Assembly (NCBI GenBank): GCA_002869265.1 | Contig: PKTH01000036.1 | Location: 168,525-232,524 of the forward strand | DNA length: 64,000 nucleotides | Direction of reading: 5' to 3' | DNA from: Candidatus Parcubacteria bacterium | GTDB lineage: Bacteria > Patescibacteriota > Patescibacteriia > Patescibacteriales > BM507 | Shown here: piece by piece, positions 1-64,000 of the stretch | How the letters are laid out: the number at the start of each line of letters is the position of its first letter | How positions within the stretch are numbered: the stretch's first letter is position 1 | Made by a program: the position numbers and the translations under genes | Notes under the pieces: model-generated | Told to the model about the DNA's origin: nothing | Seen by the model: the letters and a program-made list of their open reading frames with translations, nothing else | Database searches by the model: none

Positions 1-2
1 CA

Positions 3-1436
3 TTGGGAAGGATTGAGAACTTTGATAATTATATTTTATCTCTTTTTTCAAGAGATTCTAGCAATTCCCTGGTTATCGCTAGATCAAATATTGGTAAGCA
101 AATTTCTTTTATTTACACAGTTTTGTTCATATTGTGTTTCTCAGTTATTGTTTTGTTTATTATTTTTCTTCTATATATCAAGAGAGTGTTAAATAAAGAC
201 ATTCTAAGGCCACTAACAAGTTTAAAGGACTTTGCAATTAAGATTGGCAGAGGGGAGGTCCATGAAATGCTTAAATATAAAAAGGATAATGAAATAGGGG
301 CACTTTTTAATGTATTTAATGAAATGGACAAGGAATTAAAATCTAGCAATAAGGAGTTAAACAAAAAGATTTATGAACTAAAGTCTAAAGAAAATATTGA
401 ATCATTGGTGCAGGCACTTACAGATGGCGTAATAATGTATGACATTGATAAAAATATTATACTTAAGAATTGGTCTGTTAAAAAGATATTAGGGCTTGAT
501 AACGAAAACTTTTCTTTAAACAACTTGTATAAAATGTTTTCAAAATATAATTTAGAATTTCATGTTGATCTATCTTTAAGGACTGAAGAGCTCTATCGTA
601 TACCTAATGTAGAGCTTATTGGGAGAAAATTCGAAATATTAATAACACAGGTAACGGATTATAATAAAAAAGTTGTGGGAGGGGTTATGATATTACATCA
701 AAAGGGGGAGGAAAAGCAAGGATTTCGAAAAGAAAAAAATGATTGTGATTTCAAAACAATTTTATCACCTAATTTTAAAAACCCTCTAGCTTATATTAAA
801 CTTTTTACAGAAATGTTAAGTTCAGGCAAGCTGGGCGATTTGACTAACGAACAAAAGGACTGTATTGATAATATACACAGGTCATCGATGACAATGGACA
901 CCATAGTGCATAAACTTGAAGATGTTGCGATGGTTGCCAATGCAGAAATTGATCTTCAGACAGAGGAAATCACTATAATCCCTTTTCTAAAAGATCTTAT
1001 TAGAGAATACTCGGAAAACAAAACTATCGAAAATGTTGACTTTAGTTTTCGAGAAACAATAGACGAAGAAGTTAAAATAAATTTGGATAGAAATATTTTT
1101 TCAAAAATTTTTCACTCGATAATCGATAACTCAATTCTCTATACCAATGATATTAATACTTTAATTGATATTGAGATTAAAGAACTTGGTTTTAGTTATC
1201 TTTTGAGCATAAAAGACAATGGGATGGGAATTCCGGATTCAGACCAAGATAAAATTTTTGGTAAATTTTATAGAGCGAGTAATTCAATATCAAGAAACAT
1301 AAAGGGGTCAGGAACCAGTTTGTATGTAGCTAAAAAACTTTTAAATAGATTTGGAATAGAAATATTTTTTGAATCAAATCTTGGAGAAGGAACTACATTT
1401 TTTATAGAAATCCCAAAAGCGGGGATGAGGTCATAG
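3..1436 (+). CDS. Sensor histidine-kinase-like membrane protein (TM-HAMP-PAS-DHp-HATPase_c); true 5' end probably outside the window
   Basis: 477-aa ORF open to the window edge. TM ISFIYTVLFILCFSVIVLFIIFLLYI. HAMP-like LRPLTSLKDFAIKIG..ALFNVFNEM. ATPase boxes N IIDNSILYT, G1 DNGMGIP, F FGKFYR, G2 GSGTSLYVAKK. The H-box reads SPNFKNPL instead of SHELRTPL. Confidence 0.8.
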   Translation: MGRIENFDNYILSLFSRDSSNSLVIARSNIGKQISFIYTVLFILCFSVIVLFIIFLLYIKRVLNKDILRPLTSLKDFAIKIGRGEVHEMLKYKKDNEIGALFNVFNEMDKELKSSNKELNKKIYELKSKENIESLVQALTDGVIMYDIDKNIILKNWSVKKILGLDNENFSLNNLYKMFSKYNLEFHVDLSLRTEELYRIPNVELIGRKFEILITQVTDYNKKVVGGVMILHQKGEEKQGFRKEKNDCDFKTILSPNFKNPLAYIKLFTEMLSSGKLGDLTNEQKDCIDNIHRSSMTMDTIVHKLEDVAMVANAEIDLQTEEITIIPFLKDLIREYSENKTIENVDFSFRETIDEEVKINLDRNIFSKIFHSIIDNSILYTNDINTLIDIEIKELGFSYLLSIKDNGMGIPDSDQDKIFGKFYRASNSISRNIKGSGTSLYVAKKLLNRFGIEIFFESNLGEGTTFFIEIPKAGMRS

Positions 1437-1446
1437 AATTGAATAC

Positions 1447-1478
1447 AAAAAAAGACCATTTTTTAGGTCTTTTTTTGT
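1447..1478. terminator. Bidirectional hairpin between the convergent kinase gene and gyrB
   Basis: AAAGACC-attttta-GGTCTTT, with A-run upstream and T-run downstream. Confidence 0.6.
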
Positions 1479-1486
1479 ATAGTATT

Positions 1487-3505
1487 TTATACGTCTAGAT
1501 TTTCTACTTTCTTTGCATGAGTTTGGATGAAATTTTTTCTTGGTAAAACATTACCACCCATTAACATGTCAAATATTTCATCAGCTCTTGCAGCATCTTC
1601 AACAGTCACTTGCTTCATCTTCCTTGTCTTCGGGTCCATAGTTGTTTCCCAAAGTTGTTCAGGGTTCATTTCACCAAGACCTTTGTATCTTTGAATTTGA
1701 ATCTTGGCACCACCTTTTTTTGTTTCAACAACTTCTTCTTCCTCTTCATTATTATCATCCTCCTCATTGTTTTCCTCAGCAGCTTCTTGAACCTCACCAC
1801 CGAGCTCTTTTATTCCGGAAACCTTCTCTTCTTCAGTGTAGACATATTTTACAGTAGACCCCTTTTTTAGTTGGTATAAAGGCGGTTGAGCGATATAGAG
1901 ATGACCATTTAGAACCAACTCAGTGAAATGTCTATAGAAAAGAGTTAAAAGCAAGGTTCTGATATGAGATCCATCAACATCAGCATCAGTCATAATAACA
2001 ACTCTGTGATAACGTAGTTTTTCAATATCAAATTGTTCGTCAATGTTTGTCCCAAGGGCGATAACCAGATTCTTTACTTCGTTATTAGCAAGCATTTTAT
2101 CTAATCTGGCTCTTTCTACGTTTAGGATTTTACCGCGCAAAGGAAGAATAGCTTGGAACTTTCTATCTCGACCCTGTTTAGCAGAGCCACCAGCAGAGTC
2201 TCCCTCAACAATAAAAAGCTCAGATTCCTCTGCTTTTCTACTGGAACAATCTGATAGTTTCCCAGGAAGGGTCATGCCATCAAGAGCTCCTTTTCGTAGA
2301 ATACTGGCTCTTGCAGTTCTAGCGGCAATTCTTGCTTGAGATGATAGAATACATTTGCCGATGATTGCCTCAGCTTCTTTTGGGTGTTCTTCAAGGAAAA
2401 TAGTAAAATTTTCACCGAAGACAGATTCAACAGCTCCCTTGACTTCAGCATTTCCAAGCTTTCCTTTGGTTTGACCTTCAAATTGAGGATCAGTTATTTT
2501 TACACTAATTATTGCAGTTAGACCTTCACGTACATCATCGCCAGTAAGATTTTCGTCTTTTTCTTTTAGGAGGTTGTGATTTCGGGCATAAGAGTTAAGA
2601 GTCCTTGTAAGGGCAGTTCTAAAACCAACCATATGAGTTCCACCCTCAAGGTTGTAAATATTATTAGCAAAGGCAAGTGCCGTTTCGTTGAATTCGTCGT
2701 TATATTGAAGAGCAACTTCTACCTTAGCTTCTGGAGTGTCTTTTTCTACATAATAAATAGTTTCATTTTTAACAGATTTGTTGTGATGAAGTGCTTTAAT
2801 GTAAGACTTGATACCCCCCTCGAAATAGAATTTGTAATCTTTTTCCTTGTGACCATCTCTTCTGTCATGAATACTCATGGTGATTCCCTTGGTGAGATAT
2901 GCTTGCTGTCTTAGTCTGTCTAAAATTTTACCCCAATTGAATTCTGTTTCGGAGAAAATAGAGTCATCTGGTTTAAAGGTGATTATGGTCCCGGTTTTTG
3001 TTGTTTTGCCAGTGCTTTTAATTTTGGCTTTTGGTTTTCCAATTTTATATTCTTGAGACCAAATTTTGCCATTTTGATGAACCTCGGCTTTTAGATAGGT
3101 TGATAGGGCATTTACTACTGAGACACCAACACCGTGCAATCCTCCAGAAACTTTGTAGGCTCCATCTCCAAATTTACCACCAGCGTGGAGTTTTGTTAAA
3201 ACTGTTTCCAGGGCAGAGATACCAGTGGCCTTATGAACGTCGACAGGGATACCACGACCATTATCTTCTACTTCAACCATTCCATCTGAGAGAAGGGTAA
3301 CTTTTATTTCTGTAGCATATCCGGCCATTGCTTCATCAATTCCGTTATCCACAACTTCCCAAATTAAGTGATGCAGACCAGCTGAAGCAGTTGAACCAAT
3401 ATACATTCCTGGTCTTTTTCTTACTGGGTCAAGACCTTCAAGGACTGTTATCGAATCAGCGGAGTATTCTTTACTGCTGCTTTTTTTAGCTTTTTCTTTC
3501 GCCAT
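1487..3505 (-). CDS. gyrB: DNA gyrase subunit B
   Basis: 672 aa. Motifs LEGLDPVRKRPGMYIGS, GGLHGVGVSVVNALS, EGDSAGGSAKQGRDR, PLRGKILNVE, RYKGLGEMNPEQLWETTM. Carries an acidic insert EAAEENNEEDDNNEEEEEVVE before the RYKGLGEM motif. Confidence 0.97.
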   Translation of the reverse strand: MAKEKAKKSSSKEYSADSITVLEGLDPVRKRPGMYIGSTASAGLHHLIWEVVDNGIDEAMAGYATEIKVTLLSDGMVEVEDNGRGIPVDVHKATGISALETVLTKLHAGGKFGDGAYKVSGGLHGVGVSVVNALSTYLKAEVHQNGKIWSQEYKIGKPKAKIKSTGKTTKTGTIITFKPDDSIFSETEFNWGKILDRLRQQAYLTKGITMSIHDRRDGHKEKDYKFYFEGGIKSYIKALHHNKSVKNETIYYVEKDTPEAKVEVALQYNDEFNETALAFANNIYNLEGGTHMVGFRTALTRTLNSYARNHNLLKEKDENLTGDDVREGLTAIISVKITDPQFEGQTKGKLGNAEVKGAVESVFGENFTIFLEEHPKEAEAIIGKCILSSQARIAARTARASILRKGALDGMTLPGKLSDCSSRKAEESELFIVEGDSAGGSAKQGRDRKFQAILPLRGKILNVERARLDKMLANNEVKNLVIALGTNIDEQFDIEKLRYHRVVIMTDADVDGSHIRTLLLTLFYRHFTELVLNGHLYIAQPPLYQLKKGSTVKYVYTEEEKVSGIKELGGEVQEAAEENNEEDDNNEEEEEVVETKKGGAKIQIQRYKGLGEMNPEQLWETTMDPKTRKMKQVTVEDAARADEIFDMLMGGNVLPRKNFIQTHAKKVENLDV

Positions 3506-3651
3506 AATATATAATATTTATTACTAATTTTAGATTAAAAAGCAAAGTCATAAATGACTTTACTGTGTATATTTTATCAAATAATAACATATATTACAAG
3601 CTTATATAAGTTTAGTTTTGATTGTGAGTTTTTGCTAAAATGTGCTAAAAT

Positions 3652-4608
3652 ATGATCATGCAAAATGAAAATAATCTAGACAATTTAGAGGATTTAGACC
3701 TAAAAAAAGAGGAAGATAGTATTTCAAAAGTTAATATCGATAGATTTAAGGAAAGAGATGGAGTCTCACTTAAAAAGTTAGGTTTTGGTCTGTGGTATTT
3801 GGAGCACCAGAAAGGCCTAATGTTGACTGTTTACATATTTCTTGGTTTGATTGGCTTTGTGACTTGGTTTTCCTTTTTTAAAACATTTGGTCATTATGTA
3901 TTAATTGGCATGAAAGAAGATCAGGCCTTGGTTGCTAGTATGATAAATAATTCTGGAATTAAACATAGTGAAGTTGTAAAAACCGCTCCACAGGAGCTGC
4001 AGGTCGGGACAGCTGAGGTTTTGTTAAATTCAAATGGAACTTATGATATAGTCATTAAGATTAAAAACATCAATAGTAGGTATTATTCAAGATTTTCTTA
4101 TTTTATTCTATTTAACAATGAAAAGTTAGGACCTTTTAATGACTTTATTCTCCCTGAAGAGGAAAAATATCTAATGTTACTAGATCAAAAACTTTCCAGG
4201 AGGCCATCCTCAGTCAGCCTTGAAGTTGAGCATTCTTGGACAAAGCTAGATGGGCACAAAATTAAAGAATGGGCTGAGTACAGAGATAATTATATAGATT
4301 TTATAGTTGATAATAAGGTTTTTTCAAACCCCAAGGAAAGCAATTTGTCAGAGAAGTTAAATTTAAGCTCAGTTAAATTTGACCTTACGAATAATTCTGC
4401 TTATTCTTATTACGAACTAAGTTTAGATATCCTGTTATATTCCAGAGGGCGTTTAGCCTCTGTTAATCAATATCCAATTGAGAGGATAGAGTCAGGGGAA
4501 ACAAGAGGTATTGATATTACTTGGCCAGGAAAGGTAAACAGAGCTGACAATATTGAGGTTGTTCCCAATATTGACATAATGAAAGACAATATTACCTATA
4601 TTCCTTAA
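3652..4608 (+). CDS. Hypothetical single-pass membrane protein with a large extracytoplasmic domain
   Basis: 318-aa ORF with one TM (LMLTVYIFLGLIGFVTWFSFF). No recognisable family motif. Sits directly upstream of the SEDS gene. Confidence 0.55.
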   Translation: MIMQNENNLDNLEDLDLKKEEDSISKVNIDRFKERDGVSLKKLGFGLWYLEHQKGLMLTVYIFLGLIGFVTWFSFFKTFGHYVLIGMKEDQALVASMINNSGIKHSEVVKTAPQELQVGTAEVLLNSNGTYDIVIKIKNINSRYYSRFSYFILFNNEKLGPFNDFILPEEEKYLMLLDQKLSRRPSSVSLEVEHSWTKLDGHKIKEWAEYRDNYIDFIVDNKVFSNPKESNLSEKLNLSSVKFDLTNNSAYSYYELSLDILLYSRGRLASVNQYPIERIESGETRGIDITWPGKVNRADNIEVVPNIDIMKDNITYIP

Positions 4609-4621
4609 TTATGAAAAGTTG

Positions 4622-5725
4622 ATGTCAAAAATAGTATTATATTTAAAAAATCTCGACTGGGTACTGTTTTTTACAGTACTTCTTCTTTTGAGCTTTGGTT
4701 TGGTTGAGATATATAGTGTTGCCCTGGGTCAAGATAGTTTTAACCTGGTCTCATTTAAAAAACAAATTTTGTTTATAGGAATTGGTCTTTCTTTGTTTTT
4801 TTTCTTTGTTTTTTTTGATTATTTTAATCTAAGAAGTTTTAGCACTTATATTTATATTTTTGGCATCTTGCTTTTATTAGCGGTTCTGTTTTTTGGTGTT
4901 GAAGTTAGAGGAACTAGGGGATGGTTTAGTGTTGGACCTTTTAATATCCAACCAGTTGAATTTATAAAAATAGTTCTTATAATATTTTTAGCTAAATATT
5001 TTTCATCGACTTCTATTAAATTAAATCCCTTGAAACATTTATTTATATCTGGACTAGGCACTTTTGTTCTGGCAGCACTTGTTTTGAGTCAACCAGATTT
5101 CGGTTCTTCTTTACTGTTGTTTGCCTTGTGGGGAGCATTGGTTGTTGTTGCAGGGTTCAAAAAGAGATATTTTTTAATAATTATAGGAATTGTGTTCTTT
5201 GTATTTATTTCTGGTTGGTTTGTCTTTTTTGAAGACTATCAAAAGAAAAGAATTTCTACTTTTCTTAATCCTTCTTTTGATCCTCTGAACCAAGGTTATA
5301 ATGTCACTCAAGCAATAATCGCAGTTGGCTCGGGGGGCTTGATTGGACGTGGTATTGGCTTTGGCTCTCAATCTCAGTTAAAGTTTTTACCAGAGGCTCA
5401 GAACGACTTTATATTTGCTGTGATTTCAGAGGAATTAGGATTTTTGGGTGTTTCGCTAGTTTTAGTCCTTTTTTTGGTATTTTTCTTCAGATCTATATAT
5501 ATTCTTCGAAAAATAAACAATGATTTTGGTATTTTTATTGTCCTTGGTATAGTGGTATTGATTTTTATTGAAATGTTTATTAACATAGGTATGAACATCG
5601 GTATATTACCAGTAGTAGGCATTTCCTTGCCTTTTATTAGTTATGGAGGAAGTGCTATTATTTCAAGTCTGGTAATGGCCGGAATTATGCAAAATATTAT
5701 AATTAAATCAAAAATTAATACTTAA
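4622..5725 (+). CDS. SEDS-family peptidoglycan polymerase (FtsW/RodA/SpoVE)
   Basis: Polytopic membrane protein with FGSQSQLKFLPEAQNDFIFAVISEELGFLG and LPFISYGGSA motifs. The ORF track starts at TTG 4619; ATG at 4622 is more likely. Confidence 0.9.
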   Translation: MSKIVLYLKNLDWVLFFTVLLLLSFGLVEIYSVALGQDSFNLVSFKKQILFIGIGLSLFFFFVFFDYFNLRSFSTYIYIFGILLLLAVLFFGVEVRGTRGWFSVGPFNIQPVEFIKIVLIIFLAKYFSSTSIKLNPLKHLFISGLGTFVLAALVLSQPDFGSSLLLFALWGALVVVAGFKKRYFLIIIGIVFFVFISGWFVFFEDYQKKRISTFLNPSFDPLNQGYNVTQAIIAVGSGGLIGRGIGFGSQSQLKFLPEAQNDFIFAVISEELGFLGVSLVLVLFLVFFFRSIYILRKINNDFGIFIVLGIVVLIFIEMFINIGMNIGILPVVGISLPFISYGGSAIISSLVMAGIMQNIIIKSKINT

Positions 5726-5732
5726 TAAATTT

Positions 5733-6386
5733 ATGACCCAAAAAATCGTTTTAAATGCAAAAAAAAGAGAATCTGGTGAAAAGATTAGTGAAATTAAAGA
5801 AGCCGCTGGAGTTCCTGCAGTTATTTACGGACAAGAATATGAAAACATGTCTTTGAAAGTAAATTCAGTGGAACTTGATAAAATCTACGGAGAGGCAGGA
5901 TCTTCTGCTATGATTGATCTAAAAGTTGATTCATTAGAAAAGCCCGTAAAGGTTATCATAAAAGATTTGCAATATAATCATAAGAACCAAATAATACACG
6001 TTGATTTTTATAAGATTGATGAGTCAAAGAAACTTTCAACTTCAATTGCTCTAGAGTTTATTGGAGAATCTGAGGCAGTTGAGGTTAAGAAAGGGATCCT
6101 GCTTAAAAATATGGATGCTATTAATGTGGAGTGCTCTCCAGCTGACTTAGTGTCTCATTTTGATGTTGATATCTCTGTTTTGAAGGAAGTTGGAGACACA
6201 ATAACAGTAGCTGATCTTAAAATTTCAGAGGCATACACAATTGCCAACGATTCTCATGATTCTGTGGCGACTGTTGTAGAACAAAAGAAGGAAGTAGAAG
6301 AGGAGCCAGTAGAAACAGCAGAAGCGACTGAAGAAGGGAAAGAAGAAGTCGAGAAAGCAGAAGGCGAAGATAAAAAAGAAGAATAA
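5733..6386 (+). CDS. rplY: Ribosomal protein L25 / general stress protein Ctc form, with an acidic C-terminal tail
   Basis: 217 aa. N-terminal L25 signature (R..G...S.ELR..G.VPAVIYG-like: KRESGEKISEIKEAAGVPAVIYGQ). C-terminal tail is E/K-rich. Confidence 0.85.
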   Translation: MTQKIVLNAKKRESGEKISEIKEAAGVPAVIYGQEYENMSLKVNSVELDKIYGEAGSSAMIDLKVDSLEKPVKVIIKDLQYNHKNQIIHVDFYKIDESKKLSTSIALEFIGESEAVEVKKGILLKNMDAINVECSPADLVSHFDVDISVLKEVGDTITVADLKISEAYTIANDSHDSVATVVEQKKEVEEEPVETAEATEEGKEEVEKAEGEDKKEE

Positions 6387-6399
6387 AATATTCTCAATA

Positions 6400-7461
6400 A
6401 TGGAGGCGAATAAACAAAAAAATATCTGGAAATATTTGGATGTTACTCTTATTGTAATTTCTCTTATTTTAAGTTTTTTCGCCTACAAAATTATTACAAA
6501 ATATTACTCAAATATTGAGGAGGACTTAGTGAAAGTCGTTGAAGAGGAGAAAGTAGAGGAGTCTAGTTGCCTTGACTGCGTTGAACGGGGAATAGACGGT
6601 GTTTTAGTACCAAAAGGAGAAGAAAATATATTCCCAGTGGCTATAGTAATAGAAAACCACTTAGAGGCAAGACCTCAAGCCGGGATTGCAGATGCTAACT
6701 TAGTTATAGAGGCTGAGGCCGAAGGTGGTATTACTCGTTTTTTAGCTTTTTTTGCTGACCTACAAAAACCAGACAGAATAGGACCCATTAGGAGCGCTCG
6801 GCCATATTTTATTGATTGGTCTCGAGGACTTTCGGCTCTATTTGTCCATGTAGGAGGAAGCCCTGAAGCTTTAGCAAAAATAGTAAAAGAAAATGTAGTC
6901 AATTTAAATGAATTTTATAACGGGAAATATTTTTGGAGAGACGGAGTGAATGAAGCTCCTCATAATGTTTTTAGTTCAGGTGAAAACATAGATAAATATT
7001 TAGAAAGAAAAGGACTTGATAAGGGTGAATATATTTCTTGGATATTTAAAGATGAAGCAGAATTTGACGATAGAGGTGACTCGAGTTCAATAGTTATTAA
7101 TTTTGAAAGAGATCTTTATGCTGTTGAATGGAAATACAACAAAGATGAAAATTCATATATTAGATACACAGCTGGTGACGAGCATAGAGATGAGGATGGT
7201 GATATGGTAAAGGCAAAGAATGTTCTTGTTGCCTACATGGGGGCAGAAGTTCTAGATAGTGAACTGAGATTAAAAATTGACAATATTGGTGAAGGCGAGG
7301 CGGTAATTTGTCTTGATGGTTTTTGTCAAAAAGGCTTTTGGCAAAAAAATAGTTCTACAGCTAGAATGCGTTTTTATAATGAAGATAAGAAAGAGGTAGA
7401 ATTCAATAGGGGAACTACCTGGCTAGAAGTTCTTAAGCCAGAAATAGAAGTTGTCTATTAA
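6400..7461 (+). CDS. DUF3048-family membrane-anchored protein (YerB-like)
   Basis: N-terminal TM, then PVAIVIENHLEARPQAGIADANLVIEAEAEGGITRFLAFF..GPIRSARPYFIDW, which is typical of DUF3048. Confidence 0.75.
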   Translation: MEANKQKNIWKYLDVTLIVISLILSFFAYKIITKYYSNIEEDLVKVVEEEKVEESSCLDCVERGIDGVLVPKGEENIFPVAIVIENHLEARPQAGIADANLVIEAEAEGGITRFLAFFADLQKPDRIGPIRSARPYFIDWSRGLSALFVHVGGSPEALAKIVKENVVNLNEFYNGKYFWRDGVNEAPHNVFSSGENIDKYLERKGLDKGEYISWIFKDEAEFDDRGDSSSIVINFERDLYAVEWKYNKDENSYIRYTAGDEHRDEDGDMVKAKNVLVAYMGAEVLDSELRLKIDNIGEGEAVICLDGFCQKGFWQKNSSTARMRFYNEDKKEVEFNRGTTWLEVLKPEIEVVY

Positions 7462-8315
7462 ATTTTTTGTGCAATAGATAAAACAGCAAAACGATTTAGG
7501 CCTCTAAGGTCTTTTTTTATTTGGATAGAGAATTTTGGGACAAGTAATTCTCTGGCTATTTTCCGGATGCCGCTTACTTGACCAGGGTCTATTTCGCAGA
7601 TTAAAAATATGCTTGATTCACTTCTTATTTCTAGTAATGAGCTTATTTGTTTAAAGAGTTTTTTGTAATATTTTAAGCCATCAGCCCCAGCCAAAAGTGC
7701 AAGACGGGGCTCTTTTTTTATTGAAGGAGAAGCAGAAATTTGTCTCGCAGTTAAATAGGGGAGGTTAGCTGTAATAATTATGTTTTTATGAAGAATTGAA
7801 TTGGGATTTTTTAAAATATAATCGAGTAGATCACTCCTTCTAAAATCTATAGTAGTGTCAAGCTTATTTAATCTAGCATTCTTTTTAGCAGTACTTAAAG
7901 CTTCTTTTGATATATCTAAGGCAATTACGTTTTTATTTGGTGAACTTTTTGCGATGGAGATAGCTAAACAGCCCGAACCAGTTCCGACATCAATAACAGT
8001 ATTTGGCTCTTTGGTTTTTTTTAGGACTTCTTCAACAATAATTTCAGATTCAGGCCTTGGGATCAGAACATTTTTGTTGACGAAAAAATTTAAACCAAAA
8101 AAACCTTTTTCACCAATTATATAAGCTAGAGGCTCATTATTTATTCTTTTTTTAAATAGATTCTCAATTTTTTGAATTGTTTTTGCATTTAAAGGTTTAG
8201 TTGGATAAGTTATAATGTACTCTTTTGGTTTTTTTAAAACAGAAGAAAGTAAGATATCAAAGTCAAATGAATCTATTCTATTAAAGTATTTTTTTCTTAG
8301 TTCAGCTATTGTCAT
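7458..8315 (-). CDS. prmC: Release-factor glutamine N5-methyltransferase (HemK/PrmC)
   Basis: 285 aa. SAM motif VIDVGTGSGCLAISIA. Motif IV reads NLPY where the canonical sequence is NPPY. Lies immediately downstream of prfA. Confidence 0.85.
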   Translation of the reverse strand: MTIAELRKKYFNRIDSFDFDILLSSVLKKPKEYIITYPTKPLNAKTIQKIENLFKKRINNEPLAYIIGEKGFFGLNFFVNKNVLIPRPESEIIVEEVLKKTKEPNTVIDVGTGSGCLAISIAKSSPNKNVIALDISKEALSTAKKNARLNKLDTTIDFRRSDLLDYILKNPNSILHKNIIITANLPYLTARQISASPSIKKEPRLALLAGADGLKYYKKLFKQISSLLEIRSESSIFLICEIDPGQVSGIRKIARELLVPKFSIQIKKDLRGLNRFAVLSIAQKI

Positions 8316-8332
8316 ATTAAAAAAACTGCCTC

Positions 8333-9364
8333 TTAGACAGTTTTCTTTAGTTCTTTAATTATGTCAGAAATACCGCCGTCCATTATTTTTGGAATATTGC
8401 TCCAGTTTTTGCCTATCCTGTGGTCCGTGATTCTGTCTTGTGGGAAATTATAGGTACGTATTTTTTCACTTCTATCTCCTGAGCCAACTTGCTCTTTTCG
8501 GGCAGCTGCGTCTTCCCGAGCTTTATCTTCTTCAATTTTGGCAAACACCCTAGATCTAAGTACTTGCATCGCCTTTGCTTTGTTTTGTTGCTGTGATTTT
8601 TGATCCTGACAAGTCGCAACTACATTTAGGGGAAGGTAGGTGAGTCTAACCGCTGAATTAGAAGTGTTGACGCTTTGACCGCCAGGCCCAGAAGCTGAAT
8701 ATACATCAACCTTTAGATCGGCGTCTTTTATTTCGAAATCAACCTCTTCCGCTTCGGGTAATACAGCGACAGTTATTGCGGAGGTGTGTACTCGGCCTTG
8801 TTTTTCAGTCTCAGGGACTCTTTGTACTCGATGAGTGCCTCGTTCCCACTTAAGGTTTTTAAATACATCGCGGCCTTTTACAGAAAAAACTATTTCTTTG
8901 AAACCTCCTATGCCAATTGGGCTCGAGCTAATAATCTCTAATTTCCAGGAATTGTTTTCAGCGAAGCGTGAGTACATACGAAAAACTTCTGCTACAAATA
9001 GTGCAGATTCATCACCGCCTGTCCCAGCACGTATCTCTACGATAACGTCTTTCTTATCATTTGGATCTGCCGGATTTAGTTCCTCATAAATTTTCTTATT
9101 GAGCTTCTCAAATTCTTCTTCTAGATTGATGTTTTCTTCTTTGGCCATTTCAATCATTTCTTTGTCATTCTCTTTTGAGATTAGCTCTTTGTTATCGCTA
9201 ATCTGTTTTTCTATATCATTTGCACGATGAATCATCTCAACTAGATCTTTTAATTGAGCGTGTTCCTTTGAAACTTTTGAAAAATTATTAACATCTGAAA
9301 CTATTGTAGGGTCAGATAGCTTTTTTTCTAGTTCGTTAAATTTTTTGATTATATCTTCGTGCAT
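8333..9364 (-). CDS. prfA: Peptide chain release factor 1
   Basis: 343 aa. GGQ motif (SGPGGQSVNTS). RF1-type P-x-T tripeptide in RVQRVPETEKQGRVHTS. Confidence 0.95.
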   Translation of the reverse strand: MHEDIIKKFNELEKKLSDPTIVSDVNNFSKVSKEHAQLKDLVEMIHRANDIEKQISDNKELISKENDKEMIEMAKEENINLEEEFEKLNKKIYEELNPADPNDKKDVIVEIRAGTGGDESALFVAEVFRMYSRFAENNSWKLEIISSSPIGIGGFKEIVFSVKGRDVFKNLKWERGTHRVQRVPETEKQGRVHTSAITVAVLPEAEEVDFEIKDADLKVDVYSASGPGGQSVNTSNSAVRLTYLPLNVVATCQDQKSQQQNKAKAMQVLRSRVFAKIEEDKAREDAAARKEQVGSGDRSEKIRTYNFPQDRITDHRIGKNWSNIPKIMDGGISDIIKELKKTV

Positions 9365-9371
9365 ATATAAA

Positions 9372-9421
9372 ACGGCTATTTTTATTTATACTAAAAAATT
9401 AACATAAATAAAAATAGCCGT
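9372..9421 (-). terminator. Long AT-rich hairpin between rpmE and prfA
   Basis: Perfect 18-bp inverted repeat ACGGCTATTTTTATTTAT / ATAAATAAAAATAGCCGT with a 14-nt loop. Confidence 0.6.
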
Positions 9422-9428
9422 AAAATAT

Positions 9429-9713
9429 TTATTTCTCCTCCTCTTGTGCTTTGACTTCTGCTCTAGCTGCTCGTTTTACTTTTTTACCTTTTCTGACTTT
9501 TGCTGTCTCTTTTTGAGCATCTACTTTTGCTTTAAACTTCTCAACTCTTCTTGCTGTATCAACTAGCTTTTGCTTGCCAGTGTAGAATGGGTGGCAATTT
9601 GAGCAAAGTTCCGTTTTTGTTTCATCAACAGTAGAACCAGTTTCAATAACATTTCCACAAGCACAAACAACCTTTGCTTTCGTGTTGTAGTTTGGGTGAA
9701 TATCTTTTTTCAT
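9429..9713 (-). CDS. rpmE: Ribosomal protein L31 (Zn-ribbon type) with a Lys-rich C-terminal extension
   Basis: MKKDIHPNY.., CACG...[12 protein letters not shown]. Confidence 0.95.
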
Positions 9714-9843
9714 ATATTAACTAAAATTATAATAAATATAAAAACAAGCGTTCTTCACTTGTCCGCTAGAATATTAACATAAATAAAATATTATTGCAAG
9801 CATTAAAGCCAGCTAAAGACTAAGTTAAGTTGATTTTAGGGTA

Positions 9844-9872
9844 TTGACATATTTTGAATAATGTACTAATAT
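9844..9872 (+). promoter_or_regulatory. Sigma-70-type promoter of the sRNA candidate
   Basis: TTGACA (9844-9849), 17-nt spacer, TAATAT (9867-9872). Confidence 0.6.
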
Positions 9873-9878
9873 GATAGT

Positions 9879-9980
9879 CGCGATATAGATCATTATAAAC
9901 AAACACTTTTTGGACAGGCCGGCTGCCTGTCCCCTTAGCCCTAATCGACCTAACCCTCCTGGTCATTAGGGCTTTTTTTT
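9879..9980 (+). ncRNA. Candidate ~100-nt small RNA with a GC-rich hairpin and an intrinsic terminator whose loop carries CCCUCCU
   Basis: Lies between a consensus promoter and a T8 tract. Hairpin 1 is GGACAGGC-cggct-GCCTGTCC (9912-9932). Hairpin 2 is GCCCTAATCGACC-taaccctcct-GGTCATTAGGGC followed by TTTTTTTT (9938-9980). There is no ORF. The downstream gene has its own promoter (TTGGCG-18-TATAAT). 5' end estimated from the promoter. Confidence 0.5.
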
Positions 9981-10058
9981 GAAAAAAAATAAGTCTTGGC
10001 GAATAATTAATTTTTGTGTTATAATTTTATAATAATAAATCCCTAATGTGTATAAAAC

Positions 10059-10925
10059 ATGAACAAGCAAGGAGTTAAAAAATTAGTAAGCTTAAAAGTC
10101 TTAGCACAAGATAACGGTTTAACAATTTCCTTTTTAACAGAGCAGATAAAATTAGAAAGGCTTAAATTTGAAAAAAAATCTAACACAGTCTATTCTTCTC
10201 AGGCCTGGCTTGATGAGTATAGAAGAGATTTTACTTTTTTTGGTTATATGGTAAATAAGAATTTTCCAGAAACCAATAAAAAAGAAGAAAAGAAAATTGA
10301 GACAGGGAAGATAATTCAAGAAGATAAAGAGACAATAGACATAGAAAAAGAATTCGTAAGTAAATGGAATAAAGAATTCAAAAAAATTAACGATGATTTT
10401 AATTCTTTAGTTACTTCAAGTCCAAAGTCAAAGAAAAGTAAAAATGACTTTGCCAAAGCTCACAATATCCATAGTGCTATTATCGCCTCAGCCATCCTGT
10501 TGTTACTTTCGTTTTATACTGTCTTTTTATTCCCAGAGGCAGCAGATTCTTTAACCAGGAAAATAGATTTCCTAGTCAGGGTTCCTTATGAAAAAATAAA
10601 TTCCCTTGTTTTAACTAAAGTTATAGATGAGGAAGCATCAGTTGCAAAGAAAAATACTCCAAGCAGAGAAGAATTATCAAATTATATTAAAGAAAAATCT
10701 TCTTCTATTTCATACCCATCAGGATCTGTAATTCCAGTAAATGAAAATGACATAGTGCTTGGAGAAGTTGCCGGGATAGATGAAGGTTTCGAGGATGAAG
10801 AATCAACAATCAATGCTAGGGGCTTAGCCTTAACTTTTTTTACAAGTTTAGCAGAAAAGCAAAAAAACGCTTCTTTGAAATTAAATGACAAGCTTAGCTC
10901 TTGGATAGATTCGATTAAAAAATAA
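10059..10925 (+). CDS. Hypothetical membrane protein
   Basis: 288-aa ORF with a central TM AIIASAILLLLSFYTVFLF. No family recognised. Confidence 0.55.
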   Translation: MNKQGVKKLVSLKVLAQDNGLTISFLTEQIKLERLKFEKKSNTVYSSQAWLDEYRRDFTFFGYMVNKNFPETNKKEEKKIETGKIIQEDKETIDIEKEFVSKWNKEFKKINDDFNSLVTSSPKSKKSKNDFAKAHNIHSAIIASAILLLLSFYTVFLFPEAADSLTRKIDFLVRVPYEKINSLVLTKVIDEEASVAKKNTPSREELSNYIKEKSSSISYPSGSVIPVNENDIVLGEVAGIDEGFEDEESTINARGLALTFFTSLAEKQKNASLKLNDKLSSWIDSIKK

Positions 10926-10943
10926 AAATTTCATTATAAAAGG

Positions 10944-10976
10944 AAAAAAGGTTTGCACATGGCAAACCTTTTTGTT
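10944..10976. terminator. Bidirectional intrinsic terminator
   Basis: AAAGGTTTGC-acatg-GCAAACCTTT, flanked by an A-run and a T-run. Serves the plus-strand gene ending at 10925 and the minus-strand ORF ending at 10977. Confidence 0.75.
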
Positions 10977-11138
10977 TTATTGGGCGTAGCTTTGGGATGC
11001 TAAATCAAGACTGGTGTTTAATAAAGAAAATATCTTTATTAAAATCTCATTTAGTATCTCTGCTACCTCTGGTAGGGCTACACGAATAACCAGTATGGCT
11101 AGTGCCAAGCTGAGAGCCCCAGAAAATGCTTTTACCAT
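10977..11138 (-). CDS. Unannotated 53-aa small membrane protein
   Basis: Manual translation of the minus strand gives MVKAFSGALSLALAILVIRVALPEVAEILNEILIKIFSLLNTSLDLASQSYAQ*. The start context AAATATATG matches this genome's usual non-SD context. The stop abuts the terminator. Below the 60-aa cutoff of the ORF track. Confidence 0.5.
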   Translation of the reverse strand: MVKAFSGALSLALAILVIRVALPEVAEILNEILIKIFSLLNTSLDLASQSYAQ

Positions 11139-11258
11139 ATATTTATCTTTGGGCATCCCGGCGACTAACCCGGTATTCTATGATCATTGTGATCATGCCC
11201 TTGAGAATGTGAGTTTAGACAAGCTCACATACTTAAGAGCTGTAACGAATTTAAAGGA
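11139..11258 (-). promoter_or_regulatory. Structured ~120-nt 5' leader (candidate cis-regulatory RNA) of the 53-aa ORF
   Basis: Three-way junction GGGCAT[GATCA-caa-TGATC]atagaata[CCGG-gttagtcg-CCGG]GATGCCC at 11151-11200. Hairpin ATGTGAG-n10-CTCACAT at 11207-11230. Locally GC-rich in an AT-rich genome. 5' end estimated from the promoter. Confidence 0.4.
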
Positions 11259-11264
11259 CATTTT

Positions 11265-11293
11265 ATACTAGCATAATATTAATAATTTGTCAA
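11265..11293 (-). promoter_or_regulatory. Sigma-70-type promoter reading leftwards
   Basis: On the minus strand: TTGACA (11293-11288), 17-nt spacer, TAGTAT (11270-11265). Confidence 0.5.
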
Positions 11294-11321
11294 TAATTTT
11301 GTATTTACTTTTCTTGTTTTA

Positions 11322-11358
11322 AAATAAAAAACCGGATAAACTATAAAAGTTATCCGGC
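11322..11358 (-). terminator. Intrinsic terminator of the 85-aa membrane protein gene
   Basis: Minus strand reads GCCGGATAAC-ttttatag-TTATCCGG followed by TTTTT. Confidence 0.7.
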
Positions 11359-11364
11359 TCACAC

Positions 11365-11622
11365 TTATAGGTGGATACTTGGAGATCGTGCAAGTTTTTC
11401 GTTTTTTTCCTTGATCGATCGTCTCTCGATTCCTGAAAGGATGTTGAAAAAAACAGCCAAGAGCGCAGACCCGTAAAAAGAGACTAGAATGTTTATGGGG
11501 CTTGCGAAGAAGTTTTCGTAAAGACTTACATTGTATTCTTCGTAAATTCCGTGTCCAATAGCGGTCCCCACAGCAATTAACCCTGCAAAGATAGAAATAA
11601 AAAAATAAATATCCTTTTGCAT
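11365..11622 (-). CDS. Small hypothetical membrane protein (2 TM)
   Basis: 85 aa with two hydrophobic helices. SD AAGGAGAG lies 5 nt upstream of ATG. Has its own terminator. Confidence 0.65.
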   Translation of the reverse strand: MQKDIYFFISIFAGLIAVGTAIGHGIYEEYNVSLYENFFASPINILVSFYGSALLAVFFNILSGIERRSIKEKNEKLARSPSIHL

Positions 11623-11697
11623 TTTCTCTCCTTTGTAATAAGTTTTCGTAATTTTAATAAAAAAGAACCTTTTCTAGGTTAACACAATAATAAATAT

Positions 11698-12996
11698 ATG
11701 TCAAGAAGGCTTCCAGCAGAATTTGAATTAAAAATTGAAAAAATCTCTAATAATGGAGAGGGTGTTGGGTTTCTTGGGAAAAAAGAAATCCATATTTTTG
11801 GAGCATATCCAGGTGAAATTATATTAGCCAAACCAACTAAGAGGAAAAAGAGAGCTTGGAAAGCAGAAATTATTGAGGTTAAGAAAGCATTGAGAAAAAG
11901 AAGAGACCCAAAGGAGAGTCATTATCTTAGCTGTGGTCCTTGGCAAACTATTGATGAAAAATATCAGCTGAAGATTAAAAAGGACTTGGTGGTAAAAGCA
12001 TTTAAAAATGAACTCTCAAAGCAAAAAAAACCAAATCCAAAAATAATTCAAAGCCAGGAGAAACTTCATTATAGAAATAAGATGGAGTTTAGTTTTACAG
12101 AGCTAAATGGAGAATTAAGATTGGCTTTACATAAAAGATATAGACATGGTTTGTATTCTGATCTGGATTCATGCTGTTTAGCGCATGAAAAAGTAAATAA
12201 AGTTGCTGATCAAGTATTACAAATAATAAAAAACAAAAAGATTACTAAGGATAAATTGAAAAATCTTTTGATTAGATATTCAATTTATGAGAATAAATGC
12301 CTTGTTGCGCTCTATGTTACTGATAAAGATTTTGTGAAAATAGATTTAGACAATGCTGACATTAAGGGTTGGCAAATAATTTATTCTGACCCACAATCAC
12401 CTGCGACTGTTTGTACGGAGATTTTGCATAAAAAGGGAGAAGATTCAATACTAGAAAATATTGATAACAAGATTTTAAAATACTATTATGATTCATTCTT
12501 TCAGATAAATCCTCAAGCTTTTGAGGAGATTGTCACGTACCTCAAAAAGAATCTTAAGAGCAATAAAACTTTAGTTGATTTGTATTCTGGGGTTGGGACT
12601 ATTGGTATTTGTTTGGCTGATTTGTTTACCGATATTCATTCTGTGGAGTTTGATAAAAAAGCTTCTGAAATAACCAATGAGAACGCAATAAAAAATAATA
12701 TATCAAACTTAAAAACATATGGCGGTGAAACAGAAAAACAAGATTTGACATCATACCTATCTAAGGGTGATACTTTGATAGTTGACCCACCAAGATCTGG
12801 GATGCACCCCAAAGCAGTTAAGCAGATTATGAATATTGGTCCAGAGACATTTGTTTATGTTTCTTGTAACCCATATACTCAGTTAAGAGACATGAAAGAA
12901 TTTTCTAAAATATATAAAATAAAAAAGTGGCGCTTGTTTGATATGTATCCGCAAACTCCACATTTGGAGAGCGTCTTAATGTTGAAATTAAAATAA
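11698..12996 (+). CDS. TRAM-domain RNA (uracil-5-)-methyltransferase, RlmD/RumA/TrmA family
   Basis: 432 aa. N-terminal TRAM-like segment. SAM motif DLYSGVGTIG. Further motifs DPPRSGM, YVSCNP, DMYPQTPHLE. The C-x5-C-x2-C Fe-S motif of RumA is not present (reads CGPWQT). Confidence 0.85.
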   Translation: MSRRLPAEFELKIEKISNNGEGVGFLGKKEIHIFGAYPGEIILAKPTKRKKRAWKAEIIEVKKALRKRRDPKESHYLSCGPWQTIDEKYQLKIKKDLVVKAFKNELSKQKKPNPKIIQSQEKLHYRNKMEFSFTELNGELRLALHKRYRHGLYSDLDSCCLAHEKVNKVADQVLQIIKNKKITKDKLKNLLIRYSIYENKCLVALYVTDKDFVKIDLDNADIKGWQIIYSDPQSPATVCTEILHKKGEDSILENIDNKILKYYYDSFFQINPQAFEEIVTYLKKNLKSNKTLVDLYSGVGTIGICLADLFTDIHSVEFDKKASEITNENAIKNNISNLKTYGGETEKQDLTSYLSKGDTLIVDPPRSGMHPKAVKQIMNIGPETFVYVSCNPYTQLRDMKEFSKIYKIKKWRLFDMYPQTPHLESVLMLKLK

Positions 12997-13017
12997 AGTC
13001 AAAAATAAATTAAACAC

Positions 13018-13046
13018 TTGACTAATATTCTATTTTCGGTTAATAT
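13018..13046 (+). promoter_or_regulatory. Sigma-70-type promoter
   Basis: TTGACT (13018-13023), 17-nt spacer, TAATAT (13041-13046). Confidence 0.55.
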
Positions 13047-13106
13047 AAAAAGGTTGTTCTTTTAATAAAAATATATAAACTAAACACAAATATAAGGGGA
13101 GAGAAA

Positions 13107-13367
13107 TTGAAAACAAACATTAAGATAGAAACTGGGTTTAAGTCAAACCTCCAGACAAGGTGCGGTGCCAGGATAAAAGTTACCAAGATTGACTCTATTA
13201 ACAAAACCTTCGAAGGAGAGGTTCATACTGACAAATCTACAGCCCTAAGAGGGAGCATGACGTCTTCATGGCAATTTAATGGAAGAAACCTTGAGGGTAT
13301 TTATGATTTGAATGTAGTTTCACTATCGAGCGTTCGTTCGCTTTCCAAAAAGTCTGCTGTTGCTTAG
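13107..13367 (+). CDS. Small hypothetical soluble protein
   Basis: 86 aa. TTG start preceded by GGGGAGAG. Followed by a terminator. Confidence 0.5.
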   Translation: MKTNIKIETGFKSNLQTRCGARIKVTKIDSINKTFEGEVHTDKSTALRGSMTSSWQFNGRNLEGIYDLNVVSLSSVRSLSKKSAVA

Positions 13368-13380
13368 TTTATAATGTACT

Positions 13381-13412
13381 GCGATCAGTTTCTTGATCGC
13401 TTTTATTTTTTT
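13381..13412 (+). terminator. Intrinsic terminator between two small genes
   Basis: GCGATCA-gtttct-TGATCGC followed by TTTTATTTTTTT. Confidence 0.75.
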
Positions 13413-13424
13413 CTAGGAGGTTTA

Positions 13425-13715
13425 GTGATAAATTTATTAGATTTTTATGGTGTTGGAGACGTTTTGCCGAGAAGAGATGGAGGTGAATTAGAGATTGTAG
13501 AGAGGTTGAGTAAAAAAATATTTTTAGGCGCAATCTTGTCTTCAATTGGTGGTAAACGTGAGTTTATAGTTAAATTCGACAAAGAAGGGAAAAATATTTA
13601 TGGGGTTAATAATTTTGGCGCTGATGTCGATTTACGAAAAGCATTACATGGAAAAACACCCTTATCAGGACAGAATAACGAGACTTTCTCAGATAAAAAT
13701 AGAATAGCAGTATAG
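13425..13715 (+). CDS. Small hypothetical protein
   Basis: Start set at GTG 13425, 4 nt after AGGAGG (13415-13420). The ORF-track start ATG 13374 would translate through the terminator hairpin. Confidence 0.5.
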   Translation: MINLLDFYGVGDVLPRRDGGELEIVERLSKKIFLGAILSSIGGKREFIVKFDKEGKNIYGVNNFGADVDLRKALHGKTPLSGQNNETFSDKNRIAV

Positions 13716-13778
13716 ACATACAGGCGATCTAAAATAGGTCGCCTTTTTTATTTAAAAACTCCGTGTTAGTATAGAAAT

Positions 13779-14279
13779 ATGAAAATAGCAATTATTTCAG
13801 ATGTTCACAATAACGAAGTGAACCTCAAAAAAACTCTAAATATTGCAAAGGAGTATAGCGTAGAGAAGCTTATCTCTTGTGGGGATCTAGCGTCTTCAGA
13901 GATGCTCGATTTTATTGTAAGTAACTTTCAGGGCGAAGTTTATCATGTTTTTGGGAATATGGACGATGCTCACATGTCTGAACTGAAAGGTCGTAAAGAA
14001 TATAGAGGTGTAAAGATGTTTCCCAAAAAGGGGGAGATAGAAATAGGGGAGAGGAAGTTGGCTTTTACTCATTACCCAAATGTTGCTCGCAATATATGTC
14101 AAAAAGGAAAATGTCAAATTGTTTTTTATGGACACACCCACAAACCCTGGGAAGAGAAAATTAATTCATGTAGAATGGTAAACCCAGGTTGTGTTACAGG
14201 AGATTATTATCCAGCTACTTTTGCTATTCTAAATACAGAGAATGATGACTTAAAACTAATTTTATTAGATGATGAATAA
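13779..14279 (+). CDS. YfcE/MJ0936-family metallophosphoesterase
   Basis: 166 aa. Motifs ISDVHNN, CGDL, GNMD, YGHTH. Confidence 0.85.
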   Translation: MKIAIISDVHNNEVNLKKTLNIAKEYSVEKLISCGDLASSEMLDFIVSNFQGEVYHVFGNMDDAHMSELKGRKEYRGVKMFPKKGEIEIGERKLAFTHYPNVARNICQKGKCQIVFYGHTHKPWEEKINSCRMVNPGCVTGDYYPATFAILNTENDDLKLILLDDE

Positions 14280-14738
14280 ATGATTATTAATATTATCTCA
14301 ATTGGAAAAATCAAAGAGCCTTATATAAAAGATGCGGTTTTAGAGTATAAAAAGCGTTTAGGTCCGTACGTAAAAATTAAAGAGCTAGAATTAAAAGCAG
14401 AGTCTTTTGGTGCGGATATTAAAGAAAAAGTGAAAAAAATTGAAGGGGAACGTTTACTTAAATCTCTTGAGAAATACAATAAAGAAAATATTTTTCTCTT
14501 AGATGAAAATGAAAAAGAATATAGTTCTATTGGGTTTTCTCGTTTACTTGAGTCAAAAGATGAGTTGGTCTTTGTAGTTGCTGGCTCTCTAGGTTGGAGT
14601 GATGACTTGCGACAGAGTAGTTTTAAAAAAATATCTTTGTCGAAAATGACCTTTCCTCATGAGTTGGCCAGATTATTGCTTTTTGAACAAATATACAGAG
14701 GAGTAACTATAATAAAAGGGAAAGATTACCATTATTAA
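14280..14738 (+). CDS. rlmH: 23S rRNA (pseudouridine1915-N3)-methyltransferase RlmH (SPOUT)
   Basis: 152 aa. Motifs FVVAGSLGWSDDL and SLSKMTFPHELARLLLFEQIYRG. Confidence 0.9.
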   Translation: MIINIISIGKIKEPYIKDAVLEYKKRLGPYVKIKELELKAESFGADIKEKVKKIEGERLLKSLEKYNKENIFLLDENEKEYSSIGFSRLLESKDELVFVVAGSLGWSDDLRQSSFKKISLSKMTFPHELARLLLFEQIYRGVTIIKGKDYHY

Positions 14739-14773
14739 TAGAATTTATCCCAATATTGTGATAATATTTAAGC

Positions 14774-15388
14774 ATGACGATTATTTATTACATTTTATTT
14801 GCTGCAGCGTTGTATTATTTTACTGTACTGTTGTTTGATTTTCTCCTAAGAGGTTTTGTTCCTTTTATTTCTTCGAGGCCTTGGGTGGTTGATCAAATTA
14901 ATGATCAATTAAAAAAACTAAAGCTAAACAATTCTCCAAATTTTAAAGCAGTTTCTTTGGGCTCTGGTCGTTCTGGTTTTTTTGCATCTCTTGAGAAAAA
15001 ATTTCCAGAGGCAGAATTGGAAGGCCATGAAAAGGGGTTTATCTATTTTTTGCTTTCTTGGCTACAGGCCTTCATTAGGAGGTCAAAAATTAAGGTTAGA
15101 AGAAGTAGGCATTTTCATAGAGTGGGGGTGGCAGATGTTGACCTGATTTATTGTTACGCTCCAAGTTCGGAAACTATTCGTGAGCTCGGAGATAAATTTA
15201 AGTTTGAATGTCGACCAGGTACTATTGTTTTGAGTAATGGCTTTGTTGTCCCATTTCTTGATGTTAAAGAGATTTTAGAGCTCAGTGATAGTCGTGGTAG
15301 ATATTCATTTTTATCGAAAAATAGATTTCTTTTAAAAAAGAATAGACGCTCCAATAAAGAGAATAAAGTTTATGTTTATGTAATCTAG
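14774..15388 (+). CDS. Membrane-anchored putative class I SAM-dependent methyltransferase
   Basis: 204 aa. N-terminal TM, then GFVPFISS (PF(V/I)P-type motif) and a Gly-rich SLGSGRSGF. Assignment is motif-level only. Confidence 0.4.
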   Translation: MTIIYYILFAAALYYFTVLLFDFLLRGFVPFISSRPWVVDQINDQLKKLKLNNSPNFKAVSLGSGRSGFFASLEKKFPEAELEGHEKGFIYFLLSWLQAFIRRSKIKVRRSRHFHRVGVADVDLIYCYAPSSETIRELGDKFKFECRPGTIVLSNGFVVPFLDVKEILELSDSRGRYSFLSKNRFLLKKNRRSNKENKVYVYVI

Positions 15389-15477
15389 TCTTTTCTTTTA
15401 TTTTTCGAATGACTCCAATCTTGATTGGAGTTTTTTAATATTGATATTTTAGCTAAAAAAGGGTAAAATAATTATAT

Positions 15478-16164
15478 ATGATAAAGAGAAAGAAGATAAT
15501 AATTCTGTTATTATTAGCCTTTTTAGTATCCGGGTGCTCTAGGAATATAGAAACTTCGGATGATAATTGGCAGGATGAGGTTCTTTTTGCATCTGAGTGT
15601 GGATTGGATGGTTTACAGTGTTGTCAGGATTCTGGTCCGGAATGTATCTATGGACAGGCATGTTGTGTTGACCCAAATGATCCCAAGCTTACATATTGCG
15701 CTGATGAGTGCGTTTTCGGCTCTCCCAATACTTTCTGCAGGGCTGAGGATCCAAAATGTGATGAAGGTTCAGTCTGTCTAAATTCCTATTGTCAAAAAGC
15801 AGGAGGCGATAAACAACCATGTTATAAAGATGGTTCCTGCAATGGTGGTTCAGTATGCGATGGTGTTTACTGCGTAGAGTGTGGTTTACCCGGTAATCCA
15901 TGCTGCGAAAATGAAGTTACTTATAAATGTGTTTCAGAAAATAATTTCGATGAATCCAGGACAGCCTGTTTTGAAAATAATTGTTTGGAATGTGGTCATT
16001 CTTCTGGGATAGCTTGTCCTGAGGACCCATTTTGTAATTCAGGCCACTTGAACAATAACAATACATGTCTAAAATGTGGCAATTACAATCAACCTTGTTG
16101 TCAGGAAGGGAATCAATGCCCAGGATCAGAAAACCTTTCATGCCAGTCCGGCTTTTGTTTATAA
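15478..16164 (+). CDS. Cysteine-rich secreted lipoprotein
   Basis: 228 aa. Lipobox LVSGC. 33 Cys. Four copies of an (E/K)CG-x5-6-(C)C module. Confidence 0.7.
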   Translation: MIKRKKIIILLLLAFLVSGCSRNIETSDDNWQDEVLFASECGLDGLQCCQDSGPECIYGQACCVDPNDPKLTYCADECVFGSPNTFCRAEDPKCDEGSVCLNSYCQKAGGDKQPCYKDGSCNGGSVCDGVYCVECGLPGNPCCENEVTYKCVSENNFDESRTACFENNCLECGHSSGIACPEDPFCNSGHLNNNNTCLKCGNYNQPCCQEGNQCPGSENLSCQSGFCL

Positions 16165-16183
16165 AACTTTTAAAAAATATTTT

Positions 16184-16411
16184 ATGATGAACTTAATAAA
16201 AAACATTAGAAAAAAAGTAAATGGGATAATTAGATCTTTTACGATAACCGGGGTACTTCTAATTTTCCTTGGTATTTTGATTCTAAAAAATGATTACATA
16301 TTTACAGTCTTAGTAGCTCTGTTTATGTTTATAGTGGCTTATACTTTTTTAAGTGGTGCGTATAAGTTATGGTCAATGAAGAAAGATTTTGATAAATATT
16401 TAAATAAATAG
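16184..16411 (+). CDS. Small hypothetical membrane protein (2 TM)
   Basis: The ORF-track start 16076 overlaps the Cys-rich gene. The in-frame ATG at 16184 gives 75 aa (MMNLIKNIRKK..). Confidence 0.5.
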   Translation: MMNLIKNIRKKVNGIIRSFTITGVLLIFLGILILKNDYIFTVLVALFMFIVAYTFLSGAYKLWSMKKDFDKYLNK

Positions 16412-16466
16412 CTAATTATAGACAAAATAATTGATTTGTGCTATAAATTTACCTTAGAATAAATAA

Positions 16467-16742
16467 ATGAAAAAGAAAATATATCTATTTTTGTCAGTAA
16501 TTTTGTTTATCGCTCTGAGTTTTATAATCCATGCTGCTATAGAATATCCAATAATACTACTACTGGTTTCAGATTTTGATAAATATTCTTTTGGAATTAC
16601 CTGGGGGCAGATGATGTTGGTGCATAGAATTTTTACTATTTTCTTATTACTTTCCATGTCTATTCTTGGTTATTTTGTAGGCCAAAAATGGTGGCAATAT
16701 GTCTATGTTGATAGAAAATATAAAAAAAATATAAAAATATGA
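16467..16742 (+). CDS. Small hypothetical membrane protein
   Basis: 91 aa with 2-3 TM. ATGA stop/start overlap with the next gene. Confidence 0.5.
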   Translation: MKKKIYLFLSVILFIALSFIIHAAIEYPIILLLVSDFDKYSFGITWGQMMLVHRIFTIFLLLSMSILGYFVGQKWWQYVYVDRKYKKNIKI

Positions 16743-17212
16743 AAAAAATAACTCTTATAACGCTCTTCTTAGTTATCCTAACTGCATTATCAGCTTGTTC
16801 AAAAAAAGAGGAAACATATATTATGGACCAGTTGGCCTCTGATGGTAAATTCCATTACTCAAATCAAGACCTTGGTTTTTCGGTAGAGTTACCAGAAGAA
16901 TTTGATCATTACCAAACACAAAGGATTTCATATTCTGATAATGTAAAAGTTGAATTCTATGTTCCTACAAGTGATCAAACGTATATACAAAAAATCCCTA
17001 GCTACGAAGAATTTTTGTCTGTGAGTGTTTATGACGAAGATTCTTTCAATCAGGATGATTTTGATCTCTCTCGGGAAAATCTAAAAACCATCAAAGGGAA
17101 CTCGAAGGTTTACTTAATTAAATACTGGGAACAAGTTCCGAATGACTGGGTAAGTAAATGGAACAGTGAAATGAGAGATAGTATTATTTCAAGTATTAAA
17201 CTATTAAAATAA
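16739..17212 (+). CDS. Hypothetical lipoprotein
   Basis: 157 aa. Signal peptide with lipobox LSAC. Confidence 0.6.
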   Translation: MKKITLITLFLVILTALSACSKKEETYIMDQLASDGKFHYSNQDLGFSVELPEEFDHYQTQRISYSDNVKVEFYVPTSDQTYIQKIPSYEEFLSVSVYDEDSFNQDDFDLSRENLKTIKGNSKVYLIKYWEQVPNDWVSKWNSEMRDSIISSIKLLK

Positions 17213-17213
17213 A

Positions 17214-18920
17214 ATGGTAAATCCAAACATTAGTTTAAAAAAAGACAAAGCACCAACCCTTACTCCTGACGCTAAGGCGCTTTTTAGAGCTGTTTATCGT
17301 GATGAGGGGAATGAAGAAGAGGCTAGTTCTAACGTCCCGAAAATAAAGGTCTCAACGCTAATTTCTAAAATGGCTTTTTACTATGAAAAGATTAGAAATT
17401 CAGTTGATTATAAAGAGGAGTATCTCCTAAGAAAAAACGCTATTGAAAGAATACTTAGAAGAGAAATTGTGATTCAGGGATCTTTTAAGTTTAGGAAAGT
17501 CGAGAGTGCAGAGGTTTCAAAAAGCCTTTTAACTGATTTGATCCGAGCTGGATATCTACCAAATAATAAAATTCCAGAATCAAAAATAGATGAGATAGCC
17601 TTGATTATAAAAAAATACATCCAGTTAAAAGCGGTAAGTATTCAGAAGATTAGACCGGCTGATTACTTGAAGAAAGGAGATGTAAACAAGGCAAATGAAT
17701 TATTAAATATAAGAAACGAGTTAGCAACTTGGATTTTAGCGGTTGCAGCAAGTGACATAGAAGATAGATTAAAGATTGGTACTGTTGATAAGGTTATTAC
17801 TGAAAACATGTACAAAGAGATATCCAAGACAGTTCAGTTGCCAGATGACACAAAGTATAATAAAGACTTGGAAATACAAGTTCTTTTGAGTATTTATAGA
17901 AACTACTTAAAATATGACCGAGATATGCTTGGGCATGTTTTAATGAAGTATTATGAAGGGGATATTGCTAAAATGGATGATCGTGACATCGAAAAGATTG
18001 CTCACAACATGATGAAGTTCAGATCTTTAATAGACTCTCAGATTGATCACCCACTAACAAACCAGTTAAATAGAATAGCTTCCAGATATACTGTTTTTTT
18101 CTCAATATTAAAAGAGGTTTTGTCAGATGGACCTGAAGAGGTCTATAACAATATAGTAAAAGATCCTAAATCATTCCCAAGACATATTAAAAGAGTTTGT
18201 GAAAGAATTTATGGCTCGACCAGGAAGAAGTTGTGGCGAGCTGCTATGAGAAGTTTTGTATATATTTTCTTAACGAAATCAGTTCTTGCTGTGATACTTG
18301 AAGTGCCAGCTACTAAATTTTTTGGAGAAGAGCTGAATTTTATTTCTCTGGCAATTAATGTTTCTTTCCCAGCATTGTTACTTATTTTTGTCGTTGCTAT
18401 AACTAAAAAACCAAATGATGAAAATACGGCTAAAATTGTAGACGGGATAAATCAGGTGTTTTTTGAAGAAGCTCAAGATCAAGACAAAATAAAACTAAGA
18501 AAACCTTCAAAAAGGAGAAGTACAGTTAAAAACTTTATATTCGCAGTTCTATACACCATAACTTTCTTCACTTCATTCGGAGCAGTTCTATGGGTCCTAG
18601 ATAAGATTCATTTCTCATGGGTCAGTATGGTGATATTTATGTTCTTCTTGGCCTTTGTTAGTTTCTTTACAATCAGGATTAGGAAGAGCACAAATGAGCT
18701 GTTGGTCGTTGAACCAAAAGAAAGTATATTTGGCTTGTTCTCAGATTTCTTTTATGTTCCAATAGTAGCATCTGGAAAATGGTTAAGTGAAAAATTCGAC
18801 AAAGTAAATGTCTTTGTCTTTGTCCTAGATTTTATTATTGAAGCTCCATTCAGGATGTTTGTGGAGATTACTGAAGAATGGACCAAATATGTGAAAGAAA
18901 GAAGGGACGAGATAGTTTAA
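17214..18920 (+). CDS. Hypothetical large membrane protein (soluble N-terminal half, multi-TM C-terminal half)
   Basis: 568-aa ORF. TM helices lie after about residue 340. No family recognised. Confidence 0.6.
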   Translation: MVNPNISLKKDKAPTLTPDAKALFRAVYRDEGNEEEASSNVPKIKVSTLISKMAFYYEKIRNSVDYKEEYLLRKNAIERILRREIVIQGSFKFRKVESAEVSKSLLTDLIRAGYLPNNKIPESKIDEIALIIKKYIQLKAVSIQKIRPADYLKKGDVNKANELLNIRNELATWILAVAASDIEDRLKIGTVDKVITENMYKEISKTVQLPDDTKYNKDLEIQVLLSIYRNYLKYDRDMLGHVLMKYYEGDIAKMDDRDIEKIAHNMMKFRSLIDSQIDHPLTNQLNRIASRYTVFFSILKEVLSDGPEEVYNNIVKDPKSFPRHIKRVCERIYGSTRKKLWRAAMRSFVYIFLTKSVLAVILEVPATKFFGEELNFISLAINVSFPALLLIFVVAITKKPNDENTAKIVDGINQVFFEEAQDQDKIKLRKPSKRRSTVKNFIFAVLYTITFFTSFGAVLWVLDKIHFSWVSMVIFMFFLAFVSFFTIRIRKSTNELLVVEPKESIFGLFSDFFYVPIVASGKWLSEKFDKVNVFVFVLDFIIEAPFRMFVEITEEWTKYVKERRDEIV

Positions 18921-18933
18921 TAAAAAAATATAT

Positions 18934-19209
18934 ATGGAAAATAAATTTCAAAATTGTTTAAAAAAGAAAGAAAAAGTCATAGGAAGCATCGCTTCTTTTT
19001 TAGCTATCGTTATGTTCGTAGCACTGATAGAGGTATTTATGTCAAATTTAAGAGGTGATAGCAGGATAATAATACAACCTTTAGCAACAGCCTTTAATGG
19101 GTTCTTTTGGAGTCTTTATGCTTACGGCAGAAAGGACTATTTTTTGTTAGTTCCGAATCTTTTAGCACTTATCCTTGGAGCTTTAACTGTGGTATCGGTT
19201 TACGTTTAG
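18934..19209 (+). CDS. SemiSWEET-like (MtN3/PQ-loop) 3-TM transporter
   Basis: 91 aa with three TM. FFWSLYAYGRKDYFLLVPNLLALILGAL fits the SWEET pattern W..YG...D......N..G. Confidence 0.55.
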   Translation: MENKFQNCLKKKEKVIGSIASFLAIVMFVALIEVFMSNLRGDSRIIIQPLATAFNGFFWSLYAYGRKDYFLLVPNLLALILGALTVVSVYV

Positions 19210-19212
19210 TAT

Positions 19213-19968
19213 ATGTCAATATTATATATAGTAGCAACACCAATTGGTAATTTGGAAGATATTAGTTTAAGAGCACTTCGCATATTGGGCGAAGTGGATT
19301 TTATTTTATGTGAAGATACTAGAGTAACCGGTGTTTTATTAAATAGATATGATATTAAAACAAAGACTATTTCTTTTCATCAGCATTCTGAAGATAAAAA
19401 AATAGACAATCTTTTGAGTTTGTTAGAGGAGGGGAAAAATCTGGCTTTGGTTTCCGATGCTGGCACTCCTGGAATTTCTGATCCAGGTGGAAAACTAGTT
19501 CAAGCTGTCATAGATAAATTTGGACAGGATGTTTCGATAGAATCTGTTCCAGGCCCTTCGGCTGTTACCGCCGCTCTTTCAATTTCAGGGATTCCAACGG
19601 ATAAATTTGTTTTCCTAGGATTCCCTCCACACAAAAAGGGCAGGATGACTTTTATAGACAAAATATTCGATTCAGAATTGCCCGTGGTAGTTTATGAATC
19701 AAAGCATAGAATAATAAAATTTTTAGAAGAATTAAAGGAGCATAACAAAGAGATAATAGAGCACAACAAAAGAGTAGAAATGGAATTTGTAAAGTCGAAA
19801 GATATTGAAGCAAGGAGGAAGGCAACAGTTTCGTCAGTGGTGGTTTGTCGAGAGCTTTCTAAAATGCACGAGACAGTTTACCGTGGAGATATAGATCACA
19901 TATTAGATAAAATACGAGACAACAAAGACGACCAGAGAGGCGAGTTTGTTGTTATTGTTGGAAAATAG
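19213..19968 (+). CDS. rsmI: 16S rRNA (cytidine1402-2'-O)-methyltransferase RsmI
   Basis: LYIVATPIGNLEDISLRALRILGEVDFILCEDTR. GTPGISDPG. Has a K/E-rich insert near the C-terminus. Confidence 0.9.
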   Translation: MSILYIVATPIGNLEDISLRALRILGEVDFILCEDTRVTGVLLNRYDIKTKTISFHQHSEDKKIDNLLSLLEEGKNLALVSDAGTPGISDPGGKLVQAVIDKFGQDVSIESVPGPSAVTAALSISGIPTDKFVFLGFPPHKKGRMTFIDKIFDSELPVVVYESKHRIIKFLEELKEHNKEIIEHNKRVEMEFVKSKDIEARRKATVSSVVVCRELSKMHETVYRGDIDHILDKIRDNKDDQRGEFVVIVGK

Positions 19969-19969
19969 C

Positions 19970-20401
19970 ATGGGTGAATTTCAAAAATTTTTTGTTAGTC
20001 AAGTTGGTATTTTAATAAGAGACAGCAAGTGTTTAATTCTGGAGTTTTCTAAATCACCTGGTAAATGGGGGCTTCCAGGAGGAAGAGTCGATGAAGGTGA
20101 GGGAAAAGAAGAAGCTTTTCGGAGAGAAATAAAAGAAGAATTAGGGATCGATGAATTTCAAATCCATAACACAGTTGATTATGATTTATTCTATGTTAGA
20201 CCATCAAAGACGGTATGTGGAATAGTCTCTTATATTGAAAACAGCTCCTCTGAAATTATTCTCAGCGATGAACACAAAAGCTTCGCATGGGTTACTGAAG
20301 ATGAGTTAGATAATTACAATTTTATTTGGCCAACTCTTTCTAATATGATAAAAAAGGGATTTGAATATAATGAAAAAAATAAAATTAAAAAAGCACAATA
20401 A
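19970..20401 (+). CDS. NUDIX hydrolase
   Basis: Nudix box GGRVDEGEGKEEAFRREIKEELGI. ATG 19970 is preferred over the overlapping upstream start at 19946. Confidence 0.85.
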   Translation: MGEFQKFFVSQVGILIRDSKCLILEFSKSPGKWGLPGGRVDEGEGKEEAFRREIKEELGIDEFQIHNTVDYDLFYVRPSKTVCGIVSYIENSSSEIILSDEHKSFAWVTEDELDNYNFIWPTLSNMIKKGFEYNEKNKIKKAQ

Positions 20402-20403
20402 AT

Positions 20404-21825
20404 ATGAAAAATAAATACTATATTACGACAACCCTGCCTTATGTGAACTCTAGTCCGCATATTGGTTTTGCAGCAGAAGTTATCCGGGCCGATGTTTTGG
20501 CTCGTTATAATAGGCAATTAGGAAATGATGTATTTTTTAATACTGGAACAGATGAACATGGCTTAAAAATCTTTAGAAATGCTGAAGAGCAGGGGGTGAC
20601 CGCTCAGGAATACTGCGATGGTTTCGCGGCTGAATTTACGAAACTCAAAGAAACTCTCAATCTTAGCTTTGATAATTTTATTCGAACTACTGATGAATAT
20701 CACATAAAAGCAGCTCAGGAGTTCTGGAAGCGATGTGAAGCTAACGGAGATATATATAAGAAAAATTATAAAGTAAAATATTGTGTAGGTTGTGAGCTAG
20801 AGAAAACTGAGTCAGAGTTGGTCGATGGCAAGTGTCCAGTGCACCCTAATCAGGAGATTGAAGAAATTGAAGAGGAGAATTATTTTTTTAGATGGTCAAA
20901 TTATCAAGAAAAATTATTAAAACTATATAAAGATAATCCTGATTTTGTTATCCCTAAACACAGGCTAACTGAAATTAAAAATTTTGTGGAGTCAGGGTTG
21001 AATGACTTCTCTATTTCAAGGTTAAAAGAAAAAATGCCTTGGGGAATTTCTGTCCCAGGGGATGAAGACCACGTAATGTATGTTTGGTTTGACGCGCTCA
21101 CTAATTATGTAAATACATTAGGCTGGCCAGAGGGGGAAAATTTTAAAAACTTTTGGCCCGGGATGCAAGTTGCCGGGAAAGATAATCTAAGACAGCAGTC
21201 AGCCATGTGGCAAGCTATGCTTATGTCAGCGGGACTAGCGCCCTCTGAACAAGTTCTTATTTTCGGTTTCATCACATCTGGAGGACAAAAAATGAGTAAA
21301 AGTCTTGGGAATGTTATTAACCCTATAGAATTGGTAGAAAAATATGGCATAGCGGCTGTAAGGTATTTTCTTTTGTCTGAGCTGGTTCCTTTTGAGGATG
21401 GTGATTTCACAATAGAAAAATTTGAAGAAGCATACAATGTAAACCTGGCTAATGGCCTTGGTAATCTTGTCTCTAGAACCGCTAATCTGATAGGGAAGAA
21501 TGAGATCGAAATAGATATTAAAGAAAACTCGGATAAGGATTTTGAAGGGAATGTTAAAAAGAAAATGGATATATACAGGTTTGATGAGGCAATGAGGGTT
21601 ATTTGGGGAAAGATTAAGGAGAGTGATGAGTTCTTGAGCAATAAAGCTCCTTGGAAGATGGAGGATAAGCAAGAAATAAAAGAGGTACTTGAGATTGTTG
21701 CTCAGAATGTTTTGAATATAGCATATCATCTTAAACCATTCTTGCCAGGGATCGCAGAAAAAATCACAGAGCAATATACGCAAAAACAAATTACAAAGGG
21801 AGATCCGATGTTTCCCCGGGTTTAG
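20404..21825 (+). CDS. metG: Methionyl-tRNA synthetase (short form, no C-terminal tRNA-binding domain)
   Basis: 473 aa. HIGH-type PYVNSSPHIGFA. KMSKS. Zn knuckle CVGC..CPVH. Confidence 0.95.
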   Translation: MKNKYYITTTLPYVNSSPHIGFAAEVIRADVLARYNRQLGNDVFFNTGTDEHGLKIFRNAEEQGVTAQEYCDGFAAEFTKLKETLNLSFDNFIRTTDEYHIKAAQEFWKRCEANGDIYKKNYKVKYCVGCELEKTESELVDGKCPVHPNQEIEEIEEENYFFRWSNYQEKLLKLYKDNPDFVIPKHRLTEIKNFVESGLNDFSISRLKEKMPWGISVPGDEDHVMYVWFDALTNYVNTLGWPEGENFKNFWPGMQVAGKDNLRQQSAMWQAMLMSAGLAPSEQVLIFGFITSGGQKMSKSLGNVINPIELVEKYGIAAVRYFLLSELVPFEDGDFTIEKFEEAYNVNLANGLGNLVSRTANLIGKNEIEIDIKENSDKDFEGNVKKKMDIYRFDEAMRVIWGKIKESDEFLSNKAPWKMEDKQEIKEVLEIVAQNVLNIAYHLKPFLPGIAEKITEQYTQKQITKGDPMFPRV

Positions 21826-21860
21826 GTTTTGGCCAATTAAATAAATATAACAAAAATTTT

Positions 21861-22376
21861 ATGTCTATATTTGATACCATTTTACTTATCTCTTGGGCGG
21901 GTTTTGTTTTTTACGGTTTATTTTTTGGATTTATTAGAATGATTGGTAATTTTATTGGTCTGATAGTTGGTGTTTTTCTGGCAAGCAGACTTTATTTACA
22001 ATTCTATGAGTCTTTTGATTACCTATTTGGTTCTTATGAGGGGCTGGGAAAGATAATCTCATTTATTTTTCTTTTTGGAATTATTTCAAAATTAGTTAGC
22101 TTCGGTTTTGCTATCGTCGAGAAGATATTCAACCTTTTGACAATAATTCCATTTTTGAAGTCATTCAATAAATTAGGCGGAGCAATTCTAGGGTTTTTTA
22201 TTGGTGGGGTTGTAATAGGCCTGATTCTTTATTTAGGAACAAAGCATTTTATTATAGAGAGTTTATTGGGCTCAGCTTTAGCTAATTCGCAGATTGCACC
22301 GATTATGATATTTTTTGCTAAACTGGTTATGCCACTCTTGCCTGAAGCAGTGAAAATGATGAAGTCATTGATTTAG
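21861..22376 (+). CDS. CvpA-family membrane protein
   Basis: 171 aa with 4 TM. CvpA-like N-terminus (FDTILLISWAGFVFYGLFFGFIR). Confidence 0.5.
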   Translation: MSIFDTILLISWAGFVFYGLFFGFIRMIGNFIGLIVGVFLASRLYLQFYESFDYLFGSYEGLGKIISFIFLFGIISKLVSFGFAIVEKIFNLLTIIPFLKSFNKLGGAILGFFIGGVVIGLILYLGTKHFIIESLLGSALANSQIAPIMIFFAKLVMPLLPEAVKMMKSLI

Positions 22377-22407
22377 TTGGCTAGTTTTTGAGTACAATAA
22401 ATTAAGT

Positions 22408-22437
22408 AAAAACTAGTGTCAATTACACTAGTTTTTT
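22408..22437 (+). terminator. Intrinsic terminator
   Basis: ACTAGTGT-caatt-ACACTAGT followed by TTTTT. Confidence 0.7.
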
Positions 22438-22491
22438 AATTGACATTGAGCTATTTAGAGTGTTGTAGTAGATAGTAAAAAATGTTAATAT

Positions 22492-25400
22492 ATGATTAAG
22501 AAAAATAAAACCCTCATGTTTAAATATTGGCTAAAAAGAGCTAAGATATTTTTTAAGTTATATTATAGAAGAACACTCCTAGCAAGTAAGGACTTGAGGA
22601 GTGTTTTATTTTCCTCAACATCAGATAATTACCTTAGGGTAGAGTCTTGTCGAAAAGAACAAGATGGTCATATCAAATGCACCTTCACTGCTAACTTTAA
22701 ATCCTACAGAGCCCTAAAGAGATTTCAGAAGAGATTGAGGACGGCTACTCTTGGAACTGGCTCTATTGTGTCTATAGCGGTACTTTTTTTTATCACCGGT
22801 TGGTTTACATCTAATAATTTAGGTTTTCTAGATGCTGCTACTTATGACTATACTCAAGGCTCTTGGTCAGGGGGTTTATCAGGAGAAGTAGCTTGGCATC
22901 CTTTTGATAATTGGGACCATTATTCTTCTAGCTCGGATAATATAAAAATAGATACAAATGGATACTTTAGCTTGGCTACTACAACTAATTTAGAAATCCA
23001 TACTAATTACACAGACTTTAGCACTACGACTGCTATTTTTAGCCAAGCCACTACTACCGATCAATCCGGAGATGTTGGGATAAAACTAAATAAAGTATCA
23101 GGAACATACACCTTAGTGCAGACTGATGATGGAGCAACCACAACTTCTCCAACTTCGGATTTTAACGACGCTCACACAGCCAATAAGGGTGGTTGGGGCA
23201 ATAGAGGGGCAGGTGCTTTTCTAAATACTCTGCAAAATGGAGTGAGTGGAGAAGGGGCGAGTATTGGCCTAAGTTCTGTGGAGTTTGGTCAATTTAGTAG
23301 ATCATTGAGTCATGTATGTGCTATAAATAATTTGAGTGGCAAAATGTTTTGCTGGGGGGCTAACAGTGATGGGCAAATTGGTAATGGCACTTATTCTTTA
23401 AATGCAAAAGAATATATACCAGATGAGGTAGAAGGCGGGCATTTTTGGATTGATGTTGACACTAGTCACAAGGTTACTTGTGCTATTAGGGTGGATAACA
23501 AAATACTATGTTGGGGTAGTAATATAAGCCGCCAATTAGGCGATTCGTCAATACTAGGAAAGGCTCTTTTTCCGAACGAGGTAGTTGGAGGTAAGTTTTG
23601 GGAGAAGTTGTCTGTTGGCAATAATCATGTTTGTGCTATCGAAAAAGATACTAAAGAATTGTATTGTTGGGGGTTGAATGGTTATGGTCAATTAGGTTTA
23701 AATGACACTGATTATAGAGATAACCCCACCTCGCTAAGCACTGGAAAGAAATGGATTGATATTCAGAGCGGAGTTGATTTTACTTGTGCTATTGATGACT
23801 CTAATGTTGCTTATTGCTGGGGGAGAGGATATGCAGGAGAGCTTGGAGTAGGTGATGAAAATGATAGACTTGTCCCAACAATTGTTGAAGGTGGACACCT
23901 TTGGTCAAAAATAAGCAATGGTGCAGGTCATACTTGTGGAATATTGAGAGATGGTGGGAAAATGTACTGTTGGGGCAATGATAGTTATGCTCAGTTAGGG
24001 AATGGTGATACAGTAGGGAACTATTCTTCGCCTCTAAAAATAAGTGATGAAGAATGGACACATATTTCATCTGGGGGATTATCGAGTTGTGCGATTAAAA
24101 AAAGTGATAATCAGATTTATTGCTGGGGTTTAGGTTCCAGTTATGGGCTCGGGAATGGAGAGTTGGTCAACAAACAAGATCCAACTCCGGTTCTAAGTGG
24201 TGAAGAATGGAAAGACGTGTCTTTCGGTGACTATGGAGCATGTGGTTTACGGACAAATGATAATACTTTAATGTGCTGGGGTAATGGTTTCTCAGGTCAG
24301 AATGCAACGAATTCATTTGATGACAAGCCCATCCCCACGAGTATTCAAGGAGCATATTTACCTGTATATTGGGATTGGACAGATTTTGATGTCGGATATC
24401 AAGCTTCATGTGCCAGAAGGAATAACGATCAAACTTATTGTTGGGGCCTTAAAAACTATGGTGTTTTGGGTGATGGAGATACAAGTCCTGGTGTAGAATA
24501 CCTCCCAACTCTAACAAGCGGCACTTACTCGAAGATTTCAATTGGTCATGAACATGTATGCGCTATTGAAGAAGGGACAAATTTTTTATACTGCTGGGGA
24601 TCTTATGGATCGGGGAGGCTTGGTCTTGGTGATACCGGTAATGAAAATATTTTTGTGCCCACAAAAGTAACTGGCACCTGGAAAGATGTATCCCCTGGTG
24701 ATAACCATACTTGCGCTATTGATATGAACGATTTAGCTTATTGTTGGGGAAATGGGGCCGTTGGCGCACTGGGGCAAGGTATTGCCGACATAGAAGATAA
24801 ATTAGTTCCAACTCAGATTTTAGGAGGCATTGCCTGGAGCAAGATAGTAGCTGGTGATAATTTTAATTGTGGAATTGAAAAAACAACTGGTCATCTCTAT
24901 TGCTGGGGCTGGGGGCAGTACGGAAGACTCGGTATTGCTATTGGTGATTCAGACAATAGATATGAGCCAACCTTGATATCCAGTGACTTTTGGATTGACT
25001 TAAGCTCTATTGATGATCATGCTTGTGCAATAGACTCTAACAAGGATCTTTATTGCTGGGGATATGGACTTAGTTATAGGCTGGGTAATGGCTCTCCGAC
25101 TAGTAAGTATATTCCCACCGAGATCACTGATTCTGGTAAAAAATGGAAGAGTGTTTCTGCTGGAGCTCAGCACACATGTGCTATTGAAGATGTCACAGAG
25201 AAGGCTTATTGTTGGGGAGAAGGCAATAATGGACGACTGGGCAATAACGATATAACAGAGGCAGATCAGCCAACACCTGTTTTGGTTTATGGGAATAAGT
25301 CATGGGAAAAAATATCTTCTGGTGGTTATATGACTTGTGGTCTAGAGAAAAATACAAATAAAGTTTTCTGCTGGGGTAATGGAGCATATTTAAGTTTGAA

Positions 25401-28400
25401 TGAAACAGTGTCAGGAACAGACTATGTAGTCCCCACTGAAATTCACGGATCTTTTACTCCGGCCCCACCTCACGAGATAAAAACAAATATTATTTTTAAC
25501 AATAGTGGTTCCTATACTTCCTACATGGACTCAGAAGGTAACCCTGCTTGGAATGCTCTGCGTCTCTCGAAGGGTGATACTCTCGGGGTAACTAACACTA
25601 GTTTAAATATTTCAATTATTTCTGCTAGCTCCTCTGTTGACATCCCTGTTTTCCCAACATCAGGTAATTGTTATCAAGCAGGAATATCGGCTAATACTGA
25701 AACTACAAATTTTGACATATCAGGCTGTGCTGGATCTGAGCAATACTTATGGTACAAAGTAGATTTCACACCATCACCAGATTTTAGTGCCTCACCACTC
25801 CTTGAAGACATCACGGTTAGCTCTGACGTTACTCTTTTTGATAACTTCCTCCTAGGCACATATTCATCTCCAGTAATTAATACTAATTCTCCAACAGTTG
25901 ATGGGGGAATAAATATTTCATGGAATGCTACCACTTCTGGTGGTTCGGTTGAATTCATGGTAGCCTCGGCTGATTCAGATACAGGTCCTTGGACATTTAT
26001 GGATAAAACCGGCGCTAGCCCCGCTGATTGCTCTGGGGGAGGGTGCTATACCCTTAATTCAGGCGATGTTTTGAGTGCTCATCACAATGGTAAACAATAT
26101 TTCCGCTACAAGGCATTTCTCGAAGCTCCAGATGGCTCTTCTAGCCCAGTACTCAATGATGTCACTCTAAGTTATGATAGCTATCCAACAGATGATCAAT
26201 ATCTAATATCATCTGTATTTAACACTCAAGATGCCGCTAATCTAATTGGTGAAGTTGGTCTCAAGTGGAATTCTTTTCCTGATAATACAGACATTAGAAT
26301 GCAAGTGAGGACTAGTCCAGATAATAATACTTGGTCTCCCTGGTGTGGAGAGACTAATACTTGTGATGGCTCTGATTACTATACTTTCTCCTCTGCCTCT
26401 CCTGGAGAATATATTTATGATGTCATAGATGGCCACCCCATTCAAAATGATCTAGATGATCAATTTTTCCAATACAAGATCACCCTAAATTCAGATGGAC
26501 AATATACTCCTGTAGTAACTGAAGCTGATGTCACTTACGTTATCAACGCTCCACCAATATTTGAGAGTGATTATCCCAACGCAGGAGATGATGGTGTAGG
26601 AGCCTCACAGGTCTTTAAAGTAGTTGTTATTGACTATGCCATCCAGGACCCTGATACTGTTACCGCCACTATCACTCCCTCATACCACTACTCTCTAGAC
26701 TCTGGTAATACTTGGAGTGAAGTAATCGAAGATGGTTTCACCATCACTGCTCTTGGGGACCAGGACGTTACTAACCAATCTTCTGAGCCATATACTTTTG
26801 AATACTACTCATATGACTGGGAAGCAGCAGCTGAGATCGGTTTTGACGCCTCAACCACTGAGGCCATTATTAAAATTGTTGCCAATGACGGGGATGCGGC
26901 TAATGCAATTTCTGAGGCTACCAGCACAACATTTACTCTCAATACCAGCGCTCTCTCTAATGCTACCGCTACTCAAACACCAGAAGATACAGTTAGAAGA
27001 GGCTATGTTTTAGTTAACTATGACTACGATATCGCTCCAAGGATGAGCGCTTCAACTACAGTTGAGCTATTCTACTACCAGAACGGTTTATACGTTCCAG
27101 CTAATACTGTCCAGGCTGATGCTGGTCTAGGAGTAACTAGTGGAGCTGGAAAAGAGATAGAATGGATTGCTCGTGATGATTGGGGAGGAGTAGCTACTAC
27201 TACCAATGTCAAAATTAAAATCACATATTCAGGCGTAGAAATCCATAGTGAGGAAATAATTTCTAGTGATTTTGAACTAGATACAAAGGCTCCAGATTTC
27301 ACATTTTTTGATACAGTAAATGAGGAATACTACCCAACATATATTACCGCCAGTACCAGTCCAGGTACTGTGCACTTCTCCCCAGTAGATGATAATGCTA
27401 TTCACTATAAACTAAGTGAAGATGATGATTTTTCGAACGAAAGCTGGGAAGATTTAGTTATCCTAACTACTTATTCGCTCACTAACCCAGATGAGATCTA
27501 CACTATATTTAGAGATGAGTTTGATAACATTAGCGCTACCACGACTTCTATCACTCCAGAGCAAACAATCTACGCCATGATCCAAGATACCTCAAATCTA
27601 TTACCTGAGAATGATCTAGAAAAAGAATATCGACTGTTTCTGGCTTGGCGAGAAGTGGCTGAGCCGGCTAATGGTTTTCGCGAATACCGCGTATATTACA
27701 GAGACAATGACTCTGGGCCATTTATTTTTCTGGATAATGTAATCAGGAAGAGTGATAATTATTATGGAGACAATAGTTTAAGCCTGGACCAACAAAGATA
27801 TTATCGGGTAAGCACTGTTGATAACAAAGGAAATGAATCTTATCTCTCAGAAATATTAGTTGGACGAGCTAACGGTATACTAGACGAAGGCGAAGGAGGA
27901 ACTCCAGCTAGAGGAGAAGATGCCGTACCACCAGAGATATCAGCTGTCGCTACTTCATCACTATATACCACTCAAGTGACTATCACCTGGGATACTAATG
28001 AAATCTCTAACTCTATTGTAGAGTATGGCACCTCACCAGGGGATTTCTCCCTAGCCACCAAAACAATTGCTACTATGCGAGATGATAATGACAATCTCGG
28101 TGAACATGTTGTGATACTCTCAGGTCTAGAACCCAACACTGACTACTATTTTCAAGTTAAGTCCAGAGACGCTCTGGCTAACACTGGCTTTGCAAAGAAC
28201 GGGGGACTAGGTTATCATTTCAGAACCCCCACAGGACCTACCATTGAAATATCTCCAAGCGTAATGACCGGTACTCTAAAGAACTCAACAGTTACTATTA
28301 TCTGGAATACTGATATTAATTCAGACTCTTCGGTATATTATTCTACTTCACCTACCTTCACTACTTTTGATACATTCTCTGTTGATAATGATACTCAGAG

Positions 28401-31400
28401 CCATAGGGCTGACCTCACAGGACTATCTCCAGATACTAGGTACTATTACTACGTCACCTCAGATAACGCTATTGATAACAATGAAGAGGAATACTATGAT
28501 TTCAAAACTACTTTTGATACTGATCCCCCCAGAATAATAGTCGACTTCCCAGCAGATATTACAGATATTACAGATAATTCAGCTCTCATTTCTTGGAAAA
28601 CCGGTGAGTTGGCCAGTTCTAGTATTCATTACGGCATTGTTGATACCACGGAAGATAGTCAGTTTAATGATAATCTAAACACTGATCACAGCTTTAGACT
28701 GGAAGGTCTTCTACCAGGAGAGACTTATCAATTTAGAATTGAGAACACAGATGAAAATGTTAACAACAATAATAATAGTCTAACTACCTACAGTTTTATC
28801 ACGAAGGTGACTAATGATGAGGATGCTCCGGTAATCATCCCTCCAATTAACATTCCTTCAATAGATTATTCTTCAGCCACTATTACTTGGGATGTTGAAG
28901 GTGGGGAAACAGAAAAGACTTCTGCTTTAGTTGATTTTGGCCTAGATAATACTTTTGGAACAAGTCAAGGTAATTCAATTCCTAGGCTAGGAGGCACCAA
29001 GGTGGTTACGCTCTCAGGCCTAGCAGCCAGCACAACATATTTTTTCCAGGTAAAATCCTTCGATGAATCTGGGAACTATGATTATGACAATAATGGGGGA
29101 GAGGGATATACTTTTAAAACAGAGGACGCACCAGACACCGAAGATGTTACTCCACCAATACTGAATTGGACCGGGGAGGCTAACAAGACTGATTCTAGTA
29201 TTACTATATCCTGGACGACCCTAGGGGAACCCGCTGACTCAGTGGTTGCTTTTGAGCTTGCCGATGGGAATGGTTCTTATTCACAAGAACAAGGAATTGC
29301 CGGTTTAAGAGAGGAGCACACAGTAACTCTCGTCGGTCTAAACCCTTCCACTGATTATCACTATATAATTAAATCTCGTAATGCAGCTGGTATTGTGGGG
29401 ACAAATAATTATCTTGGAAATGGTTATCCCTTTACCACTGATGCTGGGGCTGACAAGACCCCCCCAAAGATTACAGTAAATGTCTCAACAAGCACTTTGG
29501 CTGACACCGATACTAGTATTAGAATAGAATGGCAAACAGATGAAGAGTCATCTTCTTTAGTGGACTATGGTACCAGCGAAGGTTCTTTTGTCTATACCCA
29601 GGGAGACCCTCGTCCTGACTTAACTTCTCATCGAGTTGATTTAGTTAACTTAGAACCAGGCACTGACTACTATTTCAGAGTGAGGTCTCTTGATTCTTCT
29701 AATAATCAATTCAAGGATGATAATGGAGATTTGGGTTATCACTTTAAAACCACAATTGACGATGTTGCCCCAATTATCACCTTCACTCCTGCTTCTGACA
29801 TCACAGACAAAACAGCCAACTCCACGAGAATTTCCTGGGTTACCAATGAACCAGTAATTTCAAGTATTGAATATGGCGAGACTCAGAGTTTTGGCCTCTT
29901 AAGCGATAACGCTAACTACAACCAAGATCACTCCATTGTCATAGATGGCCTAAACCCTAACACAGAATACTTTTTTAAACTAATTAGCATAGATATCCTT
30001 GGCAATGTTGCTTCGAGCTCTCAACAACTTGGCATTCCATTTGCATTTACTACAGAACTAAGTGCTGATACTACTCCTCCCAACATTACTCAGGTTTCGC
30101 TTGTTGCATCACCAGGACCAACCAGTGCTCAGATTCATTGGTTTACCAATGAGCCTTTTCCTGACCTCTCCTCATCTCTAGTGGACTTTGCAGCTTCAAG
30201 CACACTCACTTCTCTAAATACAATCACTCAAGGATCGTCAATGGCCTTTACGGCAGATCATTATGTTACATTGACTGGTCTTATGCCAGACACCACCTAT
30301 AGTTATCAGGTAAAATCATTTGATGAATCTGGCAATCAATCAACTAACAGTAATAATGGTGCCTACTACACCTTCACTACAGATTCAGGCTCTGACCCAA
30401 CTGACACTACCCCTCCGGTTATTACTAACGCTACCACTACGAATATTACTGCAAATACAGCTACAATTACCTGGGATACAGATGACCCATCTGATTCAGT
30501 GGTGGGCTATTCGCTGAATACTAGCTATTCTAGAGAAATTGGCAGTCCAGTAGCTTCCACTTCCCACTCAATCACTCTGAGTGGTCTAAGTCCTGAAACT
30601 ACATACAATTTCCAGCTTAAGTCTAGGGATGAGAATGGTAATCTGGCAACCAGTTCAGGGCATGTTCTTGTTACCACTTCTGGTACAGACAATAGTCCAC
30701 CAACTATTTCAAGCATAGCTCATGATAATATTACCCAGAGTACAGCTAGGATTAGGTGGAATACTGACGAAGAAAAGGCCTCTTCTTTAGTTGACTTTGG
30801 TCTCTCTTCTGGAAATTTCTCTCAGTCTCAAGGAAACCCTACTGCTGATTCAACTAGTCACGAAGTTATTCTCACTGGACTTGAGTTAGGAGAAACATAT
30901 TATTATCGAGTACGTTCATTTGATGCTGCTGGTAATCAAATGACCAGCACTGTGAATGATGCTGGTCAAAGACTTGTGTTTACAAGCATAGATGACAACA
31001 CTCCACCTAGCATCACTAATGTGGAAGAAGGGTTAATTGGAGATACCTACGCAGTAATTAACTGGGATACAAACGAACCAGCTGATTCCAAGATAGACTA
31101 CGGAGAGGAATCTAACAACCTGGATAAATCTTTAACATATGTTGGTTTAACAGAAGATCATTCAGTTACCATCACTGGGCTAGAGCCTGATACTACATAC
31201 TACTACAAAGCAATCTCAAGTGATGATAATACCAACACTGGCTCATCGACAATTAGGAGTTTTGTCACCAAAGAAAACTTAATAGAAGAGTCGGAGGTAG
31301 AGGAAAGAGAAGAGGCGGCTAGAGTGGGGGTAGAAGAAGAAAGTCAGGGCGGCGGCGGAGTTATCATCATAGATAAAACAGATAAAACACCACCTACCAT

Positions 31401-33072
31401 CTCTAGTGTTCGAGTAGCGGAGTTAGGGGAATCACATGCCAGAATAACCTGGACTACAGATGAAGTGGCTAATTCGACTATAGCCTATGGTTTTGGAACC
31501 TCCTATACAAAGGCTGATACAGATGTTGCTTCATTATCCAACAACACCACCTCTCACTCAGTAACGATTAAGCATCTCATACCCCTCACCGCCTACCATT
31601 TCTCGGCCGTCTCTATTGATGTTAATGGTAATGTTGCTAACTCTCCTGACTATACATTCACCACTAGAGAAGAGGGGGATACCGAAGAGAATATCACGCC
31701 AGAAAAAGCCGAAGAGGTAGAAGAATCACTAGAAAAGATCCAAGAACTAGCGGCTGACCTCCTAACCACAGGAGCAGCTGACGAGACTGATATCAAAGAC
31801 GCTATTGCTAAGATGACTGATCCACCAATGATTACCGGAGATGGTCCAGAAGTCCACGAAATCACCTCTAAAGGTGCTCTTGTAGTCTGGGCTACTGACA
31901 GAAGAGCTAATTCTGTAGTCTCATACTTCAAAACAGAAGAAGGAATAGAGAATGCTAGGCAAGTTGGTAATTTTGAAGAATTAGTCACAGACCACCAGGT
32001 ACGTATTACTGGACTTGAAGCTGGTACCAGCTATACATTCATTGGTAAATCAATAGATACTCTAGGTAATGTTGGAGCCTCAGACCCTATCAACTTCACT
32101 ACAGAAATCATCCCATATATCTCTAAAGTATCAATCAAGAATATCAAACACGACTCAGTAGAGATAGACTGGCATTCTAACACTCAAACTACCTCACTAC
32201 TCGAATACGGTATAGATGAGAACTATGGTAATGATATTATTGTTGATACTGTGGAGCATACCTTGGGACATGAAGCTAGGCTAAGTGATTTAAGCCCAGG
32301 AACCACTTACCACTTTAGGGTAAAGGGCTATACTTCTAGAGGGGAAATTATTTATTCAGACGACTACACCTTCACCACTCTTTCTAGTCCAGATGTCCTT
32401 GGCTACTCTATTGATAGTATTACTGACAAAACAGCTACTATCTCTTGGTCAACAAGCGAGAGAACAAGTTCTGAGATAGAATACGTCAATACAGAGACCT
32501 CTGTCTCAAAGAAAGTCTCTAACTCTGAATTAATAAAACAACATATTATCAAACTAAGAGAATTATCTCCGGGAATTAGCTATGACTTCATTATCCGTGG
32601 TCTAGATAAATTTGGACAAGAAACAGAGTCAGAAACATTCTCTTTTACTACTTTGGTTGATACTCAAGCACCAATCATTGAATTCGTGAAGACTGAGATG
32701 TCTTTAATAACTAAAGGACAGGATGACAGGGTCCAGGCTGTAATTACCTGGAACACAGAAGAAAAGTCCACCTCAGAGATAATCTATACAGAAGGAGTCC
32801 AGAGTGCAATCTCAGAAGAAGAGATGGGAACTGATGCTAATATTAAGTTAGTAAAGACAGAGGGGGAGTTAACCAGTAAACATGTTATTGTTGTCACTGA
32901 CTTTAGAGTCGGCTCTGTTTACACTCTTCGAGCTAAGTCAATTGATGAGGCTGGGAATGTTTCCTATTCAAAGAACTATACTGTATTAACACCTCAAAAA
33001 GAGGAATCAGTTTTAGAGATAATTCTAAAAACCTTCGAAGACACATTTGGTTGGCTAGGCTTAGGTGTTTAG
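22492..33072 (+). CDS. Giant (3526 aa) membrane-anchored surface protein: basic N-terminus, TM, 14 RCC1 repeats, three ~120-aa modules, ~17 FN3-like modules
   Basis: Single uninterrupted 10.6-kb ORF. TM ATLGTGSIVSIAVLFFITGWF at about residues 85-105. Repeated CWGxNxxGQLG. Repeated W.T.E...S.V.YG...H.V.L.GL.P.T.YY..V.S.D..GN. Confidence 0.9.
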   Translation: MIKKNKTLMFKYWLKRAKIFFKLYYRRTLLASKDLRSVLFSSTSDNYLRVESCRKEQDGHIKCTFTANFKSYRALKRFQKRLRTATLGTGSIVSIAVLFFITGWFTSNNLGFLDAATYDYTQGSWSGGLSGEVAWHPFDNWDHYSSSSDNIKIDTNGYFSLATTTNLEIHTNYTDFSTTTAIFSQATTTDQSGDVGIKLNKVSGTYTLVQTDDGATTTSPTSDFNDAHTANKGGWGNRGAGAFLNTLQNGVSGEGASIGLSSVEFGQFSRSLSHVCAINNLSGKMFCWGANSDGQIGNGTYSLNAKEYIPDEVEGGHFWIDVDTSHKVTCAIRVDNKILCWGSNISRQLGDSSILGKALFPNEVVGGKFWEKLSVGNNHVCAIEKDTKELYCWGLNGYGQLGLNDTDYRDNPTSLSTGKKWIDIQSGVDFTCAIDDSNVAYCWGRGYAGELGVGDENDRLVPTIVEGGHLWSKISNGAGHTCGILRDGGKMYCWGNDSYAQLGNGDTVGNYSSPLKISDEEWTHISSGGLSSCAIKKSDNQIYCWGLGSSYGLGNGELVNKQDPTPVLSGEEWKDVSFGDYGACGLRTNDNTLMCWGNGFSGQNATNSFDDKPIPTSIQGAYLPVYWDWTDFDVGYQASCARRNNDQTYCWGLKNYGVLGDGDTSPGVEYLPTLTSGTYSKISIGHEHVCAIEEGTNFLYCWGSYGSGRLGLGDTGNENIFVPTKVTGTWKDVSPGDNHTCAIDMNDLAYCWGNGAVGALGQGIADIEDKLVPTQILGGIAWSKIVAGDNFNCGIEKTTGHLYCWGWGQYGRLGIAIGDSDNRYEPTLISSDFWIDLSSIDDHACAIDSNKDLYCWGYGLSYRLGNGSPTSKYIPTEITDSGKKWKSVSAGAQHTCAIEDVTEKAYCWGEGNNGRLGNNDITEADQPTPVLVYGNKSWEKISSGGYMTCGLEKNTNKVFCWGNGAYLSLNETVSGTDYVVPTEIHGSFTPAPPHEIKTNIIFNNSGSYTSYMDSEGNPAWNALRLSKGDTLGVTNTSLNISIISASSSVDIPVFPTSGNCYQAGISANTETTNFDISGCAGSEQYLWYKVDFTPSPDFSASPLLEDITVSSDVTLFDNFLLGTYSSPVINTNSPTVDGGINISWNATTSGGSVEFMVASADSDTGPWTFMDKTGASPADCSGGGCYTLNSGDVLSAHHNGKQYFRYKAFLEAPDGSSSPVLNDVTLSYDSYPTDDQYLISSVFNTQDAANLIGEVGLKWNSFPDNTDIRMQVRTSPDNNTWSPWCGETNTCDGSDYYTFSSASPGEYIYDVIDGHPIQNDLDDQFFQYKITLNSDGQYTPVVTEADVTYVINAPPIFESDYPNAGDDGVGASQVFKVVVIDYAIQDPDTVTATITPSYHYSLDSGNTWSEVIEDGFTITALGDQDVTNQSSEPYTFEYYSYDWEAAAEIGFDASTTEAIIKIVANDGDAANAISEATSTTFTLNTSALSNATATQTPEDTVRRGYVLVNYDYDIAPRMSASTTVELFYYQNGLYVPANTVQADAGLGVTSGAGKEIEWIARDDWGGVATTTNVKIKITYSGVEIHSEEIISSDFELDTKAPDFTFFDTVNEEYYPTYITASTSPGTVHFSPVDDNAIHYKLSEDDDFSNESWEDLVILTTYSLTNPDEIYTIFRDEFDNISATTTSITPEQTIYAMIQDTSNLLPENDLEKEYRLFLAWREVAEPANGFREYRVYYRDNDSGPFIFLDNVIRKSDNYYGDNSLSLDQQRYYRVSTVDNKGNESYLSEILVGRANGILDEGEGGTPARGEDAVPPEISAVATSSLYTTQVTITWDTNEISNSIVEYGTSPGDFSLATKTIATMRDDNDNLGEHVVILSGLEPNTDYYFQVKSRDALANTGFAKNGGLGYHFRTPTGPTIEISPSVMTGTLKNSTVTIIWNTDINSDSSVYYSTSPTFTTFDTFSVDNDTQSHRADLTGLSPDTRYYYYVTSDNAIDNNEEEYYDFKTTFDTDPPRIIVDFPADITDITDNSALISWKTGELASSSIHYGIVDTTEDSQFNDNLNTDHSFRLEGLLPGETYQFRIENTDENVNNNNNSLTTYSFITKVTNDEDAPVIIPPINIPSIDYSSATITWDVEGGETEKTSALVDFGLDNTFGTSQGNSIPRLGGTKVVTLSGLAASTTYFFQVKSFDESGNYDYDNNGGEGYTFKTEDAPDTEDVTPPILNWTGEANKTDSSITISWTTLGEPADSVVAFELADGNGSYSQEQGIAGLREEHTVTLVGLNPSTDYHYIIKSRNAAGIVGTNNYLGNGYPFTTDAGADKTPPKITVNVSTSTLADTDTSIRIEWQTDEESSSLVDYGTSEGSFVYTQGDPRPDLTSHRVDLVNLEPGTDYYFRVRSLDSSNNQFKDDNGDLGYHFKTTIDDVAPIITFTPASDITDKTANSTRISWVTNEPVISSIEYGETQSFGLLSDNANYNQDHSIVIDGLNPNTEYFFKLISIDILGNVASSSQQLGIPFAFTTELSADTTPPNITQVSLVASPGPTSAQIHWFTNEPFPDLSSSLVDFAASSTLTSLNTITQGSSMAFTADHYVTLTGLMPDTTYSYQVKSFDESGNQSTNSNNGAYYTFTTDSGSDPTDTTPPVITNATTTNITANTATITWDTDDPSDSVVGYSLNTSYSREIGSPVASTSHSITLSGLSPETTYNFQLKSRDENGNLATSSGHVLVTTSGTDNSPPTISSIAHDNITQSTARIRWNTDEEKASSLVDFGLSSGNFSQSQGNPTADSTSHEVILTGLELGETYYYRVRSFDAAGNQMTSTVNDAGQRLVFTSIDDNTPPSITNVEEGLIGDTYAVINWDTNEPADSKIDYGEESNNLDKSLTYVGLTEDHSVTITGLEPDTTYYYKAISSDDNTNTGSSTIRSFVTKENLIEESEVEEREEAARVGVEEESQGGGGVIIIDKTDKTPPTISSVRVAELGESHARITWTTDEVANSTIAYGFGTSYTKADTDVASLSNNTTSHSVTIKHLIPLTAYHFSAVSIDVNGNVANSPDYTFTTREEGDTEENITPEKAEEVEESLEKIQELAADLLTTGAADETDIKDAIAKMTDPPMITGDGPEVHEITSKGALVVWATDRRANSVVSYFKTEEGIENARQVGNFEELVTDHQVRITGLEAGTSYTFIGKSIDTLGNVGASDPINFTTEIIPYISKVSIKNIKHDSVEIDWHSNTQTTSLLEYGIDENYGNDIIVDTVEHTLGHEARLSDLSPGTTYHFRVKGYTSRGEIIYSDDYTFTTLSSPDVLGYSIDSITDKTATISWSTSERTSSEIEYVNTETSVSKKVSNSELIKQHIIKLRELSPGISYDFIIRGLDKFGQETESETFSFTTLVDTQAPIIEFVKTEMSLITKGQDDRVQAVITWNTEEKSTSEIIYTEGVQSAISEEEMGTDANIKLVKTEGELTSKHVIVVTDFRVGSVYTLRAKSIDEAGNVSYSKNYTVLTPQKEESVLEIILKTFEDTFGWLGLGV
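23300..25400 (+). repeat. 14 tandem RCC1/ATS1-type beta-propeller blades (protein-level repeat, period ~153-165 nt)
   Basis: 14 C-W-G codon triplets (TGY TGG GGN) at about 23350, 23509, 23661, 23813, 23965, 24118, 24271, 24436, 24590, 24741, 24898, 25051, 25209 and 25366. Confidence 0.85.
27925..32995 (+). repeat. Array of 16 divergent FN3-like modules (~95-105 aa each), plus one more upstream at ~27620-27870
   Basis: Each module contains (I/V)xW.T(D/N)E..(S/D)S.V.YG and H.V.L.GL.P.T.Y.(Y/F).V.S.D..GN. Two acidic linkers lie at ~31260-31380 and ~31660-31840. Confidence 0.8.
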
Positions 33073-33116
33073 CTATTTAATTGACTAAAATTTTTGAGAA
33101 GAGTAGGATTCTTAAT

Positions 33117-33749
33117 ATGAAAACAATAAAAATAGATTTGAACAATATAAAAGAAGAAGATATTAAGTTAATTACTAACTCTTTTTTAAGTGGAGAAGTT
33201 GTGGTCTATCCAACTGATACTGTCTATGGGCTTGGTTGCATTGCTACTGATGAAAAAGCAATAAAGAAAATTTACGAAATTAAAAAAAGAAAAGAGGATT
33301 TGCCATTTATTATTCTAGTTAAAAGTTTTTGCATGTCTAAAAAATATGCTAAAATTAGCAAAAAACAAGATGAATATTTAAGGACTGTTTGGCCATCTAG
33401 AACTAGCCCAGACCCTGTATTACTTGAATCATTTAAAAACCCAAAAACTATCATTTTGGACTCTTTCGGGTTATTGCCCAAGAAGGCCGTGGCGAAAGAT
33501 AATTCAGTAGCTTTTCGTTTGCCAAACAATGATTTTCTTAGTAAAATACTAAAGAAGGTAGATATTCCAATCGTTTCTACTAGTCTAAATTTAAGCAAAA
33601 AGAAACCACTGGAAGATATTTCCAAAATTAATGAATATTTTAAGGATAAAAAACCAGACCTTGTTGTCGATGCTGGTCCAGTTCAATTAAAGACGGTCTC
33701 CCAAATTTATGATGCAAGGTCAATTGACAAGGTTATAAGGCTTAGATAA
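33117..33749 (+). CDS. tsaC: L-threonylcarbamoyladenylate synthase (TsaC/YrdC family)
   Basis: VVVYPTDTVYGLGC motif. ATG 33117 is preferred over TTG 33081. No terminator separates it from the giant gene. Confidence 0.85.
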   Translation: MKTIKIDLNNIKEEDIKLITNSFLSGEVVVYPTDTVYGLGCIATDEKAIKKIYEIKKRKEDLPFIILVKSFCMSKKYAKISKKQDEYLRTVWPSRTSPDPVLLESFKNPKTIILDSFGLLPKKAVAKDNSVAFRLPNNDFLSKILKKVDIPIVSTSLNLSKKKPLEDISKINEYFKDKKPDLVVDAGPVQLKTVSQIYDARSIDKVIRLR

Positions 33750-33783
33750 ACTTAAAGCATATTTTAATAATTAAAGAAAAATT

Positions 33784-33963
33784 ATGGCATTATTAGACAT
33801 GATTAAAAAACTGTTTGGGGGTAGTAAAGAAGAAGAGGCTCCAGCAACTGAAGCTCCTGCAGAAGAAACATCAGTTGAAGAAAATGTTGAAGAAGCTCCA
33901 GTTGAAGAAGCTCCAACAGAAGAAACAGCTACTGAAGAAGCTGAAGAAACAAAAGAGTACTAA
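33784..33963 (+). CDS. Unannotated 59-aa protein: amphipathic N-terminus plus E/A/P/T acidic tail
   Basis: Manual translation gives MALLDMIKKLFGGSKEEEAPATEAPAEETSVEENVEEAPVEEAPTEETATEEAEETKEY*. Contains a perfect 15-bp tandem duplication. Below the ORF-track cutoff. Confidence 0.45.
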   Translation: MALLDMIKKLFGGSKEEEAPATEAPAEETSVEENVEEAPVEEAPTEETATEEAEETKEY

Positions 33964-33977
33964 TAACATTTAAACCC

Positions 33978-34817
33978 ATGCTGATTATAGACACGCACTC
34001 GCATGTCAATTTCAATACGTTTAAGAATGATGCCGATGAAGTAATTCATCGGTCTCTTTCTGATAACACGTGGATGATATTAGTGGGATCAGAATATAAA
34101 ACGAGCAAAAGAGCCCTCGAGTATGCAAATAAGTTTGAAAAAGGTGTCTTTGCAGCTGTTGGTCTGCATCCTACTCATGTGGGCGGCGGAGATGTAAAAG
34201 GTGATGATTATGAATTTTCCGCCAAGGAGGAAGAGTATAACTATGATGCATATGAGAAATTAGCCAACTTCCAGAAGGTTGTTGCTATAGGGGAGATTGG
34301 TCTCGATTATTATCATTTACCAAAAGAGGGGATAGAATCATATAAGAAAAAACAGAAGGAAGTATTTATTAAACAACTTGAACTAGCTCTGGCTCTGTCC
34401 TTACCTGTAATCATTCACTGCCGCCAGGCACACGATGATATGGTGGGGATACTTACGGAATTTAGAAAAGAAAATAAAGAAAAACTAACAGAAGACAAAC
34501 CCTGGGGTGTGATGCATTGTTTTTCTGGCGATGAGGATTTGGCCTGGAAATATTTTTCCCTTGGCCTAAATATTTCGTTTACAGGGCTTATTACATTTTC
34601 AAAACAGTGGGATGACTTAATTCGCAAAATGCCTAGTGATAAATTCATGGTCGAAACAGATGCTCCATATATGACCCCCGAGCCCTATAGAGGGAAAAGG
34701 AATGAACCAGTTTTAGTGTCTTATGTAGTAAAGCGCATTGCCGATATAAAAAATATCAGTTACGAGAGAGTAGCAGAGATGTCAACGAATAATGCTAGGA
34801 AGCTTTTTGCTTTTTAA
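33978..34817 (+). CDS. tatD: TatD-family metal-dependent hydrolase
   Basis: Motifs IDTHSHV, IGEIGLDY, IHCR, HCFSG, ETDAPY. Confidence 0.9.
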   Translation: MLIIDTHSHVNFNTFKNDADEVIHRSLSDNTWMILVGSEYKTSKRALEYANKFEKGVFAAVGLHPTHVGGGDVKGDDYEFSAKEEEYNYDAYEKLANFQKVVAIGEIGLDYYHLPKEGIESYKKKQKEVFIKQLELALALSLPVIIHCRQAHDDMVGILTEFRKENKEKLTEDKPWGVMHCFSGDEDLAWKYFSLGLNISFTGLITFSKQWDDLIRKMPSDKFMVETDAPYMTPEPYRGKRNEPVLVSYVVKRIADIKNISYERVAEMSTNNARKLFAF

Positions 34818-35143
34818 TCTTTATTTGAAAACATAATTACAATAGTGTCAAATGGTGCGCAAAAAACTATTGACAATCTATTAAATTTAGGTAAATTATA
34901 TATATAGTTGTGTATAAAATTTTTAAGAAATTTTCGACTATCAAGGACTCTCTTGAGCCTTGATAACTTATAGACTGACACCAAAGCCCGTATTTGGTAT
35001 AAACTTCCATATTTCAGTGAATTTTGTAAAAAATTAATTAGACAATATACTTATATTGCCGAAAGAATTTTTTAAAAAATTTTCTAAAAATATGAAACTT
35101 TCTACTCAAAAGAGCCTTTAGTGACAGTCTACTTTTTTGGATA

Positions 35144-35413
35144 ATGGTAGAAAAAATAGAAAATACACAGACAAGGAAAGCCTGGTGGCAACCAGCCATG
35201 GCTCTTTTTTTGCGGATGTCAGCTTGGATTGGGGTACCGGTTATTATTGCTGCTTTTTTGGGAAAATGGTTTGATAATCGATATAATTCAGAACCATGGG
35301 GGATTCTTGGTTTTATAGGGCTCTCCTTTATAATCTCTATGGTAGGAATTGTAAGACAAGCAGGCCGAGAGTATAAGAAAATTGAGTCCGAAGAAAATAA
35401 TAAAAATAATTAA
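35144..35413 (+). CDS. AtpZ/AtpI-like small membrane protein of the ATP synthase operon
   Basis: 89 aa with 2 TM. IIAAFLGKWFDNRYNSEPWGILGFIGLSFIISMVGI resembles the AtpZ pattern. Position is immediately upstream of atpB. Confidence 0.6.
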   Translation: MVEKIENTQTRKAWWQPAMALFLRMSAWIGVPVIIAAFLGKWFDNRYNSEPWGILGFIGLSFIISMVGIVRQAGREYKKIESEENNKNN

Positions 35414-35416
35414 CAT

Positions 35417-36394
35417 ATGGAAAATACAGAAAATATTCATGATGTGAGTCCACACGAAAGAATTGAGGGGCACTCTGAAGAGATGCATATTGAGCATCAA
35501 GCAATTTTAGCCGAGACCATGAATACCGAAGACGCTGAGCATATAATAGATGAACATTCGGCTGTAGTCGAGCATGAAGGGGAGACACATGATTTAGTTC
35601 ATGAAAACACCTTGTTTGCAGAACCAATTGCCGAGGTTGCTGGATTACCGATAACAAACTCTTTGGTAAATACTTGGGTAGTTGTTTTGATAATTGTACT
35701 GCTTTCTTATTTTATCCGAAAAAATGTAAAAACCATACCAGGAAAAGTACAAAATGCATTTGAGATGATAGTAGAAGGTTTTTTAGGAATATTTGATTCT
35801 GTTACAGGTTCTAGAAAAGTTTCATTGAAATTTTTTCCTATGGTCTTTTCTTTTTTCTTGCTGATATTGATATATAATTGGATGGGCTTACTCCCTGGAG
35901 TAGGTTCTGTTGGACAGGTTCAAGTGCATGACGGACACAATATGTTTATCCCATATTTAAGAGGAGGAACCGCTGATATAAATACTACGCTTGCCTTGGC
36001 TCTTATTGGAGTTGTGGCTAGTCATATATTTGGAATATTGACTTTGGGTATGTGGAATCACCTAAATAAATTTGTGAACTTTAAAGCGTTTATGGAGATT
36101 CCTAAGAAAGTTAAGAAAGACTGGACTGTGTTGATTGTGAATCCTATTAAAGCATTCGTTGGTTTGATTGAAATCATCGGTGAGCTGGCTAAGGTGGCTA
36201 GTTTGACGTTCAGGCTTTTTGGTAATATTTTTGCTGGGGAAGTTCTCTTAGCATCAATGTCTGCCATTCTGGCCTTTGGCTTGCCAATCCCGTTTATGTT
36301 TATGGAAGTTTTAGTCGGACTTATCCAAGCGCTTATTTTCTCAATCCTGATTTTGTCATATTTATCAATGGCAACCAGCGCTGAGGAACATTAG
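35417..36394 (+). CDS. atpB: F0 ATP synthase subunit a with a His/Glu-rich N-terminal extension
   Basis: 325 aa. Essential-Arg motif LTFRLFGNIFAGE. First ~70 residues are rich in H, E and D. Confidence 0.93.
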   Translation: MENTENIHDVSPHERIEGHSEEMHIEHQAILAETMNTEDAEHIIDEHSAVVEHEGETHDLVHENTLFAEPIAEVAGLPITNSLVNTWVVVLIIVLLSYFIRKNVKTIPGKVQNAFEMIVEGFLGIFDSVTGSRKVSLKFFPMVFSFFLLILIYNWMGLLPGVGSVGQVQVHDGHNMFIPYLRGGTADINTTLALALIGVVASHIFGILTLGMWNHLNKFVNFKAFMEIPKKVKKDWTVLIVNPIKAFVGLIEIIGELAKVASLTFRLFGNIFAGEVLLASMSAILAFGLPIPFMFMEVLVGLIQALIFSILILSYLSMATSAEEH

Positions 36395-36427
36395 TATTTT
36401 GAATTTTATTAATATATAAATAACTAA

Positions 36428-36652
<225 letters not shown>

Positions 36653-36718
36653 TATTTTTGCTAACTGTTCCTTTCGTATTCGAAGGGGGCAGGAGTAAAA
36701 TTATTAAATTATACAAAT

Positions 36719-37216
36719 ATGGATTCATTAATAGAAATTTTTCACATTGACGCAAAACTTCTGATCGCTCAGATGATTAACTTCGCTATTGTTATTAGCG
36801 TATTATACTTTTTTGCTTTAAAACCTCTAATGAAAGTAATGGAAGAGCGAACAAAAAAGATAGAAAAAAGCATGGATGATGCTAAAAGAATAGAAGAAAA
36901 GTTAGAAAAAACAGATGCTGATTATAAAGAGGCTTTAGGAAATGCTAAAAAAGAAGCAAATGTAATAATGGAAAAAGCAACAGCTCAAGCAGAGGAAAAG
37001 AGAGAACAAATGATTAAAAAAGCCAAGGAAGATATTGGAGCTATTATTAATGACGAGAAAGCAAAGATGCAAGCAGAGAAGGCTGAGGTTTTAAGGGAAA
37101 TTAAAAAGGAGGTTGCTGGCATGGTTACAGCTTCTCTGGAGAAAGTTTTAGAAGAAAAAGTAGATGCTAAGGCCGACAAGGATTTAATTAAAAAAATAGT
37201 AGCTGAAAGTAAATAA
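36719..37216 (+). CDS. atpF: F0 ATP synthase subunit b
   Basis: 165 aa. N-terminal TM followed by a long K/E/A-rich helix. Operon position fits. Confidence 0.9.
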   Translation: MDSLIEIFHIDAKLLIAQMINFAIVISVLYFFALKPLMKVMEERTKKIEKSMDDAKRIEEKLEKTDADYKEALGNAKKEANVIMEKATAQAEEKREQMIKKAKEDIGAIINDEKAKMQAEKAEVLREIKKEVAGMVTASLEKVLEEKVDAKADKDLIKKIVAESK

Positions 37217-37217
37217 T

Positions 37218-37619
37218 ATGAAAGCAAGCTCAAAACAATATGCTGTCACTCTCTATGATTTAGTAGAGGGCAAGACTCAAAAAGAAATCTCCGACGTTTT
37301 GAAGAGCTTTTTTGAACTTTTGAAGAAAGACAATGTTTTGTCTAGACTTGATGACGTATTGAAGGAATTTAATGATATATGGAATAAGGAAAATGGAATA
37401 GTAGAAGCTTCAGTTGTATCTGCAAGAGAACTAGACAAGGCAAGTAAAAAGGAAATTGTTGATTATATAAAAACTGCCAGCAAAGCAGAAGATGTTGTTT
37501 TGGATGAAAGTGTTGATGAGAAAATTCTCGGCGGGGTTATTGTAAAATATGCAGACAAGATTGTAGATAGTAGTTTAAAAGGAAGAGTAAGTAGTTTAAA
37601 GCGTTCTTTAGAGAAATAA
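37218..37619 (+). CDS. atpH: F1 ATP synthase subunit delta (OSCP), unusually short
   Basis: 133 aa. C-terminal OSCP motif ILGGVIVKYADKIVDSSLKGRVSSLK. About 45 residues shorter than typical delta subunits. Confidence 0.8.
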   Translation: MKASSKQYAVTLYDLVEGKTQKEISDVLKSFFELLKKDNVLSRLDDVLKEFNDIWNKENGIVEASVVSARELDKASKKEIVDYIKTASKAEDVVLDESVDEKILGGVIVKYADKIVDSSLKGRVSSLKRSLEK

Positions 37620-37620
37620 A

Positions 37621-37646
37621 AAAGGCACCACTTTTGTGATGCCTTG
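37621..37646 (-). terminator. Hairpin with a U-tract only in the minus orientation
   Basis: AAGGCACCAC-tttt-GTGATGCCTT. The minus-strand reading is followed by TTTTTTATTT. The plus-strand reading is followed by GTAATG, with no T-run. Confidence 0.6.
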
Positions 37647-37654
37647 TAATGATG

Positions 37655-38089
37655 CTACATGAGTCTTTTCACGACAGTTGTTAGGTGAATGATTTCTTCA
37701 AGCATAAGGAATTCTTCATTGTTAAGCCTTGCGTGTAGATTAGTGATAAGTATTAAACGCTTATTAGTAGCGCAGGTTGGGCATTCTTCCTCGGGCATGG
37801 AGTTAGGGGCGGTATAGATGTTTTCTTTGTGAATGTTGCAGCCATTAAGAGGTCTAGTGCAATCCTGACAGACTGATTCTTTCCCAGACAGCTGGTCTAC
37901 TTGGCTCCTGAGAAAAAGAATCTCACCTAAATGAATCTTTTTCTGAGAGTCAAAATCTCGTGTAAAAAATTGGATTGCATCTTTTAACATGATTTCGGCA
38001 CATTTGAGACAAGGGATTTCCGGCATTTTACCCAAAGGGTAGTAGAGGTTATCATTGTGCTCAGGACAAGCGTCTATCTTCCTTCTCAT
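37655..38089 (-). CDS. Hypothetical Cys-rich protein with a duplicated C-x2-H-x15-C-x2-C module, antisense inside the atp locus
   Basis: Start set at ATG 38089, 5 nt after AGGAGG (complement of 38095-38100). The ORF-track TTG 38140 is less likely. Repeats are CPEHNDNLYYPLGKMPEIPCLKC and CNIHKENIYTAPNSMPEEECPTC. Confidence 0.65.
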   Translation of the reverse strand: MRRKIDACPEHNDNLYYPLGKMPEIPCLKCAEIMLKDAIQFFTRDFDSQKKIHLGEILFLRSQVDQLSGKESVCQDCTRPLNGCNIHKENIYTAPNSMPEEECPTCATNKRLILITNLHARLNNEEFLMLEEIIHLTTVVKRLM

Positions 38090-38291
38090 TTGGGCCTCCT
38101 GGATTTTGTTTGGAATTATTGTCAGTAGATTTTTTTCCAAAAAGACTTGGAAGAATTTTATCGATAAATTCTGAATAATCTCTTCGGGGTTTAACCAACG
38201 GTTTATGAAATTTCATAAATCACCTCAAATAAAAGTTTATAAAGAACAGCAATTAAATAAATATAGTAAAAATAATAATTTAAGTCAATAT

Positions 38292-39824
38292 ATGAGTAAA
38301 ACTAAGGATTTTATTGTCGAGCAGTTAAAAAAGCAAATTTCTGATTATAAGCTCTCTAGCCAAGAACAAACAGTTGGTCGGGTAGCGGAGATTGGTGATG
38401 GTATTGCTCGAATCACAGGCCTTTCTGACGTGATGATGTCAGAGATGCTTGAGTTTAACACCAAAGAAGGTGTTGTTAATGGTGTGGTTCTTAACCTGGA
38501 AGAAGATTCAGTTGGAGCTATTTTGCTAGGAGAGTATTCTGGTATTAAAGAAGGAGATGAAGTAAAAGCATTAAAAAGAATTTTAGAAGTTCCTGTTGGT
38601 GAAGCATTGGTAGGTAGAGTGGTAAACGCTCTAGGTCAACCAGTTGATGGAAAAGGAGAGATAAAAGAAGAAAAGTTCTACCCAATTGAAAAGATTGCCC
38701 CTGGCGTTATTACTCGTCAATCAGTGTTTGAGCCAGTACAAACTGGTATTAAGGCTATTGATTCTATGATTCCTGTTGGTCGTGGTCAACGTGAGTTGAT
38801 TATCGGAGATAGACAGATTGGTAAAACAGCTATTGCAGTTGATGCAATCATTAACCAAAAAGGACAAAACATGAAATGCGTTTATGTTGCAGTTGGTCAA
38901 AAAGAATCAAAGATTGCAAATATCGTTGCCAAATTAGAAGAAAATGGAGCAATGGAATACACAACAGTTGTTTTAGCTGGTGCTTCTGATCCTGCTTCAC
39001 TTTCATATATCGCCCCTTACTCAGGAACAGCAATCGCTGAATATTTCCTAGATAAAGGAGAAGATGTTTTGGTTGTTTATGATGATCTGTCTAAGCACGC
39101 TGTCGCCTATAGAGAAATCTCACTACTATTAAAGAGACCTCCGGGACGTGAGGCTTATCCTGGTGATGTTTTTTATCTTCACTCAAGACTTTTGGAAAGA
39201 TCATGTAAATTAAATAAAGACTTCGGCGGAGGATCTATTACCGCACTTCCTATTATTGAAACTCAAGCTGGAGATGTTTCTGCCTATATTCCAACCAATG
39301 TTATTTCTATTACAGATGGTCAGATTTACTTAGAAACAGATTTATTTAACCAAGGTAACAGACCGGCAGTAAACGCTGGTTTATCAGTATCTCGTGTTGG
39401 ATCAGCCGCACAAACAAAAGCGATGAAAAAAGTTGCCGGTAAAATGAGACTAGAGGCAGCTCAATACAGAGAGTTGGCTGCTTTTGCTCAATTCGGTTCA
39501 GATCTAGATGCTGAGACAAAAGCTAAGCTTGAAAGAGGAAAAAGAATTGTTGAAATCTTTAAGCAAGGTCAATATCAGCCGATCTCAATGGAAAAACAGG
39601 TTTCAATTTTCTATGCAGCGATTAATGGTTTACTTGATACAGTCCCTGTTGAAAAAATTGCAGAATTTGAATTGGGAATGTATAAGTATTTAGAAAATAA
39701 TTCTGATATCTATAAAAAGATTGCTGATAAAGGTGAATTGAGCGATGAATTAAACGCAGAAATTGAAAAAGTGGTCAATGACTACAAGGATACTCTTGAC
39801 TATATTACAAAAGAAGAAAAATAA
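38292..39824 (+). CDS. atpA: F1 ATP synthase subunit alpha
   Basis: Walker [12 protein letters not shown] 38292 gives 510 aa starting [13 protein letters not shown]. The ORF-track start 38205 adds a non-conserved 29 aa. Confidence 0.95.
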
Positions 39825-39826
39825 TT

Positions 39827-40786
39827 ATGGCGTCAATTAAAGACATCCAAAGAAGAATAAAATCAGTTAAAAATACTCGTAAAGTTACCAAGGCGATGGA
39901 AATGGTTGCGGCTGCCAAAATGAGAAAAGCAATAGAATCAGTATTGAAAACTAGAACTTATGCTAACCTAAGTTGGGAGACCATCTTGAATATTTCTAAA
40001 GCCGCTAATGGAGCTGCTGCTGGACATAAGCTTTTAGTAAAAAGAGACAAAGTAGAGAGAGTAGGAATAATTTTAATTACATCAAATAGAGGTTTGTGCG
40101 GTGGTTTTAATACAAACATTATCACTAAAGCTCATAAGTCTATTGAAATGCATCATAAGGATGGGAAAAAGGTGGAATTTGTCACAATTGGTAAAAAGGG
40201 GATTGGTGCTAAAAAGTACTATGGATATGATGTAGTGGCTGAATTCCCCAAGGAAGATATTATTACAGAGGTAAAAGAAGTTTATGATATCGCAAAGTTG
40301 GTTATTGACGACTATACAAGTGGTAAGTATGACAAGGTTATGGTTGCTTATACTGACTTTGTTAATGCCGCTACCCAAGAGCCTAGAGTAAAACAGCTTT
40401 TACCAGTTGATATAAATGCCGAAGATGAATATCTGGGAGTTGTTGGTTCTGATACTAGGGTAGGAACCACGAAAGAGATGATTGAAGAAAAGACAGAGAA
40501 GCACCTTAGCGATGAAAAATATGACCTTGATTATACTTTTGAACCAAGCCCAATGGAGGTATTGGATGAGATGATTCCAAGACTTATTGAGGTGCAGTTG
40601 TTTCAAGCATTGCTTGAATCAAATGCTTCAGAACACAGTGCCAGAATGACAGCTATGCACCAAGCAACTGATGCGGCTTCAGATATGATTTCAGAGTTAA
40701 CATTGTCATATAATAAAGCTAGACAAGAAAAGATTACGAATGAAATAGCAGAAATTACAGCAGGGGCTAATGCACTAAGTATGTAG
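39827..40786 (+). CDS. atpG: F1 ATP synthase subunit gamma
   Basis: 319 aa. N-terminus IKDIQRRIKSVKNTRKVTKAMEMVAAAKMRKA. C-terminus ITNEIAEITAGANAL. Confidence 0.95.
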   Translation: MASIKDIQRRIKSVKNTRKVTKAMEMVAAAKMRKAIESVLKTRTYANLSWETILNISKAANGAAAGHKLLVKRDKVERVGIILITSNRGLCGGFNTNIITKAHKSIEMHHKDGKKVEFVTIGKKGIGAKKYYGYDVVAEFPKEDIITEVKEVYDIAKLVIDDYTSGKYDKVMVAYTDFVNAATQEPRVKQLLPVDINAEDEYLGVVGSDTRVGTTKEMIEEKTEKHLSDEKYDLDYTFEPSPMEVLDEMIPRLIEVQLFQALLESNASEHSARMTAMHQATDAASDMISELTLSYNKARQEKITNEIAEITAGANALSM

Positions 40787-40816
40787 GAGTTGACTTATAA
40801 AAATATCAAATAATAA

Positions 40817-42205
<1,389 letters not shown>

Positions 42206-42223
42206 GATTTAAATCTAGATTTT

Positions 42224-42655
42224 ATGAAATTAATAAAATTTGAAATAGTAACCCCGGAGAGAATGGTATTGCAAGAGCAGGTTCAACAGGTTGTAGCTCC
42301 TACAAAAGCCGGTGAAATTACTGTATTGCCTGGGCATATTCCTTTAGTGTCTTCATTGCAATCAGGAGTAATTGAGGTAAAAAACGAAAAAGGGGAGTAT
42401 GAGGTAATGAGTGTTTCCGGTGGCTTTTTAGAAGTTTTAAAGGACAAAGTTGTTGTTTTAGCTGACACAGCGGAGAGAGCAGAAGAGCTGGATGAGAAAA
42501 GGATAGAAGAGGCTAGAGCCAGAGCAGAAGAGTCCAAAAAAGATATTAGAACTTTTGATAGAGAGAGATTTGCTAGTATTAGCGCTAAAATGGCAAAAGA
42601 ACTAGCCAGATCTAAGGCAGCAAAGAGATGGAGAAAGTTAAAAAATATTGACTAA
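42224..42655 (+). CDS. atpC: F1 ATP synthase subunit epsilon
   Basis: 143 aa. Beta-sandwich N-terminus (FEIVTPERMV..), helical C-terminus. Operon position fits. Confidence 0.9.
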   Translation: MKLIKFEIVTPERMVLQEQVQQVVAPTKAGEITVLPGHIPLVSSLQSGVIEVKNEKGEYEVMSVSGGFLEVLKDKVVVLADTAERAEELDEKRIEEARARAEESKKDIRTFDRERFASISAKMAKELARSKAAKRWRKLKNID

Positions 42656-42679
42656 TTTAATTTATAAGAGTATAACTAT

Positions 42680-43102
42680 ATGTCACACACATGTAAATCT
42701 TTAGTTATCCATTGCATGGATTTTCGTTTAGTGGATCAAATAAGAGACTGGATGACGAAAGAAAAATTAATGAAAGACGCTGATGTGGTTTCTTTAGCAG
42801 GAGCTGCTAAAAATCTTGTAGATGGTAATGAAGAAGCTAAAAATGTGTTGTTGAAACAAATTGAAATAAGTAGTTCTTTACATAATTGTCTAAAAGTATA
42901 TTTAGTACATCATTCAACATGTGGAGCCTATGCGGTCTCCTATAATTTTGCTTCCTTGGAGGAAGAGAAAAAGAAGCAGTCTGAAGACCTAGATAAAGCA
43001 GTTGAAGTCATTAAAGAAAAATTTCCTAACCTGGAAGTTAGCAAAATCTGGGTTGAAATGAAAGACGGTGAAGGAAAAGAAGTGGAGATTATCGAGCTTT
43101 AA
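42680..43102 (+). CDS. Small beta-carbonic-anhydrase-like protein (motif-level assignment)
   Basis: 140 aa. IHCMDFR (CxDxR). VVSLAGAAKNL (compare VRNAGN). VYLVHHSTCGAY (HxxCG). Starts 24 nt after atpC with no terminator. Confidence 0.45.
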   Translation: MSHTCKSLVIHCMDFRLVDQIRDWMTKEKLMKDADVVSLAGAAKNLVDGNEEAKNVLLKQIEISSSLHNCLKVYLVHHSTCGAYAVSYNFASLEEEKKKQSEDLDKAVEVIKEKFPNLEVSKIWVEMKDGEGKEVEIIEL

Positions 43103-43131
43103 ACTCTTAAATAATAGACAGGAGGTAGAAA

Positions 43132-43890
43132 TTGGACTTTTCGATCAAGAAGAAGATGTGGGAGGTGTCAGAGGAGACTGACCTTTTAGTTGGAATAAGA
43201 GGTGGTGTTTTCTTGGAAGAAGTGCTTCGGTCAATCAGTGTTTTTTCCGAAGAGTGTTTCGGGAAAATGCCAAAAAAGATTAAGTGCATGGATGGCCGGC
43301 TGTTATATAATACAGAGCCATTTCTGGGGATTGCAGGGTCTGGGATACTCTTGGATTTCGAAGATCTTTACCGATTGCTCAAGACGCAAAGAAATAAAAG
43401 TGGCCTGATTATAGAAAGTCACGATTTTTGCGGTGCGTCCTTACTCGCCATGCAGCAAGAGGATCATTTTGTTGAAACCGAAGAACACGCCATGCAGTGG
43501 TACAAGTTTTTTTCGAAATTAATTGGGGCAAAACATGTTCACGTTGAAATGGAAAATTCTCTTCATGATGAGAGAGTTTTGATTCTTGACGGGACTGGGA
43601 GATTTAATGCTTATCCAGTTAGAAACTATTTGCCATCACACTTTTTGTGTAGCGGACCAAGTATCGGTTTATCAAACCTCTATTGTATGGCAGAAATCCA
43701 GACTGCAATAAATATTGTCAGTCACCACGGTTTTGGAAAAATGTTTAATGAAAACACAAATTTTTTCTATATACTGGTTTTTGCAGAGTCAGTGGAGCAG
43801 CTAGATGCCTTGTCGCACTTGGCTTACATGGCTTCGAAAGACACTCCTTGGGTAAAAGTACATGGAACCGTAATTCCGGACTTTGTTTAG
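43132..43890 (+). CDS. Second, larger beta-carbonic-anhydrase-like protein (motif-level assignment)
   Basis: 252 aa. KCMDGR (CxDxR). LGIAGSG. IIESHDFCGAS (HxxCG). TTG start 6 nt after AGGAGG (43120-43125). Confidence 0.4.
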   Translation: MDFSIKKKMWEVSEETDLLVGIRGGVFLEEVLRSISVFSEECFGKMPKKIKCMDGRLLYNTEPFLGIAGSGILLDFEDLYRLLKTQRNKSGLIIESHDFCGASLLAMQQEDHFVETEEHAMQWYKFFSKLIGAKHVHVEMENSLHDERVLILDGTGRFNAYPVRNYLPSHFLCSGPSIGLSNLYCMAEIQTAINIVSHHGFGKMFNENTNFFYILVFAESVEQLDALSHLAYMASKDTPWVKVHGTVIPDFV

Positions 43891-43902
43891 TTTAGGAAAA
43901 TT

Positions 43903-44232
43903 ATGGAGGTGCAATTGAAAGACGCAAGAAAAGTAGATGAGATTAGGACAACTGTTCTTAGTGAGACAACAGAACTTATAAAAGAACTGATTGAGTCAAA
44001 AGAGAACCAAGTATCAAGCGCAGTTAAATTCCTTGAATTAAAAGAAAGTAAGCCAGTGTCATTGGATGGGAAAGGGCAAAAAGATCACGCAGATATTGTT
44101 TTGGTGATGATGAGTCCACGATCAAAACTTTTAGATGTGGGTGTTTCTGATTCTATCCTTAAAAAATTGTTTAAAATTTTAGGTGACGACACAGAGCAGT
44201 CACAAAACGGCATTTTGGCCGTAGTTAGATAA
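43903..44232 (+). CDS. Hypothetical protein, last gene of the atpAGDC-extended operon
   Basis: 109-aa ORF. Followed by a strong terminator. Confidence 0.5.
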   Translation: MEVQLKDARKVDEIRTTVLSETTELIKELIESKENQVSSAVKFLELKESKPVSLDGKGQKDHADIVLVMMSPRSKLLDVGVSDSILKKLFKILGDDTEQSQNGILAVVR

Positions 44233-44240
44233 ATAAAACC

Positions 44241-44270
44241 AAGCCACCTAAAAAAGGTGGCTTTTTATTT
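44241..44270 (+). terminator. Intrinsic terminator
   Basis: AAGCCACC-taaaaaa-GGTGGCTT followed by TTTATTT. Confidence 0.8.
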
Positions 44271-44340
44271 ACAAAAAAATTACAAAATAGTATACTATAA
44301 GTAACTTAAAAGAACCTTAAAACTCGAAAGGAGATGAGTT

Positions 44341-44520
44341 ATGGCAATGATCGCATATGGCGCTCTTTCGCTCTTTGTTTCTTTTATACTGACCCTGTTT
44401 ATTTCATTTGCTGGTGAATACTCAGCGACTCAAATTATCTGTTTCTTCTGGGCCGCCTGTGGCCTTAGCTACATGCTGATCGCTTTTCTTTCCAAGGACG
44501 TTCAATATGAATCACCCTAA
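44341..44520 (+). CDS. Unannotated 59-aa 2-TM membrane protein
   Basis: Manual translation gives MAMIAYGALSLFVSFILTLFISFAGEYSATQIICFFWAACGLSYMLIAFLSKDVQYESP*. SD AAGGAGA lies 6 nt upstream. A terminator hairpin lies at 44539-44568. Confidence 0.6.
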   Translation: MAMIAYGALSLFVSFILTLFISFAGEYSATQIICFFWAACGLSYMLIAFLSKDVQYESP

Positions 44521-44627
44521 AATATCTCCTTCAATTAAATAGCCGCAAAATAATGTGGCTATTTTTTCTGCGTTGTTGACAAAAAGTTTTAAAGGGATAA
44601 ACTATAATAGTTATTAAAATATATATT

Positions 44628-45116
44628 ATGTGGGTAAAAGATTACATGATCACCGATTATTTAACTGCTGGCAAAGATCTTACTATCTTGGAGGCTGTTA
44701 AGTTAATGGTTGAAAACAAAACAAATAGCTTGGTTGTTGTTGATGAAAACAAACATCCAATTGGGACACTTTCTTCCTATACATTGGTTAGAGAAGTTGT
44801 TCCAGCATATTTAAAGGATGATCCAATATTTTCAAACTTTGGAGCTGAAGGTACATTTGATAAATATGCTGAGAAAATGAAAGATCACAAGGTGGATGAT
44901 ATAATGCACAAAGATTTTCACACTCTAAGCGTAGATGACGCCATGATTGAAGCAGCATCTTATGCTATCAAAGCCTCAAGAAGAATAATGCCTGTTGTTG
45001 ATAAGGATGGATTGATGGTAGGGGTTGTCACAAGAACTTGTATAAAAAATGCTTTGTACAATACCTTATTTAAGGATGAACAAATTGACCCAGAAAATGG
45101 TGGTAATAATAAATAA
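44628..45116 (+). CDS. CBS-domain pair protein
   Basis: 162 aa with two CBS-like motifs (..VVDENKHPIGTLS.., ..PVVDKDGLMVGVVTR..). Confidence 0.8.
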   Translation: MWVKDYMITDYLTAGKDLTILEAVKLMVENKTNSLVVVDENKHPIGTLSSYTLVREVVPAYLKDDPIFSNFGAEGTFDKYAEKMKDHKVDDIMHKDFHTLSVDDAMIEAASYAIKASRRIMPVVDKDGLMVGVVTRTCIKNALYNTLFKDEQIDPENGGNNK

Positions 45117-45189
45117 TTTTTTTAGTATAGAAATAATTTAAATAAGAATAAAAAACTAATTACTTGGTTTTTTATTTTTTTTCAAAAAT

Positions 45190-46521
45190 ATGCACGAAGA
45201 ATTAGTCGGCGTCGCCGCAAATCATATAACTAGTGGAGCAGTTACCGCCGCATTGCTTATCTTTTTGGCTAGTTATGGAGCAATTATATCAGAAAAAATC
45301 CACAGAACAATTGTTGCAATATTTGGTGGAGCTTTAATGATTGTAGTTGGAATATTTATGCATTTTTATTCTCAAGAAGCGGCGATTGAGTCAATTGATT
45401 TCAATACAATCGGCCTTCTTGTCGGAATGATGATTATAGTGGGGGTTACTAAGGACACGGGACTTTTTCAGTATGTGGCAATTAAATCTGCTAAGATTGC
45501 CAAAGGAAATCCGTGGAAAATATTGATAATGTTCTCGGTTATTACAGCTCTTTTTTCTGCCCTACTTGATAATGTAACAACAGTTATGTTAATGGTTCCA
45601 ATGACCTTAGTTATTGCTGATAACCTTCGAATAAATCCCATGCCCTTTCTTTTTGTTGAGATTTTTATGAGCAATGTCGGCGGAACTGCTACATTGATTG
45701 GTGATCCACCAAATATTTTGATTGGTTCAGCAGCAGGTCTTTCATTTATGGATTTTGTTGTAAATCTGACTCCTGTGGTTATTGTAATGTTTATTGTTCT
45801 AATGCCATTGGTTAAGTTCTTTTATAAAAAACAGATAGAGACAAGCAAAGAAAACATGGAAAGAGTGATGCAACTCAATGAAAGAGATGGTATCCAAGAT
45901 GCGCTTTTATTGAAAAAATCATTGATTGTTTTAGCAATTGTTATTACTGGTTTTTTCTTACACGGTTGGCTTCATATGGAAGGTGCTACTATCGCTATTT
46001 TTGGAGCAGGTTTACTGCTTTTACTCGATAAAAAGAATCCAGAAAAAGCTTTACATGAAGTTGAGTGGATTACAATCTTCTTTTTTATCGGTTTGTTTGT
46101 AATTATTGGTGGACTTGAACATGTTGGTGTAATCGCCTGGGCTGCCGATAAGATGATTGAGCTTACTCAAGGAAGTCTCGCAATTACAGCGATGGTGATG
46201 CTTTGGGGTGGAGCTATATTCTCTGCCTTTGTTGACAATATACCTTTTGTGGCCACTATGATACCAATGGTTCAGGAGATGGGTCACACTACCTTTACTG
46301 ACCCAACAGAGCTAAATACAATTTGGTGGTCTCTAGCCCTAGGTGCTTGTTTGGGTGGAAATGGTACATTGGTAGGAGCTTCAGCAAACTTAGTAGTAGC
46401 TGGGATGGCAGAGAAGTCAGGATATAAGATTGGTTTTGTAGACTTTATGAAAATGGGGCTTTTAATAATGTTTGTAACAGTAGCTATTTCAACTGTATAT
46501 ATATACATGAGATATCTATAA
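45190..46521 (+). CDS. ArsB/NhaD-superfamily (CitMHS-like) ion permease
   Basis: 443 aa polytopic. LLDNVTTVMLMVP and FVDNIPFVATMIP duplicated hairpin motifs. Confidence 0.7.
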   Translation: MHEELVGVAANHITSGAVTAALLIFLASYGAIISEKIHRTIVAIFGGALMIVVGIFMHFYSQEAAIESIDFNTIGLLVGMMIIVGVTKDTGLFQYVAIKSAKIAKGNPWKILIMFSVITALFSALLDNVTTVMLMVPMTLVIADNLRINPMPFLFVEIFMSNVGGTATLIGDPPNILIGSAAGLSFMDFVVNLTPVVIVMFIVLMPLVKFFYKKQIETSKENMERVMQLNERDGIQDALLLKKSLIVLAIVITGFFLHGWLHMEGATIAIFGAGLLLLLDKKNPEKALHEVEWITIFFFIGLFVIIGGLEHVGVIAWAADKMIELTQGSLAITAMVMLWGGAIFSAFVDNIPFVATMIPMVQEMGHTTFTDPTELNTIWWSLALGACLGGNGTLVGASANLVVAGMAEKSGYKIGFVDFMKMGLLIMFVTVAISTVYIYMRYL

Positions 46522-46666
46522 TCTTTTTAAGATGCTATAGTAATAAAACCGCATTTTTGCGGTTTTATTGTTGATAAAATACCAAATTGCTGTTATCATA
46601 GAATTTGATCATTAAATAAATTTGTAAAGAAAATTTCTTTAAACCAAAAAAAAGAGGAGAATTAAG

Positions 46667-46858
46667 ATGAACGAAAGAAGAATTACAACTGCTGAAGAAG
46701 GGTTGGTGGTATTAATATTTTCAACGATATCCTCAGTACTGCTTATTGAGGTATTCTTATTGCCAGCCTATTGGCTGATTTTATTGATCTTATTTATACA
46801 TAGTGGGACTCTTCTTATTAGCTACACAGCCCCTGTCTCTGATGAAATGCTTTTATAG
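46667..46858 (+). CDS. Small 2-TM protein, 1 of 3 in tandem
   Basis: 63 aa. SD GAGGAG lies 7 nt upstream of ATG. Confidence 0.55.
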   Translation: MNERRITTAEEGLVVLIFSTISSVLLIEVFLLPAYWLILLILFIHSGTLLISYTAPVSDEMLL

Positions 46859-46868
46859 AGGAGGTGAT

Positions 46869-47078
46869 ATGTTTAGAATACTAGAAAGTAAATTGGCAAA
46901 GGTGCTGTGGTCTTTTTTTATTATAGTGATGTTCTCAGCTCTATCAGCCTATATTATTACCGAGGCTGTGTTCAAGGCTAAAGGGGCAAGTCTATATTTC
47001 ATAACAATGTATAGTATTATTATGTCAATTATGGCTTTTAGTCATACAACTCCTGAGTGGAGGGAGAATGATGTATAG
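46869..47078 (+). CDS. Small 2-TM protein, 2 of 3
   Basis: 69 aa from ATG 46869, directly preceded by GAGGAGGTGAT. The ORF-track start 46803 is upstream of the SD. Confidence 0.6.
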   Translation: MFRILESKLAKVLWSFFIIVMFSALSAYIITEAVFKAKGASLYFITMYSIIMSIMAFSHTTPEWRENDV

Positions 47079-47256
47079 TTTAATACATGAAGAAAATGTT
47101 AGAGAGATTTGGAGCATATTGGTTGTTGTATTTTTTTCTCTTATTTCGGGTGTAGTGATTTCAGCTGCCTTTCAGCTTGGAACATTTGCAATATTTCTTT
47201 CAGCATTTGTTGTACTTTTCATTAACGCTAATGTATATTTCTTAGCGAGCAATTAA
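47068..47256 (+). CDS. Small 2-TM protein, 3 of 3
   Basis: 62 aa. SD GGAGGGAG. Overlaps the previous gene by 11 nt. Confidence 0.55.
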   Translation: MMYSLIHEENVREIWSILVVVFFSLISGVVISAAFQLGTFAIFLSAFVVLFINANVYFLASN

Positions 47257-47259
47257 AAA

Positions 47260-47290
47260 TCAGACCACCAAAAGGTGGTCTTTTATTTTG
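47260..47290 (+). terminator. Intrinsic terminator
   Basis: AGACCACC-aaaa-GGTGGTCT followed by TTTATTTT. Confidence 0.8.
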
Positions 47291-47303
47291 GGGAGACACT
47301 TTC

Positions 47304-47331
47304 TTGACACAAAAAGAATAAATGATAAAAT
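47304..47331 (+). promoter_or_regulatory. groESL promoter
   Basis: TTGACA (47304-47309), 16-nt spacer, TAAAAT (47326-47331). Confidence 0.65.
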
Positions 47332-47335
47332 AGCA

Positions 47336-47362
47336 TTAGCACTCTAAAGTATATAGTGCTAA
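47336..47362 (+). promoter_or_regulatory. CIRCE operator (HrcA binding site)
   Basis: TTAGCACTC-taaagtata-TAGTGCTAA versus consensus TTAGCACTC-N9-GAGTGCTAA, one mismatch. Lies between the promoter and groES. Confidence 0.85.
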
Positions 47363-47415
47363 TAGAAATCAAATAATTAACTTATATTCCACATTTTTGG
47401 GATATAAAAAAGCAT

Positions 47416-47706
47416 ATGAATATAAAGCCAATTCACACAAATGTGGTTGTTAAACCAAAAAAAGAAGATGATATTACAAAATCTGGTATTATTTTACCTG
47501 GATCAAGCGAGAAAGAGAGACCGGAGCAAGGAGAAGTAGTCGCTGTCGGTGAAGGAAAATTACTTGATGACGGGAAAAGAGCCCCGATGAGCGTAAAGGT
47601 TGGTGACAATGTCATGTTTAAAAAATATTCACCCGATGAAGTAAGTATTGATGGAGAAGACTACTTAATAGTAGCTGAAGGTGACATTATTGCAATTTTA
47701 AAATAA
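47416..47706 (+). CDS. groES: Co-chaperonin GroES
   Basis: 96 aa. IKPIHTNVVVKP...GIILPGSSEKERPEQGEVVAVG. Confidence 0.95.
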   Translation: MNIKPIHTNVVVKPKKEDDITKSGIILPGSSEKERPEQGEVVAVGEGKLLDDGKRAPMSVKVGDNVMFKKYSPDEVSIDGEDYLIVAEGDIIAILK

Positions 47707-47710
47707 TTAA

Positions 47711-49384
<1,674 letters not shown>

Positions 49385-49402
49385 AAAATAAATTAGATAA
49401 GA

Positions 49403-49435
49403 AAAAACGGTGCTCACAAAAGCACCGTTTTTTTA
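49403..49435. terminator. Bidirectional intrinsic terminator
   Basis: AACGGTGCT-cacaaa-AGCACCGTT, flanked by an A-run and a T-run. Confidence 0.8.
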
Positions 49436-49436
49436 A

Positions 49437-49667
49437 TTACCACATTCTTTTGAAAGAAATTGTCATTCTGAAAAATATTGTTCCAAGTAAAACTCCCCAG
49501 AAAAAGCAAGCCATAATCTGGTCTTGTTTTTCCCAAAAACCATTTTCAAAAAAAATACTTAAGGAAAAAGAGAAAAATACCAATGAGCAGATTGCGAGCA
49601 AAATAAGTGCGATAAAATGAATTGTCTTCATCCATCGTAGTGGAATATTTAGTCCCGGTAACATCAT
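49437..49667 (-). CDS. Small hypothetical membrane protein
   Basis: 76 aa with 2 TM. SD AAGGAG lies 6 nt upstream. Confidence 0.55.
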   Translation of the reverse strand: MMLPGLNIPLRWMKTIHFIALILLAICSLVFFSFSLSIFFENGFWEKQDQIMACFFWGVLLGTIFFRMTISFKRMW

Positions 49668-49678
49668 ATTTCACTCCT

Positions 49679-50092
49679 TTATTCTTTAGCAAGGGTAAGG
49701 TAGGGAGACCCTTTTGAATTTCTTCTAATGGTATCACCAATTTTATAATGTTTTATTACGTCTGGCCTATCTTTATATAGTTTTGACTCTGTTACGTATT
49801 CATCTTCAATTAGCACCTTGTATTCAAGTAAAAGGATTCCATTTTCATAGCAAATCATTTTAATTAAAAAATCGGTATTTAGTGCCATTAGATTAATGTT
49901 GTCAATTGGGTCTCCAAAAAATGCTTCTCTGCAGACATTGTAGGTAGCATAAATCATAAGAACAAAAGTAATAAATAAGGCAAATATTGAGTAAAGTGTT
50001 TCGTGTAGCTCGTAAGCAAGGACACCAAATGAAATAAAAGAAATGACGATGAGAATGAAGATGATCCAAAATTTTCCACCTAAAGGTTTCAT
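49679..50092 (-). CDS. Hypothetical membrane protein
   Basis: 137 aa with 2 N-terminal TM. SD AAGGAG lies 6 nt upstream. Confidence 0.55.
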   Translation of the reverse strand: MKPLGGKFWIIFILIVISFISFGVLAYELHETLYSIFALFITFVLMIYATYNVCREAFFGDPIDNINLMALNTDFLIKMICYENGILLLEYKVLIEDEYVTESKLYKDRPDVIKHYKIGDTIRRNSKGSPYLTLAKE

Positions 50093-50230
50093 TTTTAACT
50101 CCTTTATTCTGAGGTTTATGTAAAGAACAAAATTAGCTAAATTTAGTAAAAAAATATCATTTCACGTAGTTTTTGTCAACATTAAGAACAAAGGCAAGAA
50201 TTAAATTTTTTAAAAATCAGCTTAAGGTGA

Positions 50231-50259
50231 TTGTAGGCTCCGAGTAATTATTGTATAAT
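50231..50259 (+). promoter_or_regulatory. Promoter positioned for a leaderless transcript
   Basis: TTGTAG (50231-50236), 17-nt spacer, TATAAT (50254-50259). The ATG at 50266 is the 7th nt after the -10 box. Confidence 0.5.
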
Positions 50260-50265
50260 ATATAT

Positions 50266-51303
50266 ATGGAAGAAAGAAAAACACAATACTTTAATATTTC
50301 ATTTTTAACAATTGCAAAGGTTTTAATTGCTTTAGTTTTGTTTTTTGTTTTATATGTAATCAGAGACATATTGGCTGTTTTGTTTGTCTCCTTAATATTG
50401 GCCAGTGCAGTTGACCCTTGGGTTGATTGGATGCAAGAAAAAAAGATACCCCGAGGAGTTGGAATATTGGTTATCTACTTAGTGATGTTTGGTGTTGTGA
50501 GTACGGTTATACTTCTTCTTATCCCTCCTATTTCAACACAAATATCAGAGTTAACTACAAACTATCCTCAGATTTCTGAGAAGATGTCTTCTGGTTTCGA
50601 TTTAGTTAAGCAATACTCACTAGGCGGTAGTTCATTCCAGGATTTCATTAGTTCTAAAAGTGACTTTCCGGGATTGGCGAAGGCAGCTGAAGGAGTTATT
50701 TCTGGAATCGTCGATATTTTCGGAGGTGTTTTCGGATTTTTCTTAGTCCTGGTTATAACTTTTTATATGGTGGTGGAAGAAGACTCTCTTAAGAAAATTA
50801 TATGGTCTATTTCACCAGCGAAAAATCAGGTTTATGTCATGCGACTAGTCACAAGAATGCAGAAGAAAATTGGTCTTTGGCTTAGAGGACAAATTATCTT
50901 GTCTTTTATTATTTTTCTTCTTACCTATATCGGACTTTTAATATTAAACGTTAAGTACGCCTTAATATTGGCTATAATAGCTGGTCTGACTGAATTCATC
51001 CCGTATCTTGGCCCAATGTTAGCCGCGATTCCAGCAATGTTTCTTGCTTTTACTCAGGGTGGAGCAGTTTTCATGGCTTTTGTTGGCATTCTGTATTATA
51101 TAATTCAATTAGTTGAAAATAATATTATTGTACCTAAATTAATGCAAAAGGTGGTTGGTCTTAATCCGATTGTAACTCTAGCTGCTTTGATGATAGGATT
51201 CAAACTTGCTGGGGTTGTTGGGATGATACTGTCGATTCCTGTTACTACTGCTATAAATGTCTTTCTTAAAGACGTTTTTGACAAGAAAGCTCGTACACAA
51301 TAA
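50266..51303 (+). CDS. AI-2E family transporter (PerM/UPF0118)
   Basis: Polytopic. IIAGLTEFIPYLGPMLAAIPAMFLAF motif. ATG 50266 is preferred over TTG 50251, which lies inside the promoter. Confidence 0.8.
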   Translation: MEERKTQYFNISFLTIAKVLIALVLFFVLYVIRDILAVLFVSLILASAVDPWVDWMQEKKIPRGVGILVIYLVMFGVVSTVILLLIPPISTQISELTTNYPQISEKMSSGFDLVKQYSLGGSSFQDFISSKSDFPGLAKAAEGVISGIVDIFGGVFGFFLVLVITFYMVVEEDSLKKIIWSISPAKNQVYVMRLVTRMQKKIGLWLRGQIILSFIIFLLTYIGLLILNVKYALILAIIAGLTEFIPYLGPMLAAIPAMFLAFTQGGAVFMAFVGILYYIIQLVENNIIVPKLMQKVVGLNPIVTLAALMIGFKLAGVVGMILSIPVTTAINVFLKDVFDKKARTQ

Positions 51304-51305
51304 TC

Positions 51306-53405
51306 ATGAAAAAAAATTTTAATTTAAAAAATATATTCAAAGAGGGGACTTTCTTAATTCCCTTATTTTTTTTAGGCCTTAGCTTTGGGACGGATTTCTT
51401 TAAATTCTTTTTAATTTCTTTATTTCTTCCAATTTTTGTCTTTTATGTTTTTAAAAAACAAGGCCTGCATTTAAAAAAAATAAAACTATATACCCACGAG
51501 AGATTAATTAGTCTTTTTTTACTTTTACTCTTTTTTTCAAGCCTTTTGTCAGACAATATTTTTTCGTCATTTTTCGGAGACTTCCAAAATCACCTAAGCT
51601 CCTTTTTTGTAATTTTTTTCTCCTTTCTATTTCTTGTTGTATTTTCAAGGTCAGGGATTATAAATCATGAAAAAAGTATTAAGATAACTCTTTATTCTGC
51701 ATACTTCTTACTTGTTTATAAAATTATCTCATCATTTTTCCCGGTCATAGAGTATTTTTATTTTAATACCGAAGAGCTTTTGATTATTTTTTCAGTTGTA
51801 ATATTATTTTTTACCCCACTCTTTTACAGTGAGCACTTAAGCTCCAGTGATAAAAAATACTTGAAAATATTTTTAGCAATAGTTTTTTTTCTTATAAGTC
51901 TCGTTCTGTACAAGCCCTTGTTTATTCTTTTTTTAGTAGCTTTTTCTTTTCAGTTTTATATTTTTCATAAGGATCAAAAGAAAAAAGTCTTAAGTAAAAA
52001 AAATATTTTACTTGTATCTTTGATTTTTCTTTTTGCCTTGTTCTTATCATTTGGCTCAGAGAATTCATTTAATATCAAAGACAGGAACCTGGATTTAAGA
52101 TCTTCAGCTAAAATATCAGGTTCATCGATTAAGTCAGATTTCTTATTTGGTGCAGGCCTTGGTTCGTATTCTGAGTATTTTTCACTGCATCGCCCAGCTG
52201 ATTTAAATTATTCTAGCGATTGGCAAAAGAGGTATAAAAAGTCTTTTTCATTTTTCTTTGATTTAATTCCCGAGACTGGAACATTGGCAACAGTTTCTTT
52301 CTTAGTCTTTTCAGTCTATATCCTTTACATCCTTTTCAGTCTGGTTAAGAAAACCCATAAGGATGATTATTTATTATCTTCCCTAATGGGGGCATCCCTT
52401 TTCTTAATCTTACTTCCATTTATTTCGACTTTTTCGTATATAACATTATTTGTTTATTGTAGCTTTCTGGCATTTTTCTTTTCTTATCTCTATAGGGGGG
52501 AATATCTCCTTTTAAAGCCCCAAGTTCTCAATGTAAAAGCAAACTTTTTGCAATTTGTTTTTTTTACTTTGGTTTTTGCCTGGTTGTTTCTCTTTGCTTA
52601 TAATGTTAAGTACTTAATTGCCGATAGCTATTCTTCAAATCCTGACAAAGATTCACTTCTTAAGGCTGTAAAATACAATGATCATTTCGAAGAATACTAT
52701 TTGAGTCTTTCAAAAATTTATTTAAACAACGCTAAACTGGAACTACAAAAATCAAACAAGGATTATTCTTTGATTGCTCAAAATATTGATAATTCTAAGA
52801 AGATGGCTGAAAAAGCACTAGAAATTAATAGTAAGTCAGTCATTCCATTTGAGTCTTTTGGTATCATTTACAGGGATTTTTCAAATTACGCTAATGACGG
52901 TGAAGAGTTGGCCATAGGGGCATTGTCTAGTGCCCTTGCTCTCGAACCATCAAACCCTGTTCTGGCTACAGAGATTGCAAAATTATACCTAGCATTGTCT
53001 CAAAATGATGAAGCTCTTAAATATTTTAATAAAGCCCTGTCTCTCAAGAGTGACTACCATGAAGCATCCTTGGGTGTCGCTCAGGTAATGATTAGAAATA
53101 ACAACAATGTTGAAGCGATAGACCTTTTGGAGAGCCTTCTGGGCAAAACAGGTAATAATTCTCAGATATACTTTGAACAAGGACGCGCACTCTTTAATAT
53201 TGGGAAAAACGAACAAGCTATTGAAAGATTTGAAAAGTCTATATTATTTGATCCACAAAACTCAAATTCTCTCTATTCTCTAGCTATTGCTCTTGAAAAA
53301 AAAGGAGACAAGCTAACGGCTTTAAAATATTATAAGAAAGTATTAGACTTAAATCCGACCAACATAGAACTCATAAAAAAAGTTAAAGATTTAGAACAAA
53401 AATAA
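51306..53405 (+). CDS. Polytopic membrane protein with C-terminal TPR repeats (O-antigen-ligase-like architecture)
   Basis: 699 aa. About 12 TM in the first ~440 aa, then TPR-like repeats (ALKYFNKALSLKSDYHEA.., ALKYYKKVLDLNPTN). Confidence 0.55.
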   Translation: MKKNFNLKNIFKEGTFLIPLFFLGLSFGTDFFKFFLISLFLPIFVFYVFKKQGLHLKKIKLYTHERLISLFLLLLFFSSLLSDNIFSSFFGDFQNHLSSFFVIFFSFLFLVVFSRSGIINHEKSIKITLYSAYFLLVYKIISSFFPVIEYFYFNTEELLIIFSVVILFFTPLFYSEHLSSSDKKYLKIFLAIVFFLISLVLYKPLFILFLVAFSFQFYIFHKDQKKKVLSKKNILLVSLIFLFALFLSFGSENSFNIKDRNLDLRSSAKISGSSIKSDFLFGAGLGSYSEYFSLHRPADLNYSSDWQKRYKKSFSFFFDLIPETGTLATVSFLVFSVYILYILFSLVKKTHKDDYLLSSLMGASLFLILLPFISTFSYITLFVYCSFLAFFFSYLYRGEYLLLKPQVLNVKANFLQFVFFTLVFAWLFLFAYNVKYLIADSYSSNPDKDSLLKAVKYNDHFEEYYLSLSKIYLNNAKLELQKSNKDYSLIAQNIDNSKKMAEKALEINSKSVIPFESFGIIYRDFSNYANDGEELAIGALSSALALEPSNPVLATEIAKLYLALSQNDEALKYFNKALSLKSDYHEASLGVAQVMIRNNNNVEAIDLLESLLGKTGNNSQIYFEQGRALFNIGKNEQAIERFEKSILFDPQNSNSLYSLAIALEKKGDKLTALKYYKKVLDLNPTNIELIKKVKDLEQK

Positions 53406-53434
53406 AAAACCGATCAATTAATGATCGGTTTTAG
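53405..53434. terminator. Bidirectional intrinsic terminator
   Basis: AACCGATCA-attaa-TGATCGGTT, with flanking A-run and T-run. Confidence 0.8.
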
Positions 53435-53435
53435 C

Positions 53436-53813
53436 TTACCATCTTTTTAGATGGCGATTTGATTTTTTGCCAAAAAATTTTTTAGTAGGTAGAATTGTTC
53501 TCCGACTGTTTCGCATCTGTTCTTTGAGGCATAAACTTGTTTCAAGAACATTGGGGAGATACGACGGTTCGATTGCCCGACCGAATGCTCTAATTGCACT
53601 AGCTATACTAACCCTTTCTGACCCAATTGACATTGCATTAACTAGGTCGCTCTTTGTTATTCTATTTTCTTCTTTGGGAGCGTCTACGACTTTTTTTAGT
53701 ACTCTAGTTTTAGAGTCGAGAATAATTACTTCGTTTTCAGGACTCCTGCTTAGGAGCTCTTTTGCCAAATGCTCTATCTCTTCATCATTTCTTCCAATAA
53801 TTAGCATTTTCAT
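53436..53813 (-). CDS. Hypothetical protein
   Basis: 125 aa with a balanced composition. The overlapping plus-strand ORF 53467..53856 is L/S/I-rich low complexity. Ends at the terminator. Confidence 0.5.
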   Translation of the reverse strand: MKMLIIGRNDEEIEHLAKELLSRSPENEVIILDSKTRVLKKVVDAPKEENRITKSDLVNAMSIGSERVSIASAIRAFGRAIEPSYLPNVLETSLCLKEQMRNSRRTILPTKKFFGKKSNRHLKRW

Positions 53814-53932
53814 AAAAATGCTCCATTTGCATATCGTGAGAAGTATTTTAATCTAAAGGACGAAATGTAACAATAATATATTTTTGCAATATTGTCAATT
53901 ATAAAAGAGCTATTTTATAGCTCTTTTATTTT

Positions 53933-53953
53933 GTGCCCAGGGTGGGAATCGAA
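53933..53953 (-). pseudogene. Orphan copy of the 3' end (T-loop plus acceptor) of tRNA-Leu
   Basis: GTGCCCAGGGTGGGAATCGAA matches 54115-54135 (GTGCCCAGGGAGGGAATCGAA) at 20 of 21 positions. No complementary 5' acceptor or T-stem partner is found upstream. Confidence 0.6.
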
Positions 53954-54082
53954 GAGGTAAACCCCAGCAAACCAATCGTAAATAATGGAAATATGTCCAA
54001 TATCCCTTCCTAGAAGCAGTGTTTATTCTTAAGATTTAATTTCTCACTCCTTGAGATTTCTCACCCCCCAAAGTAATCTACC

Positions 54083-54111
54083 AAAAAACAGGACATTTAG
54101 CCCTGTTTTTG
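54083..54111 (-). terminator. Terminator hairpin downstream of tRNA-Leu
   Basis: AACAGG-acatttagc-CCTGTT, with flanking A-run and T-run. Confidence 0.6.
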
Positions 54112-54115
54112 ATAG

Positions 54116-54199
54116 TGCCCAGGGAGGGAATCGAACCCTCACTCTATTGCTAGAACGGGATTTTGAGTCCCGCGTGTCTACCAGTTTCACCACCTGGGC
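54116..54199 (-). tRNA. tRNA-Leu (anticodon CAA), class II with a long variable arm; CCA not encoded
   Basis: Reverse complement is GCCCAGG-UG-GUGAAACUGGUAGACAC-G-CGGGA-CUCAAAA-UCCCG-UUCUAGCAAUAGAGU-GAGGG-UUCGAUU-CCCUC-CCUGGGC-A. All four stems pair. Confidence 0.92.
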
Positions 54200-54283
54200 A
54201 TTAGTGGCAGCTATATAAGCTGCCATGATTTATCATGATCTGCAATCACATAGATCGGATTCAGAATTCCGGGGCTTTTGGGC

Positions 54284-54478
54284 CTAGTCCGGGTTTCTGA
54301 AAAATATCAGAAAATAGTTTGGAACCCAGGATACAAAAACACCAAGAACAGAGAGCCAAAAGTGAAAAGAAAAAGTCCAGTTATTCAAAAGCAGAAAATA
54401 AAGGGCAAAGATTGAAAAAATCAAAGTATTGACAACTCCAACAATAAAACAAACGAAAAAGGTTTTTGAATCTTTCAT
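54284..54478 (-). CDS. Small hypothetical 2-TM membrane protein
   Basis: 64 aa. SD AAGGAGGT lies 6 nt upstream of ATG. Confidence 0.6.
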   Translation of the reverse strand: MKDSKTFFVCFIVGVVNTLIFSIFALYFLLLNNWTFSFHFWLSVLGVFVSWVPNYFLIFFRNPD

Positions 54479-54553
54479 TGGATTACCTCCTTTTCTTCAA
54501 TAAAAAATAGCCATTATTAGCTATCGAAAACTATTATATCAGAAATTCTAAGT

Positions 54554-54582
54554 TTGTCAAAGAGAATTTATTAATGTATAAT
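54554..54582 (+). promoter_or_regulatory. parAB promoter
   Basis: TTGTCA (54554-54559), 17-nt spacer, TATAAT (54577-54582). Confidence 0.6.
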
Positions 54583-54602
54583 TATGTAATAATTGATAAA
54601 AC

Positions 54603-55421
54603 ATGGGAAAAGTAATTTCAGTAGTTAACCAAAAAGGAGGCGTAGGTAAAACAACAACTTCAGTTAATCTTGGTGCTTATCTAGCTCATCTAGGTAAGCA
54701 TGTTTTGATAGTTGACATTGACCCTCAGGCGAACGCGACATCGGGTATTGGAATTGATCACAAAGAATTGGAGCACGGTGTCTACGAGGCGCTAATAGGC
54801 CATAAAAGTATGAGAGAGGTTCTTAAACGTACAGTTATTGATCGTTTTTTAGTTGCTCCGGCTACTTCAGCCTTAGCAGGTGCGGGGGTTGAAATGGTAT
54901 CTATGGATGAAAGAGAATTTGTTTTACAAAACCTTCTTGACCAACTTAAAGATGACTTCGATTATATTATTATAGATGGGCCACCTTCTTTGGGTCTTTT
55001 AACTATAAACAGCTTGGTAGCAGCAGACGAAATCATCATCCCAATACAAAGTGAATATTATGCTCTGGAGGGTCTGGGGCAGTTATTGGAAACTATTTCT
55101 TTAGTAAAGGATAATCTGAAACCAGATTTAAATATTATGGGAGCTGTTGTTACAATGTTTGATAAGAGAAACAAACTTTCCGCTTTGGTTTTAGATGAAC
55201 TTAAAAATCATTTTCCTAATAAAGTTTTTAACACCGTAATCCCAAGAAGTGTTCGTTTGGCTGAGGCTCCTAGTTATGGGAAAACTATTATGCATTATGA
55301 TGCCAATTCTCGTGGAGGAAAAGCATATGAAATGCTTGCTCAAGAAATAATAGGACTGGAGAATTTGGACGGGACAGATACAGATGTTAGTGAGGAAGCC
55401 GGTTTGTATTTTGGAGATTAA
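54603..55421 (+). CDS. parA: Chromosome partitioning ATPase ParA/Soj
   Basis: Deviant Walker A NQKGGVGKTTTSVNLG. Confidence 0.95.
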   Translation: MGKVISVVNQKGGVGKTTTSVNLGAYLAHLGKHVLIVDIDPQANATSGIGIDHKELEHGVYEALIGHKSMREVLKRTVIDRFLVAPATSALAGAGVEMVSMDEREFVLQNLLDQLKDDFDYIIIDGPPSLGLLTINSLVAADEIIIPIQSEYYALEGLGQLLETISLVKDNLKPDLNIMGAVVTMFDKRNKLSALVLDELKNHFPNKVFNTVIPRSVRLAEAPSYGKTIMHYDANSRGGKAYEMLAQEIIGLENLDGTDTDVSEEAGLYFGD

Positions 55422-55445
55422 TTATAAATATTAAATAATATAAAT

Positions 55446-56321
55446 ATGGTAGGTTTAGGAAGGGGGCTAGACTCTCTAATTCCAAAAAAAGTAAATAAAG
55501 TTCCAGTATCAGGGACTGGAAACGTGGCAGTTGATGTTTCTCCAGAATTGGAGCGTCAAGGCATAATCGAGGTAAGCCCAGACAAAATATCTGTAAACCC
55601 TTATCAGCCCAGAAAAAAATTTACTGAATCTCACATAGATGAACTAGTAGAATCTATCAAGGTTTATGGCATAATCCAACCTTTAATTGTAACCAGAGAG
55701 GGGGGTGGCTATGAATTAATTGCTGGTGAACGTAGGCTTCGCTCAGCTAAAAAGATTGGCCTAGACAAGGTTCCAGTTATTGTCCGCGATGCTGACAAGC
55801 AGCAAAAATTAGAATTAGCTTTGATTGAAAATATTCAAAGAGAACAATTAAACCCCATTGAAACTGCACTTTCCTATAGAAAGCTAATTGATGAATTTAA
55901 TCTGACACAAGAAAATCTTTCAAACAGGGTAAGTAAATCTAGATCATCTGTTGCCAATTCTCTTCGTCTATTAAATTTGCCTGAAGAAATTCAAAATGCT
56001 TTGAGTGATGGTCGTATTTCAGAGGGGCACGGAAAGATTTTGCTTGGCCTAGACAACGAAGTTCAACAAATGACATTATTTAGAAAGATTCTTCATGATA
56101 ATATGTCAGTTTCAGATACTTCTTTTGAGTCAAAGAAAGCATCTCCCACCAAAACCAAAGTTGAGAAACCAGTTAGTTATCAGGACAAGGAAAGAGAGGA
56201 AGTAGTGAGAAGTTTTTTTGGAGCAAAGGCAAGTATTAAAAGAAAAGGCTCCGGTGGTCAGGTTCAAGTAGACTTTTATAGCGACGATGAATTAGAGGAA
56301 ATAATAAACAAATTGAGATAA
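55446..56321 (+). CDS. parB: Chromosome partitioning protein ParB/Spo0J
   Basis: NPYQPRK, LIAGERRLRSAK, HTH region TQENLSNRVSKSRSSVANSLRLL. Confidence 0.95.
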   Translation: MVGLGRGLDSLIPKKVNKVPVSGTGNVAVDVSPELERQGIIEVSPDKISVNPYQPRKKFTESHIDELVESIKVYGIIQPLIVTREGGGYELIAGERRLRSAKKIGLDKVPVIVRDADKQQKLELALIENIQREQLNPIETALSYRKLIDEFNLTQENLSNRVSKSRSSVANSLRLLNLPEEIQNALSDGRISEGHGKILLGLDNEVQQMTLFRKILHDNMSVSDTSFESKKASPTKTKVEKPVSYQDKEREEVVRSFFGAKASIKRKGSGGQVQVDFYSDDELEEIINKLR

Positions 56322-56330
56322 ATACACATA

Positions 56331-56361
56331 AAAACACCTTTCATTCAAAGGTGTTTTTTTT
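56331..56361. terminator. Bidirectional intrinsic terminator
   Basis: AACACCTTT-cattca-AAAGGTGTT followed by TTTTTT. Confidence 0.8.
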
Positions 56362-56368
56362 GTCCATT

Positions 56369-57733
56369 TTATATTGCAAGTTTATACAGTCCCTCCTTTT
56401 TTCCAAGACTTGAGTAGAAATATAGGGTATATCCGTCATTGCTCATGTTTAGGAAATCTATATTGTTTAGCTTGATCAGGTGGTTTGTTGTGTGTTTTTC
56501 TCTGTCATCAAGTTCTATAGTGAAGAGAGATTCCTGGGTTGAGTAAATTATGTAGTTGTTACTAGGGTGCCACAGGACTGTAGAAATTTTATCACTAATC
56601 CTTGTCAAAATATTCTTTTTAAAATCCACTCTGTTATAAATCCAAATTTCAAAGTCATTATAAAATACAAGTTTGTTGCTATCAACCCAAAAACTTCTAT
56701 TAACATTATTTATTGTTTCTTTAAGAGGGCCAAAATAATCGAGCGGGTCAATCAGGTGCAACGTTTTAAATCTTGGGCTATAAATGTTTATAAGCTCATG
56801 TTCTTTGTTTGTAAATCTAAAACTATTATCTTTGTTAAGGTCAATTTTCCTAATAGTTTCAGTCCCATTATAGACTATCAAAAAAACATCCCCTCCTAAT
56901 TCTTCAATAGTGTATATAAAATCTCCCTTAGCGAAGTAGTCAAGTATTTTTTCTGACTTTAATACGCTCTCAACACTCCCTCTGCTAAGATTTAGTTTGA
57001 CTAATTGATTGTCTTTTATGGCGTATATATTTTTTGAATCAATAGGTGAAATGAATTCTAAATTTATGTTATTTAAATATGCTGAAAGATCAACAGGTTT
57101 TGACCAAGTGTCCAGAGAAAAAAGGTGATTGTCAAAAAGGATTTGGTTATTACCAAACCATTTAATGTAGTTGTTTTGTGATTCAAGATTTTCAGAATTT
57201 TTATCATAAAAAAGAACCTGTTCGTCTTCACCGAGAACTAAGTATTTATCTTTGGTTGAGAAAGCTAAGAATTCTTTGCTACTTGATTGTTGGGAATTCA
57301 ATATTTCCCCTGAGCTAAGTGGAAGAGGAAGGTTGTTTTTAAAAATTACAACATCTTCAGCAAAGGTTGATTGGCCAGGGAATACCTCTAATTTTTTCTC
57401 CCATTCCCAATAGCCGTCCTTCAATAAAGTTACTGTATATTCACCCGGGAAAAGTCCTTTTATTCTTGCTGGTGTTTTTAGGATATTTCTATCTTCGGTG
57501 TCGTTTAGGATGTTCGATCTTAGATTGTCAAAAAATCTTTGTTGCGGTTCACCGTTTATGTATATTTTTGCACCCTCGGGTTGAGAATCCAAAACAATCA
57601 TCCCAGTTTTCTGAATTATTTCACCAGATAAGGTAAATTTATAGCCAGCAGCGTATAAACTTACAAGAGGAGTAATAACAAGAAAAGCAAAAATAAAGAG
57701 AATAAATAAAATTTTCCTAGCCTTTAAACTCAT
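56369..57733 (-). CDS. Membrane-anchored PEGA-domain protein with a probable beta-propeller C-terminal region
   Basis: 454 aa. N-terminal TM. PEGA motif VLDSQPEGAKIYINGEP..FPGEYTVTLLKDGYWEWEKKLEV. Confidence 0.65.
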   Translation of the reverse strand: MSLKARKILFILFIFAFLVITPLVSLYAAGYKFTLSGEIIQKTGMIVLDSQPEGAKIYINGEPQQRFFDNLRSNILNDTEDRNILKTPARIKGLFPGEYTVTLLKDGYWEWEKKLEVFPGQSTFAEDVVIFKNNLPLPLSSGEILNSQQSSSKEFLAFSTKDKYLVLGEDEQVLFYDKNSENLESQNNYIKWFGNNQILFDNHLFSLDTWSKPVDLSAYLNNINLEFISPIDSKNIYAIKDNQLVKLNLSRGSVESVLKSEKILDYFAKGDFIYTIEELGGDVFLIVYNGTETIRKIDLNKDNSFRFTNKEHELINIYSPRFKTLHLIDPLDYFGPLKETINNVNRSFWVDSNKLVFYNDFEIWIYNRVDFKKNILTRISDKISTVLWHPSNNYIIYSTQESLFTIELDDREKHTTNHLIKLNNIDFLNMSNDGYTLYFYSSLGKKEGLYKLAI

Positions 57734-57734
57734 A

Positions 57735-58997
57735 TTAATCTGTTACTCTTTCTATTTTAGCACCAATTGAACGAAGTCTGGAATCAATTTGTTCATAACC
57801 ACGATCAATTTGGTAAATATTATCAATGGTTGTTTTCCCTTCGGCAATTAAACCCGCCAAAATCATTGTAATACCAGCTCTTAGGTCTGGAGAGGTTAGT
57901 TCCTTGCCCTGAAGTTTTGTTGGCCCATTTACGACTATTCTATGAGGATCACACATTATAATATTTGCACCCATTTGGGCAAGTAGGTCGGAAAATAGCA
58001 ATCTCCTGTCATAAATTGTTTCATGAATAAGAGCCGAGCCATGCGCTTGAGTCATTAGCATAGTGTAGGGTGATTGCAGGTCAGTAGGGAAGCCAGGATA
58101 TTCGTGAGTTTTTATGTTATAGGAAGTGAATTTTTCGGTTTTTTTAATTAGTATACTAAATTCGCCAGCTTCAAAGTTTATTCCAATTTTTTTAAATATT
58201 TCTAATAAAATCTGAACATTTTCTGGTCTACAGTTTTTGATTAATAATTCTGAATTTGTTGCGGCGGCCATTATTGCGAAGGTTCCAGTCTCTATTCTGT
58301 CAGGCATAATCTCAATGTCCCCGGCACCTATTTCTTTAACTCCTTCAATTTTTATGATTGGCGTTCCTGCGCCTTCAATTTTTGCGCCGTTTCTATTTAA
58401 ATACACTGCCAGTTCTTCTATTTCTGGCTCCATGGCACAATTTTTTAAAACAGTAGTTCCTGATGCAAGGCTGGCTGCCATAAGAAGGCTTTCTGTTGCC
58501 GTAACACTAACAGTTGTAAAAAAGTATTCACAGCCTTTTAGTTTATCGGCCTTTATTATGTAATGTCCATCTTTGTGGCTCACTTTAGCTCCTAAAGCTT
58601 GGTAGCCCTCAAGAAAAAGATCAATTGGTCTGGAACCGGCACCAATAACACAGCCGCCCGGATGAGGAAATTTTACCTCGCCGAAACGTGCTAGAAGAGG
58701 GGCAACAAACATAACAGATGCTCTGAATTTTTTGGCGATATCAGAAGAAAGAGTTGTCTCTTTTACTTCACTGTTGTCAATTATGTACTTATCTGAATCT
58801 TTTGATATTTTTGAACCTAGGGAACTTAGTAATTCCAGCGATCTTTTCGTATCTTCGATTTCAGGCATATTACTAACTATCATTTTTTCTTTTGATAGTA
58901 ATGAGGCTGGAATAATTTTTAAAGCAAAGTTTTTCGTGCCTCTAACTTCTATTTCACCTGAGAGTTTAGCCCCTCCAGTAATAACAAATTTTGACAT
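57735..58997 (-). CDS. murA: UDP-N-acetylglucosamine 1-carboxyvinyltransferase
   Basis: 420 aa. Active-site loop PHPGGCVIGAGSRPIDL. GFPTDLQ. Confidence 0.95.
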   Translation of the reverse strand: MSKFVITGGAKLSGEIEVRGTKNFALKIIPASLLSKEKMIVSNMPEIEDTKRSLELLSSLGSKISKDSDKYIIDNSEVKETTLSSDIAKKFRASVMFVAPLLARFGEVKFPHPGGCVIGAGSRPIDLFLEGYQALGAKVSHKDGHYIIKADKLKGCEYFFTTVSVTATESLLMAASLASGTTVLKNCAMEPEIEELAVYLNRNGAKIEGAGTPIIKIEGVKEIGAGDIEIMPDRIETGTFAIMAAATNSELLIKNCRPENVQILLEIFKKIGINFEAGEFSILIKKTEKFTSYNIKTHEYPGFPTDLQSPYTMLMTQAHGSALIHETIYDRRLLFSDLLAQMGANIIMCDPHRIVVNGPTKLQGKELTSPDLRAGITMILAGLIAEGKTTIDNIYQIDRGYEQIDSRLRSIGAKIERVTD

Positions 58998-59106
58998 ATT
59001 TAAAAAGGTAAATTGATTAATTCACTTAGAATTTTATCTAATATTTAATAAAATTGCAAATAAAAAGCCATCTGTAATTAAGATGGCTATGCTGTTTGTA
59101 ATTCTT

Positions 59107-59430
59107 TTAATCTAGTGTCTTTTCAAAAGCTTCCCTTGACTCAAATTCATGCACTGTTAAAGAACAGGGAGTGTTAGCTCTTAGAGCAAGAAGAAACAGA
59201 ATGAAAGTGGAGTAAGGAAGATCAGAGTAAACTCCCCCTTTATGAATCCTAAGAAGGTGGGAGCTTACAGGTTCAGTTTCCTGGTCAATGAGCAGGATGC
59301 GTCCGTCTCCCTCGTTGGAGAAACGAAATGGACAGCAAGGATCTTTTACGGGGATATTTTTCAGGAGGGTCTTCTGTAAATCACTGCTGGATAAGTTTGT
59401 TGTTAAAAGTGCTTTGTGATACTTGGACAT
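59107..59430 (-). CDS. Hypothetical protein
   Basis: 107 aa. SD GGGAGG lies 5 nt upstream of ATG. A hairpin lies at 59064-59090 downstream. Confidence 0.55.
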   Translation of the reverse strand: MSKYHKALLTTNLSSSDLQKTLLKNIPVKDPCCPFRFSNEGDGRILLIDQETEPVSSHLLRIHKGGVYSDLPYSTFILFLLALRANTPCSLTVHEFESREAFEKTLD

Positions 59431-59597
59431 ATTTGCCTCCCTTGTTAGAAGCTAGACAATTAACTCTTTTGTTATTCTTGTGTTTAGAATTTACATTTTA
59501 TTTAATGTTCAATTGTATTTAGCAAGTAAATCATAGAAAAGATGGAAATTCAAGGTGGTATTTGTGTTCAGGAAACGAATATGTTAAAATATATTCA

Positions 59598-60941
59598 ATG
59601 AAAAATATAGAAGAAAAAGAAAATTTAAATAATGAGATTCAACTAAAAAAAGGTTTCTTAAAGAAATCTTTCTTCTTTGTTTTGCTTATTTTACTAATGC
59701 TTGGTTCTTACTTCGGTGGAGTATACTCAGCGACTAAGAATAGTATAGTTGAAGAATTAGCGAAAGAAAAATCTGTGTATCTCGGCAAGGTTTTAGGAAA
59801 ATATAGTGAATCGGAAGATGAATATTTATCTCAGGATGTCGATTTTGATCTTTTTTGGGAGGTCTGGGCTAGACTAGAGAGTAAGTATGTTGACCACGAT
59901 ACGATTAACGAGAAGAAGTTGTTTTATGGTGCTCTAAGAGGGCTGGCCTCTGCTGTCGGAGACCCATATACGGTTTTTATGGACCCAGTAGTTTCAAAAG
60001 GTTTTCAAGATGATTTAGCAGGCACATTTGAAGGAATAGGAGCTGAAATCGGTATAAAAAATGATATTTTAACTATAGTAGCACCTCTTCCTGAGATGCC
60101 AGCCGAAAAAGCAGGTTTAATGGCAGGTGACAAGGTTTATGCTATTGACGGAGAGTCAACAATGGGGATAAGTATTGATGAAGCTGTAAATAAGATAAGA
60201 GGAGAAAAGGGAACTCCAGTTACATTAACAATATTCAGAGATTCGTTCGAAATCCCCGAAGATATTGAAATTATTAGAGGGAAAATAACCGTTTCTAGTG
60301 TTAGAGCAACAATGCGTGATGACGGAGTCTATGTTGTTAAAATAACAAACTTTAACGAGGACACAAAAAGAAAATTTGATGAAGCGGTTGGCGATATAGT
60401 AGAGTCTAACCCAAGTGGAGTTATAATTGACTTGAGAAATAATCCAGGTGGTTTTCTAGATACTGCCATTGAGATGGCTAGTGAATGGATAGAAGATGGT
60501 TCAGTTGTTATTGAAAAATTTTCAGAGGACAAGAGGAACGAGTATCTAGCAAGAGGAAGGGCTAAACTGGCAGGATTCAATACTGTAGTCTTGGTTAATG
60601 GCGGAAGTGCTTCTGCCTCAGAGATTGTAGCCGGAGCCTTGCAAGACAGGGATAAGGCTAAAATAGTCGGAATGCAGACCTTTGGAAAAGGCTCTGTTCA
60701 AACCCTTGAGACTCTAAGTGATGGCTCATCCCTAAAGATTACAGTAGCAAAATGGCTCACACCAAAAGGTAGAAGTATAAACGATGAAGGGATAGCTCCT
60801 GACATCGAGACTGATTTAAGTCTTGAAGATTATAATAATAACATTGACCCTCAACTAGAGAAAGCTCTTGAGGTTTTGGCTGACTATGATAGCTTTAAGG
60901 ATGTGAAAGCTACAAGTACAGAGCAAATAATTGAAGAATAA
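59598..60941 (+). CDS. C-terminal processing (S41, tail-specific) protease with a PDZ domain
   Basis: [22 protein letters not shown]41 motifs [20 protein letters not shown] and GKGSVQT. ATG 59598 is preferred over TTG 59562. Confidence 0.9.
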
Positions 60942-60942
60942 T

Positions 60943-61383
60943 ATGAAAGTTATCCTCTTAAAAAATGTTCAAGGTTTGGGGGGGCCTGGAGATGTTAAAG
61001 AAGTAAAGGAAGGTTATGCAAAAAACTTTTTATTTCCACAAAAATTAGCAGAAGTTCTTAGCGATAGAAAAGTAAAAGATATTTCAGACAAACAAAAAAG
61101 AGAAGAAAAGAAAAAGAAAACCGCTCAAAAAAATAAAGAAAAGCTTGCAAGCAAAATAAATGGAAAATCTTTTAAATTTAGCTTGAGAGCAGATGACACA
61201 GGAACTCTATACACAAAACTAAGTTCAAAATATATAGCGGAAAGACTTAAAAAAAGTAATTTTATGGTTAACGAAAAAGATGTTATTTTATCTGCCCCTC
61301 TAAAAAAGACAGGAGAATATATTGCAGAACTTAGGCTTGGTGGTAGTAAAGCAAAAATAAAAATATTAATAACAAGAAAATAG
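60943..61383 (+). CDS. rplI: Ribosomal protein L9
   Basis: [36 protein letters not shown]. Confidence 0.95.
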
Positions 61384-61415
61384 AGTTAAGGACTTTATTT
61401 TTTTATATTTTAAAT

Positions 61416-63086
61416 ATGACTTCAAAATTAAACGAAAAAATAAGCGACGCAAGGTTTATCTTTGTTGTTGGTGGTGTTATGTCAGGTGTTGGAAAAGGCG
61501 TAACAACAGCTTCTATTGGGAAGATCTTACAATCCAAGGGTTACAAGGTTTCAGCTATAAAAATTGATCCATATATCAATGTTGATGCAGGCACAATGAA
61601 TCCAGTTGAGCATGGTGAGGTGTTTGTGACAGAAGATGGTGACGAAACAGATCAGGATGTTGGAAATTATGAAAGATTTTTAAATACAAATATTTACAAG
61701 GAAAATTACATGACCACTGGTCGTGTTTATCAAACAGTTATCCAAAAAGAACGAAATCTCGAGTATAAGGGAAAATGTGTTGAAGTGGTTCCTCATATAC
61801 CAATGGAGATTAGGGATAGAATCCACACTGCTGCTGAAAAAACAAAATCAGACTTTGTTATAGTTGAAATAGGGGGAACGGTTGGTGAATATCAAAACAT
61901 GCTTTTTCTAGAGGCTGCTCGTATGATGAAACTCTATACTCCAGATAGTGTTCAATTTGTGATGGTTTCATATCTTCCTATCCCAAATAAAGTAGGTGAA
62001 ATGAAAACAAAACCCACTCAGTATGCAATAAGAACACTCAATTCAGCTGGAATCCAGCCAGATTTTGTTATAGCCCGTTCAGAAATGCCCGTAGACGAGC
62101 CTAGAAGAGTTAAAATAGCCGTAAACTGTAATATTCGTCCGGGAGATGTTATAAGCGCTCCTGACGCTGATTCTATATACGACATCCCATTAAATTTTGA
62201 AAAAGATGGTTTAGGGGACAGAATTTTAGAAAAGTTCAAAATGAAAAGTAAAAAGAATGATTTGAAAGATTGGACTAAGATGGTCAGTGCTTCAAAAAAT
62301 TCTAAAAAACAAGTTACTATTGGTGTTGTTGGAAAATATTTTTCAACTGGCAATTTTACCCTTGCTGATTCATATATTTCAGTAATTGAGGCCATAAAAC
62401 ATGGTGGTATTGCCAATAAAGTAAAAGTAAAGCTTGAATGGATAAATACAGACGAAATTGAAAAAAATGGCACGAGAGTTTTGAAGAAACTTGACGGCAT
62501 TATCGTCCCGCAAGGTTGGGGGAGCCGTGGATCTGAAGGGAAAATTAAAACAATCCAGTATTGTCGTGAAAATAAGGTTCCTTATTTTGGACTATGTTAT
62601 GGTATGCAGATGTGTGTTATTGAGCATGCTAGAAATGTTCTAGGTTTGAAAGATGCTAATTCAGAAGAGGCAAACCCAAAAACACCACATCCAGTTATCC
62701 ATGTCATGCCGGAACAAAAAGAGCTTTTAGCCAAGAAACAATACGGAGGCACTATTCGTCTAGGAGGTTGGCCATGTAAACTAACAAAGGGCACACACAT
62801 GGCTAAGGCCTATGCAAAGAAGTTCGGCACAAAAACAACAGTTTCCGAAAGACATAGACATAGATATGAATACAATAATGAGTATAGAGAACAGCTTGAA
62901 AAAGCAGGTCTCAAAGTAGCTGGAACTTCTCCTGATGGCAAGATAGTTGAAGCTGTAGAGATTACAGATCATCCTTTCTTTATTGGGACTCAATTCCATC
63001 CAGAGTATATTTCAAGACCTCTAGACCCTCATCCTTTATTCGTTGAATTTGTGAAGGTTTGTGAAGTATTAAAAAAGAGTAGTTAA
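61416..63086 (+). CDS. pyrG: CTP synthase
   Basis: 556 aa. FVVGGVMSGVGKG. GATase motif GLCYGMQ. QFHPE. Confidence 0.97.
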   Translation: MTSKLNEKISDARFIFVVGGVMSGVGKGVTTASIGKILQSKGYKVSAIKIDPYINVDAGTMNPVEHGEVFVTEDGDETDQDVGNYERFLNTNIYKENYMTTGRVYQTVIQKERNLEYKGKCVEVVPHIPMEIRDRIHTAAEKTKSDFVIVEIGGTVGEYQNMLFLEAARMMKLYTPDSVQFVMVSYLPIPNKVGEMKTKPTQYAIRTLNSAGIQPDFVIARSEMPVDEPRRVKIAVNCNIRPGDVISAPDADSIYDIPLNFEKDGLGDRILEKFKMKSKKNDLKDWTKMVSASKNSKKQVTIGVVGKYFSTGNFTLADSYISVIEAIKHGGIANKVKVKLEWINTDEIEKNGTRVLKKLDGIIVPQGWGSRGSEGKIKTIQYCRENKVPYFGLCYGMQMCVIEHARNVLGLKDANSEEANPKTPHPVIHVMPEQKELLAKKQYGGTIRLGGWPCKLTKGTHMAKAYAKKFGTKTTVSERHRHRYEYNNEYREQLEKAGLKVAGTSPDGKIVEAVEITDHPFFIGTQFHPEYISRPLDPHPLFVEFVKVCEVLKKSS

Positions 63087-63109
63087 ATTATAGTATTAAA
63101 TTTAAAAAT

Positions 63110-63439
63110 ATGTTTAAAATTTTTGGTTCCAAGCCTGAAGTAATTATGCCTGGGAGAGACGTAAAAGAAAGCACAAGAGAAAATCTTTCCCACCTAAAAG
63201 AGGGTATTGATTTTGCTTTTGTGTACGCCAAAAGTGGTAATGAGCTTCTAATCAAGCAAGAAGTTAAAGACGGAGAACTTATCTTTACAAATGAGGATAT
63301 TGCCACTGGGAACAATACCTCAAGCCCAATTAAAAATATTACTGACATAGAAAATCTAAATAAGTATTTTGATGTTCCAGAAGAAATGATCCTTAGGGCT
63401 AAAGAGCTACTAGAAGAACTTAAATCAAATCATGAATAG
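63110..63439 (+). CDS. Hypothetical protein
   Basis: 109-aa ORF. No family recognised. Confidence 0.45.
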   Translation: MFKIFGSKPEVIMPGRDVKESTRENLSHLKEGIDFAFVYAKSGNELLIKQEVKDGELIFTNEDIATGNNTSSPIKNITDIENLNKYFDVPEEMILRAKELLEELKSNHE

Positions 63440-63683
63440 AATTCAATTTTTTGACAGATCCTCGCAAATCGCAATTCCTCTTTTTACTTTATCGGGGATT
63501 TTGGCAATTTCATTGAAACATCCCGCACTCGGATTAGTGTTGAATTTAACTGCGCAACCTTTTTGGATATATTCAACTTGGAAATCATATAAAAAAGCTG
63601 GGCAGATTGGGATGTTTATAAATACCATTGTTATGACACTTATTACTGTCTTTGGTGTCTTAAATTATTGGGTGTTTTCTTAG
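63432..63683 (+). CDS. Small hypothetical membrane protein (3 TM)
   Basis: 83-aa ORF. Overlaps the previous gene by 8 nt. Confidence 0.45.
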   Translation: MNRIQFFDRSSQIAIPLFTLSGILAISLKHPALGLVLNLTAQPFWIYSTWKSYKKAGQIGMFINTIVMTLITVFGVLNYWVFS

Positions 63684-63756
63684 TTGACATTGCTTTGTTT
63701 TTATAATATTTTTTAAATATTGTTCTTTTCAATAATATTAGCTAAAGGAGATTGTC

Positions 63757-63996
63757 ATGTTAGAAGTGTTGCGGGAAAAGCTTATCGGTCAAAAGCTTGA
63801 TATTCAGTGCAAAGATAAAAGAATAGGAAACAAGACTGCAAAATGCAGCGAAGTACAACCATGTCAGGGGAGATATCGTATAGTCTTTGATAATCAAGAA
63901 TCGCAAATTCTTTCAGACATTATTATTACGGGCTCTATCGTTAGCGGGAGAGCTTCAACATTGGTGATACCAAGGGTGACAATTAGGGTTATCTAA
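63757..63996 (+). CDS. Small hypothetical protein
   Basis: 79 aa. SD AAAGGAG lies 6 nt upstream of ATG. Confidence 0.45.
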   Translation: MLEVLREKLIGQKLDIQCKDKRIGNKTAKCSEVQPCQGRYRIVFDNQESQILSDIIITGSIVSGRASTLVIPRVTIRVI

Positions 63997-64000
63997 TCCA

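Follow-up and report, generated by a model that had tools for sequence, protein, structure and literature searches.

Two translation-initiation regimes probably run side by side in the cells of an uncultured parcubacterium, judging from the start contexts of its genes: a default regime that would serve all recognisable core genes without a Shine-Dalgarno (SD) sequence, and a minority regime, built on an extended SD, that would be confined to lineage-restricted accessory genes. The window (the whole 64,000-nucleotide stretch of contig PKTH01000036.1 analysed here) belongs to a metagenome-assembled genome (MAG) of Parcubacteria (Patescibacteria/CPR) related to Candidatus Falkowbacteria. A preliminary description of the window had offered two initiation modes as one reading of its start sites. 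This reading is supported by start contexts that are exclusive to each class, by the recurrence of the split in relatives and by the SD being the only invariant block of the 5' UTR.

We sampled about 74 kb of the source genome (the window plus a left extension) and the groEL neighbourhoods of relatives, among them three sister genomes (L089, L091 and L093) whose GroEL is 87-88% identical to that of the window; searching metagenomes with the CitMHS transporter yielded only four loci, with 79% identity for the best of them. SD pairing energies were scored against the canonical 16S tail ACCUCCUUU, which was assumed and not read from the organism's own 16S, as the window contains no rRNA gene and no 16S 3' end was found in any relative's locus examined. 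Among 16S genes of Parcubacteria, only 48% had a detected CCTCCT anti-SD motif in the study of Tsurumaki et al. (2022, PMC9297842). The conservation of strong canonical SDs described below argues that this lineage keeps the canonical tail, which is presumably that of the organism itself.

Some 45 genes had been described as having A/T-only leaders without an SD, and we found about 46. In the window (n = 46), these leaders are A-rich from -6 to -2 and at -11/-12, have U at -1 in 76% of cases and contain hardly any G. The signature is common to 26 operon-internal genes (gaps of 40 nt or less) and the 20 others, and in relatives (n = 59) U occupies -1 in 88%. Genes of the default class, with examples of SD-less genes that also lack a Pfam family, are as follows.

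35144..42655, forward strand: atp operon (atpI-like, B, E, F, H, A, G, D, C), all starts SD-less with an A/T leader
47304..49384, forward strand: groES-groEL, promoter-like site at 47304-47331, 5' UTR of about 78 nt, both starts SD-less
5733..6386, forward strand: rplY (L25), SD-less
9713-9429, reverse strand: rpmE, SD-less
60943-61383: rplI, SD-less
3652, 10059, 14774, 16467, 17214, 63110 and 63432: Pfam-less genes, SD-less

The atp starts mostly end in ..AAAU AUG, with atpA as the exception, and all three ribosomal protein genes seen (rplY, rpmE and rplI) are SD-less. The preliminary description had considered that corrected starts might place SDs in front of the conserved genes; when alternative in-frame starts were checked, none gained one, and genes whose longest ORF opens from TTG have an ATG nearby in A/T context. 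Promoter-like sites lie 18-78 nt 5' of CBS, groES and murA, and the roughly 78-nt 5' UTR implied by the groES site means that groES-groEL is leadered and not leaderless. Leaderless initiation was thus rejected for the A/T class, given these upstream sites and the identical signature of operon-internal genes. Folding of the mRNA was rejected as a driver: the difference between classes is marginal (-5.8 versus -4.2 kcal/mol, p 0.05) and arises because the SD itself is G-rich.

The default regime would consist of SD-independent initiation on leadered, unstructured, A/U-rich mRNA, used by first genes of units and operon-internal genes alike. Its start mark would be the A-rich stretch from -6 to -2 with U at -1 and no G, resembling the 'Kozak-like' mode of Bacteroidia. 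Contacts may be made by bS1 or the 30S subunit on single-stranded A/U RNA, and U(-1) could possibly extend the codon-anticodon helix to A37 of the initiator tRNA.

Fourteen of about 75 ORFs in the window are SD-led, and all 14 SD strings reported earlier were found where and as they had been quoted.

11365..11631, reverse strand: SD-led ORF, 85 aa, two transmembrane segments (TM); AAAGGAGAG, core at 11628-11631, 5-nt spacer, ATG at 11622
13098..13367, forward strand: SD-led ORF opened by the TTG at 13107, 86 aa, soluble; GGGGAGAG; promoter-like site (13018-13046) and terminator-like hairpin (13381-13400)
13416..13715, forward strand: SD-led ORF opened by the GTG at 13425 (a start also called by NCBI and JGI), 96 aa, soluble; AGGAGGT; terminator-like hairpin at 13722-13744
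37655..38099, reverse strand: SD-led Cys-rich ORF 38089(-), 144 aa; AGGAGG; set antisense between atpH and atpA; a terminator-like hairpin of its own at 37645-37622
43121..43890, forward strand: SD-led ORF 43132, 252 aa, TTG start at 43132; AGGAGGT
44330..44520, forward strand: SD-led ORF, 59 aa, two TM; AAAGGAGA; on its 5' side, a promoter-like site at 44268-44296 preceded by a terminator-like hairpin at 44241-44263
46571..47281, forward strand: three-ORF unit with promoter-like site at 46571-46599, ORFs at 46667-46858 (63 aa), 46869-47078 (69 aa, GAGGAGGTGAT) and 47068-47256 (62 aa), and terminator-like hairpin at 47262-47281
49437..50179, reverse strand: two-ORF unit 3' of groEL with promoter-like site at 50179-50151 and ORFs at 50092-49679 (137 aa) and 49667-49437 (76 aa), both with AAAGGAG
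54284..54560, reverse strand: SD-led ORF 54478-54284, 64 aa, two TM; AAAGGAGGT; promoter-like site at 54560-54533, a perfect TTGACA-16-TATAAT
54199-54115, reverse strand: tRNA-Leu(CAA), 3' of the 54478 ORF
59066..59440, reverse strand: SD-led ORF 59430-59107, 107 aa, soluble; AAGGGAGG; terminator-like hairpin at 59088-59066
63747..63996, forward strand: SD-led ORF, 79 aa, soluble; AAAGGAGA

Known RNA genes were looked for as a possible overlap with the SD-led ORFs, and the tRNA-Leu was the only one found.

SD energies in the window are bimodal, the 14 starts ranging from -8.2 to -13.1 kcal/mol and nearly every other ORF start staying above -4. The GGAG core lies 5-8 nt 5' of the start codon in the window's 14 genes, and the spacer is 5-9 nt in 35/35 instances when relatives are included. 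The consensus of the class is an extended SD, AAAGGAGGU, and extensions such as those at 46869 and 54478 in the window, and AAAGGAGGTGAT in L004, match the canonical tail beyond the core. SD-led starts do not carry the AAAAU signature of the default class (score -2.1 versus +1.1, p 1.6e-4; U at -1 in 29% versus 76%). In DNA outside ORFs of at least 140 aa, to which this comparison was limited, 11/13 strong-scoring ATGs open an ORF of at least 59 codons compared with 12.6% of other ATGs (binomial p 8e-9). The two exceptions among the 13 are G-runs without a GGAG motif, and the unproductive strong SD sites are all paired with chance TTG or GTG codons.

The minority regime would pair the extended SD with the canonical 16S 3' tail 5-9 nt 5' of the start. 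Its predicted products are mostly of 57-145 aa, either membrane proteins (mostly two TM) or Cys-rich, and the genes apparently form promoter-SD-ORF-terminator units of their own, wedged between core operons or antisense to them. They would evolve or turn over very fast while selection holds their SD. Translation of the two classes, and the reason for which the accessory one retains its SD, we infer from these patterns.

The lack of a recognisable family among SD-led genes is borne out, with 0/14 reaching a Pfam gathering score, and an SD is lacking from all of the roughly 40 Pfam-positive genes in the window and extension (Fisher p = 1.2e-6 for the association of SD with absence of a Pfam family). 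The division into orphans with an SD and conserved genes without one holds in this direction only: 16 Pfam-less genes of 59-831 aa, three of them in the left extension, are also SD-less, so orphan status does not predict an SD. Likewise, most SD-led genes had been called small membrane proteins; this fits eight of the 14, which are predicted membrane proteins and mostly have two TM, but six are soluble. All three products of the 46667-47256 trio are small membrane proteins, each ORF with its own SD, and paralogy among the small membrane ORFs amounts to weak, composition-level similarity only. Operons around the SD-led ORFs often run on the opposite strand; the ORFs occupy gaps of 200-900 nt that would otherwise be empty, and they are flanked by promoter-like and terminator-like sites.

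The same split was seen in L089, L091 and L093, where an SD precedes none of about 37 Pfam-positive genes and 12 Pfam-less small ORFs are SD-led, most of them syntenic with those of the window. At least five window positions have SD-led ORFs in the sisters (after groEL, between atpC and CBS, the 43132 family, between atpH and atpA, and upstream of parA), with similar length and architecture and residual similarity in UTR and N-terminus. Counterparts of the post-groEL unit occupy the same place in all three sisters, and L089 and L091 have SD-led two-TM ORFs of 57-60 aa at the place matching 44330..44520. The trio 46667-47256 is absent from L089 and L091, and 59430(-) is missing from L089, whose corresponding gap measures 147 nt; the window's small SD-led ORFs, the trio included, were looked for in L083 and none was found.

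All syntenic ORFs in the sisters keep GGAG, in a set partly ascertained by the SD itself, since part of the relatives' SD-led genes was found by scanning for SD plus ATG. Small gap genes annotated independently in relatives have an SD at the annotated start in 6/9 cases. In aligned 5' UTRs of the post-groEL gene from four genomes, AAAGGAG is the sole invariant block. The syntenic SD-led proteins are 20-31% identical to those of the window versus 50-96% for core proteins, and homology is significant for 43132 (E 4e-26) and 38089 (E 4e-6) only; for most of the window's ORFs, a profile search against the relatives' syntenic ORFs gave no significant link, so some of the 'conservation' could be repeated cassette replacement. 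Long ORFs in the relatives L003-L009 are also SD-less (2/70 have an SD across L003-L008), and the five rare SD-led ORFs scanned there against Pfam are family-less. L094, a more distant relative, has two Pfam-positive SD-led genes.

The largest SD-led product, encoded at 43132, had been credited only with motif-level similarity to beta-carbonic anhydrases. Diverged motifs of that kind (CxDxR and SHxxCGA) are present, but the protein also belongs to a small conserved family that keeps both; its homologue in L091 is SD-led and that in L003 has no SD. It is not a paralogue of the neighbouring Pro_CA_2 gene. A PDB profile search with the family gave no match, and an AlphaFold2 model made without an alignment was unusable (pLDDT 34). 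Searches of 5.8 billion proteins with 43132 and 50092(-) returned only the queries themselves, and an exhaustive HMMER search of 1.84 billion representatives with 38089(-) returned itself and one weak zinc-finger repeat protein.

The alternative put forward in the preliminary description was that the SD-led set is foreign or recently acquired. The ORFs would then be prophage-moron-like cassettes from SD-using CPR bacteria, phages or plasmids that retained the donor's SD, promoter and terminator, the SD being a leftover and not a selected second regime, and the shared positions in relatives would be insertion hot spots with repeated cassette replacement. In GC3 and codon usage, a comparison already raised in that description, the set does differ from the rest: GC3 is 0.36 versus 0.28 (p 3e-4), with an excess of +0.04 in sister genomes (p 0.006), and the codon-usage score is lower (p 1e-4), intermediate between real genes and shadow ORFs. 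A foreign source would also fit the minus-strand bias (6/14 versus 6/46 in the default class, p 0.02), the autonomous promoter and terminator structure, SD-led singletons among 5.8 and 1.8 billion proteins, the absence of the trio and of 59430(-) from the closest relatives, the fact that none of the window's small ORFs was found in L083, the lack of profile links between most syntenic counterparts, and the SD-led enzyme pair of L094, which adjoins an HTH_32 gene. However, SD-led ORFs of similar length and architecture stand at the same five positions in the genomes with 87-88% GroEL identity, and they thus predate the source genome; the L091 member of the 43132 family is a clear homologue and likewise SD-led; and an SD that is the only invariant UTR block speaks for selection and not for a decaying relic. 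The window has no transposase, integrase, repeat, phage or defence signatures, the surroundings of the SD-led ORFs showed no shared repeats or mobile-element scaffold, and no homologue in other taxa points to a donor. A phage or defence origin was rejected, as no PHROG or PADLOC family was found in the window. For the set as a whole we consider foreign origin rather unlikely, and a recent one holds for a few SD-led genes at most.

Another reading keeps both classes and makes the anti-SD conditionally available: a ribosomal protein might gate it, as bS21 does in Flavobacteriia, or heterogeneity among ribosomes might, and the SD-led units would be a translational regulon. Its small membrane and zinc-finger proteins would be switched on together when the cell attaches to a host, is under stress or has immature ribosomes, for instance, and housekeeping genes would be SD-independent always; we think this distinctly unlikely. 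It is more improbable still that the GGAGG-type motifs are conserved RNA elements whose main role is not start selection (5' stabilisers or ribosome stand-by sites protecting short mRNAs from RNases, or regulatory sites), with initiation SD-independent for all genes. In favour of such a role, the ribosome evidently starts most genes without an SD, and the SD-led units are short and apparently have their own promoter-like and terminator-like sites, as expected of transcripts that gain from 5' protection. SD-like hexamers, too, are not depleted in coding regions (AGGAGG, 20 observed and 19 expected), and depletion of SD-like motifs within genes, which would be a sign of anti-SD activity, was not significant either way. 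Against it, the tight 5-9 nt spacing is exactly that of functional SDs; a separate SD for each cistron of multi-ORF units (46869, 47068 and 49667) fits initiation and not 5'-end protection, and starts that lack the A-rich/U(-1) signature need some other start signal. Finally, the small ORFs might be no genes at all, with chance GGAG before chance ORFs, given that their codon-usage scores overlap those of shadow ORFs, that they have no homologues, that most are missing from Logan's gene calls and that SD-like motifs are common in a purine-rich coding strand. Such an artefact is very unlikely: it conflicts with the association of SD plus ATG with a long ORF (p 8e-9), the filling of otherwise empty gaps, the eight predicted membrane proteins, the flanking promoter-like and terminator-like sites, the independent calls of small SD-led ORFs by NCBI PGAP and JGI, and size- and architecture-matched SD-led ORFs at the same positions in three other genomes.

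Genomes with more than one kind of start context are known. GeneMarkS-2, the work of Lomsadze and colleagues from 2018, reportedly groups genomes into classes with SD ribosome-binding sites (RBS), non-SD RBS and leaderless starts, and the genome studied here resembles the mixed ones in having two populations of start contexts. The known mixed case combines leaderless first genes with SD-led internal genes. In contrast, the SD-less class here is leadered and includes operon-internal genes, and the split follows gene age or conservation, not operon position. Prophage morons and other autonomous accessory cassettes are small ORFs that lie between functional operons and bring a promoter, an SD and a terminator of their own. 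The SD-led ORFs are like them in varying between related genomes and in their atypical composition, but have no prophage or mobile-element context, and several are kept at the same chromosomal position across species.

A close likeness of the default and minority regimes together is to Bacteroidia, for which SD-independent initiation has been described with Flavobacterium johnsoniae as model (Baez et al. 2019, PMC6847099; Jha et al. 2021, PMC7797042; see also McNutt et al. 2023, PMC9976891; Naeem et al. 2026, PMC13000453). Both have low-GC genomes in which nearly all genes lack an SD, and in both a small minority of genes has strong extended SDs matching the canonical anti-SD. The A-rich positions upstream of the start, a Kozak-like context in Bacteroidia, may play a similar part here. 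In Bacteroidia this minority consists of ribosomal protein genes (rpsU, rpsR, rplI and others), autoregulated through sequestration of the anti-SD by bS21/bS18, with bS6, whereas rplY, rpmE and rplI are SD-less here and the sequence sampled does not contain rpsU, rpsR or rpsF; bS21 is reported to be often absent in Parcubacteria (PMC9297842). F. johnsoniae has essentially one SD-bearing gene, compared with the small, family-less accessory genes that make up 14 of about 75 ORFs here. The main context signal also differs, being U at -1 with A at -6 to -2 here and A at -3, -6, -12 and -13 in Bacteroidia. As Tsurumaki et al. (2022, PMC9297842) document, not all Parcubacteria use SD:anti-SD pairing, and core genes without an SD fit this; their study covered rRNA and ribosomal proteins, and ours mRNA start contexts and gene classes.

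A literature search found no earlier description of a split between an SD-less core and SD-led accessory genes. SD-poor lineages are known. Where SDs occur, it is usually housekeeping genes with high expression that have them, or a small number of ribosomal protein genes in the case of Bacteroidia. The window shows the opposite: the core, with atp, groESL and the ribosomal protein genes, is SD-less, and strong, selected SDs mark fast-evolving, tiny accessory proteins. If the split is genome-wide, it shows that selection can maintain SD recognition by the ribosome on behalf of a minority class of genes, and gene-class-specific translation becomes testable in an uncultured phylum. The presence of an SD would then also give a sequence handle on the lineage-specific small-protein repertoire of CPR bacteria, which is poorly annotated and may mediate their episymbiotic lifestyle. 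In gene calling on CPR MAGs, training on a single RBS model will mis-start or miss one of the classes; for several SD-led ORFs of the window, the calls of JGI, NCBI and Logan already differ.

All 14 SD strings quoted in the preliminary description for the SD-led genes (named here by start position, with (-) for the minus strand) were found in the window, their GGAG core lying 5–8 nt upstream of the start codon. ORFs were compiled without regard to Shine–Dalgarno (SD) motifs, and starts were scored for pairing with the canonical tail ACCUCCUUU, which was inferred from the SD consensus. Pairing energies in the window fall into two modes: -8.2 to -13.1 kcal/mol for the 14 SD-led starts, above -4 for almost every other ORF start. 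When other in-frame starts were tried, none of the conserved genes gained an SD.

SD-like hexamers are common within long window genes (21 sense copies of AGGAGG) and showed no depletion there relative to synonymous shuffles. What departs from randomness is an SD coinciding with an ATG and a long ORF, rather than SD-like hexamers alone. Outside ORFs of at least 140 aa, 11 of 13 strong-score ATGs open at least 59 codons, compared with 12.6% of other ATGs (p 8e-9); the two without a long ORF are G-runs in which the GGAG motif is absent, and at all the unproductive strong sites the partner is a TTG or GTG present by chance.

No SD-led gene was given a family by Pfam scans or precomputed Pfam calls, while none of about 40 family-positive genes has an SD (Fisher p 1.2e-6). 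The claimed link between SD and lack of family holds in that direction only, as 16 family-less genes, some of them large, keep ordinary A/T leaders without an SD. The description of most SD-led products as small membrane proteins likewise applies in part: six of the 14 are soluble, and the other eight, predicted to be membrane proteins, span 59–137 aa and mostly have two TM segments. GC3, proposed for comparison together with codon usage, is raised in the SD-led set (0.36 vs 0.28, p 3e-4) and core-like in family-less genes lacking an SD; SD-led codon usage is intermediate between core genes and shadow ORFs. SD-led genes lie on the minus strand more often than SD-less genes with A/T leaders, the default class (6/14 vs 6/46, p 0.02). 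In the window, neither repeats nor families of RNA, phage or defence genes were found in association with SD-led ORFs, and all ten SD-led 90%-identity clusters looked up contain solely the window's organism. Deeper homologue searches returned only self for 43132 and 50092(-), and self plus one weak match, a treble-clef zinc-finger repeat protein, for 38089(-).

The surroundings of several SD-led ORFs are arranged as if to form self-contained promoter/terminator units:

44241-44263, terminator-like site; 44268-44296, promoter-like site; then ORF 44341
46571-46599, promoter-like site; then three ORFs (46667-47256) that all have an SD of their own; after these, 47262-47281, terminator-like site
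50179-50151, minus strand, promoter-like site; then two SD-led ORFs
54560-54533, minus strand, perfect TTGACA-16-TATAAT, predicted transcript start about 54526; then ORF 54478(-)
Immediately 3′ of 38089(-), 59430(-), 13107 and 13425, terminator-like sites

At 54115-54560(-), the perfect sigma-70-type promoter-like site, a 64-aa SD-led ORF and tRNA-Leu(CAA) run in that order, so the small ORF may sit in the leader of the tRNA transcript. The sister genome at L091 keeps this order at 16565-17108, with two SD-led ORFs ahead of tRNA-Leu(CAA); in the sister at L089 the tRNA is present and the preceding small ORF absent.

Default-class starts carry a signature of their own. Across 46 SD-less ATG starts in the window, A reaches 0.54–0.72 at -6 to -2 and U 0.76 at -1, G is essentially missing at -3 to -1, and A is further enriched at -11 and -12. 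The signature is identical in 26 operon-internal genes and in the 20 other default-class genes, and sharper in conserved genes of relatives (n=59; U at -1, 88%). Default-class mRNAs appear to be leadered, because promoter-like sites stand 18–78 nt upstream of CBS, groES and murA; the A/U start signal is translational rather than a -10 box. SD-led starts lack the -5 to -1 signature (score -2.1 vs +1.1, p 1.6e-4), with U at -1 in 29%, and the two start architectures are alternatives, not additive. Reportedly (Esposito et al. 2003), U(-1) can also pair with the initiator tRNA's A37 and so lengthen the codon–anticodon helix. In Bacteroidia, initiation is SD-independent and helped by adenines (PMC6847099; PMC7797042), and initiation in the default class would be of this kind, with a different emphasis, on U at -1. 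As a position-specific signal, U at -1 (76% in the window; 88% in relatives L003, L089, L091, L093 and L094) outweighs the A at -3 of Bacteroidia.

The window (GC 35%) matches a 233.8-kb metagenome contig, JGI 3300007102 Ga0102541_1081374, also present in a Logan assembly and carrying NCBI locus tags C0584_ (proteins from PLX21001 on); the source samples are SRR5894287 and JGI 3300007102. About 74 kb of this genome was sampled, together with the groEL neighbourhoods of relatives; the 10 kb left of the window adds six SD-less genes. Among species representatives the nearest GroEL proteins are those of Candidatus Falkowbacteria and other Patescibacteria (69–77% identity), and protein search found closer relatives at 87–89%. 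In the loci at 69–77% (L003-L008), long ORFs are likewise nearly all SD-less, and the five rare SD-led ORFs scanned against Pfam are all family-less; one family-less SD-led ORF there has AAAGGAGGTGAT, 12 bases complementary to the canonical 16S tail.

The window's small ORFs first resembled recent insertions, because none occurs near groES in the relative L083 (transporter 79% identical), a reading revised with three sister genomes at 87–88% GroEL identity (L089, L091 and L093; source records GCA_054016415.1, the JGI 3300051636 bin and GCA_054013255.1). These keep synteny with window 36–60 kb; none of about 37 family-positive genes there has an SD, and SD-led, family-less small ORFs share the window's positions:

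After groEL, minus strand, SD-led ORF in L089, L091 and L093 (134, 115 and 130 aa)
atpC–CBS gap, SD-led ORFs of 57 and 60 aa in the sisters, two TM segments
43132 homologue in L091, 273 aa, 30% identity, E 4e-26
Antisense between atpH and atpA, Cys-rich ORF of 71 aa in L091, present in L089 as a remnant full of stops
5′ of parA, before tRNA-Leu(CAA), SD-led ORFs of 71 and 79 aa in L091

For the trio 46667-47256 and 59430(-), counterparts are missing. Core proteins are 50–96% identical between window and sisters, as against 20–31% for syntenic SD-led proteins, most of which profile searches could not link. Alignment of the divergent region that separates the post-groEL ORF from the AI-2E gene shows invariance at the AI-2E-proximal end and in A.AA.AAAGGAG, which precedes the small ORF. 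Across all genomes, 35 SD-led starts have a GGAG spacer of 5–9 nt (median 6), and the GC3 excess repeats in the sisters (+0.04, p 0.006). Part of the relatives' SD-led ORFs were picked up by an SD scan; among independently annotated small gap genes of relatives, the annotated start has an SD in 6/9. Antisense between atpG and atpD, L091 (3725-3943(-)) and L093 (2005-2196(-)) have one more SD-led two-TM ORF; the window, where the gap is 42 nt, lacks it.

Because L094, a more distant relative (80% GroEL identity), has among its SD-led genes an IGPS-like gene paired with a radical-SAM gene next to an HTH_32 gene, the common denominator is 'accessory' and not strictly 'family-less'. This IGPS-like gene and its B12-binding radical-SAM partner (L094 17113-21078) have perfect SDs, AAAAGGAGGT and TAAGGAGGT; the adjoining HTH_32 gene is transposase-like, and the surrounding core genes are all SD-less.

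Of the two explanations first offered, two initiation modes is supported, as core genes are SD-less and SD is kept on accessory ORFs in both window and sister genomes. In the simplest account, core genes of the lineage would have shifted to SD-independent initiation, as in Bacteroidia, and the ribosome would retain recognition of a canonical SD (its tail inferred from the SD consensus), which selection would preserve on an accessory set of small genes that evolve or are replaced rapidly and are apparently transcribed as independent units. A foreign or recent origin is weakened for at least five SD-led loci, whose shared positions suggest that they predate the split of the window genome and its sisters; it is viable for the genome-specific ORFs and also as the source from which the class first arose.

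There are several candidate reasons for the accessory genes to keep SDs. Portability of a self-sufficient expression unit is one possibility; another is that leaders without the A/U context need a different start signal. A third possibility, by analogy with Flavobacteriia, where bS21 governs anti-SD availability (PMC9976891; PMC13000453), is conditional anti-SD availability, in which case SD-led genes would form a translational regulon. SD-poor lineages and anti-SD loss in Parcubacteria have been described, with fewer than half (48%) of Parcubacteria 16S genes having a detected motif (PMC9297842); a literature search of incomplete coverage found no prior description of a core versus accessory SD split.

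Several loci merit separate mention. GroES (47416-47706) is only 53–58% identical to GroES of the three sisters, which share 84–91% among themselves, while the adjacent GroEL is 88% identical; the other relatives compared are no closer (43–64%). Within the atp operon, a 585-nt segment (37620-38204) parts atpH from atpA and holds the antisense Cys-rich ORF, which has its own terminator-like hairpin and weakly resembles a treble-clef zinc-finger repeat protein (DUF4379/DUF723); the region corresponds to L091 711-926 (71-aa version) and L089 1369-2071 (the remnant), and to a 10–115 nt gap in more distant relatives. The Pro_CA_2 gene (42680-43890 region) has a 37% identical orthologue elsewhere in L083 (2800-3150). 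Next to it, the 252-aa SD-led protein (43132) belongs to a separate small family (loci listed: L091 6230-7051, L003 8699-9538) for which neither Pfam nor PDB gave a sequence match; its members retain CxDxR and SHxxCGA, a putative beta-carbonic-anhydrase-like zinc site. The giant 3526-aa ORF (22492-33072; GC 0.41, above its surroundings) contains several internal repeat families with 26–57 nt units behind an ordinary A/T, SD-less leader. A highly acidic 59-aa ORF (33784-33963), lacking both SD and Pfam family, is built from imperfect 27–30 nt repeats (EEAP-type) and has a very strong codon-usage score.

Follow-up and report, generated by a model that had tools for sequence, protein, structure and literature searches.

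The C-rich hairpin loops of the small RNA (sRNA) sX13 from Xanthomonas bind G-rich mRNA motifs without Hfq, RepG of Helicobacter pylori uses the C/U-rich loop of its terminator as the seed against a G-rich leader, and the C-rich regions of RsaE are several and its metabolic regulon is defined. In Listeria monocytogenes, LhrC uses a CUCCC sequence in its terminator loop to pair with the G-rich Shine-Dalgarno (SD) region of lapB and represses it, as shown by compensatory mutation, and RNAIII, RsaE, SprD and FsrA were named as using the same UCCC/CUCCC motif (PMC4132741). The atoC motif (RF01733) has a seed of eight delta-proteobacterial sequences, each starting with a -10-like UAUAAU or UAUACU, followed in order by an AUAGA block, UUGC, a 7-bp hairpin, CAUUAU and a terminator starting GCCC (Weinberg et al. 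2010, PMC2864571). The atoC terminator reads GCCCUAGUCGAC..., with UUUCCCUCCU in a loop of ~9 nt and then a U-tail; the motif was tentatively classed as cis-regulatory, and the genes downstream of it are varied (Weinberg et al. 2010, PMC2864571). Literature searches on the function of atoC returned the original description only. The C-rich-loop design is already catalogued, both as atoC RF01733 and among the UCCC/C-rich-loop sRNAs. Base-pairing sRNAs are hardly described in the Candidate Phyla Radiation (CPR), and a full-text literature search for them in CPR/Parcubacteria found nothing on the topic.

The window analysed here, which is the whole stretch of 64,000 nucleotides, comes from an AT-rich (~35 % GC) Parcubacteria/Patescibacteria MAG, and the GTDB representative closest to the host has an RF1 identity of only 63 %. 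No rRNA was found within the 64-kb window, one Rfam hit in it reaches the gathering score (an 84-nt tRNA whose variable arm is long; 54116-54199, minus strand), and a single ORF of 3526 aa occupies 22492-33072 in a region of raised GC (0.41 vs ~0.35). The sRNA lies in the following setting:

9429-9713, minus strand: rpmE, followed by prfA and prmC
9714-10058: spacer of 345 nt between rpmE and the 288-aa gene, holding the sRNA
10059-10925, plus strand: ORF of 288 aa, downstream of the sRNA

Three promoters (those of rpmE, the sRNA and the 288-aa gene) are packed into the 345-nt spacer. The rpmE promoter and the start of the rpmE leader lie at 9742-9799 on the minus strand: the promoter is TTGCAA (9799-9794), a 17-nt spacer and TAATAT (9776-9771), and the leader carries a conserved hairpin, GGACAAGUGAAGAACGCUUGUUU, at its very start, then a U-rich tail (9764-9742). 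The ACAAGC-N5/6-ACTTGT core of this hairpin is kept in all relatives, and the hairpin could act on the rpmE-prfA-prmC operon as an attenuator or as a 5' stabiliser. Beyond the 288-aa gene, a small conserved ORF of ~52 aa (M-x-KAFSGALSLALAILVIRVALPEVA...) is located on the minus strand at 10977-11200; its start is probably the second ATG (11135). The GC-rich hairpin ahead of this ORF, CCGG(G)TTAGTC(N)CCGGG, is conserved and occurs as well in L066 and L067, two of the related loci introduced below.

An earlier note on this DNA had described a consensus promoter, an ORF-free transcript with two GC-rich hairpins ending in T8, and a CCCUCCU sequence in the 10-nt loop of the terminator. All of these were found in the window:

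9844-9872, plus strand: sRNA promoter, 10 of 12 matches in a promoter scan, with -35 TTGACA (9844-9849), a 17-nt spacer and -10 TAATAT (9867-9872)
9879-9980, plus strand: predicted sRNA transcript of ~100 nt, from the lack of an ATG, the minimum free energy (MFE) fold and a covariance model (CM) score of 105 bits
9885-9894, plus strand: semi-conserved single-stranded 5' motif AUAGAUCAUU, from the alignment of orthologues
9912-9932, plus strand: hairpin 1, from the fold and from double-sided changes across orthologues, with arms GGACAGGC (9912-9919) and GCCUGUCC (9925-9932) and loop CGGCU
9933-9937, plus strand: CU-rich linker CCUUA, pyrimidine-rich (CCYUU-AG) in most orthologues
9938-9972, plus strand: terminator hairpin, from the fold and the covariation of its bottom 8 pairs, with arms GCCCUAAUCGACC (9938-9950) and GGUCAUUAGGGC (9961-9972) and a 10-nt loop, UAACCCUCCU (9951-9960)
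9954-9960, plus strand: CCCUCCU, an anti-SD-like motif inside the 10-nt terminator loop
9973-9980, plus strand: T8 tail of the intrinsic terminator, read from the sequence, with T6-T8 in all orthologues

The transcript would start ~7 nt past the -10 box and end within the T-run, and there is no ATG between ~9879 and 9980. Its MFE is -34.8 kcal/mol (z = -5.0), and 0 of 200 shuffled sequences were as stable. The 5' motif has the family consensus A-N-AGA/C-N-C-N-UU, the 3' arm of hairpin 1 together with the linker reads CCCCUUAG, and the CU-rich linker may serve as a second seed. The CCCUCC(U) of the loop contains CCUCC, the core of the anti-Shine-Dalgarno sequence of 16S rRNA. A scan of 10 kb gave 52 promoter-like matches vs 35 ± 6 expected, so a lone promoter match is weak evidence in this DNA and the window copy taken by itself is only suggestive.

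Relatives were traced to contigs through RF1 homologues (74-82 % identical), and additional loci were obtained, one by a metagenome scan with the neighbour protein and one by a protein search with the same protein; the metagenome scan, which used an alignment of the 288-aa protein, gave two loci only, one of them usable. Ten further distinct copies of the element (L066, L067, L070, L071, L075, L076, L077, L079, L081 and L082) were obtained in this way, and all 11 copies occupy the spacer between rpmE and the 288-aa gene. The promoter layout in the ten orthologues is a -35 of T[TAG][GT]AC[AG], a 17-nt spacer and a -10 of TAnnnT, with a U-tailed GC-rich hairpin 76-115 nt further on; over all 11 copies, the promoter lies about 80-120 nt upstream of that hairpin. 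The transcript, ~100 nt in the window, is 76-115 nt in the relatives. Folded singly, each orthologue formed hairpin 1 and the terminator hairpin, except L071, which is without hairpin 1. The transcript is ATG-free in 6 of the 11 orthologues, and no conserved ORF was found on either strand of the 11, in agreement with the ORF-free transcript of the earlier note. A short plus-strand peptide was rejected for this lack of a shared ORF, and so was a reading of the minus strand, in which an SD-like AGGAGGG precedes a 48-aa ORF (9820-9966) that is absent from the orthologues.

Relatives with RF1 identities of 70 % or less (L072-L074) have another neighbour gene and lack the element, which is therefore a clade-restricted, single-copy, syntenic unit. 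An nhmmer search of 64 prfA loci from GTDB representatives, with the window RNA as query, matched the source contig only, and scanning viral contigs with the family pattern gave 0 hits.

The covariation search in relatives that the earlier note had asked for showed both hairpins to covary across 11 orthologous loci. Alignments of the RNAs made with MAFFT left the hairpins unaligned, and a structural alignment was made by hand, with N for gaps. In this alignment of 11 sequences and 16 pairs, all 161 of 161 cells are standard pairs and double-sided changes occur in 14 of the 16 pairs, values reached by 0 of 500 shuffles, but the alignment was fitted to the structure, hairpin 1 most of all, and its pair counts are inflated accordingly. 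When the 3' partners were slid as a control, pairing fell to 35-46 %. Hairpin 1 has double-sided changes in all 8 of its pairs with 100 % of cells paired, and in the bottom 8 pairs of the terminator 6 were changed on both sides and 88 of 88 cells were paired. The single-sequence folds support the structure independently of the hand alignment. As a blind check, a covariance model was built from eight copies with L070 and L081 left out; it recovered both held-out copies (42.7 bits and 40.6 bits, respectively), scored the window copy at 105 bits, and found nothing else credible over 674 kb that included the rest of the window and the 64 distant prfA loci. Secondary matches of the model at L077 3285-3380 and L004 3878-3960 were considered as paralogues and rejected as ordinary hairpins or terminators. 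The conservation of the complete unit in ten other genomes, with covarying hairpins, makes the element more than a product of chance. Its 11 copies, the covariation of its two helices and the conservation of its promoter give enough comparative support to seed a new RNA family.

Covariation of a stem holds in any real terminator and is by itself no proof of a regulatory role at the RNA level. The promoter and terminator could have no such function and simply insulate the divergent rpmE and downstream promoters from one another, the C-rich loop being incidental; the packing of three promoters into 345 nt and the covariation of the terminator stems, expected whatever other function they have, are in keeping with this. 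An insulator, however, needs neither hairpin 1, nor the 5' motif, nor a particular loop sequence, and it is these, above all the loop, that are conserved among relatives at 74-82 % RF1 identity when the rest of the spacer is not. Pure insulation is considered highly improbable.

The location of the element directly upstream of the same gene raises the question of a cis-acting 5' leader or attenuator, in which a signal would decide whether transcription ends at the terminator or continues into the 288-aa gene. The conserved tandem arrangement fits such a leader, and atoC was itself tentatively classed as cis-regulatory (Weinberg et al. 2010, PMC2864571). Against it stands a second and better conserved promoter between the terminator and the gene:

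9996-10025, plus strand: promoter of the 288-aa gene, TTGGCG-18-TATAAT with a TG extension, from a promoter scan

In every relative the U-tail is followed by TTGGC-N15-GTGTTATAAT, or at least by an extended -10, TGTTATAAT, and then by a conserved 5' UTR. Since this promoter after the U-tail is conserved, the downstream gene can be said to have a promoter of its own, as the earlier note had proposed. No anti-terminator pairing and no upstream complement to the 5' arm of the terminator were seen by inspection, and a simple attenuator would give the conserved loop sequence no role. Of the 288-aa gene, L066 retains the promoter, the UTR and seven codons only, and the RNA is intact. An attenuating leader is accordingly held to be quite improbable, even if some read-through into the 288-aa gene may occur. 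The preference of the earlier note for a stand-alone RNA over a leader was thus borne out by the separate downstream promoter and by the retention of the RNA in L066 without the gene. With its own conserved promoter and terminator, this separate downstream promoter and the loss of the gene in L066, the element is very probably a genuine, conserved, stand-alone structured sRNA gene.

Two side observations were made on the downstream region. The 5' UTR of the 288-aa gene (10030-10061), TAATGTGTATAAAA(C/A)ATG, is conserved exactly in the relatives that keep AAGGAG at +11..+16, and within it an out-of-frame ATG (10046), 13 nt ahead of the start codon as annotated, begins a short uORF with overlap (MCIKHEQARS and a stop in the window). 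In L066, an unrelated gene of 103 aa with a strong SD (AAAGGAGTAGGCGATG) replaces the 288-aa gene on the reverse strand (L066:2250-2900).

The CCCUCC of the terminator loop is kept in 9 of the 11 copies, with loop lengths of 7-13 nt and variable flanks. The exceptions are the loops of L075, AUUAUCCUUCUU (CCUUCUU), and L077, AUAUCUUC (UCUUCU), whose changes are C-to-U only, so that G-U pairs still allow pairing to purine runs of the GGAGG type. Beneath this conserved loop, 6 of the 8 stem pairs of the terminator have changed on both sides. That the sequence of the loop is constrained and that of the stem is free is the main argument for seeing the loop as a recognition surface and not as the mere top of a terminator, and CCCUCC is under selection of its own.

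What the loop would recognise could be a protein or an RNA. As a protein-binding or decoy RNA, it would use its resemblance to the 16S tail to titrate a KH-domain protein, a poly(C)-binding protein or some factor acting on the anti-SD tail, which would suit a conserved loop motif with no evident mRNA target; protein binding was suggested by Weinberg et al. for the Bacillaceae-1 motif, with its two terminal loops sharing RUCCU. Each RNA here, however, has a single strong copy of the motif, no candidate protein was identified, and the drift of two orthologues from C to U is easier to reconcile with pairing to purines than with a protein site. A decoy is regarded as very unlikely. The best-supported mechanism is that the anti-SD-like loop is a base-pairing seed against GGAG-type sites, an assignment that we infer and consider about equally balanced between right and wrong.

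In silico, the sRNA is an independent unit that runs from its own sigma-70-type promoter to its own intrinsic terminator and forms two hairpins, with an unpaired C/U-rich CCCUCC(U) displayed in the apical loop of the second, the terminator. Under the base-pairing mechanism, this loop, possibly together with the CU-rich linker, would pair to purine-rich GGAG/GGAGG sequences at or just past start codons, and this pairing would block binding of the 30S subunit. Such pairing is proposed because the loop motif is selectively conserved and because LhrC, RsaE/RoxS, sX13 and RepG offer analogues. Candidate targets would be the few mRNAs with a real SD in this almost SD-free genome, such as that of gene 37655-38089, and the adjacent 288-aa membrane-protein gene, through the AAGGAG in its codons 4-6.

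The estimate in the earlier note of about 14 SD-using genes in the window was approximately right: 4-mer SD cores at -20..-3 occur in 12 of 64 window genes, vs 4-10 of 64 in control windows, and are no more frequent than controls would allow. SD cores of at least 5 nt are found in ~7 of the 64, all at a spacing of 5-9 nt (e.g. 267, 11622, 38089, 49667, 50092, 59430 and 63757, five of the seven on the minority strand), and all other window genes have A/U-rich upstream regions. The seven genes with a strong SD encode a histidine kinase and six small proteins that match nothing in Pfam; of these six, one or more look membrane-embedded. Among the seven is the gene of an 85-aa membrane protein (11365-11622), two genes away, whose strong SD is kept at the same position in relatives. 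The spacing of strictly 5-9 nt suggests that the strong SDs are still read by the ribosome.

The pairing to SD regions that the earlier note had wished to see predicted did not stand out in the window: in a duplex scan, the 64 start regions as a class were no better than background 50-mers (64 kb, one genome). The best duplex joins CCUCCUGG with CCAGGAGG of gene 37655-38089 (8 bp, -15.3 kcal/mol). A pairing of the 5' motif to the leader of the small ORF (11170-11190) was rejected, since by eye it is not conserved in the upstream sequences.

It is possible that the sRNA selectively shuts off the SD-led minority. The fuller form of this idea, a class-specific switch in which an anti-SD acting in trans competes with the ribosome for the few SD-led mRNAs and lowers the class together, is thought quite unlikely to be correct. 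An extreme version would have the 16S rRNA of this clade lose its anti-SD, the 'SD' motifs then being sites for binding the sRNA and not the ribosome; about half of Parcubacteria 16S rRNAs are reported to be without a detectable anti-SD (PMC9297842). With SDs at about one gene in ten in the host, an anti-SD-bearing sRNA offers a clean natural system in which to ask what the residual SDs are for.

A site within the neighbouring gene is also a possible target of the loop:

10069-10074, plus strand: AAGGAG in codons 4-6 (+11..+16) of the 288-aa gene, possible local loop target

A dedicated local regulator would control the 288-aa gene by a kissing contact of its loop with this AAGGAG, which lies where pairing still blocks initiation in a gene that has no upstream SD of its own. 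Of the 10 loci whose downstream region can be seen, 9 have the sRNA and the 288-aa gene in synteny, and AAGGAG (GAGG in L076) is present at +11..+25 in all seven orthologues with a CCUCC loop. In L075 and L077, which have lost CCUCC, GGAG is also absent from the neighbour gene, and L077 carries AAGAAGA at this place, the complement of the UCUUCU in its loop. Several observations weaken this reading. The predicted pairing is of 5-6 bp only (-7.4 kcal/mol in the window; range -6.7 to -10) and the 288-aa gene is not among the best predicted targets of the window; AAGGAG arises naturally from the K-G-D/E codons, which are conserved; with L075 and L077 resembling sister lineages, one event may account for the co-variation of loop and site; the neighbour gene of L075, whose loop has changed, contains no cognate site at all; and L066 keeps the RNA without the 288-aa gene. 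The AAGGAG is thus a weak candidate for a local loop target, suggestive only, and a regulator dedicated to the 288-aa gene is judged unlikely.

The neighbour protein belongs to a tiny family (9 clusters among 5.8 billion proteins), and the 288-aa protein has no Pfam match and no PDB profile match. Its AlphaFold model is poor (pLDDT 44.5) and shows an N-terminal beta-alpha-alpha-beta-beta pattern, a hint that the N-terminus may be a winged helix-turn-helix. If the winged helix is right, one may speculate that the 288-aa protein is the transcription factor of the RNA, which would explain the synteny.

When the sRNA was compared with Rfam at gathering score, no family was matched. The top match below threshold was the atoC motif, at 30.8 bits for the window, 32.3 bits for L079 and 29.8 bits for L076, far under its gathering cut-off of 50 bits; it was the only Rfam match for the relatives and always extended over the full length of the model, the other orthologues falling below the threshold of E = 1. 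The two share the same order of parts, namely a -10-like start, an A-rich 5' portion with AUAGA, UUGC, a hairpin, a linker and a U-tailed terminator, and by eye the AUAGA, UUGC and CAUUAU blocks of the atoC seed have similar counterparts in the element, AUAGA in its 5' motif. Both have two hairpins of which the second is a U-tailed intrinsic terminator, hairpin 1 being missing in one of the 11 copies here (L071). CCCUCCU occurs in the terminator loop of seven of the eight atoC seeds and CCCUCC in nine of the 11 copies of the element, and the window terminator arm GCCCUAAUCGAC agrees with the Geobacter atoC GCCCUAGUCGAC at 11 of 12 positions. In contrast, the atoC seeds are delta-proteobacterial and the element is from Parcubacteria (CPR), and atoC is annotated as cis-regulatory whereas the element is separate from the promoter of the downstream gene. 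With a sequence-only HMM of the atoC seeds, the window copy was found at 14.7 bits (E = 0.002) and every other orthologue stayed within the range of shuffled controls; because the window copy alone is found, the element is not filed as a member of atoC. The element would work like atoC, and common descent and convergence are both possible. Given a seed alignment that opens with a -10-like box and is built from the same parts, atoC itself is probably no leader but a short, terminated RNA that carries an anti-SD-like seed.

LhrC resembles the sRNA in its length of ~100 nt, its two hairpins, its CU-rich motifs in loops (including the terminator loop) and in a linker, and its low-GC host genome. 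It shows no sequence similarity to the element and differs in being multicopy with three redundant motifs, where the element is single-copy with one strong motif, and in having hosts that use SDs for most genes. RsaE/RoxS of Firmicutes, which form a different family, likewise target SD sequences with unpaired C-rich motifs, and the Rfam models of LhrC and RsaE were not listed against the element at E values of up to 10. The weak resemblance to sX13 (RF02232; 20.4 bits, cut-off 50) is set against its three hairpins with CCCC loops and its gamma-proteobacterial host, and RepG differs in that its target is a variable G-repeat and not an SD, the sequences being unrelated. The attributes of C-rich-loop sRNAs that were seen here in silico are a promoter and terminator of its own, a non-coding transcript and a conserved unpaired C-rich loop. 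As the Rfam models are unmatched, the resemblance to LhrC, RsaE and sX13 is, by analogy, one of manner of working and not of family membership, and the sRNA is notable mainly for the phylum of its host and for the light that it sheds on the orphan atoC motif.

What the first reader, a model, noticed from the sequence alone, without database searches (positions are those of the whole stretch)
37621..38291. ATP synthase locus split by an antisense SD-led gene encoding a duplicated C-x2-H-x15-C-x2-C module
Between atpH (ends 37619) and atpA (starts 38292) lies a 670-bp gap. It holds a minus-strand 144-aa gene with a perfect AGGAGG-5-ATG.

The protein contains two copies of a 23-residue unit, CPEHNDNLYYPLGKMPEIPCLKC and CNIHKENIYTAPNSMPEEECPTC. 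The shared residues are C..H..N.Y.....MPE..C..C. A CQDC pair is also present. This implies two CHCC or Cys4-type metal sites of a kind I do not recognise.

The hairpin after atpH has a U-tract only in the minus orientation. atpBEFH transcription may therefore read through antisense to this gene into atpAGDC. That would set up convergent-transcription or antisense coupling between the insert and ATP synthase expression. This is inference.
Basis: partly seen in the sequence, partly recalled or inferred. Interest (0 to 1): 0.6.

Follow-up and report, generated by a model that had tools for sequence, protein, structure and literature searches.

The report
Homing-endonuclease-type zinc-finger gene inside atp operon
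A small foreign-looking gene sits backwards between two ATP synthase genes of an uncultured Parcubacteria bacterium. Its "unrecognised" duplicated Cys/His motif looks like a very divergent copy of the zinc-finger DNA-binding repeats that phage homing endonucleases carry, so it is best read as a leftover or domesticated piece of a selfish element, not a part or conserved regulator of ATP synthase.

Summary
A 672-nt gap between atpH and atpA holds a minus-strand 144-aa ORF (37655-38089) with AGGAGG-5-ATG. It has its own promoter-like site, an intrinsic terminator that works only in the minus direction, and two C-x2-H-x15-C-x2-C modules.

The module appears to be a known kind. An all-against-all HMMER search found a single distant relative, an array of DUF723/DUF4379 repeats with exactly this ligand spacing. 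Profile-profile comparison with that family gives 94% probability (E 1e-7), far above shuffles that keep the Cys/His positions. Pfam's own models do not detect the protein.

In the literature these repeats are the predicted modular Zn-finger DNA-binding domains of phage T5orf172 homing endonucleases. They are described as similar to CapR, a nuclease-less derivative that acts as a repressor. This protein has no nuclease domain.

The gene is unique to this genome. None of 77 relatives has it, and most have atpH and atpA 8-50 nt apart. Its GC3 and codon usage are atypical, and host genes in the window almost never have an SD.

I read it as a horizontally acquired, nuclease-free remnant or domesticated homing-endonuclease DNA-binding protein. 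Interest is low to moderate.

The parts
37218..37619 (+). atpH (F1 delta/OSCP subunit, short 133-aa form), upstream flank of the insert.
   Evidence: Pfam OSCP E 2.5e-26, profile positions 56-172. It aligns over its full length with AtpH of 77 relatives.
37610..37645 (-). Intrinsic terminator of the minus-strand unit. It is a 10-bp stem (37645-37622) followed by UUUUUUAUUUCU. The U-tract overlaps the atpH stop codon. On the plus strand the hairpin has no U-tract.
   Evidence: Terminator scan, minus strand only. Fold energies are -15.1 kcal/mol (z -3.2) on the minus strand and -12.3 (z -1.95) on the plus strand.
37655..38089 (-). znf144, a 144-aa protein with two CHCC zinc-finger modules and no nuclease domain. 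It is a divergent relative of the DUF723/DUF4379 repeat family.
   Evidence: ORF and SD. phmmer against 1.84 billion representatives found only itself and P0002, at E 4.4e-4. hhalign against family alignment A2 gave prob 94.1%, E 1.2e-7, and shuffle controls were far lower. There is no Pfam, NCBIfam or PADLOC hit, and PHROGs gave only a non-significant match (E 0.093). GC3 is 0.43 against host 0.285±0.041.
38000..38068 (-). Module 1, residues 8-30: CPEHNDNLYYPLGKMPEIPCLKC (C8, H11, C27, C30).
   Evidence: It aligns with the family's CPEHGEFWQTPxxHLxGxGCPKC.
37859..37870 (-). CQDC pair, residues 74-77. It aligns with the family's 'VCIIC' that precedes the His. The query has a 7-residue insertion (TRPLNGC) here.
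37772..37840 (-). Module 2, residues 84-106: CNIHKENIYTAPNSMPEEECPTC (C84, H87, C103, C106).
   Evidence: DNA identity to module 1 is 31/69, so the duplication is old.
37661..37780 (-). C-terminal helical hairpin, residues 104-143. 'NNEEFLMLEEIIH' resembles the helix 'TTEEFIxKAxxxH' that opens each family repeat, so this may be a truncated third repeat or a dimerisation element.
   Evidence: AF2 with MSA gives pLDDT 80-92 for residues 101-144. hhalign extends to residue 135.
38095..38100 (-). Shine-Dalgarno AGGAGG, 5 nt before the znf144 ATG.
   Evidence: Such motifs are rare in this window: 42 of 51 long ORFs have no SD-like tetramer.
38061..38216 (-). orf51, a 51-aa basic ORF with GAGGTG-4-ATG. 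It overlaps the znf144 start by 29 nt and has no homologues.
   Evidence: It was called as a gene in an independent assembly. Its codon usage is host-like.
38202..38219 (.). Perfect 18-nt palindrome TTTATGAAATTTCATAAA covering the orf51 start codon. It is a candidate operator, which is speculative.
   Evidence: Inverted repeat I14, 9+9 nt, 100% complementary, no spacer.
38260..38288 (-). Promoter-like site for the minus-strand unit: TTGACT-17-TATATT, 10 of 12 matches.
38268..38291 (+). Conserved element just upstream of atpA, AATAATAATTTAAGTCAATAT. It is shared with L001, L007 and L025. On the plus strand it reads as a -10-like hexamer, and on the minus strand as the -35-like TTGACT.
   Evidence: Alignment A3. 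The motif is not repeated elsewhere.
38292..39824 (+). atpA (F1 alpha subunit), downstream flank. It has no SD.
   Evidence: Pfam; 73-80% identity to relatives from residue 1; upstream sequence.

Best explanation
The atpH-atpA gap carries a self-contained minus-strand transcription unit: a promoter-like site, orf51, znf144 and an intrinsic terminator. znf144 encodes a small nuclease-free protein. Its two C-x2-H-x15-C-x2-C units are highly divergent copies of the DUF723/DUF4379 zinc-finger repeats, which the literature describes as similar to CapR. These repeats are the predicted modular DNA-binding region of phage T5orf172-type free-standing homing endonucleases.

The gene is a lineage-specific, probably horizontally acquired insertion. 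It sits at an operon junction that is naturally variable in this Parcubacteria clade.

**Inferred mechanism.** Each module binds one Zn2+ through Cys-His-Cys-Cys, and the protein binds specific double-stranded DNA, possibly as a dimer through its C-terminal helices. It is either the decaying DNA-binding remnant of a homing endonuclease or a domesticated CapR-like DNA-binding or repressor protein. It is not a subunit or a conserved regulator of ATP synthase.

**Shown:** the gene anatomy, the family relationship, its absence from relatives and its atypical composition.
**Inferred:** Zn binding, DNA binding and foreign origin.
**Unknown:** expression and target.
For: **Family relationship**
- Exhaustive phmmer found only one non-self hit, P0002 (E 4.4e-4, four repeat matches).
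- P0002 is an array of about 63-aa repeats ending in CPEHGEFWQTPxxHLxGxGCPKC, which has the identical ligand spacing. It hits Pfam DUF4379 ('probable treble clef zinc finger') and DUF723 above their cut-offs, plus CapR below its cut-off (18.6 vs 24.2 bits), and PHROGs 'endonuclease' and 'HNH endonuclease'.
- hhalign of the query against a 25-member family alignment that excludes the query gives prob 94.1%, E 1.2e-7 over 105 columns. These span module 1, the linker, module 2 and the next helix.
- The score is 49.2. Full shuffles give 11.8±2.4 (maximum 20.7) and shuffles with the Cys/His fixed give 16.3±3.9 (maximum 31.3).
- The only tblastn hit in 50,697 phage records is weak (E 0.6). It falls in the repeat region of a 549-aa Vibrio phage protein annotated T5orf172, with six ITCPEHGDFLQTP..HL.G.GC.KC repeats.

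**Literature**
- DUF723, 'DUF4397' (written DUF723/4379 in a figure legend) and CapR are described as related, predicted Zn-finger DNA-binding domains, often repeated, of T5orf172 homing endonucleases (PMC10448857).
- CapR is a nuclease-less derivative that represses a phage operon, and its Cys residues are required for DNA binding (PMC8096241).

**No nuclease**
- There is no hit to any nuclease family. Only about 200 nt of non-znf144 sequence remains in the gap.

**Lineage-specific and foreign-looking**
- No homologue was found in 77 related loci or in a metagenome scan.
- GC3 is 0.43 against host 0.285±0.041, above all 49 reference ORFs. The CAI-like score has z -2.7.
- It has a perfect SD, whereas 42 of 51 host ORFs, all atp genes and atpA of relatives lack one.

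**Variable junction**
- The junction holds 8-50 nt in most relatives, long hairpins in many, a GNAT gene in L011 and small minus-strand SD-led ORFs in L001, L007, L014 and L025.

**Parallels elsewhere**
- DUF723-only small genes occur free-standing in contigs whose neighbouring genes are bacterial housekeeping genes. One is split into two ORFs, which looks like decay.
Against: - Pfam's own DUF723, DUF4379 and CapR models do not detect the protein, even at E 10.
- The family's hallmark residues outside the ligands (YDYSKVxY, GEFWQ, HLxG) are not kept.
- The repeat period is 76 aa rather than about 63 aa.
- AF2 does not give a confident fold for the modules (pLDDT 39-57), and fold searches find nothing.
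- No solved structure of the family exists for comparison.
- Only one genome carries the gene, so there is no conservation or dN/dS evidence that it is functional.
- Atypical GC3 in a single 144-codon gene is suggestive of foreign origin, not proof.
Confidence: 0.6

Rival explanations
1. Inert remnant. The unit is a decaying homing-endonuclease fragment or pseudogene that is no longer expressed or functional, and it merely interrupts the operon.
For: - It is an orphan, with no variants in 15 billion proteins.
- The repeat architecture is truncated. The N-terminus starts directly at the zinc knuckle without the helix and hairpin of a full repeat, and the C-terminus ends in what looks like the first helix of a third repeat.
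- Family hallmark residues are lost, and there is no nuclease domain.
- An analogous DUF723 gene in another genome is split into two overlapping ORFs.
- orf51 contains 'DYSEFIDKI', reminiscent of the family helix 'TTEEFIxKA'. An A7 run lies between the two frames, hinting at a frameshift.
Against: - A 144-161-codon open frame is very unlikely to persist by chance at about 40% GC. My estimate is about 3e-5 for 161 codons, assuming A=T=0.3 and G=C=0.2.
- All eight CHCC ligands of both modules are intact.
- The unit has a perfect SD, a promoter-like site and a good terminator.
- The frameshift-fusion idea was tested and gave no gain in profile score: 49.3 against 49.2, and the N-terminal part alone has P 0.12.
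Confidence: 0.3
2. The insert is a functional regulatory module in which convergent or antisense transcription between atpBEFH read-through and the minus-strand gene couples its expression to ATP synthase expression.
For: - The geometry is as described. No plus-strand terminator follows atpH, and the hairpin has a U-tract only on the minus strand.
- Relatives with contiguous genes imply that atpH and atpA are normally co-transcribed.
- Four other relatives (L001, L007, L014, L025) also carry SD-led minus-strand small ORFs in this gap. Three of them (L001, L007, L025) share a conserved motif next to atpA.
Against: - The gene is absent from all 77 relatives, so it is not a conserved feature of ATP synthase regulation.
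- The junction contents are heterogeneous: hairpins, a GNAT gene and unrelated small ORFs.
- A conserved -10-like element directly upstream of atpA suggests that atpAGDC may have its own promoter in genomes with inserts.
- No transcript data are available.
- Antisense overlap is an unavoidable by-product of any opposite-strand insertion.
Confidence: 0.1
3. A genuinely new metal-binding family. On this view the resemblance to DUF723/DUF4379 is convergence on a CHCC knuckle pattern, and the protein does something other than bind DNA, for example redox or metal sensing.
For: - Pfam models fail to detect it.
- The two modules share N.Y.....MPE with each other but not with the family.
- There is an extra CQDC pair.
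- AF2 predicts the linker as helical rather than the helix plus beta-hairpin implied by the family's YDYSKVEY motif.
Against: The profile match covers 105 columns, including the linker (F41, H53, S62, V64, V73-C74..C77) and the post-module helix. It remains about 8 sd above shuffles that keep all the Cys and His in place. The ligand spacing of 15 residues is identical in both modules and in the family.
Confidence: 0.12

Closest known systems
DUF723 (PF05265) / DUF4379 (PF14311, 'probable treble clef zinc finger') repeats of phage T5orf172-type homing endonucleases. Examples are Vibrio phage 1.023.O NVP1023O_48 and PHROGs 681/559.
   Same: The ligand pattern C-x2-H-x15-C-x2-C is identical. The repeats are tandem and separated by a helix-containing linker. 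The profile-profile match is significant (prob 94%, E 1e-7). It is a free-standing gene lying on the opposite strand between conserved genes, as in the Vibrio phage example.
   Different: It has only two modules and no T5orf172, GIY-YIG or HNH nuclease domain. The hallmark residues (YDYSKVxY, GEFWQ, HLxG) are replaced. There is a 7-aa insertion with an extra Cys before module 2, and the period is 76 aa against about 63 aa. It is not detected by the Pfam HMMs. The host is a Parcubacteria chromosome, not a phage.
CapR of the Vibrio cholerae PLE satellite, a domesticated homing-endonuclease DNA-binding domain (PMC8096241).
   Same: It is a nuclease-less derivative of the Zn-finger DNA-binding region of T5orf172 homing endonucleases. 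It is a small stand-alone protein. This is a plausible model for what znf144 could do, namely act as a sequence-specific repressor.
   Different: CapR's motif is CxxC-(24-26)-CxC, not CHCC with a 15-residue spacer. CapR's target and function were shown experimentally, whereas nothing is known here. The sequence relationship to CapR was not tested: P0002 hits the Pfam CapR model only below its cut-off (18.6 vs 24.2 bits), and the query was never compared with a CapR profile.
Small DUF723-only proteins (120-196 aa, 2-3 repeats), abundant in metagenomes and in contigs with bacterial housekeeping neighbours.
   Same: The architecture is the same: two to three repeats and no nuclease. They are free-standing between housekeeping genes.
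   Different: Those proteins are 50-66% identical to each other and keep the full consensus. znf144 is only 18-31% identical to them and forms its own orphan branch.
Free-standing homing endonuclease genes of T4-like phages (seg/mob) and the I-TevI zinc finger (from my own knowledge and PMC8096241).
   Same: The position is analogous, a selfish gene wedged between conserved genes. [quoted passage not shown]
   Different: The I-TevI finger is Cys4 and single-copy, and there is no detectable sequence relationship. Those genes encode active nucleases.

Membership tests
DUF723/DUF4379 zinc-finger repeat family | Ligand pattern C-x2-H-x15-C-x2-C in each repeat. | tested here: met
   Both modules have it. 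The family consensus is CPEHGEFWQTPxxHLxGxGCPKC.
DUF723/DUF4379 zinc-finger repeat family | Passes the Pfam gathering threshold of PF05265 or PF14311. | tested here: not met
   No Pfam hit for the whole protein or for isolated modules, even at E 10.
DUF723/DUF4379 zinc-finger repeat family | Statistically significant profile similarity across the repeat unit, not only at the ligands. | tested here: met
   phmmer E 4.4e-4 against 1.84 billion sequences. hhalign prob 94.1%, E 1.2e-7 over 105 columns. Shuffles with Cys/His fixed reach at most 31.3 against 49.2.
DUF723/DUF4379 zinc-finger repeat family | Conserved non-ligand motifs: TTEEFIxKAxxxHG, YDYSKVxY, GEFWQ, HLxG. | tested here: not met
   Only traces are kept (F41, H53, S62, V64, E10/E89, and 'NNEEFLMLEEIIH' at the C-terminus). 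The aromatic motifs are absent.
DUF723/DUF4379 zinc-finger repeat family | Treble-clef fold that binds Zn. | tested here: inconclusive
   AF2 models have pLDDT 39-57 in the modules, and fold searches give only E>3. No solved family structure exists. Zn binding cannot be tested with these tools.
Homing endonuclease (T5orf172/GIY-YIG or HNH) | Presence of a nuclease domain. | tested here: not met
   No nuclease family hit in znf144 or orf51 in Pfam, NCBIfam, PHROGs or PADLOC. The gap is too short to hide one.
Homing endonuclease (T5orf172/GIY-YIG or HNH) | Presence/absence polymorphism at a conserved target site between otherwise syntenic genomes. | tested here: met
   The insert is present only in this genome. 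77 relatives lack it, and most have contiguous atpH-atpA. The relatives are distant (AtpA at most 80% identical), so this is weak evidence for homing as such.
CapR-like domesticated repressor | Nuclease-less stand-alone protein made of a homing-endonuclease DNA-binding module. | tested here: met
CapR-like domesticated repressor | CapR-domain motif CxxC-(24-26)-CxC, and sequence-specific operator binding that represses transcription. | tested here: not met
   The motif differs (CHCC with a 15-residue spacer). DNA binding and repression are not testable here.
Intrinsic (Rho-independent) terminator | GC-containing stem followed by a U-tract on the transcribed strand. | tested here: met
   Met on the minus strand only.

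The most novel reading that the evidence does not exclude
znf144 is a domesticated, CapR-like repressor in a CPR bacterium. It would bind the divergent promoter region it shares with atpA, for example the perfect 18-nt palindrome at 38202-38219 or the conserved TTAAGTCAATA element, and so gate expression of the F1 genes atpAGDC.

More broadly, the atpH|atpA junction of Parcubacteria would be a hotspot where SD-led antisense selfish genes lodge and are held in check by read-through transcription of the highly expressed atp operon. These genes include small hydrophobic, Lys-rich peptides in L001, L007 and L025 that resemble type I toxins.
Probability: 0.07. Interest if true: 0.6.

Novelty: new member of a known kind. 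Interest (0 to 1): 0.28.

Why it matters
The finding shows that an "unrecognisable" duplicated Cys/His motif can be traced, through a single remote hit and a profile test, to the DNA-binding repeats of phage homing endonucleases. This extends that family to an extremely divergent, nuclease-free orphan in a Candidate Phyla Radiation genome.

It is also a clean example of a foreign gene splitting one of the most conserved bacterial operons. Several relatives carry other cargo at the same junction, which suggests the junction tolerates or attracts insertions.

If the protein were shown to bind DNA near atpA, it would be a second natural case, after CapR, of a homing-endonuclease DNA-binding domain recruited for gene regulation. 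As it stands, it does not change our understanding of ATP synthase.

Tried and rejected
- **Direct family scans.** Pfam, NCBIfam and PADLOC gave no hit for znf144 or orf51, including isolated modules at E 10. PHROGs gave only non-significant matches (E 0.09 and 0.23).
- **PDB sequence search.** Nothing for the protein or for the family profile.
- **Structure prediction.** The single-sequence AF2 model had pLDDT 54. With a 51-sequence MSA it reached 66, but the Zn modules stayed at 39-57. Foldseek against PDB and BFVD gave only E>3. All of this is uninformative.
- **Word-indexed search of 5.8 billion proteins and metagenome DNA scan with znf144.** Only itself, or nothing. The exact look-up of the NCBI 123-aa product was not on record.
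- **Frameshift hypothesis.** I tested whether orf51 and znf144 were once one ORF, broken at an A7 run. The fused protein scores no better against the family (49.3 against 49.2), and the N-terminal part alone has P 0.12. The idea is not supported.
- **Target-site duplication.** A 27-nt direct repeat (74% identity) at 37567 and 38229, spaced 662 nt, is at chance level in AT-rich DNA and was not pursued.
- **Rfam in the gap.** Only sub-threshold chance hits.
- **orf51 homologues.** None apart from itself.
- **Literature on SD usage in Patescibacteria.** Nothing usable in the library.
- **Other copies of the module.** None in the window or in 80 related loci.
Full report
**1. Checking the observation**

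The region reads as the first-stage reader described it.
- atpH (37218-37619, Pfam OSCP E 2.5e-26) and atpA (38292-39824, three ATP-synt_ab domains) are separated by 672 nt.
- The atp locus is otherwise complete and collinear: atpI-like, atpB, atpE, atpF, atpH, the gap, then atpA, atpG, atpD and atpC.
- On the minus strand a 144-aa ORF (37655-38089) starts at an ATG that lies 5 nt after AGGAGG.
- It contains C8-x2-H11-x15-C27-x2-C30 and C84-x2-H87-x15-C103-x2-C106, with 9 of 23 residues shared, plus C74-x2-C77.
- The regex C..H.{15}C..C occurs only at these two places in the six-frame translation of the 64-kb window. It occurs 0.01 times per shuffled window and never in about 800 kb of related loci.
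- The two modules are only 31/69 identical at the DNA level, so the duplication is old.
- The hairpin 37622-37645 qualifies as an intrinsic terminator only on the minus strand. There it folds at -15.1 kcal/mol (z -3.2) and is followed by U6AUUUCU. On the plus strand it folds at -12.3 kcal/mol and has no U-tract.
- A promoter-like TTGACT-17-TATATT lies on the minus strand at 38288-38260.
- A second SD-led minus ORF, orf51 (38216-38061, GAGGTG-4-ATG), overlaps the znf144 start by 29 nt.
- An independent Logan assembly (SRR5894287) has the identical insert, with 2 SNPs elsewhere in 6.2 kb. Both ORFs were called there.
- NCBI annotates the gene as hypothetical protein C0584_04555 of a Candidatus Parcubacteria bacterium, with a later start (123 aa). 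The homology described below begins at residue 7, which favours the 144-aa start.

**2. What the protein is**

Curated libraries gave no significant hit. Pfam, NCBIfam and PADLOC found nothing, and PHROGs gave only a match at E 0.093. The word-indexed 5.8-billion-protein search found only the protein itself.

The exhaustive phmmer search of 1.84 billion cluster representatives returned one other protein, P0002 (585 aa, E 4.4e-4, four matched stretches).
- P0002 is an array of about 63-aa repeats, 'TTEEFIAEARKVHGDKYDYSKVEYxNxxTKVCIICPEHGEFWQTPxxHLxGxGCPKC'. The zinc knuckles have exactly the C-x2-H-x15-C-x2-C spacing of the query.
- P0002 hits Pfam DUF4379 ('probable treble clef zinc finger', 5 stretches) and DUF723 above their cut-offs.
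- It also hits the CapR homology domain, but below that model's cut-off (18.6 vs 24.2 bits).
- It matches PHROGs 681 'endonuclease' and 559 'HNH endonuclease' at E 1e-103 and 5e-89.
- BLASTP and phmmer align query residues 7-107 to one full repeat-to-repeat span of P0002. The span covers module, linker helix with a conserved Phe and His, 'S.V' strand, 'VC..C', and the next module. A 7-residue insertion (TRPLNGC) lies before module 2.

A profile search seeded with this alignment retrieved more than 4,400 proteins. The 120 best listed all carry DUF723, often with DUF4379, and are 120-196 aa long, that is 2-3 repeats and nothing else.

For a non-circular test I aligned 25 of these without the query (A2) and compared the query to it.
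- hhalign gave probability 94.1%, E 1.2e-7 over 105 columns. The alignment extends into the C-terminal 'NNEEFLMLEEIIH', which matches the helix 'TTEEFIxKAxxxH' that opens the next repeat.
- 100 full shuffles of the query score 11.8±2.4 (maximum 20.7).
- 100 shuffles that keep the ten motif Cys/His in place score 16.3±3.9 (maximum 31.3).
- The real score is 49.2. The similarity therefore does not rest on the ligand pattern alone.

The only tblastn hit in 50,697 phage genomes is weak by itself (E 0.6). It falls in the repeat region of a 549-aa Vibrio phage protein annotated T5orf172. That protein has six 'ITCPEHGDFLQTPxxHLxGxGCxKC' repeats followed by about 100 C-terminal residues outside the repeats. 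Its gene lies on the opposite strand from its neighbours.

**3. What is known about that family**

- Barth et al. (PMC10448857) describe CapR, DUF723 and 'DUF4397' (written DUF723/4379 in a figure legend) as related, predicted Zn-finger DNA-binding domains. At least one of them is present in 87% of the phage T5orf172 homing endonucleases they surveyed, and they are often repeated and shuffled by recombination.
- Netter et al. (PMC8096241) showed that PLE CapR is a nuclease-less derivative of this DNA-binding region. It represses the ICP1 capsid operon, and its four conserved Cys are needed for DNA binding.
- No solved structure exists for the family.

**4. Limits of the assignment**

- The Pfam HMMs do not reach the query.
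- The aromatic hallmarks (YDYSKVxY, GEFWQ, HLxG) are gone.
- The two query modules share N.Y.....MPE with each other and not with the family.
- AF2 gives pLDDT 39-57 for the modules, even with a 51-sequence family MSA. Only the C-terminal helical hairpin (residues 104-143) is confident (pLDDT 80-92). Foldseek searches are empty.

I therefore call it a very divergent relative, an orphan branch, and not a regular member.

There is no nuclease domain in znf144 or orf51, and the gap has no room for one.

**5. Context and origin**

I fetched 80 loci around the closest AtpA homologues (73-80% identity). All are Parcubacteria, Falkowbacteria or Patescibacteria MAGs.
- In the 77 loci that contain both genes, neither znf144 nor orf51 has a tblastn match.
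- The atpH-atpA spacer is 8-50 nt in most of them. A metagenome scan also found nothing.
- The junction is nevertheless variable. About a dozen relatives have 70-155-nt spacers that fold into long hairpins built from short tandem repeats and their complements (for example L028 -27.5 kcal/mol, z -10.5, and L033 -62.7 kcal/mol, z -11.1).
- Nine relatives have spacers of 246-618 nt with unrelated contents. These include a plus-strand GNAT acetyltransferase in L011 (Pfam E 6e-12) and small minus-strand ORFs.
- On an AtpA NJ tree, long-gap and short-gap genomes are interleaved, and the window's genome sits on its own long branch. The contents of the junction have therefore been gained and lost repeatedly.

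znf144 is compositionally atypical.
- Its GC3 is 0.43 against 0.285±0.041 for 49 host ORFs, higher than all of them.
- Its CAI-like score has z -2.7.
- Its perfect SD stands out. 42 of 51 long ORFs in the window have no SD-like tetramer within 20 nt, none of the eight atp genes has one, and atpA of about 20 relatives lacks one too.

Together these features point to horizontal acquisition from an SD-using, less AT-rich donor. This is an inference.

Free-standing DUF723-only genes also occur in contigs whose neighbouring genes are bacterial housekeeping genes. One is split into two overlapping ORFs.

**6. How it most likely works**

- **Shown:** a self-contained minus-strand unit with promoter-like site, SD, ORFs and terminator; a family relationship to homing-endonuclease zinc-finger DNA-binding repeats; absence from relatives.
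- **Inferred:** each module chelates one Zn2+ through C-H-C-C. The protein binds specific DNA, perhaps as a dimer through the C-terminal helical hairpin.
- **Functional status:** it is either a decaying remnant or a domesticated CapR-like binder. The intact 144-161-codon frame, the complete ligand sets and the expression signals argue against advanced decay. The truncated repeat architecture and orphan status argue against a long-standing function.
- **Possible operator:** a perfect 18-nt palindrome (38202-38219) over the orf51 start is a candidate operator. This is speculation.

A roughly 24-nt element just upstream of atpA (…AATAATTTAAGTCAATA…) is shared with L001, L007 and L025. It reads as a -10-like hexamer on the plus strand, so genomes with inserts may drive atpAGDC from their own promoter. 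On the minus strand the same element reads as the -35-like TTGACT.

**7. Verdict**

The gene is a new, highly divergent, nuclease-free member of a known kind of module, lodged as a lineage-specific insertion in a conserved operon. Interest is 0.28.

Noticed in passing
window, all long ORFs; atp genes 35417-42655; relatives L001-L075: Host genes almost never have a Shine-Dalgarno sequence. 42 of 51 long ORFs have no GGAG/GAGG/AGGA within 20 nt upstream, none of atpB/E/F/H/A/G/D/C has one, and atpA of about 20 relatives lacks one too. Upstream regions are plain A/T-rich.
   Followed up: partly
window 49679-50092 (-) and 59107-59430 (-): Apart from an internal ATG at 267, the only other long ORFs in the window with a strong SD are also small minus-strand genes without Pfam hits, in a mostly plus-strand context. 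One is 137 aa (AAGGAG; N-terminal hydrophobic segments). The other is 107 aa (GGGAGG; GC3 0.39, lowest CAI-like score in the window), which looks foreign like znf144.
   Followed up: partly
L001 4789-4932 (-), L007 3555-3713 (-), L025 4624-4914 (-) and 4443-4643 (-), L014 gap 4616-5000 (-): Several relatives with long atpH-atpA gaps carry minus-strand small ORFs with perfect GGAGG SDs. In L001, L007 and L025 the ORF starts 68-86 nt from the atpA ATG, compared with 75 nt for orf51 in the window. It encodes a hydrophobic N-terminal helix plus a Lys/Arg-rich tail, which resembles a type I toxin. L025 has two overlapping ORFs, like the window. A chance origin in AT-rich DNA is not excluded.
   Followed up: partly
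window 38268-38291; L001 ~4975-5000; L007 ~3755-3782; L025 ~4960-4986: A conserved element, ATAAATTATAATTTAAGTCAATAG-like, lies directly upstream of atpA only in genomes with long inserts. It reads as -10-like on the plus strand and contains TTGACT on the minus strand. It is not a dispersed repeat.
   Followed up: partly
L002, L008, L010, L016, L023, L027, L028, L029, L033, L042, L051, L064, L065: atpH-atpA spacers: In many relatives the 70-155-nt spacer between atpH and atpA is a long hairpin made of short tandem repeats and their complements. Stems reach about 40 bp, with -18 to -63 kcal/mol and z down to -11. This may be a punctuation, processing or stability element between the atpBEFH and atpAGDC halves of the operon.
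   Followed up: partly
window 38202-38219: A perfect 18-nt palindrome, TTTATGAAATTTCATAAA, places an ATG on each strand. One is the orf51 start on the minus strand. The other is an in-frame upstream ATG of atpA at 38205 on the plus strand. By rough estimate the chance probability in this 780-nt region is about 0.06.
   Followed up: no
window 38138-38168 (-): orf51 contains 'DYSEFIDKI', which resembles the family helix 'TTEEFIxKA'. An A7 run separates its frame from the znf144 frame, so a one-base slip would fuse them into a 186-aa protein. The profile test gave no support.
   Followed up: yes
window 37218-37619 and AtpH of all 77 relatives: AtpH (delta) is only about 133 aa and matches only positions 56-172 of the 172-position OSCP profile. 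AtpH of the relatives aligns with nearly the full length of this short protein, so the short form appears to be shared across the clade.
   Followed up: no
window 35417-35665 (+): AtpB (a subunit) has an N-terminal extension of about 83 aa before the ATP-synt_A domain. The extension is rich in His, Glu and Asp (MENTENIHDVSPHERIEGHSEEMHIEHQ…HEGETHDLVHE).
   Followed up: no
window 22492-33072 (+): A giant 3526-aa ORF combines RCC1/RLD beta-propeller repeats, 12 purple-acid-phosphatase-N/PhoD-N-like domains and fibronectin type III domains. It is probably a surface protein.
   Followed up: no
L011 4463-4975 (+): A GNAT acetyltransferase gene sits on the same strand between atpH and atpA in one relative (Pfam E 6e-12).
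   Followed up: partly
L081 4001-5357 (+): A DUF723 gene sits among bacterial housekeeping genes (HU-like, EamA, ClpS/ClpA neighbours). It is split into two overlapping ORFs of 170 and 297 aa, which looks like a frameshifted, decaying copy.
   Followed up: no

Follow-up and report, generated by a model that had tools for sequence, protein, structure and literature searches.

β-Carbonic anhydrase-like proteins encoded behind atpC in Patescibacteria: candidate members of an extended atpAGDC transcription unit

Patescibacteria (CPR) have a minimal and mostly fermentative metabolism, in which the part played by the ATP synthase is under debate. In the genome of a Candidatus Parcubacteria bacterium, of which a stretch of 64,000 nucleotides was analysed here (the window), the genes atpAGDC are followed by three further open reading frames (ORFs), the first two of which resemble β-carbonic anhydrases (β-CAs). 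This raises the questions whether both proteins belong to the β-CA superfamily, whether they are expressed from the atp message and whether their position is of any consequence for the ATPase. In the literature searched, no relevant report on CA genes with atp operons or on CA in CPR/Patescibacteria was found. The reading we tentatively favour is that ORF1 and ORF2 are divergent zinc proteins of the β-CA superfamily, which are carried on the tail of the atpAGDC message and would most likely interconvert CO2 and HCO3-.

Organization of the atpAGDC locus

The locus comprises the following features:

38205..39824, plus strand: atpA (F1 alpha); ORF list, phmmer matches to atpA in related loci, Pfam on homologous loci
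39827..40786, plus strand: atpG (F1 gamma); ORF list, phmmer
40829..42205, plus strand: atpD (F1 beta); ORF list, phmmer
42224..42655, plus strand: atpC (F1 epsilon); ORF list, phmmer, PF02823 in homologues
42680..43102, plus strand: ORF1, 140 aa, Pfam PF20393 (Pro_CA_2), minimal β-CA-like protein; Pfam, 45 homologues
43120..43125, plus strand: AGGAGG Shine-Dalgarno sequence of ORF2; sequence, 6 nt 5' of the TTG start
43132..43890, plus strand: ORF2, 252 aa, family without Pfam or NCBIfam model; profile searches, family alignment, structure model
43903..44232, plus strand: ORF3, 109 aa, lineage-specific orphan; no Pfam/NCBIfam match, no relative found
44241..44263, either strand: bidirectional intrinsic terminator closing the atpAGDC-ORF1-ORF2-ORF3 unit; terminator scan, folding energy, U run
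44268..44296, plus strand: promoter-like site TTTACA-17-TATACT for the next gene, marking the unit boundary; consensus match only

The longest ORF of atpA encodes 539 aa compared to only 504–510 aa in homologues, so that the true start probably lies ~29 codons further downstream. The initial annotation had described three plus-strand ORFs behind atpC, the last of them an orphan, with no terminator before 44241, and this description is upheld: the ORFs lie where it had placed them and contain the peptides it quoted. The terminator scan detects no plus-strand terminator between the atpC stop (42655) and 44241, its sole match in this interval being a weak 5-bp hairpin within ORF2 (43167–43182). 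The intergenic gaps measure 24 nt (atpC-ORF1), 29 nt (ORF1-ORF2) and 12 nt (ORF2-ORF3), and these junctions fold with -0.8, -3.6 and -0.3 kcal/mol, respectively, to which shuffled sequences are equal. The hairpin at 44241–44263 reaches -14.3 kcal/mol (z -4.7), and the U run UUUUUAUUU comes after it. As candidates for an internal promoter of ORF1-3, only 9/12 consensus matches located within ORF2 were obtained and they were rejected; over the window, 44 promoter-like sites were found compared to 37.8 expected by chance. Rfam yielded no match to a non-coding RNA in the region. The anatomy is operon-like, i.e., all genes are on the same strand, the gaps are short, neither a terminator nor a promoter lies between them and a terminator follows the last gene, and from this we infer that ORF1, ORF2 and ORF3 are co-transcribed with atpAGDC. 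ORF3 has no match in Pfam or NCBIfam; neither the 85 loci nor the metagenome scan yielded a relative, and ORF3 is absent from the closest syntenic loci.

The protein families of ORF1 and ORF2

ORF1 contains the peptides VIHCMDFR, VVSLAGAAKN and VHHSTCGA and is a member of the Pfam family Pro_CA_2 (PF20393, “putative carbonic anhydrase”), which it matches with 74.5 bits (E 1.1e-20; gathering cutoff 30) over model positions 3–117 of 125. A search with the classical Pro_CA model (PF00484) had been suggested as a check of the assignment. Its outcome is mixed: ORF1 scores 15.6 bits (E 0.02), under the gathering cutoff of 25.7, and ORF2 does not match, but ORF1 passes Pro_CA_2. The profile of the ORF1 family matches solved β-CAs in the PDB (1ylk with 1.4e-4; 3las, 6jqd and 1g5c), which together with the Pro_CA_2 score substantiates the earlier proposal that ORF1 is β-CA-like; structures of COS hydrolase and CS2 hydrolase are matched by this profile as well. 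In an alignment to E. coli Can, ORF1 is in register with Cys42/Asp44/Arg46 and His98/Cys101. Among 45 homologues D14, R16, H78 and C81 are invariant and C12 is present in every full-length sequence, and the predicted zinc ligands are Cys12, His78 and Cys81 next to an Asp14-Arg16 dyad. Lys44, His68 and Tyr84 are further invariant residues of Pro_CA_2, which are absent from canonical CAs.

The best PDB profile matches of the ORF1 family are small Cab-type β-CAs (Methanothermobacter thermautotrophicus Cab, 1g5c; Mycobacterium tuberculosis Rv1284, 1ylk), which have the same Cys-x-Asp-x-Arg and His-x-x-Cys-Gly pattern and the same strand leading into each ligand. Their chains comprise 164–172 aa, whereas ORF1 has 140 aa and stays under the PF00484 threshold; it is smaller than any of the solved β-CAs matched (164–219 aa), in line with the initial annotation, which had called it shorter than canonical β-CAs. 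Phmmer searches of the PDB gave no match for either ORF1 or ORF2, PDB searches with ORF1 and its family profile found no solved structure for Pro_CA_2, and no mention of the family was found in the literature searched. ORF1 relatives in other metagenome-assembled genomes are already called “carbonic anhydrase” (NCBI, JGI, UniRef). In the public annotation ORF1 itself is 128 aa long and has lost Cys12. The long start of this type is confirmed in two further loci (L001 and L004). Gene callers routinely shorten Pro_CA_2 proteins and thereby remove the first metal ligand.

ORF2 contains the peptides KCMDGR, LGIAGSG and ESHDFCGA. Its strong Shine-Dalgarno sequence and TTG start, both pointed out before, are confirmed by AGGAGG at 43120–43125, 6 nt before the TTG at 43132, and so are the additional terminal regions: a helical N-terminus (residues 1–45) precedes a β-CA-like core (~46–160) with Cys52, Asp54, Arg56, His97 and Cys100, and a C-terminal α/β extension of ~90 aa follows, for which His145 and His199-Gly-Phe-Gly are conserved. 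His145 and His199-Gly are family invariants absent from canonical CAs. Compared to the Cab-type enzymes, both families have invariant residues of their own and ORF2 adds the helical N-terminus and the C-terminal domain. No Pfam or NCBIfam model matches ORF2, PF20393, PF00484 and PF20686 included, and Pro_CA (PF00484) is weakly matched by 3 of 61 family members (best E 0.035). A word-index homology search with ORF2 retrieves ORF2 only and with the family alignment just 8 proteins; an exhaustive HMMER search (E≤1e-3) defines a family of 191 cluster representatives at 50% identity. The residues of the putative active site are conserved throughout this family (C52 in 144/144, D54 in 145/146, H97 in 147/147 and C100 in 147/147 sequences), and position 56 is Arg in 110 and Gly in 35 of 146. 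The third-position GC content (GC3) of ORF2 is 0.43 compared to 0.22–0.31 in its neighbours, and given this atypical value the gene may have been acquired recently.

ORF1 and ORF2 both have the zinc-ligand residue pattern of β-CAs, with a Cys on strand β1 and His-x-x-Cys on β3, and both have the Asp-Arg dyad (C-x-D-x-R). The regular expression C.D.[RG]-x20-95-H(x2 or x8-10)C[GA][GA], run on 2826 ORFs of ≥100 aa from 85 loci and the window, matches 96 ORFs, of which 93 are Pro_CA_2 or ORF2-family proteins, 3 are CsoSCA-like and none is any other protein; the motif is therefore not a chance occurrence.

The initial annotation had regarded ORF2, too, as β-CA-like. This stands as far as the conserved Cys-His-Cys triad with its Asp and the profile comparison are concerned, but it gains no support from Pfam or from the search with the predicted fold. 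By hhalign, the N-terminal half of the ORF2 family aligns to Pro_CA_2 (Prob 89.7%, E 1.8e-6) with the motifs in correct register, including the β2 Ala-Gly, compared to ≤0.5% for the controls (ORF2 C-terminal half, reversed alignment, 20 shuffles). Between the family and CsoSCA-like proteins hhalign likewise finds similarity (Prob 91.7%, E 7.7e-7, compared to ≤0.3% for the controls), which is asymmetric: 92% or 51%, depending on the direction of the comparison. Four of the five best PDB profile matches of the family are proteins of the β-CA class, with E-values of 0.05–0.55, and COS hydrolase and CS2 hydrolase are matched, too. The order of secondary structure elements around the motifs agrees with β-CAs. 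BLASTP detects no similarity between ORF1 and ORF2. AlphaFold modelled ORF2 with pLDDT 95 from a 61-sequence alignment and with pLDDT 34 from the single sequence, and a Foldseek search of the PDB with the pLDDT 95 model returned no neighbour and recovered no β-CA fold. An internal duplication was considered and rejected (N- versus C-terminal half, Prob 0.5%); the C-terminal half has no similarity by hhalign to Pro_CA_2 or to CsoSCA-like proteins.

CsoSCA, the carboxysome shell CA (PF20686; PDB 2fgy), is built from a helical N-terminus, a catalytic core and an additional C-terminal domain, and ORF2 resembles a small version of this three-part architecture. CsoSCA-like genes occupy the slot beside an atp-linked Pro_CA_2 gene in three loci (L039, L055, L065), and their products have KCMDGR in common with ORF2. 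ORF2 differs by its H-x2-C compared to the long His...Cys spacing of CsoSCA, by half the size and by the lacking PF20686 match.

Conservation of the position behind atpC

Whether the position adjacent to atpC is conserved in related genomes had been posed as a further check, and it turned out to be widely conserved. In 25 of 80 species loci of GTDB Patescibacteria, Pro_CA_2 is encoded 3' of atpC in the same orientation; these atp-linked genes are spread over at least four clades of the Pro_CA_2 tree and their downstream neighbours vary. ORF2-family genes lie behind atpC in 7 of 12 sampled contexts, in three of these seven directly after atpC with no Pro_CA_2 between, and the other 5 contexts are unrelated to atp. 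Many atp-linked Pro_CA_2 genes are adjoined by a second CA-like gene, which can be an ORF2-family gene, CsoSCA-like, a Pro_CA_2 paralogue or a double-domain form. In the cultured Minisyncoccus archaeiphilus PMX.108 (NZ_AP038758.1; L067), two Pro_CA_2 genes stand in tandem at about 1,250,372–1,251,282. The exact pair found here is rare, since no ORF2-family gene lies within 10 kb in any of the 80 Pro_CA_2 loci; metagenome locus scans added nothing new. Since Pro_CA_2 also occurs in glycolytic and other contexts (~16 loci between gap and pgk/eno, ~15 between HlyIII and LepA), its link to the ATPase is no more than suggestive.

These data bear on a first alternative, which we consider possible if on the unlikely side: both proteins might be true carbonic anhydrases whose position behind atpC is functionally meaningless, as compacted genomes may place housekeeping genes between conserved operons (atp, groESL, glycolysis) to be read through from upstream. 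The presence of Pro_CA_2 in at least four conserved contexts (atp, gap-pgk-eno, HlyIII/LepA and GH3/ParB), the frequent location of Cpn10/Cpn60 just downstream and the lack of atp linkage in more distant ORF2-family members are consistent with it. However, the atpC-CA junction is kept in several clades despite a changing downstream neighbour (UvrD-type nuclease, GroESL, TsaD/LeuRS, CBS plus permease), and the slot immediately 3' of atpC is taken by two distantly related CA-like families. Moreover, two of the Pro_CA_2 contexts comprise modules that yield ATP, and in four loci (L009, L039, L046 and L068) the gene for a Na+/H+ exchanger stands between atpC and Pro_CA_2. Non-subunit genes co-transcribed with atp structural genes are known from atpI and, in Bacillus, atpZ; those are located upstream and encode small membrane proteins, whereas soluble zinc-enzyme-like proteins are encoded downstream of atpC here.

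Possible functions and significance

An alternative we deem unlikely is that the β-CA zinc scaffold serves another role, acting on a different small substrate as in COS/CS2 hydrolases or as a non-catalytic zinc protein that assembles, regulates or docks on the F1Fo ATPase. The hydrolases among the matches of both family profiles, the family-specific invariants of Pro_CA_2 and of the ORF2 family, the missing dyad Arg in a quarter of the latter, the unusually small ORF1 and an ORF2 model without close structural neighbour would fit such a role, but there is no pointer to any particular other substrate or to contact with an ATPase subunit, and ORF1 and ORF2 both keep the full set of Cys, Asp, Arg, His and Cys for CA chemistry. 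That ORF2 is unrelated to β-CAs, its C-x-D-x-R and H-x-x-C-G-A being convergent or coincidental on an unrelated α/β fold, is highly improbable: the missing Pfam/NCBIfam, BLASTP and Foldseek matches and the PDB profile E-values of only 0.05–0.55 would agree with it, but the profile-profile similarity to two independent β-CA-superfamily groups far exceeds the reversed and shuffled controls, register and secondary-structure order are those of β-CAs and the gene adjoins Pro_CA_2 in the genome.

ORF1 is a minimal representative of a Pro_CA_2 family widespread in Patescibacteria, and ORF2 represents a larger unmodelled family with a core akin to Pro_CA_2 and CsoSCA-like proteins and an additional C-terminal domain. 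Under the favoured reading, each would bind zinc by a Cys-His-Cys site next to an Asp(-Arg) catalytic dyad, and with the orphan ORF3 both would be carried at the 3' end of the transcript. The most likely activity would be CO2 + H2O <-> HCO3- + H+ in the cytoplasm. As β-CAs function as dimers, ORF1 and ORF2 may act as a hetero-oligomer. Co-expression with F1 would couple the CA activity to the way in which a fermentative cell balances protons and pH; in such a cell, the H+-ATPase probably works mostly as a proton expeller. A bolder version, which we put forward as doubtful speculation, is that a conserved CA-like module composed of Pro_CA_2 and a variable second β-CA-superfamily partner, the ORF2 family being one such, is a functional accessory of the F1Fo ATPase: a cytoplasmic CO2/HCO3-/H+ converter or zinc-dependent regulator, co-expressed and perhaps bound, that manages the pumped protons, with ORF2 as a new structural subclass of β-CAs.

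Should the connection with the ATPase be fortuitous, what remains is a modest improvement of annotation. A family of ~190 clusters (50% identity) that keeps the Cys/His/Cys site is defined here for which Pfam and NCBIfam hold no model, and CsoSCA-like proteins are found to exist outside any carboxysome context, no carboxysome genes being present in the flanks examined. For the Patescibacteria, the recurrence of a CA-like gene as the 3' extension of atp operons, in some cases with a Na+/H+ exchanger between, provides a concrete lead on proton and inorganic carbon handling that can be put to the test.

Genes behind atpC

The window, part of a Candidatus Parcubacteria MAG with the locus tags C0584_04580 and C0584_04585, carries three open reading frames, ORF1 to ORF3, behind its ATP synthase genes.

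Features of the atp region
35417-37619, + strand: atpB, atpE, atpF, atpH
38205-42655, + strand: atpA, atpG, atpD, atpC
42680-43102, + strand: ORF1, 140 aa, 3' of atpC
43132-43890, + strand: ORF2, 252 aa, TTG start, AGGAGG 6 nt ahead of the start
43903-44232, + strand: ORF3, 109 aa
44241-44263: hairpin terminator (-14.3 kcal/mol, z -4.7), then a U run
44268-44296: promoter-like site for the next gene

The gaps from atpC through ORF1 and ORF2 to ORF3 are, in order, 24, 29 and 12 nt, and the junctions fold at -0.8, -3.6 and -0.3 kcal/mol, in 0/3 cases better than shuffled sequence. The initial annotation had placed ORF1-3 in an extension of atpAGDC with the next terminator at 44241; the short gaps, the unfolded junctions and the hairpin confirm this observation, and by sequence criteria atpAGDC and ORF1-3 look like one transcription unit. 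ORF3 had been called an orphan, which is borne out: no family in Pfam or NCBIfam matches it, and neither 85 related loci, the closest syntenic ones included, nor a metagenome scan contained a relative. This predicted gene is a lineage-specific orphan.

The atp cluster is split into atpBEFH and atpAGDC-ORF1-3 by a minus-strand ORF (161 aa, 37622-38140) that is Cys-rich with several CxxC-type pairs, has no Pfam match and has its own minus-strand terminator (37645-37622); at this atpH-atpA site, related loci lack the insert or carry another small ORF (L002, L101). The window atpB (subunit a) has a very His/Glu/Asp-rich N-terminal extension of ~70 aa (35417-35630; MENTENIHDVSPHERIEGHSEEMHIEHQ...), and subunit a is 325 aa long here vs 276-318 aa in related loci. 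The c subunit (36440-36652) is without the Gln and Ser/Thr Na+-binding signature, which, as we read this motif, suggests H+ coupling. Just 3' of the CA-like genes lies a conserved gene pair encoding a CBS-pair protein and a CitMHS/ArsB-type permease (window 44628-46521; L002 9415-11685; L006 11074-13090), preceded in the window by its own promoter-like sites and terminators. Rfam matches the window only once, at a tRNA gene (54116-54199, minus strand).

Family membership of ORF1 and ORF2

The canonical beta-carbonic anhydrase (CA) model Pro_CA (PF00484), proposed as a check in the initial annotation, matches ORF1 weakly and under the cutoff (15.6 bits) and ORF2 not at all; ORF1 does match Pro_CA_2 (PF20393, "putative carbonic anhydrase") with 74.5 bits (E 1.1e-20), and is by sequence a member of this known, uncharacterised family. 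Its 45 homologues, some already named "carbonic anhydrase", all come from Patescibacteria-type MAGs and share invariant Asp14, Phe15, Arg16, Ala40, Gly41, Lys44, His68 and His78-x-x-Cys81-Gly-Ala-Tyr, while Cys12 is kept in all full-length sequences. The ORF1-family profile matches solved beta-CAs in the PDB (1ylk, 1.4e-4; 3las, 6jqd, 1g5c) as well as COS and CS2 hydrolases, and aligns in register with Cys42, Asp44, Arg46, His98 and Cys101 of E. coli Can. The public annotation starts ORF1 at Met13 (128 aa), as in several relatives of 127-128 aa that begin at the Met of CMDFR, and thereby loses Cys12, the first predicted zinc ligand. Since an upstream ATG with Shine-Dalgarno sequence that restores MSHxCK..HCMDFR is conserved in the related loci L001 and L004 (window 42680-42715; 7965-8000 in both L001 and L004), the 140-aa form is the correct one.

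ORF2 has no Pfam or NCBIfam match, and a word-index search returned nothing beyond ORF2 itself. An exhaustive HMMER search with a limit of E<=1e-3 yielded 191 cluster representatives, most of them 245-290 aa long; 0/61 members match a Pfam family, the commonest weak match being Pro_CA (3 members). Conservation was counted over 150 sequences.

Conserved residues of the ORF2 family
Cys52: 144/144
Asp54: 145/146
Arg56: 110/146 (Gly in 35)
His97: 147/147
Cys100: 147/147
His145: 146/148

Gly101-Ala102, Ala68-Gly69 and His199-Gly200 are almost invariant. With hhalign, the N-terminal half of the family (residues 44-135) aligns to Pro_CA_2 with Prob 89.7% (E 1.8e-6), pairing ORF2 with ORF1 residues C52/C12, D54/D14, R56/R16, AG68-69/AG40-41, H97/H78 and C100/C81, whereas the C-terminal half, the reversed alignment and 20 column shuffles all stay at <=0.5%. 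Beta-CA-class proteins are 4/5 best PDB matches of the family profile, at E 0.05-0.55. The AlphaFold model built with the family alignment (pLDDT 94.9, pTM 0.92) shows four N-terminal helices, a beta-alpha core and a C-terminal beta-alpha-beta-alpha-beta extension; the core strands 49-51 and 93-97 run into Cys52 and His97, as they do in beta-CAs. ORF2 thus appears to belong to the beta-CA superfamily, in a family without a Pfam or NCBIfam model, and the cautious reading of both genes as beta-CA-like is supported.

Conservation of the position and of a second CA-like gene

When GTDB was scanned for Pro_CA_2 with a single genome for each species, 80 loci turned up, essentially all from Patescibacteria. 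In 25/80, atpC is encoded on the same strand no more than 3 kb upstream; among loci whose upstream sequence reaches at least 3 kb, the figure is 24/64. Roughly half of the 25 adjoin atpC directly, and in a neighbour-joining protein tree the 25 spread over four or more separate parts. The genes that follow them vary: a UvrD-type nuclease, Cpn10/Cpn60, TsaD/LeuRS or CBS + CitMHS permease. In four of the atp-linked loci (L009, ~8500-9980; L039; L046, 8439-9971; L068), atpC and Pro_CA_2 are separated by a Na+/H+ exchanger (PF00999). Directly upstream of Pro_CA_2 it also occurs in L025, where the flank is too short to reveal an atp operon. ORF2-family genes lie behind atpC in 7/12 sampled contexts, four times after Pro_CA_2 (window, L002, L004, contig P0069) and three times straight after atpC without it (contigs P0049, P0048 and P0061, the last with a complete atpBEFHAGDC and the gene 34 nt on); the other five are more distant members located elsewhere. 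By gene order, the position behind atpC is conserved in relatives, a point that the initial annotation had asked to check, and any functional meaning of it is hypothetical. The searchable literature had no account of PF20393, of CA genes in CPR atp operons or of this position.

Beside an atp-linked Pro_CA_2 there is often a further divergent gene of the beta-CA superfamily. In the window clade this is the ORF2-family gene. In L039, L055 and L065 (10485-11573, 1037-2080 and 2093-3250) it is a protein of 348-386 aa resembling the carboxysome shell carbonic anhydrase CsoSCA, with the motif KCMDGR...YHWSKG..GCGG; PF20686 matches L039 (E 5e-6) and L055 (E 3e-5) over the cutoff and L065 under it (18.3 bits), and the L039 protein matches PDB 2fgy at 3.6e-4. 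The examined flanks of these genes hold no carboxysome genes. They are remote relatives of the ORF2 family (Prob 91.7%, E 7.7e-7; reverse direction 50.6%; controls <=0.3%). A Pro_CA_2 paralogue is the partner in L006, L085 and L046; in L052 and L081 it is a double-domain protein whose first repeat is degenerate. Such ~290-aa proteins (L052 9033-9911; L081 2445-3320; L058 8965-9909) consist of two Pro_CA_2-like repeats, of which the first has lost the Cys/His/Cys ligands; each is directly followed by a normal Pro_CA_2 gene, and they are reminiscent of pseudo-dimeric CAs. For beta-CAs, obligate dimerisation with the active sites at the interface is established, and together with this recurrent pairing it suggests that the paired proteins may form hetero-oligomers.

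Possible roles and competing explanations

On the best-supported reading, ORF1 and ORF2 are putative zinc proteins of the cytoplasm that would carry out beta-CA chemistry; nothing resembling a signal peptide or membrane segment stands at either N-terminus. Expressed together with the F1 genes, they would interconvert CO2 and HCO3- + H+.

A serious rival is neutral packing of housekeeping genes behind atpC. Several findings temper a link to the ATPase: in ~16 loci (L012-L015, L018, L023, L026, L028-L030, L033, L035, L037, L038, L045, L073) Pro_CA_2 lies within a gap-(CA)-pgk-eno cluster, in ~15 it stands between HlyIII and LepA, it occurs in one further context, and 0/80 GTDB loci have an ORF2-family gene near it. 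ORF2 itself has a GC3 of 0.43 vs 0.22-0.31 for its neighbours and 0.22-0.32 for the atp genes, ORF1, ORF3 and the CBS gene, so that it may have been acquired more recently, and is far more diverged from the L002 pair (33% identity vs 59% for ORF1); both count among the tempering evidence. The 59-aa membrane-like ORF after ORF3 (44341-44520; GC3 0.45) is likewise atypical. The slot behind atpC-Pro_CA_2 is evidently dynamic. Alternatively, ORF1 and ORF2 may act on a different substrate, may have a non-catalytic accessory role, or may have no functional link to the ATPase at all.

The glycolytic cluster, with the order GAPDH, Pro_CA_2, PGK, a small Ig-like ORF and enolase in ~16 Patescibacteria species, is a second energy-metabolism context of Pro_CA_2. 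Proton, pH and energy handling is the theme common to the recurring partners, namely the ATPase, the Na+/H+ exchanger and lower glycolysis. Two tandem Pro_CA_2 genes occur in the cultured Minisyncoccus archaeiphilus PMX.108 (L067 9971-10881; NZ_AP038758.1 ~1,250,372-1,251,282), in the order GH3-CA-CA-LepA and not beside atp genes, and this organism offers a system for experiments.
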